A stretch of 32,549 nt of DNA. It comes from Hydrurus foetidus (taxonomy: Eukaryota). Position numbers and translations under genes: made by a program. Positions 1-32,549 of the stretch are shown in pieces (positions within the stretch are counted from its first letter, which is position 1; the number at the start of each line of letters is the position of its first letter). Below the pieces are notes generated by a model, which saw only the letters and a program-made list of their open reading frames with translations, did not search any database and was not told the origin of the DNA. The stretch covers positions 1-32,549 of the forward strand of contig UYFQ01000567.1 of NCBI GenBank assembly GCA_900617105.1, in the 5' to 3' direction.

Positions 1-2855
1 TGGCCGAAAAATTCGGGCATAATTTTAACTAAATTTAGATTTTTTATGGTATTTATACCTATAATTAAATCTATTTCAGAGTCTTCGGCAATGCGGACTG
101 GAAGAGAAAAGATGTATTTTAAAGAATCTTTTTAAATGATACAACAATATCAAGCACAGATTTGGATTCAATACACTTATTATCTAAACCAGAACAAATC
201 CACATAGGTGAATCGGAGTCGCGTAAGCGGTGTTCGCCCGTAGGCCCTCGAGGACTCTACGGTTAATGACGTCACCGACTTCGCACCCCGTATCGATCTG
301 GGCCAGTGCATCCATGCCTCTACTTTGAGGAGTAGGGCTTGTTGGAGCTGCTGGAGGATCCTTCCTTTTCTTTCGCCTTGTCGCGCGCGAAGGCCTCTCG
401 CTCGTTGCGTTGGCGGTCGCGGTCGCGGTTGTCGTTGTCTGCTTGTGCGCGGTCGTCTTTGCGAGGGCGCTCGTCTTGTCTTGGGCCATACTGATCTGTG
501 GGAGAGATATGTTGACTTGTAAGTAATCGTTTACTTTTTCAGGTAGTATTGCTGAAAGTAATGTTCGTGTTCGAGGTAAGTCGATACGCGGTAAAATTGC
601 GACACTGACAGGTGGTATTGAAAACTCACTTCTTCGTCTGTCGTCGTACGCCGGCTTTTTAACCTTGCTGTATGGTGGTGCACTGGTACCTTGCCGAGGG
701 TTTGACTTTTGTTGGGTGTTACCCATGTCAATGTCCTCTTCTTCCGTGGGGAATTCGAAGTTAGTCGGGACGTGGATTTGTTTTCGCTCCCGGGATACTC
801 CGCCCGATGGAAGATGTGCATCGATTACAAAATGTTTGTGACCGAGCCGTTTCCATTCGAGCCCCATAAGGGATTCGGACCACATTTTGTGCGAGTTGTT
901 GCAATGCTCGTTCATGTGGAATCGGCAATTGTAACGGTTGTGCCCGTTGCGCCCACAGGTGTGGCACAGCTTGGTGTTGCGGTCAAGGCCGGGGTAATGA
1001 TGTACCTCTGGCTGACGCTTTGCGATCGCCTTGTATGGTGGTGCGCGTGTGTCCTCCTCTGGATGGAATCCACTGCGTGCAGGTTGGAGGAGTATGATGC
1101 ATTAGACAACGAGCTTCGTTGTCTTTTTGCTTCCTCGGAAGTTGGGCTGTCTGGAGTGGTCCAGCGGTATCTGCTGTTCCCCAACTCCGCTGCGTCGTTG
1201 ACGCATTGACGTGCGATGTTGAGGTGGTCGCTGAGTCGCATGTACATGTCTTGGATGGTGTCTCTTTTTGTCTTCTTTATGGCTGTCTTTGTGGCCTCTA
1301 AGAATTTCATCCCGAGTGCGTTTTCTGCTGGAAGCTTTTTGTAAAATGCTTTGCAGATTTCGTTCTCGCGCTCGGGTGTGAGGTCGGTTCTATCTGGGTA
1401 GTACAGGCTGATGATCTCCTCAAACCGAGTGATCGATGCCTCTTCGACATATGCGTCAGCAAAGTCGTAAGCAAACTTGTAAGCTCTGATCTTCTCATTA
1501 CAATCGTAGGTCGTGTTGGACGTCCTAGTTGCTTGTGAGAAGCAGGCTGTCAAGTCCTTTGCGATTTGTCGGATCGATAGGGTGACCCCGCGGATGACTG
1601 GCCAAGTGGAACATTCTGGTTGGGTGTACCCAAGGACTGCCTTCATTCCATTGAGTCTGAACCTTATAGGTACCAGGGCATTCTCGGTAATGATCTGCTT
1701 CCAATGTGTTTTGAAATTGGGCAGGTTGGCTTGATCGTGGAATGCCTGGATGGTAGCGGACCATCTGTCAAGAGTTTCTCGGCGTTGAGCATGAATACCT
1801 CATTCATATTTATGAGTGTACGCTGTTGTTGGTAATTCTCGTCTGATAAGACTGAGGTATCACTCTGCTCATCGTCGATATCTTCCTCCACCTTGCGTCT
1901 GCGTGCAGCCTCTGTTGTTTTAATTTCAACGCGGCGCTTGTCGCCGCAGACGTCTTCGGTTTTGGCCTCTGAGTGGGATGGTCTTTTTAGACACATCTTC
2001 CTTAGACTCTTTTGCTGATGCAGTTTTTGACTGCTCTGCCTTTTTTGTCTTTTGTGGAACGATGATCTTTTTTCTTGTGGAAATCTTTTTTGTTTGCTTT
2101 GGCGGAGACTTAGTCTTGCGCTTCTCAGGAGAGATGGATTCAACTGACTCGTCTGACGATCGATCGTCCTCATCCGACACTGACTCCGCAACTATCACGT
2201 TATCGTCGTCGTTGTCGTTGATTTCTTCGTCGTTTTCGATGTCGCCCTCATCCTCCTCGTCCTCTCCCGACTCTAAGTCCACCTCCATCGAGGTTTGAAC
2301 CCTGGTCGTTCGAGATGATTTTCTGACGGGGATGGGCTCACTCTCGATTGACTTAGCATCATCAAGGATATCTTGTTCGTTTGCTTTCTTGTCTTTCTCG
2401 TTGCCTCCTCTTCTTCGTTTTGGTCTGCCTTTTGGGCTTCCCTCTACGTCGATGGTTTTTGCAACTGAGGTGCTAGAGCACGGACGAGATCGAGCGCAGA
2501 TCTCGCGTTCTCGTCTCTCGTCTTCGTTCGTTGCCTCTAGGACATATGCAATCATGGCCACTTCGTCTTCAGTCGTTGCGTCTGATGTCTTTTGAGCATC
2601 TTGTATACGCTTGCGTTCTGAAGACCGTTCGGAGTTGCGGGCGGCAATCTCGTCGGGAATGCGTGTGGCGGTGGCTGAGGCCTTTATGGCTTGTCTGGCC
2701 ATGAGAGATTTGCTTCGAGCAATGTTTTCTGCTCTCATCTTCTCCTCGGCCTTTCGTGCCTTGCGAATGCTAAGCATTGTCGCGCTTGGTAGGCCGAGGG
2801 AAGTAGTAATTGCTCCTGGGGAGGCTGATTTGTCGAGGATATCTTGAGCTTCCAT
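1..2855 (-). pseudogene. gag-protease of Gypsy A, split by several frameshifts (ORF pieces 1926-3020, 1664-2191, 912-1646, 184-915 and 1-~240)
   Basis: Consecutive overlapping ORF pieces: charged disordered N-terminus (MEAQ start at 2855), helical capsid-like segment, zinc knuckle, DTG protease. Frameshifts near 1970, 1730, 1650, 1085 and 238. Confidence 0.75.
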
Positions 2856-3416
2856 TGTCTTCGTCTTCGCTACGATAATGGTCGGTAGTTTATTGAAGGG
2901 ACCGCGACGGAACTCGGACGCGGTGAATTCAGGGAGAGGAAGGATAGGTTGAACTTTTGTGAAGACTGGTAGGTGTAGAGTGGAGTAGTAGAAAAAGGAG
3001 GATTGGAATGGTTTGGTCAATTTCGGGAGGAAATTGACGAGAATTTCGGGAGGAAATTTCTCGGCGAGGCCTGCGGAGCGAGCAATCCCACGAACGGAGC
3101 GTTGCTAATGGGTCCTTAAGTAGCGCTTTCGATGCTGAAAGCTACTACTGGCGTGTCGGCTTTCGTGTGACGAAAGTTTTCGATGGGATTTCTTGATATC
3201 GCGAGAAATCGCTGAGATCGAGCTTCGTTAGGACGAAGAGATAGAGGCTGTCGCTTTGCGAATCAACTCTCTATATAGTCGAATAGACGTTTCTGTTACA
3301 GAAAGCTATTGACACTCTCTTTTCGCTTCGAAAATGAGTCGGGTAGCGGTGTGGGAAATCTTGATTTGGCAATCGGCTTTCGTCTTGAAAGGCTAGCTGA
3401 TTCCAAGTAAGCTTAC

Positions 3417-3640
3417 TGTGGTCTCACTGAGGCCTTGGCTGGAACGGGAAACCGGACGGCGGAGGGCAAAGGTGAAATGGCTGGGGAACGATGCTAAAAG
3501 ATAGCAATGTGATTAGCTTACAGATAAGCACAGCAGATATCACGCAACAAATCGTATGGATCGGATCGTCCTCGATCCGAACCGTGCGTACGTTTGTACC
3601 CGAACCCGGTATACCCGGTATACTCGGTGTACGGGTCACA
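3417..3640 (-). repeat. 5' LTR of Gypsy A (~224 bp, TGTGACC...GAGACCACA)
   Basis: TG...CA termini; shares CTGTAAG, TTTCCCGTTCCA and AGACCACA motifs with the LTR of B. The second LTR is outside the window. Confidence 0.75.
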
Positions 3641-4760
3641 GTGCTTGATGGTAACCTTGAGTGAGATCAAGTACAGCAAACACTTTTGCTTGATGTGCAC
3701 CTATTCTACGCAACATCTCACCGATGTGTGGAATAGGATGGTTTATTTTCGGTACAATTGTTGAGATTCCGAAAATCAATACACATGCGCTTAGTTCCAT
3801 CAGATTTAGGAACTAGTAAAACTTGGCTATAATAAGCCGCGTTTGATTTTTTAACAATGTTATGTTTTTCAAGTTTGTTAATCTGACTAAGAATGTCAGC
3901 TTGATCAACTGTTGATTTAGCCCATGGAGGTTGTCTATTTTTAGTGACTTTCCATTGGTCGTCATTGACATTAAAGTCAAAGGGTGGAATATCAGCAGGA
4001 GTGGCCGAAAGTTCACTGCTAAATACATCCTTGAATTCGTGTACTAGTAACCGAAGTTTATTTTTCTGATCTTCATTACCTGCTAAGTTTATTAGCGAGA
4101 GTAGGTCAGTATCAGGAAATTCATCTATCCAAGGTGAAAACGAGTCCTTGATCGAGTCGTCGATTTCGTCCTCATCAGGGGGCACAGCCTCAAAAAGTCT
4201 TTCAGACTCTTGTATTAGTGAAGCTAGAATAACATGTGTTTGGGTTACTGCCGGTTTCACCTTTTGGGTTAAAGGATCGACCTTTGGGGAGCCATCAGAG
4301 GGTTGCAACTTCTCCTTAGGCTGACAGCCACACGTTATATCCACTTGCTCAGAAGATAAAACTTCCGCTAATGAGGATGTGCTTGATGAAGCATTGGCAG
4401 ATATCTGATCGGGGAAACGTGAAAATAAATTCAATTCGCGAATTGTTTTTCGTCCCACTATTAGATCAAATTTCGAATCGTTTAAAACATAAGCCGTGAT
4501 TTGAAAAGTATAATAATTATTTAAATCAAGGCAAAAATAAGAAAGAGTTAAGTCTATAGTGTCAGAAATATCATAACAATGATTATCTAATCCACTACAA
4601 ACTTTACACAATTTCTTTGAAGAGTTAGAAACGAATTGTGTGAAATTATGATTAGTTATAATGCGGCGATGTATAAAGTTGCCAGCAAAAGAGCCGGTGT
4701 CCAGGAGAGTAAAGACTCTATTACTTTTTTCCAGCATAACCTCCTGTGAGAGGGAGATAC
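3641..4760 (-). CDS. pol: Pol of Gypsy B: aspartic protease plus N-terminal RT (truncated by insertion, frameshift near 3745)
   Basis: LLDTGSFAGNFI, VCSGLD, DLIVGR, RMCIDFRNLN and DLTQGYHQ motifs. Confidence 0.9.
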
Positions 4761-6233
4761 GAAGAAAGGAATAAGTTCTGGATCATCGGAAAGAATAGAT
4801 GATGAATTTAGGTTGCATAGTTGCTCACCTTTGTGTTTCTTCGCAGCGTTTGTCGAGTCTGCTGTTGAAGTAGCAGGTTTTGACGAAGAGGAAGACGAAG
4901 AGGAAGACGATGAAGAAGAGGTCGATGTCTTAGGTAAAGTTGGAATAAACTTAGCCTTTGAATCGACTTTCAACAACTGCTTATGACCCTCAGAGTTGAT
5001 ATAGGGTGCGTCTGTACTGTTATAGTACGGTGACGTAGTGTAGAAACACGTGGCGACGAAATGACCAAGTCTCCCACAACCTGTGCAGAGAGGTCTTTCG
5101 AATTTGTCAGACTTGTCTGACTGCACTGATTGTTCGCTCTCTCGTGGACGTTTTTTGATTTTGTCCTGAGAGGAACGAGCAGGAGCTTTGATTTGGCGAG
5201 AGTTATCACCATACAAAGGAGAGACATCAATGAACCGTAAGGCATCAATTGATTCTCGTAGCTTAGCAAGCTGCGCAAGCCATACGAATCGAAAGTCTTC
5301 GATTGTAATGAGTCTTGGCGTTGTATTGTTAAGACTTCGCTGTAACACTGCTCTCCAATTGATAGGTTCGACTTGCAACTTATCGATGAGAATTTTAGTA
5401 GCCTGAAGTTGGAGAGTGGGTGTTGCATCAGGGAATCCATCAACAATATCAGCTAAAAGCTGATCTGTCTTGTCTTCCACTGATTCATCCTTCAGGTCGA
5501 ATTGAAGTGCGACCTGAGAGACAGTTTCAATGAAACTCAGCTTGTCAGTTCGATTGACAGCTGATGTAGGAACTGTGAGATTTAGTTCTCTACAGAACAA
5601 TTGATTCGACCAATGTTTCCAATTGTTACAGGAGTCGCGACGATCGGGATCAGTTGCAAACTTACGCTTGAGAAGCGTTGTAAACGATTGATGGTTGGAA
5701 ACATGGACTACATCAACTGGTTTAAATGGAGTTCCATTTGAAAGGAGGACTTCCATTACCCGTAGTACTTCCTGACGAGAGGGCACGGCGCTCAACTTAG
5801 GAGCTCTCTCACCCGTCTGTACATATTGCTGGGGTGGTGACATCGTCCTTGGAATAGGATTCTCAGCAATAGCTGGTGTCGCGTTTGAATCTGGTATCGC
5901 AGCCGAAGCTGGTATCGCAGCCGAAGCTGGTATCGCAGCCGAAGCTGGTGTCGCAGCCGAAGCTGGTTGCAATGACAAAGCAGATAACGCCGAAATGACA
6001 GGAATATCAATGACAGACATGACCGCAGGCTCCGAATTCCGCTGAAGAATCGGTGCAGACAGGTCGCCGGCGGGGTCCTGAGCCGCAGGTGGCCCAGGAG
6101 ACTCTGCGTCTCCACTACGATTGTGATGGTCGTCATAACGTTGTCGGAACGCGACGGCTACAGCACGAGGTTGCTGCTTTCGCCGAAGGGCGTTGATGGA
6201 GGATGTCTTTTTGTCTTGGCGGCGTAGAGCCAT
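4656..6233 (-). CDS. gag: Gag of Gypsy B (predicted spliced form ends at TAA 4723-4721)
   Basis: 525-aa ORF, low-complexity N-terminus, CCHC knuckle, Ser-rich tail, directly upstream of pol. Confidence 0.8.
   Translation of the reverse strand: MALRRQDKKTSSINALRRKQQPRAVAVAFRQRYDDHHNRSGDAESPGPPAAQDPAGDLSAPILQRNSEPAVMSVIDIPVISALSALSLQPASAATPASAAIPASAAIPASAAIPDSNATPAIAENPIPRTMSPPQQYVQTGERAPKLSAVPSRQEVLRVMEVLLSNGTPFKPVDVVHVSNHQSFTTLLKRKFATDPDRRDSCNNWKHWSNQLFCRELNLTVPTSAVNRTDKLSFIETVSQVALQFDLKDESVEDKTDQLLADIVDGFPDATPTLQLQATKILIDKLQVEPINWRAVLQRSLNNTTPRLITIEDFRFVWLAQLAKLRESIDALRFIDVSPLYGDNSRQIKAPARSSQDKIKKRPRESEQSVQSDKSDKFERPLCTGCGRLGHFVATCFYTTSPYYNSTDAPYINSEGHKQLLKVDSKAKFIPTLPKTSTSSSSSSSSSSSSSKPATSTADSTNAAKKHKGEQLCNLNSSSILSDDPELIPFFVSPSHRRLCWKKVIESLLSWTPALLLATLYIAAL
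5891..5967. repeat. 18-bp minisatellite (~4 copies, ctggtatcgcagccgaag) in gag B, encoding PASAAT/PASAAI repeats
   Basis: Directly visible tandem array. Confidence 0.95.
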
Positions 6234-6337
6234 AATTTTGACGTGATGGTTTAAGTTGGAGGAGTCGAAGACAAAAAGTTGGAAAAGAGAAAGACCTTTC
6301 TCGGAGGAAGCTTCGGTAATTGACCGAATATCGATAT

Positions 6338-6598
6338 TGTGGTCTGACGGCGGGGCCTAGGACGGAAGGCGAAGTTGGAACGGGAAAAGGACGGAAGGCG
6401 TGGACAAGCGGACGTGGAGTCAAGGTGATAAAGACTTGTGTTAATATCTTACAGTTAAATAGATGAAGGTGATGTGTACGCTAAGAGCACTCACGTCATA
6501 TATGGAACTAAGACCTAAACTGGAATCTGGGCGTCATATACCTATTGTACCTAGTAAACCTAGACACATTGTATCCATAGGGATGCAATAAGGCTACA
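6338..6598 (-). repeat. 5' LTR of Gypsy B (~261 bp, TGTAGCC...CAGACCACA)
   Basis: TG...CA termini; begins where the MULE-like reading frame loses coherence; 3' half similar to LTR A. Confidence 0.75.
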
Positions 6599-7029
6599 CC
6601 AGTAAGTCCACGATGGGCTTCTGGGGTGAGAACCGTAAGATCGGTATGATCGTGAACTCCATGGAAATACGAGATGTATTGTCCAATGGAGGAATCCATC
6701 TCGTATCTTCGCATAAAAGAGCAGCCAGTAAATTTGCATTTAAACTTAAACTGCAAGTCTACTGAGCTGACTTTTGAATAGTCCGATATTGCTGCATCAT
6801 GCACTACATCACCAAGAGACTGGTAAAGTATAAACCCAGTCTTATCCTCCACTAAATGTTCCTCCCATTTGAGAGCTTTCCCACGACCTTTCTTCTTTAC
6901 AGAGTTAGAAGGATCATTAATAACCTCCTCTGTAGAGATGTCAACATCAGATCCTGAATCAGTTGATGCTGGACTGTCTGGAATATGAATCCCAAAAGAT
7001 GTTTCGACGCCGAATACAGTGTTGGACAT
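6599..7029 (-). pseudogene. 5' fragment of a probable MULE/Mutator-type transposase (WRKY/FLYWCH-like zinc finger), interrupted by Gypsy B
   Basis: FKCKFTGC...HGVHDH (C-x4-C...H-x-H) followed by HRGLT; the C-terminal ~30 aa of the listed ORF are LTR B sequence. Confidence 0.55.
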
Positions 7030-7596
7030 AGTGAGGGTTGAAGGAATGAGGGTTGCAACGAAGTAATCTTTTCTAAGGAAATTTGAATAGATTACTCAGA
7101 TTCTGAAGATAACTTCCCAAGAAAAATTTGAGAACTACTGGAGATTTGAAGTGACTTACCGAGTATTGTTGCACAGTTGCAAGATTCTGGTGCTGCTTGA
7201 AGTAGATATACAGATTTTTTCACAAAAAAAGTCAACTTAAAATCAGTTTTTTTGGCAGAAAATTTCTACTGAATTTTTTTGGCGCGATTTCAGTTGTAAA
7301 AAATAATCCGATTCACTAGAATCTGTTATTCCGTCAATATATTCCGGGGTGCGTGCTCCAGATTAAAAAAGTCAAAGCACAATGGGTCCGTTTGGTAAAT
7401 TCGACGAAAAAAACGGCGTTTTTTCGAAATCACGATTAGGACTTCGGATCGAGATCTGAAAAATCGTGTTTTTTTCGATTTTCGAAAAACCCGTTTTACC
7501 AAACGGCCCTTTTTTTTGATGACCACCAGTTGCGAAAACTGAAATCCCACCTTTAACCTCATACGTGTTCATGCACAACACATAATAGAGTAAACG

Positions 7597-8766
7597 ATGT
7601 TCAATCCTGATGATGGTCTATTAAACCTTGAATTGCTGGTTGCTGTTGTTTTGGCAGCTGAGAATATTGACGGTGTGCATCCAGTCATCCAACACGACTC
7701 CGAGCTCACTGGTGCGAAGTACTTTAGTGAGCTCATGCGCACCGAAAATGTGAACCGATTTCATCAAGTTGCCAGAATGGATAAAGATACATTTAGTCTT
7801 CTACTTAATTTACTCATAGATGTTGGCGGATTGGTTAATTCGATGTACATAAGTGTGGGAGAGAAAGTCATGATATTAATTTATGTGCTAAGGGGGCATA
7901 CAAATCGTGAGACATGCGAGCGATGGCAACACAGCGGAGAAACAATATCGAAAATAGTTCATGAAGTAAGCGACGCCTTACTGGGATGTGGTTATGTTAT
8001 ATACAAACCAGCACAAGTTGGTGATCCAACACCGTCGCATATTTCCAATAGTGCTAAGTTTTCACCATATTTCAACGATTGTATTGGTGCTTTAGATGGG
8101 TCTCATATTCCTGCAATAATCCCCTTGGAGGATCAAGGCAGATACTTTAATCGGAAAAAATTTTTATCGCAGAATGTACTAGGTGTTGCAAATTTTGACT
8201 TATCGTTTGCATACGCTTTATATGGATGGGAAGGAACAGCTCATGATAGCAGAGTATTGGATGATGCCAAAAACAAAGGTCTACCACTTATACCTGGAAA
8301 GTACTACCTGGGTGATGCGGGGTACGGACTTAGTACCACCGTACTTACCCCCTATAGGGGTGTACGTTACCATTTACAGGAATTTGAAATCAACGGAAAT
8401 GGACCTGTCAACAGTAAGGAATTATTCAACTTAAGACATTCCTCATTACGCAATGTTGTAGAACGTATCTTCGGAATAGTAAAAGCTAGGTTTCCAGTAC
8501 TAAAAAAAATGAGCCCGTATGAGTTCGAATTTCAATGCGATATTGTGCAATGCTGTTTTTTACTGCATAATTTTGTTCACCTCAATCAAACATATGAAGA
8601 TCAATTCTATGATGAAGCTGGTAATTTTGTTGATAATGATATCGATGAAGACGTAGTTTATGAACCAGTAGAGGACGGTGTATACAATGCATTGAAGATA
8701 TGGCGCAATGGTATCGCGGAGGAGATGTGGGCTGATTATCTCGCATATATGGCACTAAATACCTAG
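7597..8766 (+). CDS. Harbinger transposase (DDE_Tnp_4, HARBI1-like)
   Basis: Motifs CIGALDGSHIP, GWEGTAHDSRV, YYLGDAGY and FNLRHSSLRNVVERIFG; intact 389-aa ORF. Confidence 0.95.
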   Translation: MFNPDDGLLNLELLVAVVLAAENIDGVHPVIQHDSELTGAKYFSELMRTENVNRFHQVARMDKDTFSLLLNLLIDVGGLVNSMYISVGEKVMILIYVLRGHTNRETCERWQHSGETISKIVHEVSDALLGCGYVIYKPAQVGDPTPSHISNSAKFSPYFNDCIGALDGSHIPAIIPLEDQGRYFNRKKFLSQNVLGVANFDLSFAYALYGWEGTAHDSRVLDDAKNKGLPLIPGKYYLGDAGYGLSTTVLTPYRGVRYHLQEFEINGNGPVNSKELFNLRHSSLRNVVERIFGIVKARFPVLKKMSPYEFEFQCDIVQCCFLLHNFVHLNQTYEDQFYDEAGNFVDNDIDEDVVYEPVEDGVYNALKIWRNGIAEEMWADYLAYMALNT

Positions 8767-9060
8767 GGAAAGGAACAATAAAATCTTTTTTTTTCGATAT
8801 ATCGAATTTAACATTAATCCTATTGATTTTTTGAGGTCATATCCTGACAGTTTTTTCGATTTATCTCATCAACCAGTGCTCTGATCGGGATTCTGAGCGT
8901 ATTTCCTGATCATAGTTAATTCTATTCATTATTCCAGTGGGGGGCTAAACTGATACCGGGGCAAAACTGATACCGCTCTGTACTATACTCCGCACAATCA
9001 ACTGACATACCAACCCTCACAACAACCAATTAGGACATCGCCGGCGTCGATCAGAACACC

Positions 9061-9549
9061 ATGGATGCAACAGTGCCAGTAGACGAAGATGCCTACAACC
9101 ACTGGATTGAATTTTCGGGCGGTTTGCCAACGCTTCAGCAGAAAAAATGGATAACAAGTAGAGTCTTGAACAAAATCGAGAGCGCGGCGGACATTGCAAA
9201 AAGATACAACATCCAAAGAAAGTATATCAATATCCTTGTTCAGAGGATGCGTAAAAGATCCTATCTCAGAATGCTGCCGGGCAGACCGCGAGTTCTTGAT
9301 GCTGAAAGCCAACAGAAAATTGAAACTTCCATCGTAGATATGACGTGCGAAAATGACGATCACCTTACCTCGGCAATCAAAGAGGAATTCCTTGCAACCC
9401 GCCTGAGATTGGGCAAAGTTGATGCAGCTGACGATAGTACTGACGTTGTTGATCCTGTTAAGATTTCGAGGAGATCACTAAAGCGCTATCTTATCCGCTT
9501 TCATCCTGGAGTATTTCAAACATTTGACGCGCACTCTGCTGTTGTCTGA
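9061..9549 (+). CDS. Stand-alone HTH protein homologous to the N-terminal DNA-binding region of the element's transposase
   Basis: QKKWI...IAKRYNIQRKYINILVQR...GRPRVLD...KISRRSLKRYL aligns by eye with EKVWL...LSGRYGISRKILNLWVNR...GRPKLFD...PISRRSIARYI. Confidence 0.8.
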   Translation: MDATVPVDEDAYNHWIEFSGGLPTLQQKKWITSRVLNKIESAADIAKRYNIQRKYINILVQRMRKRSYLRMLPGRPRVLDAESQQKIETSIVDMTCENDDHLTSAIKEEFLATRLRLGKVDAADDSTDVVDPVKISRRSLKRYLIRFHPGVFQTFDAHSAVV

Positions 9550-9606
9550 AGATGAAGCTCAAACTGTTCATATTGATTCTGAATTATCCGTTTATTTACA
9601 AATAGA

Positions 9607-11381
9607 TTAAATATCTTCTACTGCTACTACTCCTACATTTTTTGCTCTTTTGTTCGGCTTGGGGTTCTGCTTCTTTAACTCTGCATCTGCTTTGCGCTTG
9701 ACAGCTTTGGCAACCTTCTCTGTCTCGAGTGCTTCTTTCGCCAGCTTCTTGTCGTCCTCACTAGCGATAAATGCGCAGTTAGTTAGGAATACAAATCTTC
9801 GACGGTTGAGGACGAGATCATCAATGCATCTACCATTTGCCCTGGACATGTTGTCCATATCTAAGCGTTCCATGTCCTTCATAGACAACTCCCCATTGGT
9901 CTTCATCTGATTGCAAAGGAATGGCATGTGCTCCCAAACTCTCGTGATCTCATCAGTAGTGAAAGCAGTTTTGCACTGACCCAAAATTTTCTCAACATCG
10001 CATCCCCCGCCCTTTCTGTCGAACTGGCCGCACGTACTGAATGAGTCGGTAATTGTGTCTGATCTTAAAGTTGACTGAATTATATGTTTCACTACCTGCA
10101 GTCCCTCTGCTATTGCTTTCACATGCGCCGCAGACATTTTCTTCCCAACGAAAGTTTCATGCAGCTTGATGAAGTTTTTGTGACGCTCGGTAGATTTGGA
10201 AATCAGTATATCCTTGATATTCTTAAGTCCCTTTTTTTTGTTTTGGATGCCATAAAACATGTCCCAACATCGCACGGCTGGTAGATTGAGGTTGTAGAGG
10301 CAGGCAACTTCCCAATGACGATATTGTGTTCTAAGCACATGTTGGCAACCTCAGTGGTTCTCAGCGGCTTGATCTGAACATCCTCCCCATCAAGTGTAAA
10401 ATAAGCTGGTGTCGTCAGAGGTATTTGATTTAGTATCCTTATGTCAGTGACAAACTTGATGAAGACACTTGAGAACCACCATCTATAGAACTCCTGGTTG
10501 ACGCTTCGAGTTTTAGAAAATACTACCCAACCAGTCGACAGTATATCAGTCCCGATTCCCAGACCGGATACCTCATGGTAGTCTATTGTCCCCTCCACCA
10601 TGTTGTCGTCAGCAATTATGTAAACAGGAGGAGCAGAGACACCCATAGCAGTGATACACATATAGAACTTGATGAAAAATGCTGTCAAGGTAGACCCTTT
10701 CACTGCCATGACTTTCAACGGTCCTTTCTTCTCAACCCTCTCTAGTGGGTCATAGAGAACCTGAACCTTGTCTGTTAGGCCACCCGAAGTTTGATATGAA
10801 GTCCCATCGGCATTGATCGCTAGATCAGGAACCGTCAAAGGCATCATCAAGAAGTGCGCCACAGCGACGGTAACAGCATTGAGCTTATCCGAAGTAGCGA
10901 GAGCTCTTGCGTCGGTGGTCTGCTCCGCATTACCGACTTTGAGACCGATGGCATCAATGTAACGTGCTATGGACCTCCGTGAGATAGGCTTGACCGATGA
11001 TCCAGCAACAGCTTTTGTTTTGACGACTGCTTTCACGTGCTCTGACTGTAAATTGCGAACGAAATCTGATTTTACTGTGTTGTGAATATTGCCCGAAACA
11101 GACGATCTCAGTTCTGCTTTCGCGGGAGAATCAAATAATTTTGGTCTGCCAGCATCGTGCACCTTTCCATTCTTTGAGAATCTGTTAACCCAAAGATTCA
11201 ATATTTTCCTGGAAATGCCATAGCGTCCAGAGAGTTCTGGTGAAGATACTCCATGATAGAAGATCTCATGAATAAGCCAAACTTTCTCAGCTGTCGAGAT
11301 TGAATTCGATTTTAATTTTGGTGTCCGTCTCCCCCAAGGACTAGGGAGCCTCTCGGGAGTCGATGGCGGAGAAGTTGACAT
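9607..11381 (-). CDS. pogo-like (DDE_1-type) transposase, ~591 aa, one frameshift at the A8 run near 10232-10239
   Basis: N-terminal HTH plus GRPK; catalytic motifs INADGT, TLDGE and LPASTTSIYQPCDVG (39 residues between the 2nd and 3rd Asp); ORFs 10203-11381 and 9607-10338 overlap. Confidence 0.85.
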
Positions 11382-11605
11382 TTCACCGCGATGTCCTAAT
11401 TGGTTGTTGTGAGGGTTGGTATGTCAGTTGATTGTGCGGAGTATAGTACAGAGCGGTATCAGTTTTGCCCCGGTATCAGTTTAGCCCCCCACTGGTATTC
11501 CCGACTTAGACGAATTGACTCCGTGTGGAAGAAAAAAAACCAGATTCGGTCCAAGGTTTTTTTTAAAAATTACGACCCCTCAAAATTTTATCCGGGCCTC
11601 CGTAC

Positions 11606-12585
11606 TTATTTGCCCTCTAGGGCATCTAACTTACTCTTTATGAACAGAGTTTGCTGCGCATCAGTGAATGATAAGAACTGATTGACATATGAGGAATTGT
11701 CTGCTAACAAGCCTATGAAGTCCATCTCTTTTTGCATGTCTAACAGTTCAGAGTGCTTATCTTTTAAAATACTAACAGCCTTATCGAATGGAGATAGCCT
11801 ATTCTGGTAAGTATCCTGATTTGACACTATCTTTGAGAGCAATTCATGAACTAAACTGACAGGCTTGGATTTTACCACTCTTACAAACGGTCGCACTGTC
11901 TTCAGCTCTTTTGCAACTCTGTCGACATTGCTTACTTGGGTTACTTCCACCTCACTGATGTCATCTTCATCCACCGGCACCCTTTTCCTGTGGCTTGATG
12001 CTGAATCAAGCGAAGGCGCTTCCAAATCCACCACGGCTGGAGAAAGGAAATCCACAGAGACGCTTGGAGCAGATTGACGAGGGGTCATAGGAGCCCTAGC
12101 AAATCGACCAGTTGCTGAATCCGCTGTGTATTAGGGAAGTACAAATATTAGCATATAAAACGAGTATTAATGTGTATTTAAGATTACTTACGTCCAAATA
12201 ATGCCGTTAATTCGTTAAAAAACATCAATGGTCCATCGGCAAACTCAGCAGCTTTTGGATGGCTAGCATAATACTCGTTTAATGCTTCTGGGGCACCAGT
12301 GACCATACCACTTGCATCCATCCCAAAACCACTTTGGTTTGCATACTTTGTGAACTCAAGGTATTTCTTCTTCAAAGAAAAACATTGAGTTTTAAGCATC
12401 TCTTTGTTATACTCTAAACCTGTCCTGATTTTGAACTCGTCAGCTATGATCTGCCAAGCAGTCTTGTCGTTAGACAAGTTTGCAAATCTGCCGGCAGAAT
12501 GCTTCGTCAGTAGGTCGATCAGAACTTTGCGGTTCATGTTCGACCACTTCGCCACGTCCTTTTTCTTGAAGGACGTCGACATCAT
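11606..12585 (-). CDS. Harbinger Myb/SANT-like DNA-binding protein; exons 12585-12192 and 12123-11606
   Basis: Trp-spaced Myb/SANT-like region (KWSNMNRKVLIDLL...AWQIIADEF...LKKKY); GTAAGT...CTAAT...CAG intron 12191-12124 joins the two ORFs in frame (LFGP-DSATGRFA). Confidence 0.9.
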
Positions 12586-12842
12586 TATGCTATATTGTGT
12601 AGTATGTAGTGCATAAACGATGGTTGCTACGACAGTTACCTCGATATTTTTGAACCAGGATGATCGGGTCCCAGACGATTCGAGGGGAAAGCTCTTTCTC
12701 GTGGAATCGCGATTTCTCGAAAAAAAATCGGTTTCAGAAATTTACCAAACACCGGATTTGAAAAAATTGAGAAATTTCAAAAAAACGGGGGGAAATCTCG
12801 TGGGATCGCGATTTTTCGGTTTACCAAACGCACCCAATAGCT

Positions 12843-13035
12843 CAAGGGTCGTGTTTAATGCATTTGTCGTTTTCAATCGGGTACCAGCCCCGCACACAAC
12901 AACACACAGCATTTTTCATGCTGGGCGGTCCCCCTGGGGAATGTTTTATTTTTCAGTCATGAAAAATGCTGTGTGTTGTTGTGTGGGGGGCTGGTACCCG
13001 ATTAAAAACGACAAATGCATTAAACACGACCCTTG
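12843..13035. mobile_element. 193-bp foldback MITE with ~78-bp TIRs
   Basis: 12843-12920 is the reverse complement of 12958-13035 with about 2 mismatches; AGCT on both flanks. Confidence 0.85.
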
Positions 13036-13152
13036 AGCTCCCACGCAGGTTCTGTCTCGATGATACTATATCTACTACATATTCATATTCATATTCATAA
13101 TCTCTTCATTCATATCCTCTGCTCAACTTTGTGAGGCACGAGAGTCTACACA

Positions 13153-14380
13153 ATGGCACTACGGATTTCGGAAGCCGTTCTCTCTGGAGTAAGCACATGG
13201 AGGGATTTTGAACTCCATAAAATCAAAGAAACTCTAGAGCATAATAACCACCAACGTGAAATTAATCTTATGAAGAAGCACCACGCAACGGAAGAAAATT
13301 TATCGAAAAGAATATATCTAGTCGAGAAGTATACTGAAATAGAGCAGCATTTTCAACAGTTGAATGCCGATCTCCTGACCGTCAGCAAAGAAAGCGGTTA
13401 GACAATATATGTCACAACTACTCTGTATTAACTGAACTTCGTCATTTTGATGAGAATTTTCATCCCGAAAACTTCACAGAACGCGACATGTTCGATCAGA
13501 GAAATCAGCAATTTTCGACCATCCTAGTTGCTACCACGATTGTTCTTTCTGGCAAGTCCTGTGATGTATTCGACCAGAACATATTCTCAACCCGTCGCAT
13601 GATGACTAATTCCTTGTCGTCACTCTCTCAGGTCTCATAACAGTCCTTATCCAAGGGGTTCTGCCAAATGGAACAAGTGAATTCCTTCAGATCGTGTATG
13701 CAATATCAAACAGCGGGTCTATGGCATTACTATTCATTTGCTCAGTTCTGTGTTTAGAAGTCATTTGGAGGGCAAGTCAATTTATGTACAAACGATCGAA
13801 GGTGCACACTTGCGATCTCGGAAATGCGATCAAAAAAACGAAGCAAATGATGACCAAAGTGCGTGGGATCAAAGCGTACGAGATGGCAAGCATTGACCGT
13901 CCCAGTTCTCGAAGACACATATCAGGAATGAGCGATGCGGAAATACTCGACGAGTTCGCTCAGCATGAAAGTGAGATTCAGCGCTACCTGCAGCAGCGAC
14001 AAAAAATTATTGATAAGGCAGCCTACATGGTTTTCTCGGAGGATGGTACCAGCATCGATAAGGAATCATTCTCACATTTTTGGCGCGATTCTTGTGGGTA
14101 TTACAGCAATGCAGCAATTCTATTTTTCTATGGTGGGAGTGCTCTACTATTCGTTGCTACAATGACCTATATGTGGGCAAGATTCGACTATGCTCTACTG
14201 AGCCCCATTGCAGCCAAAGTCTCAGTCTACCTCATATCCTTCGCCTTATTGGCTTCTCTAATCCTGGTAGTATATCTGAGATACTACGACAGGCAATACC
14301 TGAAGAGCAAAACGAAATTTGAGAGCGACAACAGAAAAGCAGAATTACTCCTGAATTTGGCTGAAAGGGACATGAAATGA
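13153..14380 (+). CDS. Host multi-pass (about 4 TM) membrane protein; exons 13153-13396, 13480-13551, 13632-14380
   Basis: Phase-consistent introns (GT-AG 13397-13479; GC-AG 13552-13631) give a continuous frame with a coiled N-terminus and four hydrophobic helices. Confidence 0.8.
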
Positions 14381-14446
14381 AAGGGCAGTGGCATGATGGG
14401 AGTTTAAAGTGAAAAGCAATTCTGTCCGAAAGATTGAAACTTATGC

Positions 14447-14586
14447 TGCGATCTCAGAACCATTATTAAAAAACGAAGCACATGACGATCAAAGTATGCG
14501 GTATCAAAGCATATCAAATGGTCAGTTTTGACCATCCCAGATCATGAAGACACACAGGAGAACGAGTTCGCGAAGCATGAAGGTGA
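14447..14586 (+). pseudogene. Degenerate partial duplicate of 13811-13974 (internal part of the upstream gene)
   Basis: Collinear shared words tgcgatctc, aaaaaacgaagca, caaagt, atcaaagc, tgacc.tcccag, gaagacaca, cgagttcgc, agcatgaa; contains indels and stops. Confidence 0.75.
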
Positions 14587-15605
14587 ATGGACCTCTTACC
14601 TCTGTTAATGGTGTCGGACCTTTGGTTGTTAGAAGCACCACGGAGATCAAAATAGAGAAAACGTCTCCTTTCGAACGAGTTGGACAGATTACAATTGTTG
14701 AGGAATCTCGTGGTAGTAATCAGCTTTACGTCATGATTTTGTTGGGAGTCGATGTCAACAACCAACTGATCGTCAGAAATGATATAGGCCGTTTCATATA
14801 ACCGATATCGCCGCTGAGCTCAATGCCTAGTCAGGAATGTCTTAGCAAAAGATGAGCAGTAGATGTCATGTGTATCTATCAAAATCGCTCGGATGCGTAA
14901 TTCCTGAGTGATAACGTTGATACGGGCGTCCGGCGATCTCCTCACTTCTCGTGAAATCGCATCCCCATTCTCAACACTGTTGTTTGGGACCTTCAGGACA
15001 AACAGATTGAAGGGAGATGCCTCGCCAGCAGGGTTCTTGAGTTGTGTGGGATCTGCGCATAATGTCCTGATACTTGAATTATTCTTATTCCGAATACTCA
15101 TGAGAGAAACAAAACCGATCAGAGTGTGATATTTCGGGATCCGTAATCCCTTCCGATATTTCTAAGGCAGAGCTATACTGATGTTTCTAAGGCAAGAATC
15201 CGATGCATTATGCCATCCAGTGCCGTCCGTTTTGAAATTCTTCGTGGAAGTTGGTTACTTTTTTATCCGATAATAACAAGTTACATCTACTATCTGATTT
15301 ATACTTCAACTTACAGCCGACATCTTCTACTGCGTGATATCTTGCCGGAACAATGCAAACTCAACGCGAATTTCCCAGGGAGGGGAACTTGGACCCATTT
15401 TACTAGAATTTACAAAACTTCCAGTACTTGCTGGTGATCCGAAGTGATTGATTCCTAAAATCTGAGTCAGCTTATCTTGCATAGAAACGAGCTGAAGGAG
15501 CTTCAAAGTACCCCAGAACGCTTATCATGAAGTTGATCACCTCGATTTGAAGCCCGTGCCGCTCAGCAGGACTCATCGACGTATTCTAGGATACAACACT
15601 GCTAC

Positions 15606-15833
15606 TATGAAATGAGCAAAATACCCAACACGTGCATATTCCGAAGTCTTCAAGTGAAGGAAAATCATTTGGAAGTTGGGTTTCCGTTCGAGTGAGTAGA
15701 GATTAAGGATGAAATATGAAATTAGCAGAATACCCACCACGTGCATATTCCGAAGTCTACAAATGAAGGAAAATCATTTGGAAGTTGGGTTTCCGTTCGA
15801 GTGAGTGAGATTGAGGATGAAATATGAAATGAG
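15606..15833. repeat. Tandem duplication of a ~109-bp unit upstream of the phosphatase gene
   Basis: Two near-identical copies of cacgtgcatattccgaagtct...tcatttggaagttgggtttccgttcgagtgagt...ggatgaaatatgaaat. Confidence 0.9.
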
Positions 15834-15992
15834 ACGAAAGCTGGAGAAAGTCCAGGGTCTTGGGTCTTGGGTCTCGGGGGCAAAACGGTGAAAAGGAATC
15901 CAGATCGCATGAACACCTTTGGAATTTCCCCAAAAAATTAAAAGTCAATCCGTTGTGCTTCCTCTGTTTTCTGCGGAATTTCAGAGGCAAAT

Positions 15993-17566
15993 ATGACACC
16001 CGAAGATATCCTATTGAATCAGGTGAGAAGCAATAAAGAGCAAGGAACTCAGGCATCTGCAAAGGACTTTTGAATTATCCATCACCACAGAGATTTCACC
16101 AGGAAAGCGAGATTCGCGGCTTCAGCATGAGCTCTCCAGCCTCCCCATACGCCGGTAGGACCACCGCAACTGCAATAATTGTCATTAAATTACTCTAATT
16201 CTGTTCTGTCGATGTTTGCATCTGACAAAGCACCGAATTCTCCGATCGCGTCATCGAAGAGACCTCGAGCCCCAGTCACTGTCGGTACGTCGAATGTTAC
16301 TGGCGAAATCGCGAGATCATTCACAAAATCTGACGTATTAAATCGAACAGTTGATGAAAGTTTGACATTTTGCTACTTCTAAACATCCTTTTACAGATTT
16401 GAGATCTCCCGGGAAGCCTCAGTCGCAACCGAGGTTCTACTGTCTTCAATCAATCTCAGATCCATCGCTCAATTATCTGTGTCAGCTCTGCATCCTCCAT
16501 CCTCTGATATCATATACCCACCAATGAAGGGAAATCGTTGGGACAACAGCTGCCTCAAGACGGATAAGTGGAAGCACAGATGAGACTCGCGTCGCTGGTG
16601 TACTGTTTTCTCCAGCCCTTAAAGACGATGCCGACGATAGTTTTGAAGGAGCCCACGCCGATGGAGCAGATGAAGAAGTTGATAATGAAGATGATGAAGA
16701 TGACGTGTTCAATCCATATCTATTTATAGCTGGTTTGCCCCCTCATTCAAGCGTCGTTATCAAGGACAAGATATGTCTTCCGCCTCTACCAAAGAATGGA
16801 ACACACCGCACTACCCTAGCCCTTGACCTAGACGAAACGCTGGTCCATTGCACTGTCGAACCGATTACCAAACCAGACCTTACCTTTGTGGTGACATTCA
16901 ACGGTACCATGTATCAAGTTTATGTGAGGAAGCGACCATATCTCGACTACTTTCTCGACTTAGTTTCCAAAAGCTTCGAGGTGAGTTTCTTAATCGTATC
17001 CCTGTAGATTTGCAAAGAATTCTTTCTTGACCTAACGCCTATAACTACCGACGCTGATTGGTCTTCACAACACATTACGTTCCGTTCTATTGACTAGGTC
17101 GTCATATTCACAGCATCTCAAAAAGTTTATGCCGATGTTCTTCTGGATCTCCTAGACCCCGAGAAAAAGCTCATAGGACACAGACTGTTCCGTGACAGCT
17201 GTCTGTTCGTTCAGGGTAACTATTTGAAGGATCTCACTGTTCTGGGGCGCGACATGAAAAAGGTAAATCGTCTATCACGCGACTGTTTCTACTACCCACC
17301 CTAACGATAATACTGTACTGTCGCAGTCGATACTCGTGGACAACTCCCCACACGCTTACGGCTATGATTTAGACAACGGGGTCCCTATTGAGTCTTGGTT
17401 TGATGATCCCTCAGATACCGAACTCTTGAAGTTAGCGGGGTTTTTACAAGGCGTAACAGATGTAGACGATGTCAGGCCGATTATTAAGAACCATTTCAAA
17501 TCCTATGAATTAGTGCATAACGCCACCCTCGGGTTCGCCACAGTCACCACTGCACCACCATTCTAA
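15993..17566 (+). CDS. SCP/CTD small phosphatase-like HAD phosphatase (NIF domain, CTDSPL2-like); exons 15993-16022, 16091-16154, 16231-16284, 16397-16433, 16530-16980, 17098-17262, 17327-17566
   Basis: DLDETLVH (DxDxT/V), YVRKRP, IFTAS, RLFRDSC, YLKDL and VDNSP motifs; all six GT-AG introns phase-consistent. The first exon is less certain (alternative ATG at 16127). Confidence 0.9.
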
Positions 17567-18183
17567 GATCAGATCAAGTATTATGGTGAATCGCTGCCTG
17601 ATCTACAGGACAGAGAGAAAATTCTTTAACCACTCCTTAGTTTCAAAAGCCTCGTGAGTAGTTTCGTGCGAATATTTGACACACATTTTGGTGTTGCCAT
17701 CAACGAAATGAAACCATGTTACACAGAAGAGCTGTGTTAAGTGTCCTTGCCTACATCCCTGCCACAATTACCACCCACTCATCAATGCCTCTACAGCTTT
17801 CACATATACATCACATCCCAAAACCTCCTAATCTTGACTGTCGATTATATCTCTATCCAAGAGACCCCGAATGTCCTAACGTTTATTGAACTACAGACTA
17901 CGGAGGTCCGCTATTTTAACTCCGCGAAGAACGGAGCACACTGCACGAAGATTATTATTTTTGCTTCTTTTATTTCTGTGTAAAGTTGTTGACTTAAAGT
18001 AAGCTCTCAGATGATCTTTATATGATGCATCTGAATAGAAAACTGTACATCGACATTTTTAAATTATATACTTACTGTAGCATAAACTAATTGAAAGTAG
18101 TCCATTAAATTTTTCTATCGCAAGACAACTGATGCCACATGGTAGTAGCGAACTATTTAGACGCTCATATTCGCGAATTTGAG

Positions 18184-18939
18184 TTACCTAAAAAAGCGGC
18201 TACTCCTCAGTAAATCAAGATCCCTGGGCAGTAAAACCTGCCCACCTCTGAGTGACATTTTATGGAGTAAGTCTCTGTCAGAAACCTTGAATATTTCCAA
18301 CTGAAGAACACAACGGCTGCCGCTCTCCGGGAAATCATTCGATTTTTCTTTTATAGAGATAAATAACGCCCTCAGTTTAGATTTCTGAAATTCCTGGGCA
18401 TAGGAATAAATTGTTATAGAGTCATCTCCCAATCCATTTGATTTCCAATCCCAGTTCTCATTGCTCGGATTCGGAGCTGTTGCTGAGAGGTATAGATCAC
18501 AATCGATTTTGGATAAAGTGAATGGATTCGACTCAAAAGAATTCTGATGAGTTTTAATCCTGAAGCCATGCTGATGATCATGTTGAGCTATGCACAGTTG
18601 CCAGCTAGGACGTGATCTGTATTGATGATTATCATTGACAAACATCGTTATATTTTCTGATATCACCAATGGATTTGTGATGGTCTCTATGTTGACGGAG
18701 TTGAACCTATCTATGCACAAGTTCGAATTCTGGGATCCCTCCTCAACGACGTAAAGATCATGACAGTCATTGGGGTACAGAATTGAAGAGGTGTCAGGTT
18801 TTTCAGCTATCGAGTAAGAAGACTTCAAGAAATACGTGAGGTAATCAGTGACTGAGAGAAGTATCAGTACTGCGACAAATGAAAGCACCCACGCTCTTAC
18901 TCTAGGCGGGTTTTCATCTCGGCGCCTTCTACCACTCAT
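18184..18939 (-). CDS. Signal-anchored protein with a PPC/UPF0669 (C6orf120)-like motif
   Basis: 251-aa single-exon ORF; N-terminal hydrophobic helix; DCDLYLSATAPNPSNENWDWKSNGLGDDSITI resembles the DxDLYxS...P.....S...G.D.I pattern. Confidence 0.6.
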   Translation of the reverse strand: MSGRRRRDENPPRVRAWVLSFVAVLILLSVTDYLTYFLKSSYSIAEKPDTSSILYPNDCHDLYVVEEGSQNSNLCIDRFNSVNIETITNPLVISENITMFVNDNHQYRSRPSWQLCIAQHDHQHGFRIKTHQNSFESNPFTLSKIDCDLYLSATAPNPSNENWDWKSNGLGDDSITIYSYAQEFQKSKLRALFISIKEKSNDFPESGSRCVLQLEIFKVSDRDLLHKMSLRGGQVLLPRDLDLLRSSRFFR

Positions 18940-19112
18940 GAGATAGCAATTTCTTACGCTCTGCCATGAAACCTCGTCTTTGTAGGACCCGAAGTGGGTT
19001 TTGAATAGTCCAATCGAATCTCAATGACGTTGTGAATGTTTTCAGTCTGTGAAGTGTGAAGTTCAGACTGTTGGAGTATCCGGAGAAAAGACACTGCTGT
19101 AGTTGTATACGG

Positions 19113-19526
<414 letters not shown>

Positions 19527-19598
19527 CACCCTCATGCTACAACACATTTGTTCGCAGTTTGATAATCAAGCATTTGTTGTCTACTAATACTTAATATT

Positions 19599-22500
19599 CT
19601 AAGCTAAGTCTTTGTCGGGCCACCCAGTGACTCCGTGTCTCTCCAATCTGAATTGTCCCCCCTGAAGCGGCTTCGTCAACATGTTAGCGTACATGTCCTT
19701 CGTCCCGAGGTGCACCACCCTTGCCTCTCCCATGTCCACCCACTCCTTCAGCCAAAAGTATCTGATGGAAATATGTCTTGTGCGCTCCGCCGCTGACCGC
19801 CCGCGGTCTATGAGAGCCATGCATGACATGTTGTCTTGATAGATCGTAACCGGCGCGCACGCGTGTCCTTGCCCTATGATGAAATTTCTCACGTGTAAAG
19901 CTTGGTTAGATGAGTCGGACAGTGCGACCAGCTCTGCCTCCGTGCTTGACTTCGTCACGATCTGCTGCTTCACGGACTTGCAATGTACTGCACCCCTTTC
20001 TCCCACCACAACGCAGCTCCCAGTGTGTGATCTCCCATCGGGATGTACCCCGAACGCAGCATCGATCAGGACACTCACGGCTATTCCCTTCGCTCCCGGT
20101 GCGAGCACTATGCCTCGGTCTCTGGTCGCCCATACATATCTCATCAGACGGTCCAACTTGGTCAGGTCGTCCGTGGTGCACTTGGTCACTCTGGTGGCGA
20201 GGAAAGCTACTGCTGTCAGGCAGTCCGGTCTCGTTCTCTTCGCTAAGTATAGCATCTTCGCTACTCGGCGATGGAAGATCACTCTCTCTTCCTCGCTCGC
20301 GTTTTCGATGTCCGGCCTCACATCGAATAGTCCCTCGGTCGCGGGAGTCTGCGCACCCTTGGCTGTCCCCGCCTCCTTCAGCATATCGTCCACGTAACCT
20401 GTCATTGAAACTTTGGCTACACCCTGCGAGGTTAAGTCAAACACCATCCCAAGGTAGTTCACTACAGGTCCGTCTTTCCTTGTTATATCTCCATACCTAA
20501 TGACCAGTCCCTCTGCAAGTGCTTCGATCATGTCTGCATCGGTGCTCGTGATCATCAAGTCGTCCACGTGGACAGCTATGGTGCATTGCACCCCGAGTGG
20601 GTTCCTTTTGTTGAACACGCATATGTCGATCGCATTGGGAGTGTACCCTAGACCGTGTAGACTCGCCTTCAGGTTCTCGTACCAGAGCGCCGCGGATTCC
20701 ACGCATCCGTATAGTGCCTTGTCTAGTCTCACTACGACGCACCCTCTGTCATTCATGTACCTCGAGTAGTGTGGTGCAAGCTTTGTCATCATCCCTGTCA
20801 TGTTCTTGTCTAAACGCATATGCACGGCAAGCCCGGCGTTCATGTCCGCGTTGAGGTATGCACCGCTGATGTCTATGACCGTCACCCTACGACCCTCGTG
20901 TGCCGCGATGCATAACAGAGTGAATACTGAGCTGGTCCCCACTGTCGGAGCGGACAAGTCATCGTAGAGTGTCTTGTCTTGTTGGTCTCCGCCCGCGACG
21001 AGCCTCGCCTTGAGTTTCTCGAATTCACCGCTGGCTAGGAATTTCTCTTTGAGGAACATGCTCGATCGGATGATGCGCGCCTTCTCCTCTCTCGGGAGTC
21101 TCTGTTTGTCCACTGGCGTCCATACTTTCTTTTTGATCATTTGCCCGAGCTCTTTGAGTATCACGCTCTCGGCTTCTTTCCCTCTCGTGCGCAGTGCCTC
21201 ATTCACTGAGATGTTCAACACGTATTCCTTCCAGTCGCCACCTACGGAGTTATAGTTACGAGTGAGTAGCGCAGCTCCATGTTTGTCGCCTCTAAACATG
21301 TCCATCAGTTTCTGTCTGGGCAACACTAGATGTCCTACGCTGGAGTATCTCTCTGCCGCCTCGGTTGCCTCCTCCATAATTCCGAGGTCTATCGCTCCGT
21401 TCTCTCCGTAGTCCTCAGGCACTCCCTGTTCATCACCGTATTCCACTCGCACTGCATCTGGACTCCCTACTTCAAGTTGTCTGAAGCTGCTCAGCAGATC
21501 GTCCATGTCAACCACCCTAGGCTCTATCCTTACTCTTGGTGTCGGTATCATATCGTCCGCGTAGTTCGACTCCTCACTGTAAGGTTCCTCCTCGTGCGCA
21601 TCGAGCGCGATATTCATCTCTTGGTCTGCTTCAACGTATATGAGCTCTTGCTCGTGACTCTCATCCATGAGCGACACCGCTGGATCTACCCCGTTGTTAA
21701 CCTCAGTCTGAATTGTCTCAGGTAGACCGTTTCTCATCTCACCGTCTTGCTCGAACCTAACAATGCGTTTCTCTAACTCACCCTTTCCTTTGACCCTACC
21801 ATCTGCTAGTTCAAGCTCATTTAGTTTCTTGTAACGGACTCTGGCATGGGCATAATAATGAATTGGTCCCTGTTCACTACCTTCCCGGTCGCTAAAGACA
21901 GCATTCGTACGGTCCCCGTACAGTTCCCTAATGGCAATATTACTACGCAGTCCTCGGTTCGCAGTTTTAGAGTCGCGTCGGTGTTCGGCACTGTACATTG
22001 AACATAGTCGCCGAATGAATAGCGGAATTCTCTTTTGCCGTCTGGTTTCCTCCCTATGAAGGCCTCCCTCGGGCTAGGGCCCCATTCCCGTTCTCCGTAC
22101 GGTTCGTAGTTCACCCTAGAAACTACGTACATTACGCACATAGCAATACCCACACTCGATAATGTGAAAGGCAGAATGTATACATGTGAACGTAACCTTT
22201 CTTTGATAACTCGAATCCTTCGTTCGATTCTAGCGACGTGGCCGCCCGCTCCACTGACATCGACATCTACTCCGAGCTTCCCTAGTTCGTCGACCAGAGT
22301 GATCACAGCTCCCTCTCCATCGCTCATGATCACCGAGGTCTTAAATCCTTGGGATCCTAGCACTCCTAGAAAATGGGCTATTCCTTTCCTCACGTGCTCT
22401 GCTGACCTGGTCGACTTCTTGAGCACTAGGTTGTTTAGACTATATGCTATAGTTAGTCCTAGAGGAGTCGCTAGGCCGATTAGAATAGCAATTTTGTCAA

Positions 22501-24421
22501 TAAACATAATGTCGATTGCCAGCACCTGATCCTTTTGGACTATTTTCGCTTTCACCGATATGTCGGCCGTAGGAGTAGCATGTTTCGTGGTCTTCCCTTT
22601 GATGGAGGCAATGTCCTTCCTCCAAATGGCTTCTGCGATCTCAAAATCTCTCGCCGAGATATCAAAGTTGCTCCCGGAGTTCACGATCGACATCGCTGTC
22701 CCGACGGTCGGGAATCCCATTCTGCCCATTAGCTCGCGCGCCGATCTCGCACGGTTGATTTCCCTCTTTGTCAATGCTTTCAGGTTCTGATTCACTGTGG
22801 TTACCATAGCTGTCTCTGCCTCGACGGTCCTCCAATCACAGGAGTAGAACCTCCCGCCGCTACCAGGTATAGTTTTACGACCGAACTTATACACGTTGCT
22901 GCTCCCCCTTGGTTGTAACGTGAAGACGTCTTCCTCGTGGTCATATCGAATGATTGCTCCTGCATCCACTTGTGTCGCAAAGGATAGGACGTTGGCTGAT
23001 GATTCTCCGCTGTAGAATACTGTTCCAAACTCTCCGAAATCTCCTTCGTTGTCGACTGTAACTCCCCCTCCAGCTTGAATGCCGCTGACTTTGATCGACT
23101 GCTCTGACTTGCGTATCCTAGAGAGCTGATTCTTGTTGCTGAAAATGTTTAATGAGGCTTCGTTGTCGAGAAGTACATCGTACTGTGTGAACATGCACCT
23201 TTCATTCAATGCAACAAGTGCAATCCCCCACTCGCCTTCTCCACTCTCATCGTCACTGTCAGGTTCAGCCTTCGATACGTGGACTTTCTCTCCTTTCGAC
23301 TTTCTGTTGGGACAGTTTCTCGCGTAGTGACCTTTTTCTTCGCAGGTGTAACACTCCACTTCGGTTAGTGGCTTCTTTCTGGTACCTCCGGTTTTCCCGG
23401 CTGCCTTCTCGGTGTCTTTCGACAAGGTGATGTGGACTTCTTCGGTAACGAGTGCGACCCCGGGTGTGTGAGGCGGGTCCTTGGGTGCTCCCCCATCTAT
23501 TCCCTGATAGCGTGAGGCTATGCTGTATGCCCTTGCGAGTGCGCTGGGGTAGGCGTCGGCCTTGTGTCTAGCGGCGTCGTTGTTCATGTCTTGAGTCATT
23601 TTACGGTATCGCTTAGGGTCAAGCTTCCCGAGGAAGTCTAGTGCACGTCGTGAGTCTGTGACTTTGTCGGCTCCGACTGCATCATTAGCTAGCACCTGTT
23701 CGTCGAATCGTGCTTTAAATGTATGTATGAGCTCTCTCTCACCTTGTCTCATCGCACCGTACTTACTCTCTTGTTCGTGCCTGTTCACTTCTTTCATCGG
23801 GTCTGAGTCACCATACATGTGGGTGAGGTGAGTTTTCCGAATGAGTGTCCACAGTAGTACACAGTTCAGTGTCATGTACGCTGTTCTGTACTCCTCCTCT
23901 TCTTTCACTCTGTTCTGTGAGCTCGGCGACATTCTCTTCCACATCATCGGGTAGACGGTACGTTCGCTCTCCTTCTGAGTTTTGAGGTCTCTTTGCCTCT
24001 GGATGTAATCCTCTTCTCGATATTTCGCTCGTGAGCGTTCTGCGGCATTTCGTCGCCTTTCGTTTCGAACCTCCCTCGCGGCGGCTCTTGCTGGTTTACC
24101 CGCGGTGTGCGCTAGGAGTGCCGCTGTCTCAGCAGCTGTAGGTGCAACTACGTGCTCTTGTTCTTCGTCTTCGTCAGCTGGAGCATCTGGCTCCGATTCT
24201 GACATCGAGTCTTCTGACGACGAGGCGTCTGGGTAGTGAAGGATTGTCCTTGGTAGTTCGTATCTCACATCTGTTGTGAAGAACATACCGACTATGCCGC
24301 ATAGTTCTGTGACTATAGTCTGCATACTCTCTCTCCACTTTATAGTGTTGTTGAATTTGCCATATTGAAGGATGCACTCCTCAGTGCTTTTCGAAGCTTC
24401 AACGGCGCGTTTGGGAGGCAT
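19599..24421 (-). CDS. Copia gag-pol polyprotein with one frameshift near 21830
   Basis: CYTCEEKGHYARNC; LLDNEAS; integrase DIMF/SDGEG/IERRIR; RT KARLVAGG, LDKALYG, VHVDDL; RNase H IDAAFG, STEAEL, YQDN, ANMLTKPL. Confidence 0.93.
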
Positions 24422-24446
24422 GACAATGCCAACGCCTGTCAAATTA

Positions 24447-24671
24447 TGTTGGAGAACCTCTTCGTTCCGAGCACCCTAGATCGGAACGTGGACCTGTGGT
24501 CTGGAGGTTCGATTACCAAGGCTTGTGAAATGAGACGCTTGTTGCCAATAATCACTCGTTAGTTTGACTGTGCTGAATCCCTGTCTACAGCCCCGAGTCC
24601 CTTTCAACGCAACAACAAATCAAACCTACACTACACTTGAAGTACGGTGTTCTGCTCAGGCCCATACATCT

Positions 24672-24712
<41 letters not shown>

Positions 24713-24784
24713 TAATCCGTACGTCCGTACGAATGCATAAGTACACATAATGTGTTCGTGTCATGAACTCAGATATATCCAATA
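24447..24784 (-). repeat. Copia 5' LTR (338 bp) containing (CA)18
   Basis: Matches the other LTR except for microsatellite length and about 2 substitutions, one in the terminal dinucleotide. Confidence 0.95.
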
Positions 24785-24786
24785 TA

Positions 24787-25148
24787 CGGGCTGGTAGCGC
24801 CAAGAAGCAGGAATTTTTTTCGTTTTGACACTTCTTTTTTTCTGTCGAACGGTTTCTCATTTGTGATTGCTCAAAAGAACCGAAATCATCTCTGCTACAC
24901 CCCCACGCTTTTCGCTTGTTTTCAAAATTCGTATTTCGTGAACTTTTACCCTTTTTACCCAAAATAGCATGACTTTTGAGCACTATGGTGCACAATAACA
25001 ATTTACCAGCGTATTTAAATGCCAAGCAAATTACACGGCCTTGTATGAACGATTTTTCGACATCTTTCCATCCGTTTAGTTTTTCCTGGAGTGTTCCAGA
25101 AAAAAACATGAAATAAGGAATTTTACGTTTCTTGGCGCTACCAGCCTG
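24787..25148. mobile_element. Tc1/mariner-type MITE (362 bp, TA flanks)
   Basis: TA-CGGGCTGGTAGCGCCAAGAA ... TTCTTGGCGCTACCAGCCTG-TA inverted termini; AT-rich non-coding interior. Confidence 0.85.
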
Positions 25149-25208
25149 TAGTATATGCATGGACCCCGACGGTCAGCGGTATGTGCCCTGGGGGTGCAGA
25201 TCGTGGAC

Positions 25209-27784
25209 TGTTAGATGTTTGGGCTCATAGAGCCATTCATTCATCTATCTCCAACTTGGATAGACCCATGTGCAATTGCGTTGATATGTAAAGCTTCGTT
25301 GCCGTCTTGATTGATGCCGGTGCACAATTTTAATTATCAAGTAATACACACTACAAGTCTACTTTTACGAGCCTTGGGTCACCAGTCGCACGAGTCACAA
25401 AGCATCCGGGCTTCGAGAAATCCCAACGTAATTAAACTAGATCAGCGCATCGAGATGCCGCCGAAGAAATAAGAAGAACCAAAGTTAGCTGTAGAGCAGT
25501 GCATGCTGAGAATCGGACGATACAACAACGTAGTGCAGTGGAGGGAAGACATGCAGAACGAGGCATGCGGCCTGTACGGTATGACAGGCACTTTCTTCAC
25601 CACCAACAAGAGTTACGTCCATCCGTATCCTCGAGAGGAGGATTACAATCCCACCTTTCAAACGGTGGAAATCGATACTGCGACAGCGGGTACCGAAAAT
25701 GAAGACGAGGACGACGACGAATCCGTGAACCTCGAGAATGTCATGATCGGGCCACAGCGCCCACCAGCGCCTCCTGTCGTGTACTCCGAGGAAAAACTAA
25801 GGAAAAACTTTAGGCGCAAAGGAAAAAGTCTCGGGGAAGGGAGCCAAGGGGAAGACTGCAGGAACGAAAAAGAAATCATCGTCAGTGATTTGTTTCGTTT
25901 GTGGAAACACAGGACATTTCGCCAGAGATTGCGAACAACGCAAGGATTCGGAGCATGCAATGCTCACCAATGTCGAGGAGGACATCGAAGAAGATGACGA
26001 GAGCATAGGAGCAGCATTCGTCACGACAGACGAGTTCGTCCTGTTCACTCGTAGTCATGTGCTGCTAGACAACCAGGCGTCTGTGAACATATTTTGCAAT
26101 CCGTCATTGCTGACAGACATTAGAAAATCGCAACATGCGATCCTTCTCAACGGAGTCCAGTCTGAGGCGAAGGGTGTCCGAGTCGACCACGAGGGAGACT
26201 TCGGAGACATCGGGCCTGTTTACTTCAGTCGGGGAGCGACAGCCAACACACTGTCATTCGCGGCGATGGCAGACAGCGGTGCGGACATCAGCTACGAGAG
26301 TGGGTGCTTCAACTTACGGCCCGCCGGCAGCAGGACAACGTACAACTTCAGCAGGCAGAGTCTGCCAGGCTCATCAGGAAGATTCTACGTGTGGGATGCG
26401 AGAAGCGCTGCAGGGCAGGCGCACCAGATGCCGGAGCAAGCACTGGTGACGGCCGTCGAAGACAACATGAGGCGCCTCACAAAGCGCGAGATTGCACAAG
26501 CAGCAGCAGCCAAGGAGCTGCTAGCACTTATGGGTTACCCTCCAGTCAAGATGGCGATCGCGATGATTAGGGGGGGTAACAACTTCAGCGTCTCAGAAGC
26601 AGATTTTCGAAACACTCATTCTATCTAGAGCAAATGTCTCGCCATTCTCTGAGGCAAAACTCACAAGAAATCGTCGCCTGTAGCCGACATTTCTCGGACA
26701 CCTGCACCAGCGCAGCAGCAGCAAGTCTTGAGTGTGGACATTATGTATCTGGAGGCCACAGCAATACTTATCGCCGTTTCAACCCCTCTAGATATGACCC
26801 TCGCCATGAGCCTCATGCGACTCAATACCGAGAAGACCTCTCGAGCTGCTGCAATTGTGAAGCCGGCACTGAATGAAATGATATCCATACTCAAATCCAG
26901 GAACTTCTTAGTGCAGGTCATCATGTCCGACGGCGAAGGTGCAATCGGCAAAATGAGGCTCGATTTGCTGGCACTGGGAATTGAGGTAGATGTCAGCGCA
27001 GCTGGCGGTCACGTCGCTAGGATTGAACGGCGGATTCAGATGGTGAAGGAGCGAGCACGCGCTCACATCAACGGTGGAATTCCATTCACTCCTACCGAAC
27101 TCTGTCTTACCTATCTAGCTCTATACTGCGTCGCCCGCATTAACTGTCAGCAGTCAGGATCAAGGCCCGGGGGTCTGTCGCCAAGGGAATTATTTTCAGG
27201 ACGGAGGGTTGACGGGAACCTGGACTTTCGTGCCGCATACGGGGATTACGCTGTTTGTACCGTACCTAACACGAATAACTCTATGCAATCCAGAACTGAA
27301 GATTGCATTGTCATGCTCCCTACACACAGCAGAACTGGATCGTTCAAGATGCTATCACTGGCTGCAGGCAAGATCGTGACAAGAGACCAATTCAAGATAC
27401 TGCCGATGACACAGTCAGTCATAATGACGCTGAATGCCATGGCAGTCAAAGAAGGGAAGAAAATAACTCAAACCCAACTTCATATGCTTGATGAACAACT
27501 ATTCGCAAAGAGTCTAGACAAATCTAAAATGCCATCCTTCATTACCAACCCCCCACTCAGGATGCCATTGTCGACCCGGTATCGGTGGATTACCAACCCA
27601 CACTCACCGACCTACCATCAGCTGACAGCATTTTCGAGATTCCTCCTTCCGATGTGGGGGGGGTGGATACCAGTCGCAGCCGAAGCCACACCACCATCAG
27701 GCGAAATCGAAATTGCGGCAGTCGAAATCGGAACTGCGGAACTCGAAACAATTGGGATGCACGAACGAGACCTACTCACACCAC
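25209..27784 (+). mobile_element. Degenerate Copia element related to the full-length one (probable 5' LTR 25209-25428, gag with internal deletion, protease, integrase), interrupted by Gypsy C
   Basis: MPPKK* start at 25455 homologous to MPPKR; CFVCGNTGHFARDC; LLDNQAS; DIMY/SDGEG/IERRIQ; in-frame stops at 25470 and 26626. Confidence 0.9.
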
Positions 27785-27992
27785 TGTGGCTCCCTCAGGG
27801 TCTGCTACCCCATTCAGCCGATTAGATGCTGTTTCCACCTTAGTACCTTCGTGTTCACAGCCACGACTATCAGTCACTAGCTAGTTTGTGCTGCTTTGCA
27901 GAAGTTACTAGCGTACCTTCTGCCTTCATCCCTAACTAACTAGCTCCTTTTAGCCTTTAGATTTCCCTTCTCTTTTGCCTTCCAAGGTCACA
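27785..27992 (+). repeat. 5' LTR of Gypsy C (~208 bp, TGTGGC...GGTCACA)
   Basis: Imperfect inverted TG...CA termini at the point where the Copia sequence stops; followed by a boundary palindrome as in A and B. Confidence 0.72.
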
Positions 27993-28085
27993 GTAGATCT
28001 ACTTCCTTTAGTTTCTCTTCTTTAGACCCTATCCTCTCCTACTCTAAGCTACCATCCTCTACACTACCCTGCTGCCCTAACTCAC

Positions 28086-28434
28086 CCGATTATCTGCGTG
28101 GAGAATCTCGAATTTTATTCGAAATTCTCGTTTACGAGCAATTCTTACTATCGCGAGCAAGTCTCCGAAGTCTGGTCGCCGTAAACATAGTCACTCGGTA
28201 TCTCCCGATACTTGACTATTTCGTGGTTGCTTGAGTTTCATCTCAACAATCCCATACCGATTACCTGCGTGGAGAATCTCGAATTTCATTCGACATTCTC
28301 GTTTGCGAGCAATTCTTACTATCGCGAGCAAGTCTCCGAAGTCTGGTTGCCGTAAACTTAGTCACTCGGGTTGAGATTTCTCTCCCGATACTTGACTGTC
28401 TTGTGGTTGCTTGAGTGTCATCTCAGCAAACCCA
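28086..28434. repeat. Tandem duplication (~170-180 bp unit) in the Gypsy C leader
   Basis: Two copies of ccgatta.ctgcgtggagaatctcgaattt...cgagcaattcttactatcgcgagcaagtctccgaagtctgg...catctca. Confidence 0.92.
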
Positions 28435-28734
28435 AATTTTTGTGCAGAGTTAACTCCGTTAACTTCTGCCCATCTCTCGCCGCAAGCTTTGCTTGGCTGA
28501 CGTCCGTGGATAGCTTTGTCTTCCACGCCGTTCTCGTTATTGGTCGAGCAAGTCTCCCAATCCCGACTTATTTTGTACGGATTGATTCACTCATCCGTCC
28601 AGAACCTGCTTGACTTATTGTGCTTCGCCTAATCGCCTGTTTGATTTTCATCCAAACGGCACGAGGCGAAGCCCTTGCAAAATTTTTTTGGCGACCCCGC
28701 TATTTAAAATTGTCAAGACATAAGTCATCTAACG

Positions 28735-31700
28735 ATGCCGTTATCCGATGACTCTTCGGAGATATCGCCGTCGCTCGCCGAATTAACCACTCAATTAATT
28801 CCGGCAGCGACGACTGTTTCAAAAACTCAGTCGACACCAACACCGCCGACAGCAGTAGCTGCGTCTGATGGAACTGATCGACCGGTATTCCCAGTAACAA
28901 TACTGGGACCTACCAACAGTTCCAATCAGGCGCCGCCTAATCGTCATATCGACGACGACGACGACGTTCACACAACGCGACAACATGACAATGTCACGTT
29001 GCGTTCGTCAGACGCTAACCGTCAACAAACACGCCATAATGGCAACCCTGACCGGGATGATGACGACGGCGATACTAACCCTCGCCGCCGTATAGATTCA
29101 CCCCCGCAACGATATCTCCGTCGTCGGGGCCTCGACAGTTACGACAACTCAACTCGTCGGAATAACCCCGTCGAAGGAGATGCAACGGGCGACTATCCGC
29201 CCACTCCGAATCAACAGAGTGGCAGCGAAGACGGTGATGACGGTAATCGTTACGATAACCGTCAACGCCACGATCCTAACCAACGTCAATACAATGACGA
29301 TAATCGCAACAACAACGATTATCGACGTTCTAATGATGACAATCAAGGTCACAACGACAGTCGTCGTAACTACGATGACTCCAACCCTCCCAGGGACAAC
29401 CGTAATACGGGCCCTCCATACGGTACGGAGCACCGTAACGACGTTCGTTACGATAACGAGGGACGTCAATATAACGATGATCGCCGCAATGACAACCAAC
29501 GTCAAAGCGATAATCGTCGTTATAACGACAATTACCGTCAGAATGACGACAACCACGACTACGACAACGATGGTCGTCGCGGCTACGACACCCCATTCAA
29601 CGACGACAACAGACGTCAATACGACGATCGACGCAACAGCGACAATCGTCGCAACGACGACAACCCACGTCAGAATGACGGGCGTCGCGATCACGACTAT
29701 CGCCAACAAGACGACAACCCTAACAGGGATAATCGCAGAGACACTTTCCAACGTCACAACGATAACCCCCAAAGGGATAATCGTAATTACGAGGATTCTC
29801 GTCGTAATGACAACCCAAACAGGGGAAATTATTCGACTAACACTCGCAGTTTCGATAATTCTCGCGACGACAACAACGACAGTTTCCGTCAGGGAGACAA
29901 CAACCCCAATAGGAGAAGTCGTCGAGAACCTCCACAGGGTTACGATGACAGTCCCCCAAGGGATTATCCTCAAGGAGACAATCGTCGCCAACAGGATACC
30001 TCCAACCGGGGCAACCGTAATACTGACGGTCGTCAGTACAACGACAACCAGTACGAGGACGAACGTGCGACTCCACGGGCAACCGTACGCGTTACCGACA
30101 ACTCTCGACTACTCGAGAGTCGCGATACGCGCATCCCCGAAAATGTGGAGACAATAACCCGCACAGCGGACGTTCCTCGCAAACGCGCGTCACCTCCACA
30201 AGAGGGTCCCATATCACGCAAGCGACAAGCTTCCCCACCAGGGTCACCGGAACGGCCTACATACGTACGTACGTTCACCGGTGACACGGATTACAACCCA
30301 CAACCCCAACGAGTCATCCAGGAGATCCCACGGGAAATTCGGGTTCCTAACCCACTCCCCTTGGATCCTCCAGAAATCGTGATACTGCCTGCAACAGCTC
30401 GCGTAATCGATTACGAGCAGCAAACAGCAGCATTCCGAGCTGCAGGGGGCGGTCCCGACCCCAATGCAGCGCACCCGGTACGACCACCGATACCACGGTA
30501 CATACACGATCGTACGTCACCGATCAACGTACCCGCGGTACAGTTTGCCACACCCAATGCGGCACCTACAGCGCTTGTAGTGGGTGGCCGTGCTGTGGAC
30601 GATGGTTCCCGACCCATCTCCGCTATTGCTTTGCAAACGGTGCTTTACGTTCTCAACGTAAATGCGTCAGGCATTATTGGACAAGAGGCAGCACGGGAGT
30701 TTTTCGAACACTCCCAGAGGTGGACCAACAACTACGATGTTGGTCAAGTCATCTCGACTAAAGCAGTCAGGTGTATCGATGATCAGATCCATACGGATCA
30801 AGATTATCCATATGCGGAAGAGACACGTAAAGTGTGGCTCCAGACGCTGACGGTCCCTCAAGTAGCACAATTAGTCCTGCGCTACTTTCGCGCGGACACA
30901 CAGCTAGGACAGTCACTAGCTGAGCATTTCTCGGAAGTCCATCTCGCCTTTTGCTACAACAAAAGGGAGATTGAGATGCGCTGCATGACACAGTTTCGTG
31001 AGGTGGTGGAGAACCATGTACAAGTACATGGCCCACTCAGCACCTCCGACCATGCTGCACTCACTCTCATCTTCGAGAAAAAGATGCCTCTTAACGGTGC
31101 CATCACCGCCAAATACAAAGAGCATAAACGCGTCAATCCCGCATGACGTGGACGATTGGGAATTCGCGATGCGTCGCTTTTTCTCCCAAGTCAATGCGGT
31201 ACGCCAACTTCAGCTACACGTAGCGGCTTTTGGGGACCCCAACGACATTTATTGTCACCCCGCTACCCAAAACCCATACGGGTTGTCTCTCACGACGAAC
31301 CCCAAAACCCTGTTGGTTGGTGCGGCACTCCCAGCTTTACCACCGCTGGCACTGCCAACAACACCACTCCGACAGTGTAACTCGTGTGGACATATGGACC
31401 ATCTGCTGAAAAATTGCCCACACATGTGGATGGTGGATTCAAACACCAACCACAATGTTCCGTGGGACCACTCCAACATGGGTCGCACGTGGGCACAATA
31501 CGGTCATGCGACCTACCCTATCAATGATCGCATCCCTGGTCTGGGCCGCTTTAAAATCCACATACCCCGTCGTGAAACAAATTTCACTGATGAGGTACTG
31601 AATAAAACTCAGCCCCCAGGGGGTGGTCAAAGAAAAAATACCAAGGGAACCCCAATCATGGGGGAACTATAATCGAGGTCCACCAACAAACCGCGATACG

Positions 31701-32044
31701 GTTCTGGTGGACAAAACACCACGTTGGCCAACAACACCTCCATCAACGCAACCCACAGTGGTCTACCGCCCGCAGCCGCATATGATGGTACGTTACCTCA
31801 TGTCACGGTGGTGGAGTCCTTGGTAGTGGCGATACATGCTACTAACACATGTACACCTACCGATACACCACCACCTTTATGTATACTCAACTCTGATATA
31901 CTTGTAACGAATACATTGGAGGTCTCAACCCCTCCAATACAGTATCGGATAACACTAACAATGTTCTTCCACATGTCTTCACGTGTTACAGCCACCCCAT
32001 ACCTCCCTGCCTCTAATCTCGGAGGTGCTGGCGGCATGCCATAA
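28735..32044 (+). CDS. gag: Gag of Gypsy C with a long N/D/R/Q-rich disordered region; frameshifts near 31140 and 31650-31700
   Basis: 803-aa ORF continuing in ORF 30998-31672 (knuckle) and ORF 31724-32044. Confidence 0.72.
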
Positions 32045-32054
32045 CCAGACCGAC

Positions 32055-32549
32055 ATGTCGGCAATACCGCTCATAGGTACGTTACCGTCTGACTCACTTG
32101 TAGCAGCGGTACACTCAACACATCCTAATGAACTTCTTTCATTATTGGTGTTCAAGGATGAACGAAGAACCTTGCAGGGACACGCCCCCACCACAGTCGC
32201 GTCAGCACCCAGGTCCACGGGACTTAGTCTTACAGCGCACGCGCTCCTAGACACGGGTAGCATGGCCGGCGATTTTGTTTCCAAATCACTGCTTGTCTCA
32301 CTTGATGCACTTGCTCATTGTTATGTGTCTTCAACAGCACTTAACGTTTGTAGCGGTCTTGATGGAACTTGTTATAGGTGTAATACCTTAGTCGATTTAG
32401 GCCTTACTTTTTTCGATGATAGTAATATTAAGCACACTATCTATATCACTTTTAGTGTTAATCCTTTTGCACAATTGGATCTGATCATCGGACGCAAGTC
32501 CCTGAATCAACACAACTTGTTTGTGCTGACGCCGAAACGTATGGGCTTA
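32055..32549 (+). CDS. pol: Aspartic protease region of Gypsy C pol (open to window end; absent from the ORF track)
   Basis: Manual translation: MSAIPLIGTLP...AHALLDTGSMAGDFVSK...VCSGLDGTC...LDLIIGRKSLNQHNLF. Confidence 0.88.
   Translation, partial: MSAIPLIGTLPSDSLVAAVHSTHPNELLSLLVFKDERRTLQGHAPTTVASAPRSTGLSLTAHALLDTGSMAGDFVSKSLLVSLDALAHCYVSSTALNVCSGLDGTCYRCNTLVDLGLTFFDDSNIKHTIYITFSVNPFAQLDLIIGRKSLNQHNLFVLTPKRMGL

Follow-up and report, generated by a model that had tools for sequence, protein, structure and literature searches.

How does a retrotransposon that reads from gag into protease in one frame make Gag on its own? The question is raised by element A, a Ty3/Gypsy element at the left end of contig UYFQ01000567.1 of the Hydrurus foetidus assembly, the whole of which (32,549 nucleotides) is called the window here. 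An earlier sequence-only reading had proposed that an intron at the gag-protease junction of A is removed to give Gag and retained to give Gag-Pol. Our analysis argues for this switch, places it in a clade extending far beyond the window, and assigns to the intron a coding role that the first reading did not foresee.

The gag-protease junction of element A

The relevant features of element A, read from the window unless noted, are the following.

1..3640, minus strand: part of element A within the window; the 5' end is the TG at 3640, and gag is broken over several frames
925..966, minus strand: Gag zinc knuckle CX2CX4HX4C
624..629, minus strand: predicted 5' splice site GAA/GTGAGT, phase 1 in the gag-pol frame
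496..629, minus strand: predicted optional intron, 134 nt (3n+2)
505..528, minus strand: DYLQVNIS, predicted first protease strand within the intron (from family rows and the model of a relative)
496..507, minus strand: CAG acceptor with its pyrimidine tract; in the pol frame this CAG is the Gln codon of ISLPQ
320..495, minus strand: dual-coded segment; pol frame, Thr/Ala-rich protease loop; -1 frame, charged 58-residue predicted Gag tail
320..322, minus strand: TAG stop of the spliced frame, lying 19 nt before the AQIDTG motif
286..294, minus strand: DTG active-site triad of the aspartic protease

The minus strand reads GTGAGT at 629-624, preceded by ...AGAA, and TCTCTCCCACAG at 507-496. The 400 nt leading up to the protease motif contain 13 GTs, of which this donor is the most U1-like. 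The predicted intron is open in the pol frame and has stops in both other frames; its GC content is 0.40, compared with 0.52 before and 0.58 after. The splice sites first proposed (629/496, phase 1, 134 nt, 3n+2) are borne out by the sequence, and so is the unspliced frame, 1101-184, which is open from the CHTC knuckle via the Thr/Ala-rich linker into IDTG. The spliced tail has the 58 residues and the stop (TAG, 322-320) claimed for it, but reads DKAKEKEG and not DKAKKKEG. The dual coding of the linker was likewise recognised correctly, whereas the intron is more than a spacer: towards its 3' end it encodes DYLQVNIS, the predicted first protease strand, which is invariant or near-invariant across seven rows of the A family. 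The odd Thr/Ala make-up of the linker follows from Asp/Asn/Arg codons being read one base off. When the pol frame of A was recoded with synonymous codons, the shifted frame was open to a stop in the final 33 nt before the motif in only 0.25% of 4000 trials. The strict YTRAY branch motif is absent from the intron, which offers only a loose match, CTTAC, inside the DYLQVNIS-coding stretch and 28 nt ahead of the acceptor. Use of another acceptor, at 491, is not favoured; the intron would then be 3n+1 and the tail would run for 103 residues through the protease region.

The window copy of A is damaged. Its gag is split over the frames 3104-1926, 2191-1664, 1799-912 and 1101-184, with frame changes near 1917, 1757 and 1040 upstream of the junction, and its protease reaches the window end through two further changes, near 236 and 128. 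Contigs of three sequencing runs holding element A show one-base differences at 128, 236, 1757 and 1917; therefore, the breaks are not family-wide. Being broken, the window copy itself may be able to make neither Gag nor Gag-Pol protein. The only terminal evidence within the window is the TG 5' end, the 3' end lying beyond it. That start at 3640 lies within another Gypsy-like element, B, whose RT it cuts directly after ...DLTQGYHQA, so that A is nested in B. In runs X6 and X7, summed depth rises about fivefold across 3640. The gag of A has an acidic low-complexity N-terminal region without a Pfam match, and a Pfam scan gave no match on its four frames, nor on the frames of B and of a third Gypsy-like element, C. 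A separate joint near 370-406 takes out about 35 nt within the dual-coded segment.

The same layout in elements B and C

The two other Gypsy-like elements of the window, B and C, have the same junction layout by eye.

4744..4828, minus strand: homologous intron of element B, AAG/GTGAGC ... CTCTCACAG, 85 nt (predicted, later matched by a joint)
4721..4723, minus strand: TAA closing the spliced tail of element B, GGYAGKK
32077..32177, plus strand: predicted homologous intron of element C, TAG/GTACGT ... TTGCAG, 101 nt
32225..32227, plus strand: TAG closing the spliced frame of element C, 16 nt before the protease motif

The acceptor of C is weaker than those of A and B. In runs X6 and X7 the intron of B has one extra base in 43-63% of the depth, and B is the sole junction of our set that is neither 3n+2 nor in phase 1 because of a one-base loss in the window copy. 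The strict branch motif is absent from the introns of A, B and C and present in both predicted host introns of the window, which lie in a NIF-family phosphatase gene at 16981-17097 (GAG/GTGAGT, 117 nt) and 17263-17326 (AAG/GTAAAT, 64 nt). These host introns have the same signals and sizes as the junction introns, and the host is a eukaryote with GT-AG introns. The N-terminal gag region of C (28708-31146) is very long, Asp/Asn/Arg-rich and of low complexity, with no Pfam match.

The window also holds two Copia-like elements (19113-24787 and 25473-27825), the first with terminal direct repeats carrying a CA microsatellite whose length differs between the copies. A Harbinger-type transposase is found at 7594-8766 and a Myb/SANT gene at 12184-12741; between them lies an element with 111-nt inverted repeats and a weak DDE_1 match (8931-11498).

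Conservation of the junction

We assembled 22 junctions with DNA, namely the three window elements and 19 fetched loci, the latter selected from loci located by a protease-motif pattern (five in metagenome contigs and 11 in genome contigs) and from further ones in the bins of these contigs. L004 was dropped because its 90-nt key is the same as that of L001, L031 and L042 came without upstream DNA, and others were duplicates or short of the motif; a chance bacterial match, L016, was retained as a control beside the 22. Scans of viral contigs confirmed no junction, and a class-wide genome search added none (1/401). Among 19 of the junctions, identity between protease cores runs from 27 to 95% (median 39%), and two pairs exceed 90%. 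Several bacterial bins (L006-L015, L017-L049; G001-G006) carry contigs of these eukaryotic retrotransposons, with up to 13 matches per bin, which looks like bin contamination.

Scored without regard to phase, the best U1-like GT in 400 nt lies in phase 1 in 21 of the 22 junctions, compared with 58 of 232 control windows. It is the predicted donor alone in 18 junctions, tied in three and elsewhere in one (L024). The donor matrix over the 22 junctions has A in 20 at -2, A in 18 at +4 and G in 17 at +5, and the donor codon is always xGT while the residue varies between Gly, Ser and Cys; the place of the donors was judged by distance to the acceptor and not by multiple alignment. At the acceptor, the Gln codon is CAG in 22/22, against a background of 224 of 639 Gln codons (35%; log10 P -8.5), and YTRAY occurs 12-45 nt upstream in 18/22, compared with 30 of 127 other in-frame CAG codons. 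The predicted introns measure 77-134 nt and are 3n+2 in 21/22. A fixed rule, whose limits were set after seeing the data, was passed by 20 of the 22 junctions; of 232 control windows taken from the same ORFs and overlapping one another, 6 passed. Conservation of the GT/AG sites, set by the earlier reading as a test for the family of A, holds well beyond that family.

The layout also leaves a trace in proteins. A Gln within eight residues past the predicted strand was found in 65 of the 69 held-out proteins that reach across it (of 148 new ones) and in 113 of 751 control windows, while the donor-type tripeptide was enriched, though incomplete (17 of 44 held-out proteins vs 8 of 150 control windows). 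The clade is deeply split, the junction-protease profile matching 893 protein clusters at E up to 0.001.

These sites could in principle be unused by-products of protein conservation, the combined effect of a basic patch ending in Gly or Ser, a conserved Gln and a T-poor low-complexity linker. This would agree with the strong phase-1 GT of the bacterial L016, with the six control windows that passed the full rule, and with the lack of a junction for A in the runs, X3 (RNA on record) being without cover at the site. Nevertheless, codons are fixed where the protein is free (CAG in all junctions, xGT under three different residues), L016 fails the full rule, and an exact joint occurs in B, so that we regard this explanation as highly improbable. 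Across the set as a whole, the predicted gag-protease junction intron is neither a product of chance nor peculiar to the window copy of A.

Evidence of splicing

In runs X6 and X7, a joint at 4742/4828 with the ends CT..AC corresponds to the exact loss of the B intron (4828-4744) as predicted beforehand. It is one of 15 joints over positions 1-7000, and a match by chance would have a probability of about 1e-5. In each run a single contig carries the joint, with a short side of 26 letters, and X6 and X7 are possibly one sample. The joint amounts to about 0.13% of the summed depth of B. Both runs hold records of up to 79 kb and single contigs at depth 90-165; the kind of run is not on record, and by record size and depth they look like genomic DNA. 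If they are genomic, the joint represents reverse-transcribed spliced RNA, and if they are RNA, it is direct evidence of the splice. Another joint, 4620-4800, takes out the acceptor and DTG region of B, and its ends are not splice-like.

The corresponding joint of A, 495/630, was seen in none of the runs X3 and X5-X7. X3, the run with RNA on record, has no cover at 469-936, and the absence in X5-X7 says little because the depth of A is several times below that of B (a rough comparison, depth being no copy number). Splicing of A itself in RNA is a prediction. Runs X1-X4 contain just 5-10% of the sampled words; runs of small share are labelled glacier or freshwater metagenomes, which by itself is no evidence of habitat.

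The predicted Gag tail

The spliced frame closes close to the protease in every junction: the shifted-frame stop lies 4-28 nt before the motif, and all 22 stops fall in the last 33 nt, where 12.5 would be expected. The predicted tails range from 5 to 58 codons. For the short ones a stop is expected anyway (null 0.5-0.9 in 15/22). The long dual-coded tails (the A family, C, L005, L012 and L017) fall within one supported 12-row group (100/96) in a tree made from the protease cores of this junction group only.

Relative to pol, the tail lies in the -1 frame, and frameshifting is common in retroelements (PMC5009743), so that a -1 ribosomal frameshift might bring ribosomes into the same tail and stop. 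A canonical slippery heptamer is nevertheless present in only three of the 22 junctions and not in A, the invariant GT and CAG and the exact joint of B would be left unexplained, and a minor frameshift out of pol would yield excess Pol, the wrong direction. Of the explanations weighed here, we consider this one the least credible.

It is harder to set aside, although still unlikely, that the intron is spliced while the spliced RNA is not the main source of Gag. With kilobases of pol behind its stop, it could be a decay or silencing product, or it could encode a minor Gag with a tail of its own that limits copy number, excess Gag arising from turnover of Pol products. Indeed, splicing of the Arabidopsis element EVD is described as having to be coupled to early termination to escape RNA quality control (PMC5580714), and in fission yeast a cryptic intron of Tf2 feeds into silencing (PMC7175516). 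However, cryptic sites imposed by the host would not persist across elements only 27-68% identical, and the long tails stay open more often than under the recoding null (0.0025 for A, 0.003 for L012 and 0.037 for L006). These predicted tails are K/R-rich, and both features point to selection on the tail as a protein.

Element class and protein anatomy

A search with the junction frame of A retrieved six relatives among 2511 candidates, open from gag through protease (e.g. P0017), and one of the A-family relatives, P0022, is open on through RT, RNase H, integrase and chromodomain. A search with the pol frame of B gave 16 relatives among 2959 candidates, nine of which carry a chromodomain and span 1583-1840 aa in a single ORF. 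The order protease-RT-RNase H-integrase was found in four relatives, P0022 among them; the window copy of A ends inside the protease. The best PDB matches of P0022 are Ty3 Gag-Pol (E 1.7e-82) and Ty3 RT (E 3.2e-73), and PF00385 is above cut-off in P0022, P0002, P0010 and P0015, four of six proteins scanned, the other two ending earlier. By the sequences of these relatives, the clade of A is one of Ty3/Gypsy retrotransposons with a single ORF and a chromodomain.

An A-like relative, L012, was modelled from the donor onwards (mean pLDDT 74). In this model residues 19-26, within the intron, form a confident strand, followed by a low-confidence loop, which is the dual-coded part, and then by the protease core. 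The fold matches Ddi1 and retroviral proteases (retropepsin fold), with a 155-column alignment to Rous sarcoma virus protease. Together, the model and this alignment suggest that the strand coded by the intron is the first retropepsin strand.

Comparison with known systems

The closest parallel described is BARE1 of barley, a Ty1/Copia element with a single Gag-Pol ORF in which gag ends with an alternative intron of 104 nt (Chang et al. 2013, PMC3735527). According to the passages of that paper on splicing, the splice shifts the frame to a nearby stop and the intron has a lower GC content and is more U-rich than its flanks, as here. A short conserved GT-AG intron at the predicted gag end, of a length that is not a multiple of three and leading to an early stop, is also found in our junctions, as is the single ORF (relatives of 1583-1840 aa; A family open from gag through chromodomain). 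In contrast, BARE1 belongs to another superfamily, and its stop lies three residues past Gag, whereas the tails predicted here have 5-58 residues and overlap the protease loop; DNA copies of spliced BARE1 could not be amplified in the experiments described (PMC3735527), whereas intron-less B sequence is present in X6 and X7. The Ty1/Copia domain order of the BARE1 family was not found, integrase following RNase H in the relatives.

EVD and other Arabidopsis Ty1/Copia elements have shGAG introns (Oberlin et al. 2017, PMC5580714), which resemble ours in their conserved splice sites around the protease and in a stop that results from a splice-coupled frameshift. However, as described, these introns are longer, excise the whole protease (PMC12786077) and are tied to early polyadenylation (PMC5580714). 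Further Copia cases of spliced Gag appear in PMC7730604 and PMC9784723, and the part of a 2025 review that deals with spliced short Gag names EVD and BARE1 only (PMC12786077). Removal of the whole protease as in EVD is not seen here, where the introns end 30-192 nt before the active-site motif. The two Copia-like elements of the window show no GT donor right past the knuckle, the reverse of the plant pattern.

Among Gypsy elements, splicing of env is known and differs from the present case in place and outcome. For Arabidopsis Ty3/Gypsy, the survey in PMC5580714 reports no such conserved splicing. The plant Ty3/Gypsy elements Ogre and CRR are similar in that an intron is spliced from a subset of transcripts, yet in Ogre it lies between GAG-PROT and RT and its removal permits the full polyprotein, the opposite outcome, and in CRR it is rt that is spliced out (PMC6317226, PMC3735527). 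Tf1/Tf2 share the PR-RT-RH-IN order and the single ORF (PMC7175516), P0022 adding a C-terminal chromodomain, and Ty3, with the closest solved RT, instead uses a frameshift (PMC5009743); the sections on Tf1/Tf2 and Ty3 in these two papers describe no Gag-producing splice. The sole Gypsy Gag RNA presented in the relevant part of PMC7765848 is intron-less. The assumption of the sequence-only reading that Gypsy elements follow frameshifting or readthrough as a rule proved too narrow, as most plant LTR groups (PMC6317226) and Tf1/Tf2 (PMC7175516) are described as single-ORF. A literature search made mostly on titles and listings, with few subscription papers, found no paper on a Gag-only junction splice in Gypsy. 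The proposed mechanism is of the BARE1 kind, known until now mainly from Copia elements, and here it would operate in a Ty3/Gypsy chromovirus clade.

Proposed mechanism and implications

Our preferred reading, to which we give a probability of about 0.8, is that a conserved intron at the gag-protease junction is partly spliced to give Gag with a tail, that its retention gives Gag-Pol and the genome, and that it persists because it codes for protease. The intron would be removed from only part of A-type transcripts, and the resulting change of frame would end translation shortly ahead of the protease active site, leaving Gag alone with a short basic or charged tail. The unspliced RNA would be translated into Gag-Pol and would also serve as the genome. 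Intron-less copies would lack the predicted first protease strand and so be unable to make Pol; this would account for the retention of an intron in an element passing through RNA. A need for excess Gag over Pol is stated in PMC5580714, and from this need we infer that the splice sets the Gag:Pol ratio, the excess probably being supplied by the split between spliced and unspliced RNA. In the subclade of A, the exon after the intron would have grown to a 58-codon stretch read in two frames and tolerated as a protease loop.

A broader generalisation can be offered only tentatively, and we hold it to be doubtful: the protease-strand intron together with an overprinted Gag-tail exon might be the ancestral and general route to Gag excess of single-ORF chromoviruses, common to this aquatic clade and to fungal Gypsy elements, with a tail growing from 5 to about 60 residues as a new capsid C-terminus while Pol is left untouched.

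For annotation, the true Gag end of such elements would be missed by automatic procedures, and the Gln past the strand offers a cheap marker for the switch in protein databases. The junction also illustrates how an intron can survive in an element with an RNA stage in its replication: here it codes for a predicted part of the protease. Single-ORF Gypsy elements are common, and the clade described here gives an answer, at the level of sequence, to how such elements may obtain an excess of Gag over Pol.

Follow-up and report, generated by a model that had tools for sequence, protein, structure and literature searches.

How does an LTR retrotransposon start minus-strand synthesis when no tRNA primer-binding site (PBS) follows its 5′ LTR? 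The question is raised by three divergent Gypsy elements, A, B and C, in the window, the whole 32,549-nt stretch of DNA analysed here. The initial annotation had claimed that each carries a perfect 12-bp palindrome starting at the last A of its 5′ LTR and lacks the TGG of a tRNA PBS. Both observations were confirmed: the palindromes lie at exactly the coordinates that it gave, and no TGG directly follows the LTR ends of A, B and C (Table 1). A TGG is found directly 3′ of palindrome A, where it reads best as part of the outer stem discussed below. ARAGORN and Rfam gave no matches anywhere in the window.

Table 1 LTRs, coding regions, palindromes and predicted self-pairing units of elements A, B and C in the window
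Feature	Positions	Strand	Description or basis
5′ LTR of element A	3417..3640	-	224 bp, TG...CA; ends set where contigs of other copies diverge
gag and protease region of A	6..3104	-	ORFs in several frames; continues past window edge
Palindrome A	3406..3417	-	perfect 12-mer AGTAAGCTTACT; first base is last A of LTR A
Predicted extended self-pairing unit A	3403..3421	-	CCA, bulged C, palindrome, TGG
5′ LTR of element B	6338..6598	-	261 bp; outer end measured, inner end putative
gag, protease and RT start of B	3641..6233	-	split by insertion of A
Palindrome B	6327..6338	-	perfect 12-mer AATATCGATATT
Predicted extended self-pairing unit B	6322..6344	-	GACC, AC/C loop, palindrome, GGTC
5′ LTR of element C	27785..27992	+	208 bp; putative ends, TGTGG start and GTCACA end
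gag and protease region of C	28708..32549	+	ORFs; continues past window edge
Palindrome C	27992..28003	+	perfect 12-mer AGTAGATCTACT
Predicted extended self-pairing unit C	27984..28008	+	AAGG, TCAC/T loop, palindrome, CCTT

LTR A lies within the RT of element B, whose RT reading extends up to 3641, and contigs of other copies diverge at 3641 at the outer edge of the LTR. At its inner edge, contigs diverge at 3415-3417 into heterogeneous flanks (among the records listed, at least nine at 3417, at least four at 3416 and at least four at 3415), and these flank junctions fix the end of LTR A without recourse to the palindrome. LTR B starts at 6598, depth falling and loose ends occurring at 6599; its 3′ end probably lies at 6338, judging from the GACCACA end that it has in common with LTR A and from relatives. 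LTR C sits in a Copia-like integrase region, and its two putative ends were placed from motifs only. Palindromes of at least 12 nt are not rare per se (17 in the window versus 8.0 ± 2.6 in shuffles); it is their position that is not due to chance, the probability that a CA site opens a perfect 12-mer being 3.2e-4 in shuffled window DNA. Four sequencing runs listed no variants within palindrome A, where detection is limited by short contigs.

The Gypsy identity given in the initial annotation is supported through homologues, although none of the three elements has a complete RT within the window and Pfam gave no matches on those of their ORFs that were scanned. The coding region of B, with the protease followed by the RT start, is 55-69% identical to the chromodomain Gypsy gag-pol proteins P0001 and P0002. 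A and C are linked to the Gypsy clade by protease similarity only: short segments of the A protease match polyproteins of the clade, P0128 among them, at 69-82%, and the C protease shows 32-43% identity to such polyproteins, with E values as low as 1e-24. The full-length homologues bear PF00078, PF17917 and PF00665, and among PDB entries Ty3 Gag-Pol matches best (E 3.5e-75). As in Ty3/Gypsy elements, the order gag-protease-RT-RNase H-integrase with an RVT_1-type RT was found, together with TG...CA LTRs and a polypurine tract before the 3′ LTR; a purine tract and TGT follow pol in most relatives having that region, and TA seems to close the LTRs in two subfamilies related to these. Most full-length homologues also carry a chromodomain (PF00385) at the integrase C-terminus, a region not reached by the window copies, which stop before the integrase. 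In a quick RT tree with only two outgroups and no named reference RTs, 54 palindrome carriers, with RT identities as low as 39%, group together with P0002. A, B and C belong to an unnamed chromodomain Ty3/Gypsy clade, known mostly from metagenomes.

We collected 61 LTR-leader junctions from the window and 80 related loci (44 when made non-redundant); many of the LTR ends are putative. A perfect, even-length palindrome of 10-16 nt starts from the LTR-terminal A at 54 of the 61 junctions. The other seven are near-perfect, with only the outermost pair broken in five, a G-U pair in one and an internal mismatch in one. Seven LTR-to-flank junctions, like that of LTR A, end at CA or share one or two extra bases. 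Among the non-redundant regions, 39 of 44 contain a [CT]A-anchored palindrome of at least 12 nt (mean of 1.5 in shuffles), and the 44 include 25 distinct palindrome sequences. The lengths are 10, 12, 14 and 16, always even, and the 5′ edge is constant. At sequence level, the anatomy of an LTR-anchored palindrome and no tRNA-type site is confirmed throughout the clade.

The palindromes also covary. In 36 aligned 12-mers, pairing is kept in 99.1% of cells and double-sided changes occupy 48 cells versus 10.9 when shuffled (0/500), figures that are biased upward because most junctions were first located via a palindrome search. The two central pairs are each found as all four pair types, while the outer four positions are near-constant (AATA...TATT in most). 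The compensatory change with a symmetric centre that had been claimed for three elements therefore extends across the clade, centre included. Even between the close relatives L002 and L003 (RT distance ~0.004), two of the seven differences in 132 positions are the symmetric centre. The near-constant outer positions resemble half-sites, and the palindrome adjoins the integrase attachment CA, as would suit a symmetric DNA or RNA site for a dimeric protein such as integrase, Gag or a host factor. Such a site, raised as the alternative in the initial annotation, fits poorly and is very improbable: the spacer between half-sites needs no symmetry, yet the centre is free in sequence and self-complementary in 36 of 36 12-mers, and the spacer ranges in length from 2 to 8 within an even total.

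Predicted pairing energies favour an intermolecular duplex. The mean dimer energy is -9.9 kcal/mol for the core and -17.9 kcal/mol with flanks, compared with 0.0 and -2.1 kcal/mol for the hairpin, and the dimer is more stable than two hairpins at all 44 junctions. The predicted duplexes of AT-only cores are modest (-4 to -7 kcal/mol), and in longer R-U5-leader folds the best predicted dimer forms via the palindrome for A and C, not for B. These values bear on a cis fold-back, in which the RNA is cut after the palindrome and the hairpin snaps back to prime on its own U5. A hairpin that bulges at the LTR junction can be drawn from the sequences, as was done for GalEa (PMC5445492), and copying could conceivably make a loop symmetric over time. 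We nevertheless consider a fold-back quite unlikely, since the core hairpin has no predicted stability, cutting would remove the flanks that supply the rest, and what would be the loop is symmetric without exception, with no odd lengths.

The flanks of the core are predicted to form a weaker, bulged outer stem (Table 1), which is variable among junctions. Flanks pair better with their own partner than when swapped between junctions (z -5.2), and flank pairing is optimal with one extra LTR-side base (z 4.3; 4.1 on 36 coarser representatives). Outer-stem cells are paired in 58% of cases, versus 51% after shuffling and 52% after a one-column shift, with relatedness only partly controlled.

We also searched for other primer sites. 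A tRNA-type TGG at +1 to +5 is found at none of the 44 non-redundant junctions. At only 6 of 44 junctions does a TGG come after the palindrome, and on this count we rejected a tRNA site shifted 11 nt inward as a general reading. A loose half-tRNA pattern, the complement of an anticodon loop, fits 14 of 44 and fails in 30, in a test of the sequence pattern alone. For a Tf1-type site, no match of at least 9 nt to the primer end was found in the last 200 nt upstream at the 40 junctions tested; the longest was 8 nt, and three longer LTR matches to the palindrome are scattered. The mean LTR match to its own palindrome is 5.7 nt versus 5.4 nt in shuffles (p about 0.03). Folds had suggested a Tf1-like pairing of a TGTAAG motif in LTRs A and B with their own palindromes; it was rejected because the registers differ and because the motif is present in L028, L036 and L075 beside unrelated palindromes. 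Conventional priming, whether from a tRNA 3′ end, from a half-tRNA or from the 5′ end of the element's own RNA, could draw on the TGG and half-tRNA counts and on the slight excess in LTR matches. Given the missing TGG and upstream matches, the failures of the half-tRNA pattern and 25 mutually covarying sequences that defy one fixed outside primer, it is very improbable.

The palindrome could also be solely a signal for dimerisation, packaging or RT landing, with something else, for instance a protein or a small RNA, as primer. Retroviral and Ty1 RNAs are described as dimerising through palindromes and kissing loops, and any duplex would equally give covariation and even lengths. This explanation leaves unaccounted for the 5′ edge at the last base of the LTR in 61 of 61 junctions despite varying length, and the tests made revealed no alternative primer site; we regard it as unlikely. 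Instead, we somewhat favour the view that the palindrome replaces the tRNA PBS and that a partner RNA pairs with it, is cut and primes minus-strand DNA.

In partner-RNA priming, two packaged RNAs would anneal antiparallel via the 10-16 nt core, and a short U5/leader stem would often prolong the duplex, with a bulge at the terminal C or AC of the LTR. By analogy with Tf1, whose primer is made by RNase H cutting an RNA duplex (PMC7175516), the RNase H of RT would nick one of the strands close to the palindrome's 3′ end. Because five junctions have a broken outermost pair, the cut probably does not come after the last base; it would probably fall at or before the second-last one. The freed 3′-OH would then be extended into the U5 of the partner. 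Plus-strand strong-stop DNA would copy the partner's palindrome, so that each half would be re-templated by the other in every cycle. We propose this re-templating as the reason for symmetric double changes between near-identical elements, although these could also stem from selection alone, for example via G-U intermediates like L051. Palindromes located in the MMTV primer site are reported to be dispensable for dimerisation (PMC8096270), which counts against the model. The dimer-primed reverse transcription proposed in the initial annotation is partly supported, by the anchoring, the covariation, the lack of a tRNA-type site and the predicted duplex stability, while the dimers, the RNA cut and the primer end are what we infer.

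How reverse transcription starts without a tRNA site is a question that GalEa, Skipper, Tcn2-5 and others also raise. The clade offers a natural mutational series, with 25 palindromes of four lengths, broken outer pairs and a bulged outer stem, and brings the priming question within reach of a short experiment in vitro. Should partner-RNA priming prove right, the element would be independent of the host tRNA supply, priming would be coupled to dimer formation, and elements that annotation tools log as lacking a primer site would be accounted for. The novelty first attached to this locus was overstated, since an LTR-anchored palindrome in GalEa Copia elements and the dimer-initiation analogy had already been published (PMC5445492). 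What is new here is the occurrence in a Gypsy clade, the depth of the covariation and the outer stem. The literature searched, which comprised few subscription papers, yielded no account of a Gypsy clade with a palindromic primer site, and the string "palindrom" is absent from the main texts of Kojima 2024, Neumann 2019 and Novikova 2010. For Tcn2-5, novel priming was proposed by Goodwin and Poulter 2001, according to PMC7175516, and that paper may bear on novelty.

Among known systems, the fungal Ty1/Copia element GalEa has a Conserved Hairpin Site, an LTR-anchored palindrome instead of a primer site (Donnart et al. 2017, PMC5445492). Like the clade, it has no reported tRNA site, its palindrome opens with the A that closes the 5′ LTR, a bulge is predicted where the LTR meets the leader, and compensatory variants occur (two in GalEa); its authors themselves raise the dimer-initiation analogy. 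GalEa differs in being a Copia element whose palindrome, 10 nt long, comes in two main sequences, whereas the Gypsy clade has 10-16 nt, 25 sequences and a free centre. GalEa also has a second, complementary 9-mer downstream, present in 39 and missing from five of the 44 families listed; in the clade, no such second partner lies 5-60 nt after the palindrome at any of the 44 junctions, allowing one mismatch. Tf1, Sushi and Tcn1 are likewise chromodomain-type Gypsy elements described as lacking a tRNA site, and Tf1 uses its own RNA as primer, freed by RNase H, a step that our model borrows; in Tf1, however, the first 11 nt of the transcript fold back in cis onto a non-palindromic site (PMC7175516, PMC6317226). 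Skipper of dictyostelids, also a chromodomain Gypsy element with no TGG and no Tf1-type complement reported, has a polypyrimidine tract where the clade has a palindrome (PMC5006619). Retroviral dimer-initiation sites and Ty1 palindromes similarly pair two genomic RNAs through self-complementarity in the 5′ region, but are described as additional to a tRNA primer site and not tied to the last base of the LTR (PMC8096270). Besides whole-tRNA, half-tRNA and Tf1-type fold-back priming, there is about an even chance that a nick in a partner RNA inside a self-complementary site constitutes a fourth LTR priming route, one in which dimerisation would itself be priming, the site would repair itself to symmetry in each cycle, and which would have evolved at least twice, here in the Gypsy clade and also in the fungal GalEa Copia elements.

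The initial annotation placed a perfect 12-nt palindrome behind the 5' LTR of each of the three Gypsy elements, and all three were confirmed, at 3406–3417 (A), 6327–6338 (B) and 27992–28003 (C). Such palindromes number 17 in the window versus 8.0 in shuffled sequence, and because their mere presence is only about twofold enriched, the claim depends on their position. Public contigs aligned to 2900–7000 revealed a high-copy repeat with a depth drop at 6599 and pieces that diverge at 3641, which places the outer ends of LTR B and LTR A at 6598 and 3640. In contigs aligned to 3375–3475, copies exit LTR A at 3415–3417, mostly at 3417, into unrelated flanks, indicating that LTR A ends at the first base of palindrome A, as had been claimed for all three elements; more diverged copies of A in the same alignment retain the palindrome and diverge 11–21 nt past it. 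Element A sits inside the RT of element B, whose RT reading extends to the outer LTR end of A. For LTR C at either end, and for LTR B at its inner end, the positions given are inferred.

The protease-RT piece of B matched 34 longer proteins, of which the full-length ones have RT, RNase H and integrase domains and, in most cases, a chromodomain. Protease comparison ties A and C to this protein set as well. The RT-RNase H region of P0002, a homologous chromodomain Gypsy gag-pol protein, matched 804 proteins with E-values of at most 1e-20, nearly all of the 120 listed being unnamed metagenomic proteins, and its best solved-structure relative is Ty3. Sequencing runs containing this DNA carry biofilm, freshwater, sediment and air metagenome labels, and one is assigned to a coded organism, which points tentatively to a microbial eukaryote as host.

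A search alignment of 32 proteins yielded one viral-collection locus and 79 metagenome loci, the latter taken from the 80 top-ranking among 360 confirmed stretches. Many of these contigs are collapsed assemblies in the order pol, LTR, leader, gag, and 55 LTR-leader junctions were located in 54 loci, mostly through a search for CA- or TA-anchored palindromes, with imperfect ones found by eye; palindromes lying elsewhere, in coding or leader sequence and once, in L040, in a flank, were not counted. In a scan anchored on a purine tract and TGT, the palindrome lay 143–445 nt past the start of the LTR wherever the two could be located together. The remaining 26 loci were checked for counter-examples: L026 and L051 have junctions with near-perfect palindromes, L039 contains an inserted junction with a perfect one, and the rest start within gag, end before the LTR end, or pass from the LTR into an unrelated flank. 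Relatives lacking the palindrome were thus sought, and every located junction, 61 including the window's three, is perfect (54) or near-perfect (7; five only at the outermost pair, one G-U, one internal mismatch). At seven LTR-to-flank junctions of the same families (L013, L018, L023, L037, L050, L060 and L074), identity ends at CA in four and 1–2 bases later in three, which sets the LTR boundary independently of the palindrome. Of the seven flanks, which follow 3' LTRs, three start with AT and three with GA, a possible target-site bias in this small sample. In two related subfamilies (L024, L025, L030, L031, L077 and L010, L014, L015, L017) the LTR apparently ends in TA, not CA, and between L017 and L030 a single bulged base changes position via a paired change.

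Statistics were computed on 44 non-redundant junctions out of the first 58, excluding L026, L051 and the L039 insert. An anchored palindrome of at least 12 nt occurs in 39/44 regions, compared with 1.5 in shuffles, and the 44 junctions contain 25 distinct palindromes of 10, 12, 14 or 16 nt. A gap-free alignment of 36 12-mers has 99.1% of cells paired, with both-sided change at five of six pairs and all four types at both central pairs, figures biased upward because most rows were picked for being palindromic; the palindrome therefore covaries across the family, centre included, as the initial annotation anticipated. RT identity among carriers falls as low as 39% (median 49%). In the tree, the assignment of RT to junction may err for some rows (L035) because of a few nested contigs. 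Symmetric double changes separate even near-identical elements (L002/L003, L036/L075, L064/L071). The LTR-anchored palindrome is a real, well-supported, clade-wide feature of these Gypsy elements.

TGG is absent at +1 to +5 in all 44 junctions, so the reported lack of a tRNA-type site next to the LTR extends to the clade. A loose half-tRNA pattern, scored on the junction sequences, fits 14/44 junctions. Overall, we consider conventional priming very improbable. A Tf1-type complement, by which the element's own RNA would supply the primer, was not found in the LTR (longest primer-end match, 8 nt), and LTR-to-palindrome matches overall are slightly above shuffles, with scattered positions. Predicted energies give the core no stability as a hairpin and about -10 kcal/mol as a duplex (-18 with flanks), which makes fold-back priming unlikely. 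The always symmetric, even-length centre likewise fits the need of a duplex, whereas a loop needs neither, so this argument of the initial annotation holds clade-wide. With more of the surrounding sequence included, the dimers predicted for A and C pair through the palindrome, whereas that of B does not.

An outer stem, absent from the initial annotation, is predicted in some version in A, B and C: the final U5 bases tend to pair with bases past the palindrome, so that a terminal C or AC of the LTR bulges out. Each junction's flanks pair better with each other than when swapped (z -5.2), and pairing is strongest when the LTR side is one base longer (z 4.3, or 4.1 with 36 coarser representatives). 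The stem is variable, with 58% of cells paired versus 51% shuffled.

A stable duplex would also suit a role in dimerization or packaging with another primer in use, which we regard as possible but doubtful, while a protein site seems quite remote; the 5' edge fixed at the LTR's last base, combined with free length, points to the setting of the cDNA end, i.e. priming. We somewhat favor priming by a partner RNA, a plausible and directly testable mechanism. Two element RNAs would pair through the palindrome, RNase H would nick one near the palindrome's 3' end, and the nicked strand would prime DNA into the partner's U5; the partner's palindrome would then be the template for plus-strand synthesis, which would preserve the symmetry of the site. 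Because five junctions have a broken outermost pair, the primer end is probably at or before the second-last base. Of the dimer-primed reverse transcription originally proposed, the duplex is favored over the hairpin by prediction, and the pairing, nick and priming steps we infer. The proposed nick follows the precedent of Tf1, in which RNase H cuts an RNA duplex according to a review (PMC7175516).

The window contains further features (see table). The LTRs of the Copia-type element at 19113–24787 differ in the length of a (CA)n tract, and after its 5' LTR comes TAATTTGAC, not TGG; a candidate LTR end of the second Copia-like element is followed by TAATTAAAC, resembling that site. The Harbinger transposase/Myb-SANT pair is apparently split by the 2.6-kb element. 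A TGTAA motif is present at 3512–3521 and 6444–6454 and in most related LTRs, and in 37/58 junctions it precedes the end of the LTR by no more than 150 nt (mostly 50–115 nt). UGUAA is the polyadenylation signal of some algae, and the motif in these LTRs may be one as well.

Other features of the window
Feature	Position	Strand	Remarks
Harbinger-type transposase (DDE_Tnp_4)	7594–8766	+	
2.6-kb element	8931–11498		111-nt terminal inverted repeats; weak DDE_1 match
Myb/SANT protein	12184–12741	-	
Near-perfect inverted repeat, 200 bp	12839–13039		MITE-like
Copia-type element (RVT_2)	19113–24787	-	both LTRs; 5-bp target duplication CCGTA
Second Copia-like element	about 25150–27785	+	interrupted by C; zinc knuckle, integrase-like ORF
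Tandem duplication, about 170 bp	28086–28434		leader of element C

In the literature covered, which is incomplete and leaves the Tcn2-5 description, Repbase and GyDB outside, we found no description of a palindromic primer site in a Gypsy clade, and none of the 44 junctions has a GalEa-type downstream partner. In GalEa, fungal Copia elements, a 10-nt palindrome including the last A of the 5' LTR replaces the primer site, as stated by Donnart et al. 2017 (PMC5445492), where a dimer-initiation analogy is raised and the mechanism left open. The same paper predicts a bulge at the LTR junction, as in our outer stem, and its supplementary file 3 gives the second arm as missing in 5/44 families. Bivalve TRIMs have also been compared with the GalEa palindrome (PMC6934838). 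The kind of feature is therefore already known from GalEa, and the version in this Gypsy clade is a new variant of it.

Follow-up and report, generated by a model that had tools for sequence, protein, structure and literature searches.

The gag-pol junction of element B and its surroundings

The window, meaning the whole 32,549-nt stretch of Hydrurus foetidus DNA that was analyzed (contig UYFQ01000567.1), contained three Gypsy fragments, other transposons and a few host genes with GT-AG introns. Gypsy fragments A (approximately 1-3100) and B (approximately 3641-6600) lay on the minus strand, and fragment C (28700 to the window end) on the plus strand. The gag frame of element B started at an ATG at 6233 and included a CCHC zinc knuckle (5087-5046). 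Its first exon (4829-6233, minus strand) ended at a predicted splice donor, AAAG/GTGAGC, at 4828, which was in phase 1 and 1405 nt from the ATG. A pyrimidine tract followed by CACAG formed the predicted acceptor, ending at 4744. A GT donor with consensus context, a pyrimidine tract and a YAG acceptor were therefore all present around a putative retained or alternative intron (4744-4828) that measured 85 nt in this copy and 86 nt (3n+2) in others. A host intron at 16981, behind a host phosphatase exon (16528-16980), starts with GTGAG, as does that of element B. Splicing in silico gave a Gag of 475 aa terminated by TAA at 4723-4721, 22 nt before the codon of the catalytic protease Asp (LLDTG, 4701-4699; a homologue has the retropepsin fold). 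Exon 2 (4721-4743) would thus be dual-coded, with a 7-residue Gag tail plus the stop in the spliced frame and a protease loop in the pol frame. In the pol frame, the 3' end of the intron encoded a protease strand, as predicted on the homologue L006, and the last intron codon was CAG (Gln). Unspliced, the gag frame of the window copy encoded 525 aa, and pol (4782-3718) was one base off. The donor, acceptor, 85-nt phase-1 intron, stop and one-base offset named by an earlier sequence-only reading of this DNA were all recovered from the window and its ORFs.

The pol fragment of B (3641-4782; protease and the start of RT) carried a frameshift near 3718 and broke off near 3641, with loose ends at 3641-3644. 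No LTR pair for B was found within the window, a Pfam scan of nine Gypsy fragments from the window returned no domain match, and a search of viral contigs returned no relatives.

Element A carried a homologous phase-1 intron of 134 nt (496-629, minus strand; 3n+2), which was also the best pick of the frame-blind script described below. Its spliced frame remained open for 58 codons and encoded a charged tail up to a TAG at 322-320, 28 nt before the Asp codon. Element C, a degraded copy, had a candidate intron of 101 nt (32077-32177, plus strand; 3n+2) with a weak acceptor, followed by a TAG at 32225-32227; the script did not rank this interval best, and C was left out of the intron statistics. 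A 10-nt donor-like word occurred twice in C (31788 and 32077, 289 nt apart), with possible 3n+2 acceptors giving intervals of 155 and 101 nt. The earlier statement that an 86-nt intron in B would match those of A and C was correct for phase (3n+2) but not for length (134 and 101 nt). B had also been described as an independent second instance of the architecture; the homologous site across the lineage speaks for conservation and not for a separate origin.

Several other elements were observed in the window. A PIF/Harbinger-like element with DDE_Tnp_4 and Myb/SANT genes (7594-12741) was interrupted by a DDE_1-like element (8931-11498) with inverted ends of 111 nt, whose empty site was present in runs X1 and X2 (joint 8929>11496). 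A Copia-type element, recognized by eye from the order of its ORF motifs, occupied 19113-24787, and its two LTRs contained a CA microsatellite of differing length. At 12839-13039, two nearly perfect inverted copies of 82 nt flanked a spacer of 37 nt, a MITE-like arrangement with raised depth in X1.

Conservation of the junction in related elements

Searching with the protease region of B returned 207 protein matches with E values no higher than 0.001; 150 of them were listed, and the stretches upstream of 53 were inspected. Many of the 53 showed, by eye, Lys-Gly followed by Lys/Glu/Asn approximately 30-40 residues before a Gln located behind a hydrophobic run. An alignment of 50 sequences led to 27 metagenome loci in 13 families, with a median protease identity of 35% (12 representatives plus B and C). 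The frame was open for at least 150 codons before the protease Asp in 21 of the 27 loci, and L001, L003 and L023 each consisted of one ORF (1754-1845 aa) encoding RT, RNase H, integrase and a chromodomain. RT, RNase H and integrase followed the D[TS]G motif in that order in these three and in the proteins P0047 and P0158; since B itself is cut off within RT, the domain order was taken from the relatives. The chromodomain (PF00385) was detected in five of six proteins scanned, the sixth being a fragment that ended after RT. The best solved-structure match of L023 was Ty3 Gag-Pol (E 4.7e-74), and a 25-mer was common to both ends in five of eight long loci tried. The domain order and the Ty3 match place the relatives in Ty3/Gypsy and rule out Ty1/Copia. 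We do not assign them to the chromoviruses, because chromodomain lineages of stramenopiles can fall outside that group according to the accessible portions of two reports (PMC12477816, PMC5348765). Among the hits of the host phosphatase exon that carry a species label, the top one came from Ochromonadaceae sp. CCMP2298 (77% over 60% of the query); on the basis of this single labelled hit, the host of the lineage is likely a golden alga (chrysophyte).

The intron signature was then scored by a frame-blind script that selected, for each locus, the best GT..AG pair of 60-200 nt within 420 nt before the Asp codon. A phase-1 donor with a phase-0 acceptor (3n+2) was the choice for 24 of the 27 loci and for 11 of the 13 families; among control windows, these phases were selected in 24 of 137 from pol and 4 of 38 from gag (28 of 175 together). 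Junction scores averaged 12.4, compared with 10.4 in pol and 10.2 in gag windows (p=1e-8), a p-value that serves as a guide only because splice-site weights had been set by hand after the loci were inspected and families share ancestry. The control windows were not dereplicated, and the intron of L022 was picked by hand. The interval lay at the homologous place, directly ahead of the protease, in 22 of the 27 loci and, by majority, in 10 of 13 families. The other five were set aside: L016 and L022 each had a best pair with the expected phase that lay upstream of the homologous position, L002 was not a fused element (23 codons open upstream), and the AAG acceptor of L007 and L025 was missed by the script.

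In 12 family representatives the interval was 86-161 nt long and always 3n+2. The donor codon was xGT throughout (Gly in 8, Ser in 3, Cys in 1), and the acceptor codon was CAG in 11 and AAG in 1, a count that is partly circular as acceptors were picked by the splice scorer. When the Gln after the hydrophobic strand was picked from protein sequence only, 9 of 11 picks were CAG (13 examined), compared with 210 of 610 Gln codons in these ORFs; the two CAA picks were later Gln residues behind the acceptor Gln. Introns were T-richer and G-poorer than their flanks in all 14 cases. The motif CTRAY was present 55-12 nt from the acceptor in 9 of 14 introns and in 167 of 1064 background windows (16%), whose composition was not matched to that of introns; neither B nor A had it at the usual distance. 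Lys, Arg and Gly made up 122 of 225 residues (54%) of the spliced tails, compared with 59 of 225 (26%) when the pol frame was read, 77 of 225 for the third frame and a background of 21%. Tails comprised 22 residues in L004, 38 in L001 and 58 in A; several families had tails of only 5-7 residues. The presence of a stop ahead of the Asp codon did not exceed chance (P=0.24) and was dropped as evidence.

A structure model of the L006 junction plus protease (74 sequences, mean pLDDT 76.7) placed a strand at residues 35-42, encoded by the intron tract just before the acceptor Gln 44. A loop encoded by exon 2 came next, followed by the strand carrying Asp 61; residues 1-27 were of low confidence. In Foldseek the fold matched retroviral proteases and Ddi1; these matches come without residue ranges, and the model suggests that the intron-encoded strand belongs to the protease core. 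If the intron encodes a protease strand, it probably cannot be lost without losing the protease. The T-richness of the tract would in part reflect a protein constraint, as the tract encodes a hydrophobic strand. Judging from the model, exon 2 likely has two readings, one giving a protease loop of variable length and the other the Gag tail.

Three loci of one family (L005, L007 and L025) had 3n+2 intervals of 116, 125 and 125 nt with AAG acceptors and Lys-rich spliced tails. All three had a TGA-CTA pair in frame, three codons inside the intron and 176-185 nt before the Asp codon, and gag was open for 130-440 codons upstream. UGA-CUA is a readthrough context. These loci may represent a variant that combines splicing with readthrough, or may share a nonsense mutation.

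Extra base and intron-less form in public runs

The sequence-only reading had proposed that one base added near 4752 would fuse gag with pol and lengthen the intron to 86 nt, and contigs from four of six public runs compared bear this out. An extra plus-strand G behind 4751 was present in nine contigs of X1, 15 of X2, one of X12 and one of X18; X19 and X20 had no cover at 4751. The place where the window copy lacks this base is at 4751-4752 (read on the minus strand). The X12 contig was 1175 nt long (4512-5685) with 23 substitutions and this single gap, and the X18 contig was otherwise identical to the window. Contigs with the extra base accounted for a depth of 79,029 of approximately 183,000 in X1, the tables giving no state for the rest. 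With this base, B has an interval of 86 nt (3n+2) and a fused gag-pol. The Gag end of B matched 10 proteins, of which P0281 and P0285 read through the intron in frame and none ended in the spliced tail; P0281, 80% identical to the Gag end of B, reads straight into LLDTG. Of 12 indels listed for positions 1-17700 (a further 60 lay beyond the listing), nine were single bases that the window lacks, all in repeats, and the unique DNA of the window matched X1 without gaps. Taken together, the deletions in repeats and the gap-free unique DNA make an assembly error plausible, and we ascribe the one-base gag/pol offset to a defect in this copy or in the way it was assembled. The missing single bases include those at 1757, 1917 and 1974 that break the gag of element A, and frameshifts in the repeats of the window (1-7400) may be assembly errors.

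One X1 contig joined 4742 to 4828 (4742>4828), skipping 85 positions with CT..AC borders, that is, GT..AG on the minus strand. Its depth was 657.5, compared with approximately 114 for single-copy host DNA, so that, with depth as a rough guide, the intron-less form amounted to about six single-copy equivalents or 0.8% of the extra-base depth. X1 is a DNA run: its contigs were unbroken over 13020-15684 (depth 115) and 15777-17700 (depth 113), host introns included. Element B allows 12,183 possible deletions of 50-400 nt with at least 3 nt of microhomology, of which 111 would fit GT-AG borders; a single one coincides with the predicted interval. Five joints were found in B in X1; the other four were non-canonical, and one of them was deeper (1027). 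The predicted joint had 3 nt of microhomology and a short side of 26 nt, less than the 31 nt required for bridging, and a single contig carried it. The joint was absent from the lists of X2, X12, X18, X19 and X20, and no joint at the intron of A was present among the 15 of 20 joints listed.

Loss of the precise GT-AG interval from DNA is the expected product of reverse-transcribed spliced RNA, and intron loss is the classic assay for retroelements (PMC12786077, accessible portion). The joint is thus consistent with splicing of the RNA, which we infer from DNA sequence. The RNA labels of X18, X19 and X20 are guesses, no run being recorded as RNA; the sole contig over the B intron with such a label (X18, 165 nt, depth 3.8) retained the intron, and no spliced junction of B was seen in RNA among the run contigs covering the site. 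The 4829/4743 junction for which the sequence-only reading had called was accordingly found as an exact joint in one contig, but in DNA and not in RNA. X20, guessed to be RNA and labelled as another organism, covered only 3683-4741 of B at a depth of approximately 690 and no host gene. Its contig ending at 4741 continued from 3683, as would a circular or tandemly repeated unit of about 1.06 kb; the junction missed by one base a clean back-splice, in which a weak donor at 3683 would be joined to the acceptor at 4744.

Proposed Gag-terminating splicing, its alternatives and known parallels

We consider it highly probable that the B lineage comprises single-ORF Ty3/Gypsy elements that keep a GT-AG, 3n+2 interval at the gag-protease junction, and that alternative splicing of this interval sets the Gag:Pol ratio. 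The Gag-terminating intron of the sequence-only reading gains support from conservation in divergent relatives, the extra base in other copies and the intron-less DNA form, with splicing itself deduced from these. RNA that retains the intron would serve as genome and as Gag-Pol mRNA, its pyrimidine tract being translated into a protease strand that terminates with Gln (CAG). Removal of the intron would move the frame by 3n+2, and exon 2 would be read in its second frame as a short Gly/Lys/Arg-rich tail with a stop before the catalytic Asp, yielding Gag only. Spliced RNA may occasionally be packaged and reverse-transcribed, giving rare intron-less DNA copies.

The window copy taken by itself suggests separate gag and pol frames joined by programmed -1 frameshifting, as its pol lies in the -1 frame relative to gag with an overlap from 4782 to 4656. 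This explanation has a negligible probability in our judgment: other copies with the extra base are fused, and nine of the 12 listed indels are bases that the window lacks, pointing to deletion errors in its repeats. Further, no in-register X XXY YYZ heptamer occurred in the last 60 codons of the window gag frame, and the fold at 4722-4640 had a z of -1.0 in pseudoknot-free folding. A conserved -1 slippery site with a stimulatory structure and no splicing was what the sequence-only reading had set against its own model; the missing heptamer, the modest z and the fused relatives all speak against that outcome. Functional splicing could also be lacking altogether, with a single Gag-Pol made, excess Gag arising through degradation of Pol as in Tf1, the splice signals being by-products of the protein and the DNA joint a microhomology deletion. 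The relatives are single-ORF, Tf1 provides a precedent within Ty3/Gypsy (PMC7175516, accessible portion), the tract does encode a hydrophobic strand, the joint has 3 nt of microhomology among further deletions in X1, and no RNA junction was seen. However, xGT is kept under three different residues, CAG is favored over CAA, and intervals of 86-161 nt are nevertheless always 3n+2 and followed by basic tails in the spliced frame; the DNA joint, moreover, fell exactly at sites named beforehand. We regard this account as very unlikely.

It is very unlikely, in our estimate, that the intron is spliced mainly to provide a basic Gag C-terminus for RNA binding, or to limit the element through RNA decay. 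The K/R/G-rich tails, which reach 22 residues in L004, 38 in L001 and 58 in A, would suit the former, and spliced RNA without early polyadenylation would suit the latter, as it would have a very long 3' UTR, a decay signal discussed in the accessible part of PMC5580714. However, tails of only 5-7 residues occur in several families, and an element with a single ORF must have some means of making surplus Gag. Such roles are compatible with the setting of the Gag:Pol ratio, and the two are not exclusive.

A broader scenario, which we favor by a small measure, is that a chromodomain-bearing algal Ty3/Gypsy lineage evolved a coding intron inside the start of the protease independently of Copia. In this scenario the tract would double as a protease strand, the next exon would encode both a protease loop and a basic nucleocapsid tail, spliced RNA would occasionally be retrotransposed, and the UGA of L005, L007 and L025 would mark an intermediate between splicing and readthrough. 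For the large excess of Gag over Pol in single-ORF Ty3/Gypsy elements, the literature as far as accessible offers Pol degradation, in Tf1. An xGT codon, a T-rich strand, an in-frame CAG and a 3n+2 spacing form a signature with which single-ORF elements can be screened, and annotation as a single ORF can hide a second mRNA.

Gag-only spliced RNAs in the literature covered, in its accessible portions, all belong to Copia, and the Gypsy splicing cases there are env, Ogre and CRR (also PMC7730604, PMC9784723, PMC13547354, PMC2864245). No Gag-terminating intron in Gypsy was found in this coverage of openly accessible texts and abstracts; sources that could be relevant to novelty include Fig. S2B of PMC5580714, on Gypsy splicing, and Repbase-type element annotations. 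The accessible text of PMC5580714 reports no such conserved splicing in Arabidopsis Ty3/Gypsy. The following comparisons likewise draw on the accessible portions of the sources cited. The fission yeast Ty3/Gypsy elements Tf1 and Tf2 share the single gag-pol ORF but obtain excess Gag by Pol degradation, and no intron is described there (PMC7175516). Chromodomain Gypsy lineages of stramenopile hosts, in Ectocarpus (PMC12477816) and the oomycete element Chronos (PMC5348765), likewise have a chromodomain fused to integrase, but those texts describe no gag-terminating intron. In Ogre, a plant Ty3/Gypsy element, a partly spliced internal intron also tunes polyprotein expression, whereas it lies between PR and RT and its splicing is required for the full polyprotein (PMC6317226, PMC3735527). 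The shGAG of EVADE and other Arabidopsis Ty1/Copia elements and Drosophila copia are similar in that a splicing-coupled frameshift turns a single ORF into a Gag-only mRNA; their introns, however, take in the entire protease or the complete pol, and their splicing is tied to early polyadenylation (PMC5580714, PMC7197481).

The closest parallel is BARE1 of barley (Ty1/Copia), in which RT-PCR demonstrated that a 104-nt intron at the end of gag is alternatively spliced (PMC3735527, accessible portion). BARE1 likewise has a single ORF with a short U-rich intron at the gag/protease boundary, and its splicing shifts the frame so that Gag stops a few codons later. Of the features of BARE1 and the EVD shGAG, the single fused ORF was found in relatives and in other copies of B, and the boundary intron with a frame shift and a Gag stop was found in silico in 22 of 27 loci as well as in A and B. 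The differences are that BARE1 is a Copia element of a plant studied by RT-PCR, whereas the elements here are Ty3/Gypsy, likely from a chrysophyte, and known from DNA sequence. In addition, the B-type intron, unlike that of BARE1 in the text available, is conserved across families with approximately 35% protease identity and tails of 5-58 residues. The B lineage works like BARE1 but is not Copia. Gag-terminating splicing likely arose twice, in Copia and in Gypsy, and, if this is true, the two superfamilies converged on the same Gag-only splicing trick.

What the first reader, a model, noticed from the sequence alone, without database searches (positions are those of the whole stretch)
8934..11495. 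Two-gene pogo-like transposon encoding a stand-alone paralog of its own transposase DNA-binding domain
Seen: each identical 108-bp TIR is followed within about 20 bp by an ATG. One opens the transposase (11381, minus strand); the other opens an intact 162-aa ORF (9061, plus strand) that matches only the transposase's bipartite HTH region (shared K.W, RY.I.RK, GRP and ISRRS..RY) and is highly diverged. Established: pogo/Tc1/mariner elements are normally single-gene, and truncated transposases can act as repressors (P-element KP). Inference: an old, maintained accessory gene driven by the symmetric TIR promoter, acting as an autoregulator, TIR competitor or transpososome cofactor.
Basis: partly seen in the sequence, partly recalled or inferred. 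Interest (0 to 1): 0.8.

Follow-up and report, generated by a model that had tools for sequence, protein, structure and literature searches.

The report
Pogo-like transposon with twin DNA-binding gene
This jumping gene carries, facing its transposase, a second intact gene that is an old copy of the transposase's DNA-binding front end; related elements likely carry the same pair, and the small protein likely binds the element's ends to regulate jumping.

Summary
Confirmed and extended. 8934-11495 is a mobile pogo-like element with identical 108-bp TIRs, sitting in a Harbinger element; the empty site exists in other runs. Corrections: the target duplication is 4 bp (TATT; other flanks fit NATN), not TA; spacing is DD39D; this copy's transposase is split at an A8 run, which other copies do not share. 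ORF2 (162 aa) matches only the transposase's two-HTH front end (profile probability 98.9%). It belongs to a family of about 155-aa stand-alone proteins (85 clusters at 50% identity). Across these four elements ORF2 is as conserved as the transposase's own DNA-binding domain (42% vs 36%) and groups apart from it in a tree, so it is old and maintained. Against: recent pN/pS is 0.47 (transposase 0.09), a 36%-identical relative lacks ORF2, expression and binding are untested. Most likely a TIR-binding regulator; whether it represses or helps is open. Precedents (Spm TnpA, IS1 InsA, IS3 OrfA) arise by partition or frameshift, not by a kept duplicate. The scan noted no look-alike DNA, but a similar design in a bacterial element.

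The parts
8930..8933 (+). Left target-site duplication TATT (4 bp)
   Evidence: Empty site in contigs of X1 and X3: joint 8929 to 11496, 2566 skipped, 4 letters fit either side
8934..9041 (+). Left TIR, 108 bp, starts CCAGTG
   Evidence: 100% identical to right TIR
8941..8974 (+). Two tandem 17-bp repeats in the TIR (core AAACTGATACC), a degenerate third at 9000-9011; candidate HTH binding sites (inferred)
9061..9549 (+). ORF2, 162 aa, stand-alone bipartite HTH (predicted helices 25-36, 42-49, 53-64; GRPR linker; 81-92, 99-117, 137-147)
   Evidence: family
9550..9606 (.). 57-bp AT-rich gap between the two convergent stop codons
   Evidence: sequence
9607..10260 (-). Transposase, 3' part (second frame); continues like the C-terminal 200 aa of full-length relatives
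10232..10239 (-). A8 run where the reading frame breaks in this copy; contigs of X1, X6, X9 have one more base, X3 and X7 match the window
10203..11381 (-). Transposase, 5' part: bipartite HTH and catalytic triad D192, D331, D371 (DD39D)
11388..11495 (-). Right TIR, 108 bp
11496..11499 (+). Right target-site duplication TATT
7383..12836 (.). Host element: PIF/Harbinger (DDE_Tnp_4 gene 7597-8766 +, Myb/SANT gene 12184-12585 -, imperfect 17-bp TIRs); the insertion lies between its convergent genes
   Evidence: empty copies at about four times the depth of the insert in X1 contigs

Best explanation
This is a mobile two-gene pogo-like DNA transposon whose second gene is an ancient duplicate of the transposase's DNA-binding domain, likely inherited with the transposase through the clade and likely acting as a TIR-binding feedback regulator that damps the element. 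Shown: structure, mobility (empty site, other flanks), homology limited to the two-HTH domain, a separate ORF2 lineage, conservation of its predicted DNA-contact segments. Inferred: both genes are transcribed inward from the same promoter in the identical TIRs, so ORF2 is made in step with transposase; having the DNA-binding domain but no catalytic core, it would occupy TIR sites, lowering promoter activity or end synapsis, and so keep copy number tolerable for the host. Origin, inferred: an inverted copy of one end (TIR plus 5' part of the gene) replaced the other end, then diverged.
For: Homology confined to the DNA-binding domain; same six-helix layout in both models; best, weak fold match of ORF2 is the CENP-B DNA-binding domain over both HTHs (Foldseek E 0.07; Z 5.2, rmsd 7.9, 109 aligned). 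85 clusters, 67 of 83 examined are 135-190 aa, none longer than 350 aa. 10 exact contig-length matches among 31 ORF2 and 178 transposase values against 1.5 expected, 9 in three cluster pairs; chance of any pair sharing 3 or more 1e-4. In the four pairs ORF2 identity is 42% vs 36% for the transposase N-termini and 19% across; HTH1 44%, GRPR linker 51%, last helix 68%. ORF2s fall outside the clade of 25 close transposase N-termini (SH-aLRT 97). 84%-identical relative is also 162 aa, changes 11 of 125 core vs 17 of 37 outer residues. A complete relative without ORF2 shows it is not part of the core machinery. InsA and OrfA repress by binding the IRs (PMC13181058, passage); MuDR drives two convergent genes from TIR promoters (PMC3440606, passages). 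L003 shows a fold-back of a related transposase gene.
Against: Against a 2%-diverged variant ORF2 has 6 synonymous and 10 non-synonymous changes (pN/pS 0.47, P 0.12 against neutrality), the transposase 17 and 5 (0.09); 40 of 69 rows were shown. ORF2 does not clearly track its own transposase: own-pair matching ranked first of 24 permutations for HTH1 but not in 4 other windows (P 0.17-1.0), and its last helix stays constant while the transposase's drifts, which a competitor for the same site need not do. A trans-acting repressor is harder to keep by selection on the element than a helper (general reasoning). Co-location in the three other elements rests on contig lengths; orientation and TIRs were seen only for the window and its close variants.
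Confidence: 0.45

Rival explanations
1. ORF2 is a positive regulator like Spm TnpA: it binds the TIR or subterminal repeats and activates or protects the element from silencing.
For: TnpA has a tandem two-HTH domain derived from a transposase and acts as an anti-silencing activator (bioRxiv 10.64898/2026.08.24.746577, abstract, section 6, part 1 of section 9). A helper is easy to keep by selection; ORF2's constant last helix suits a site other than the transposase's. Acidic, variable segments at both ends of ORF2 proteins.
Against: No conserved region outside the DNA-binding domain that could recruit host factors (residues 1-24: 24%, 118-134: 20%). No data on silencing in the host.
Confidence: 0.22
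2. ORF2 is a transpososome cofactor or targeting factor: it pairs with the transposase or binds target DNA, which could relate to the unusual 4-bp NATN duplication.
For: Long co-inheritance; equal promoters would give fixed stoichiometry; 4-bp non-TA duplication.
Against: L001 has the same CCAG-type end and AT-centred flanks without ORF2, so neither the ends nor the target type need ORF2 there; the transposase keeps a complete DNA-binding domain.
Confidence: 0.2
3. ORF2 is a captured passenger from a wider family of solo HTH genes and acts on something other than this element (host promoters or a rival transposon's ends).
For: About 50 distant family members have no known context and are about equally far (median best identity 30%) from all 29 transposase N-termini tested; the tree does not resolve where the family arose.
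Against: Its closest catalytic relatives are these same transposases by profile; placement right behind the TIR; co-inheritance across the deepest splits of the clade.
Confidence: 0.1
4. ORF2 is a neutral remnant of an inverted duplication or nested insertion.
For: pN/pS 0.47 not significantly below 1; one decayed or chimeric homolog (P0006); protein databases only list frames that are still open.
Against: Open frames of 149-172 aa at 35-45% identity with motif-focused conservation cannot persist neutrally; no DNA similarity left to the transposase gene.
Confidence: 0.03

Closest known systems
pogo superfamily of IS630-Tc1-mariner (Gao et al. 2020, PMC7386202; Dupeyron et al. 2020, PMC7325037)
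   Same: DDD triad with pogo-type last motif, spacing inside the DD29-59D range, bipartite HTH like CENP-B, about 100-bp TIRs, 2.5 kb.
   Different: 4-bp NATN-type duplication (paper lists TA, TAA, TAAA); invariant DD39D; Pfam DDE_1 below cut-off; a second gene that is a DNA-binding paralog is not described in the passages read.
Spm/CACTA TnpA (bioRxiv 10.64898/2026.08.24.746577)
   Same: Element-encoded stand-alone tandem-HTH protein derived from a transposase DNA-binding domain.
   Different: Other superfamily; described as partition of the domain from the transposase by splicing and gene splitting, whereas here the transposase keeps its domain and ORF2 is a duplicate on the opposite strand.
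IS1 InsA and IS3 OrfA (via PMC13181058, passage)
   Same: DNA-binding part without catalytic core, binds the inverted repeats, regulates transposition.
   Different: Bacterial; they are the transposase's own N-terminus made without frameshift (recalled), identical in sequence, not a diverged separate gene.
Maize MuDR (mudrA/mudrB; PMC3440606)
   Same: Two convergent genes with promoters in the TIRs.
   Different: mudrB is of unknown function there and not described as a transposase paralog; other superfamily.
Multi-ORF ITm elements: TBE, Tec (PMC7325037), Fanzor-bearing mariners (PMC3627910)
   Same: ITm elements with extra genes exist.
   Different: Extra genes are zinc-finger, recombinase, nuclease, methylase or unknown ORFs; I did not compare ORF2 with the small TBE ORF.
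P-element KP and 66-kDa repressors
   Same: Transposase-derived repressors that keep DNA binding.
   Different: Recent deletion or splice products of the same gene (KP recalled; 66-kDa title seen in the reference list of PMC4120734).

Membership tests
IS630-Tc1-mariner group | RNase H-fold DDE/D transposase with N-terminal bipartite HTH | tested here: met
   Best fold match Mos1 paired-end complex, Foldseek E 1.2e-4 (low TM); triad kept in 26 of 27 rows, one has G at the second D
IS630-Tc1-mariner group | Terminal inverted repeats | tested here: met
   108 bp, identical
IS630-Tc1-mariner group | TA target duplication (pogo variants TAA, TAAA) | tested here: not met
   4-bp TATT by empty site; other flanks CATT, GATC twice, GATT/TATC
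pogo superfamily | DDE_1 (PF03184) catalytic domain, DDxD | tested here: inconclusive
   3 of 27 members hit DDE_1, best E 0.006, under the cut-off; Atlas neighbours all DDE_1 clusters at 0.90-0.94
pogo superfamily | CENP-B_N / HTH_Tnp_Tc5-type DNA-binding motifs | tested here: inconclusive
   0 of 27 transposases hit them; 4 of 57 ORF2 proteins hit CENP-B_N weakly; CENP-B top fold match, weak
pogo superfamily | Nests within pogo in a transposase tree | not tested
   No reference pogo transposases were in hand
PlantMar / DD39D mariner | Mariner-type transposase, plant host, TA duplication | tested here: not met
   Shares only the number 39; TA not met; no mariner Pfam hit in 27 members
Sola2 | AT-rich 4-bp duplication (AWWT, PMC3627910) and Sola transposase | tested here: inconclusive
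   4 bp fits, sequences TATT and GATC do not fit AWWT; transposase not compared with Sola sequences
InsA/OrfA-like or TnpA-like regulator (function) | Binds the element's ends and changes transposition or expression | not testable with these tools
   Needs binding and transposition assays

The most novel reading that the evidence does not exclude
An undescribed clade of DD39D pogo-like transposons with 4-bp NATN targets runs on a two-protein system: a transposase plus a dedicated, anciently duplicated DNA-binding subunit made from the mirror TIR promoter; the 80-odd distant solo proteins are the regulators of a much wider, unrecognised radiation of such elements, a ready route from transposase to transcription factor by duplication inside the element.
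Probability: 0.4. Interest if true: 0.82.

Novelty: new variant of a known kind. Interest (0 to 1): 0.7.

Why it matters
ITm elements, the source of Sleeping Beauty-type tools and of CENP-B-like host genes, are treated as one-gene systems whose self-limits come from overproduction inhibition and broken copies. A clade that keeps a separate DNA-binding gene under selection gives a clean test of how a eukaryotic cut-and-paste element regulates itself (with and without ORF2), a natural intermediate between transposase and transcription factor, and a compact, recently mobile transposase with non-TA targets.

Tried and rejected
No genome held for the window, so copy number and further insertions could not be counted. 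DNA scans: metagenome scan gave 3 loci of 37 candidates, none from the close clade; viral scans 0 of 28, 0, 0 of 23; prokaryote genomes 0 of 12; three scans with ORF2 alignments could not run for lack of a conserved stretch. RNA: no RNA holder listed; about 6% of two poly(A) runs with the same species label gave 0 and 4 reads, one pair on ORF2 in the sense expected for a stranded library; the organism's presence in those runs was not shown, so no conclusion. Complex prediction of ORF2 with the transposase was not available. VIA-align for the transposase model never ran. PDB sequence searches found nothing significant. Word-seeded search with the ORF2 alignment found only 5 proteins. Atlas for ORF2: generic Tc1/IS630-type HTH clusters at 0.89-0.92, lead only. 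Programmed frameshift at the A8 run: rejected, relatives are about 590 aa in one frame and fragment ends of 112 aligned partial proteins do not pile up there. Reading the ends as TA duplication plus an asymmetric left end: rejected, another left flank is GATC. Co-evolution of recognition helices: 1 of 5 windows at P 0.04 uncorrected. Neutral simulation: 14.5% of 1500 runs stay open at 28 changes without indels, weak alone. Bacterial promoter scan uninformative. A literature search with a guessed host group rested on no evidence and gave nothing relevant.

Full report
Element. Window 8934-11495 has identical 108-bp TIRs with two 17-bp internal repeats. Contigs from X1 and X3 join 8929 to 11496, skipping 2566 bases with 4 letters fitting either side; four more runs show the same joint with only 30 letters on the short side. 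The element is 2562 bp, so the duplication is 4 bp, TATT. Other junctions have flanks CATT (X1), GATC (X6 and X7, one site), GATC (X9, another site); the distant L001 has GATT and TATC, which do not match each other and may be a collapsed contig. All have a central AT. Only the window's duplication is proven by an empty site. The insertion lies between the convergent genes of a Harbinger element.

Transposase. The gene is broken in this copy at an 8-base run (10232-10239). Contigs of X1, X6 and X9 have one more base there, one X13 contig has another extra base, X3 and X7 match the window, so both forms exist in nature. 49 homologs were found, the full ones about 590 aa, 30-66% identical. The spacing between the second and third acidic position is 39 in 27 of 27 aligned rows. 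Pfam DDE_1 is hit by 3 of 27, below cut-off; Atlas neighbours are DDE_1 clusters; the best fold match is Mos1. It is an ITm transposase, most like pogo, but not a clean member: Gao et al. list TA, TAA and TAAA duplications (PMC7386202, section 8 and passages read).

ORF2 is a paralog of the DNA-binding domain. It starts 19 bases inside the left TIR, the transposase 6 bases inside the right one. Similarity covers transposase residues about 20-146 and stops before the catalytic core. The ORF2 model (pLDDT 83) has three helices, a GRPR linker and three helices, as in the transposase model; its best match in two searches is CENP-B 1-129, at scores that alone are not significant.

ORF2 is a family. 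Close relatives at 94% and 84% are both 162 aa; a third is decayed or chimeric. A profile search of 1.84 billion representatives gave 85 hits; of the 83 new ones the median is 155 aa, 67 are 135-190 aa, 80 start with M, none exceeds 350 aa; one (P0133) looks by eye like a cut transposase. For 76 hits of 125-192 aa the best match among 29 transposase N-termini has median identity 30%, so they are not recent truncations of these transposases. In a quick tree of 60 ORF2-like rows (25 truncated or fused hits dropped first) and 28 transposase N-termini, 25 close transposases form one clade (97), the window's ORF2 lies in a separate 11-row clade (89), and one long-branch transposase falls among the solo proteins; 40 of 85 inner branches are weak.

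Co-inheritance. Direct: single contigs in X7 and X9 span both genes at about 2% divergence. Indirect: I compared contig lengths printed for 13 ORF2 clusters (31 values) and 49 transposase clusters (178 values; members listed for 20 of them). Ten values match exactly, 1.5 expected under jitter, none of 20000 null runs reached ten. Nine fall in three pairs: P0061/P0016 (4), P0060/P0018 (3), P0057/P0033 (2); the tenth is probably chance. Of 13 ORF2 values long enough for both genes, 3 had no match. The partner transposases are 56-67% identical to each other and lie in different branches of the clade; all four ORF2s are in the same ORF2 clade. This shows shared contigs with high odds, not orientation or TIRs.

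Selection. Across the four elements ORF2 proteins are 39-46% identical; on one alignment 42% against 36% for the transposase N-termini (for the fourth element a cluster member with a full N-terminus, P0291, stood in), with peaks at HTH1, the GRPR linker and the last helix. Recent divergence is less clear: 6 synonymous and 10 non-synonymous changes in ORF2 against 17 and 5 in the transposase (Fisher P 0.02), from the 40 of 69 rows shown. Codons 1-91 have 5 and 1, codons 92-162 have 1 and 9 (split chosen after seeing the data); a structure-based core has 5 and 5. ORF2 is constrained in its DNA-binding parts, less so than the catalytic core.

Not universal. L001, a complete 2.44-kb element with a 36%-identical transposase and 66-bp TIRs, has no ORF2 and no remnant by profile search. 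ORF2 was gained after this split or lost in L001.

Mechanism. A DNA-binding domain without a catalytic core, made from a mirror copy of the transposase's promoter region, most simply acts at the TIRs. InsA and OrfA repress that way (PMC13181058, passage); Spm TnpA, derived from a transposase's tandem HTH, activates (bioRxiv 10.64898/2026.08.24.746577; abstract, section 6, first part of section 9); MuDR shows convergent genes from TIR promoters (PMC3440606, passages). I put repression first (0.45), activation (0.22) and cofactor or targeting (0.20) next. Transcription from the TIRs, binding and direction are all inferred.

Novelty. Paper searches and passages of PMC7386202, PMC7325037, PMC3627910 and PMC4120734 showed multi-ORF ITm elements but none with a duplicated DNA-binding gene or this target type. 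The library lacks most subscription papers and Repbase, and I did not open the supplements of the two pogo surveys, whose element tables might hold relatives. The scan's own index has no look-alike of either protein but notes similar designs elsewhere, unchecked. Verdict: real, maintained, a new variant of a known kind; interest 0.7.

Noticed in passing
window 7383-12836: Multi-copy PIF/Harbinger element, the target of the insertion; a further 160-aa frame at 11606-12088 may be a second exon of its Myb gene.
   Followed up: partly
window 10232-10239: The 8-base form of the run occurs in two lineages 2% apart (window/X3 and X7), the 9-base form likewise (X1; X6, X9): repeated slippage or old polymorphism that switches the transposase off while ORF2 stays open.
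   Followed up: partly
window 8785 and 11531: Single-base differences in homopolymers against both X1 and X3 contigs, possibly assembly errors in the window or copy differences.
   Followed up: no
L003:43-2326: A distant transposase gene folded back on itself as a long 77-92% inverted duplication; a model for how an end plus 5' gene part can be mirrored.
   Followed up: partly
window 12878-12920 and 12958-13000: 43-bp near-perfect inverted repeat 37 bp apart, just outside the Harbinger end.
   Followed up: no
window 19599-24421 and 25503-27825: Copia-type LTR retrotransposon reading frames, split (read from ORF translations; not scanned).
   Followed up: no
window 3718-6233 and 28735-31672: Gag/protease/RT-like frames of gypsy type, one with a long low-complexity N/D/R-rich region (not scanned).
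   Followed up: no
proteins P0058, P0069: Family members with tandem repeats of the solo DNA-binding unit (350 and 326 aa), as expected if some copies evolve into larger DNA-binding proteins.
   Followed up: no

Follow-up and report, generated by a model that had tools for sequence, protein, structure and literature searches.

Many Gypsy retrotransposons have one Gag-Pol open reading frame (ORF) without a frameshift, and the source of their Gag excess is unclear. An answer by splicing is in print for Copia elements; here we describe one in a Gypsy lineage, where it has a clear DNA signature. BARE1, a Ty1/Copia element of barley, has an optional intron of 104 nt at the end of gag (PMC3735527). 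In EVD, a Ty1/Copia element of Arabidopsis, splicing yields a Gag-only mRNA (shGAG) and the unspliced RNA encodes Gag-Pol (PMC5580714; reviewed in PMC12786077 and PMC7730604). PMC5580714 reports having found no conserved splicing of this kind among the Ty3/Gypsy elements of Arabidopsis. Ogre and CRR are Ty3/Gypsy elements that are spliced by the host (PMC3735527, PMC6317226). For chromoviruses, the strategies described are a -1 frameshift, stop read-through or a single ORF, and the available text names no Gag-ending intron (bioRxiv 10.1101/2022.12.06.519325). Our literature search covered papers outside subscription journals and found no Gypsy element with a Gag-ending intron; none was described in the accessible portions of the Yarrowia literature.

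The window analyzed here is a stretch of 32,549 nt of DNA that holds three Gypsy-like fragments (A, B and C). Their lineage resembles BARE1 in having a single ORF and a small alternative intron at the Gag/protease border, the splicing of which causes a frameshift, a stop and a Gag-only RNA. Unlike BARE1, a Copia element whose sister BARE2 lacks the signals, it is Gypsy, with a chromodomain in relatives, and the intron is kept across about 12 divergent groups. It also differs from BARE1 in that the lineage intron codes for the first predicted strand of the protease, with an overprinted Gag tail after it, and in that the probable working intron of C lies further upstream. EVD and Drosophila copia have conserved splice sites around the protease that give a Gag-only mRNA, with unspliced RNA as Gag-Pol message, and the lineage is similar in this respect. 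However, those introns measure about 300 nt or 3 kb and excise the protease domain or most of pol, and EVD-type splicing in Arabidopsis is coupled to early polyadenylation. The logic of Ogre and CRR is the reverse: Ogre removes an intron between Gag-protease and reverse transcriptase (RT) to allow Pol and CRR removes rt, whereas splicing in the present lineage blocks all of Pol, protease included. With Tf1/sushi and plant chromoviruses the lineage shares Gypsy order and an integrase chromodomain, and some of these are also single-ORF elements (bioRxiv 10.1101/2022.12.06.519325).

Gypsy-like elements in the window

The window is eukaryotic DNA rich in transposons. Besides the three Gypsy-like fragments it holds two Copia elements, DDE transposons and an NIF-type phosphatase gene whose predicted introns are short. 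The fragments and the main coding features of C are:

184-3104, minus strand: Gypsy-like fragment A
about 3700-6356, minus strand: Gypsy-like fragment B
28735 to the window end, plus strand: Gypsy-like fragment C, truncated inside the protease by the window end
28735-31146, plus strand: N-terminal part of C Gag (long low-complexity region, then likely capsid), within ORF 28708-31146
31376-31417, plus strand: Gag zinc knuckle C-X2-C-X4-H-X4-C, found by eye in frame 30989-31672, with no Pfam hit
32250-32258, plus strand: catalytic DTG of the aspartic protease, L-x-D-T being conserved in the protein alignment

The N-terminal part of C Gag is homologous, as judged by eye, to the N-terminal part of protein P0143. 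Pfam gave no match in ten Gag and protease frames of the three elements. In the window, C is a decayed copy, with Gag stops at 31144-31146 and 31670-31672 and a further frame change before 32044. Many other copies carry single-base differences at these Gag breaks, including near 31137-31138 in the run contigs over 30400-32549. Three homologs of C (P0047, P0050 and P0052) have one frame from the Gag tail into the protease, which indicates that intact copies of C have one ORF across the region. A close homolog of C, P0056, aligns to the related locus L002 from the protease to the start of RT (E 6e-28). The fold of the leader at 28640-28720 was not unusual (z -0.29), and the 3' half of C lies outside the window. 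Runs with at least half of the sampled words of C were labeled as organism A or B, or as biofilm, sediment, air and freshwater metagenomes.

Other features were recorded along the window. C Gag has an Asp/Asn/Arg/Gln-rich repeat region of about 300 residues at 29150-30080 (plus strand), where two other frames are each open for more than 300 codons, and the leader or LTR of C has tandem repeats of 113 and 54 nt at 28086-28434 (plus strand). A Copia element at 19113-24787 (minus strand) has near-identical terminal repeats, each with a (CA)n tract whose length differs from that in the other. The DNA transposon at 8931-11498 has 111-nt terminal inverted repeats that are 99% complementary; of its several ORFs, which lie on both strands, one matches DDE_1 weakly. 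It apparently interrupts another element, presumably PIF/Harbinger-like, in which an 82-nt inverted repeat adjoins a DDE_Tnp_4 transposase and a Myb/SANT ORF (7594-8766, plus strand, and 12184-13039). A predicted membrane-protein gene at 13153-14380, with no Pfam match above the cut-off, has a likely GC-AG host intron of 80 nt at 13552-13631 (plus strand).

The Gag/protease border across the lineage

Fifteen related loci (L001-L015) were fetched and read by a fixed rule: a hydrophobic strand, the first in-frame NAG, and the best phase-1 GT 74-140 nt upstream. The rule found a unit in L002-L012, L015, A and C. The sites of L013 and the donor of L014 were set by eye after the blind rule failed. 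L001 was dropped, as it had no signature and the sequence upstream of its motif was not in frame.

In 14 of the 15 relatives and in A and B, a phase-1 GT donor lies 80-134 nt before a CAG that follows the first predicted protease strand; these 16 elements represent about 12 groups (some loci are near-identical, and B was outside the matrix) with shared ancestry, and their counts are not independent. The donor of A and B is GTGAG, with the CAG directly after the strand. The acceptor codon was CAG in 16/16 (L002-L015, A and B), compared to 179 of 559 other Gln codons (32%). GTRAGT donors were present in 7/16, against 2.1% of 843 control positions, and a CTRAY branch motif in 11 of 14 loci, against 156/1108 controls. 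The first stop of the spliced frame fell 13-37 nt before the catalytic Asp in all 16 elements, and exactly 19 nt before it in nine. Since the rule fixes the phases, a 3n+2 length is a given and does not count as separate evidence. Donors were weak in L004-L006, L012 and L014. The residues encoded at the donor vary (C, S, G, R) while the GT is kept, which points to a constraint on the DNA.

At the protein level, 58 of the 65 proteins with sufficient upstream sequence could be anchored, and in 36 of these a Gln followed the strand at a distance of no more than five residues, over a background of 15%. The donor pattern in proteins was non-discriminating (25/29 against a background of 69%, and 4/29 against 5%). 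The two Copia elements of the window had no such signature before the protease.

Each of L002-L006 consists of one ORF, 1754-2031 aa long. L002, L003 and P0111 contain RT, RNase H, integrase and a chromodomain (PF00385 above the cut-off), in the Gypsy order PR-RT-RNaseH-IN. The relatives have RT before integrase and therefore lack the Copia order, integrase before RT. The lineage works like BARE1/EVD-type Copia elements, but for this reason is not a member of that group. By protein clustering, P0111 falls with eukaryotic RT clusters whose members come from different phyla, and two scans of viral contigs found no relatives. L007-L015 are retrotransposon contigs filed inside bacterial metagenome-assembled genomes, and are likely eukaryotic contamination of bacterial bins.

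In this Gypsy lineage the intron doubles as protease-coding sequence and the loop after it is dual-coding. At the DNA level, most members of the lineage have their first predicted protease strand encoded by the intron, and the loop downstream can be read in two frames, one for the protease and one for a putative short, often basic Gag tail that stops before the catalytic motif. The signature can be screened for in any genome: a phase-1 GT, a 3n+2 length, a CAG after the first strand, and a stop about 19 nt before DTG. The initial annotation, made from this DNA alone, had argued from A, B and C for a conserved mechanism, and the relatives bear this out. Together with the exact absence of the B intron from one contig, described below, they make a lineage-wide splicing mechanism well supported.

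The mechanism that we propose starts from one Gag-Pol frame with a small intron at the Gag/protease border that can be read in frame. Its removal would shift the frame and end translation at Gag. Spliced RNA would likely supply the Gag excess needed for particle assembly, with the splice rate setting the ratio, and the Gag made from it would end in a short tail that is often basic. RNA left unspliced would act as both Gag-Pol mRNA and genome.

Spliced joints in elements B and C

Element C was surveyed over 30400-32549 in four runs (X1, X2, X18 and X20). X1 gave 13,935 contigs and X2 8,075, kind unrecorded and probably DNA; X18 gave three and the RNA run X20 six. The candidate introns and stops of all three elements are:

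496-629, minus strand: predicted intron of A, GTGAGT...CAG, 134 nt (3n+2), with 58 further residues before the spliced frame stops
4744-4828, minus strand: intron of B, GTGAGC...CAG, 85 nt in the window and 86 nt in most copies
31788-31991, plus strand: intron of C spliced in RNA (X20 contig), with phase-1 GTACGT donor, CTAAC branch motif at 31955-31959 and CAG acceptor
32042-32044, plus strand, spliced frame: TAA at which Gag would stop, 17 residues past the 31787/31992 junction
32077-32156, plus strand: 80-nt unit of C at the lineage-wide intron position, with GTACGT donor, CCTAAT branch motif and AAG acceptor
32159-32161, plus strand: TGA reached at once if the 80-nt unit is spliced, 91 nt before the catalytic Asp codon
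32225-32227, plus strand: second stop of that spliced frame, 25 nt before the Asp codon, at the place typical of the lineage

In C, one X20 contig joins 31786 to 31991. It skips 204 nt with GT..AG ends (cut +1), at a depth of 3.8 and with 87 letters on the short side, and the CTAAC motif lies 32 nt before the CAG acceptor. The joint was not found in X1, X2 or X18, of which X18 covers no junction. The initial annotation had overlooked this set of donor, branch motif and acceptor and had proposed the 80-nt unit instead, which the sole spliced RNA contig does not use: it runs unbroken to 32117, 41 nt past the 32077 donor, which it keeps. RNA cover is minimal, and 32117-32189 is uncovered and therefore uninformative. 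Contigs drop rare forms. With a single contig and rare forms lost, the upstream intron is shown, and the downstream one is argued against weakly. Splicing of 31788-31991 was thus shown once in the C sub-clade, which has a longer linker; as the joint has a depth of 3.8 and comes from a metatranscriptome, its source may be a related copy or organism. The intron measures 204 nt in the window, and some copies have extra bases at 31928 and 31968. Copies with both would have an intron of 206 nt (3n+2) and would read through into Pol.

In B, one X2 contig joins 4742 to 4828, skipping 85 nt with CT..AC ends (cut +1) at a depth of 689.6. The joint matches exactly the intron predicted beforehand; it has only 26 letters on the short side and the flag 'between: not known', and the kind of run X2 is not recorded. 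X2 and X18 have one extra base behind 4751, giving 86 nt, and the X18 contig is unspliced B with this extra base. Diverged single contigs in X2 have depths of about 85-154, so that 689.6 would correspond to about five to eight intron-less genomic copies of B if X2 is DNA, and these would likely have been made from spliced RNA. If X2 is RNA, the joint is splicing itself. The B result suggests an occasional return of spliced RNA, by copying, to the genome.

For A, no joint was found at the predicted intron in four runs over 1-5800, and no listed RNA piece spans it, a gap in cover that carries no weight against the intron. The region 310-495 (minus strand) of A encodes a Thr/Ala-rich insertion in the protease loop, as is also present in P0137, P0157 and P0187. 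Read in the other frame, this stretch would give a Gag tail of 58 residues rich in Asp, Asn and Arg, so that the loop in A is likely dual-coding.

Exact intron removal was therefore observed in one contig each for B and C, and with it the trait of BARE1/EVD-type elements, an optional intron that makes a stop at the Gag end.

Two candidate introns in element C

The motifs of the 80-nt unit are where the initial annotation placed them: ATAG/GTACGT with the donor G at 32077, CCTAAT at 32124-32129 and an AAG ending at 32156, for a phase-1 intron of 80 nt (3n+2) whose splicing in C leads immediately to the TGA at 32159-32161. Its claim of in-frame retention holds from 31959 to the protease (Asp codon 32250); upstream it fails, with Gag broken before 32077. 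The likeness to host introns extends to size (64-117 nt in four introns that are sequence predictions) and not to acceptors, which are TAG or CAG in all four; a fifth, doubtful host candidate at 16434-16529 ends in AAG. A, B and C do share the position and phase of the intron, as claimed, and differ in outcome: only C stops at once, while by sequence reading the spliced frame of A has another 58 residues and that of B another 7-8 before a stop. A 32076/32157 joint, the proposed check, was absent from the four runs, in which only one RNA contig covered the donor.

The two strands of the window together hold 13 instances of a composite of donor, branch motif and AG of this kind, so that the motif alone is weak evidence. 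The weight of 32077-32156 comes from its position directly after the first predicted protease strand. At this position AAG is found in C alone, in 1 of 17 elements, the rest having CAG. Compared with a major-spliceosome (U2-type) intron, the unit shows the GT donor, the branch motif and the pyrimidine tract, with AAG in place of the YAG acceptor. The TGA of C is premature, 91 nt before the Asp codon compared to 13-37 nt in all 16 other elements, and the stop at 32225-32227 is likely the old Gag stop. Because of its AAG acceptor and premature stop, the unit in C is likely vestigial or secondary. Our interpretation, which we hold to be probable, is that C belongs to a Gypsy lineage with a Gag-ending intron at the Gag/protease border, that it splices 31788-31991, and that 32077-32156 likely marks the ancestral position in weakened form.

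Relatives of C were compared at the four splice sites. This comparison was made on protein residues, and at the upstream donor (31788) G, R or S followed by T was present in 8/8 clade sequences covering the site, while the upstream acceptor (31991) had Gln in 10/10 members within an otherwise variable linker. At the downstream donor (32077) Gly was nearly invariant, and the downstream acceptor (32156) had K in eight, Q in two and T in one of 11 sequences. The near-invariance of Gly and the K or Q in 10/11 suggest that 32077-32156 may still work. It is distinctly unlikely, in our judgment, that 31788-31991 works in tandem with 32077-32156 as a second intron in the C clade, or that a single donor there serves two acceptors, so that loss of either intron would end Gag and Pol would come only from RNA retaining both. 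The second unit does retain a good donor, a branch motif 27 nt upstream of the acceptor and a pyrimidine share of 0.69, equal to that of 31788-31991; P0143 has residues compatible with all four sites, a 31788-32156 splice would also stop at once, and RNA cover is thin. Against this, the second donor is still present in the RNA contig that lacks the first intron, the AAG acceptor is unique among the 17 elements, an AG is impossible at the second acceptor of P0064, and both P0064 and P0070 have Gly-Ala at the second donor.

Were 32077-32156 instead the main Gag-terminating intron of C, and 31788-31991 cryptic or minor, the match of the former to the lineage in position, phase, size (80-134 nt) and downstream stop at 32225 would be explained. 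We regard this as very improbable, since the only RNA joint is the other intron, the acceptor is AAG, and Gln is constant at the upstream acceptor in a variable linker. Least credible is that protein sequence or a ribosomal frameshift site gives rise to the splice-like signals as a by-product, and that the joints reflect deletions in the genome or dead copies undergoing stray splicing: pyrimidine-rich codons do encode hydrophobic strands, two thirds of random splices shift the frame, several unrelated deletion joints also occur in X2 and the composite motif recurs in the window, but the synonymous CAG bias, the GTRAGT enrichment, the fixed stop position, the exact GT..AG ends at both joints and the lack of a signature in the two Copia elements have already largely refuted this for the lineage.

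Under our preferred reading, with 31788-31991 as the working intron, the splice sites of C have likely turned over within a mobile element. A longer linker, perhaps formed by duplication of the donor end, would have brought a new intron, and the old one at 32077-32156 would then have decayed downstream of the new Gag stop. We also considered a broader proposal, speculative and on balance unlikely, in which single-ORF chromovirus-type Gypsy elements of microbial eukaryotes would widely set Gag:Pol by an intron that also codes for the first protease strand, convergently with Copia, and the C clade would have duplicated it into a two-intron gate that gives Pol only if both are retained.

The evidence for a donor-end duplication in C is suggestive only. 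With the donor included, its score was reached in 4/1000 dinucleotide shuffles and 0/336 windows; with the donor left out, in 68/1000 shuffles and 10/338 windows, and a looser test gave 0/500. A search with residues 300-547 of P0143 matched only P0143 itself, and this protein has a visible repeat at the linker.
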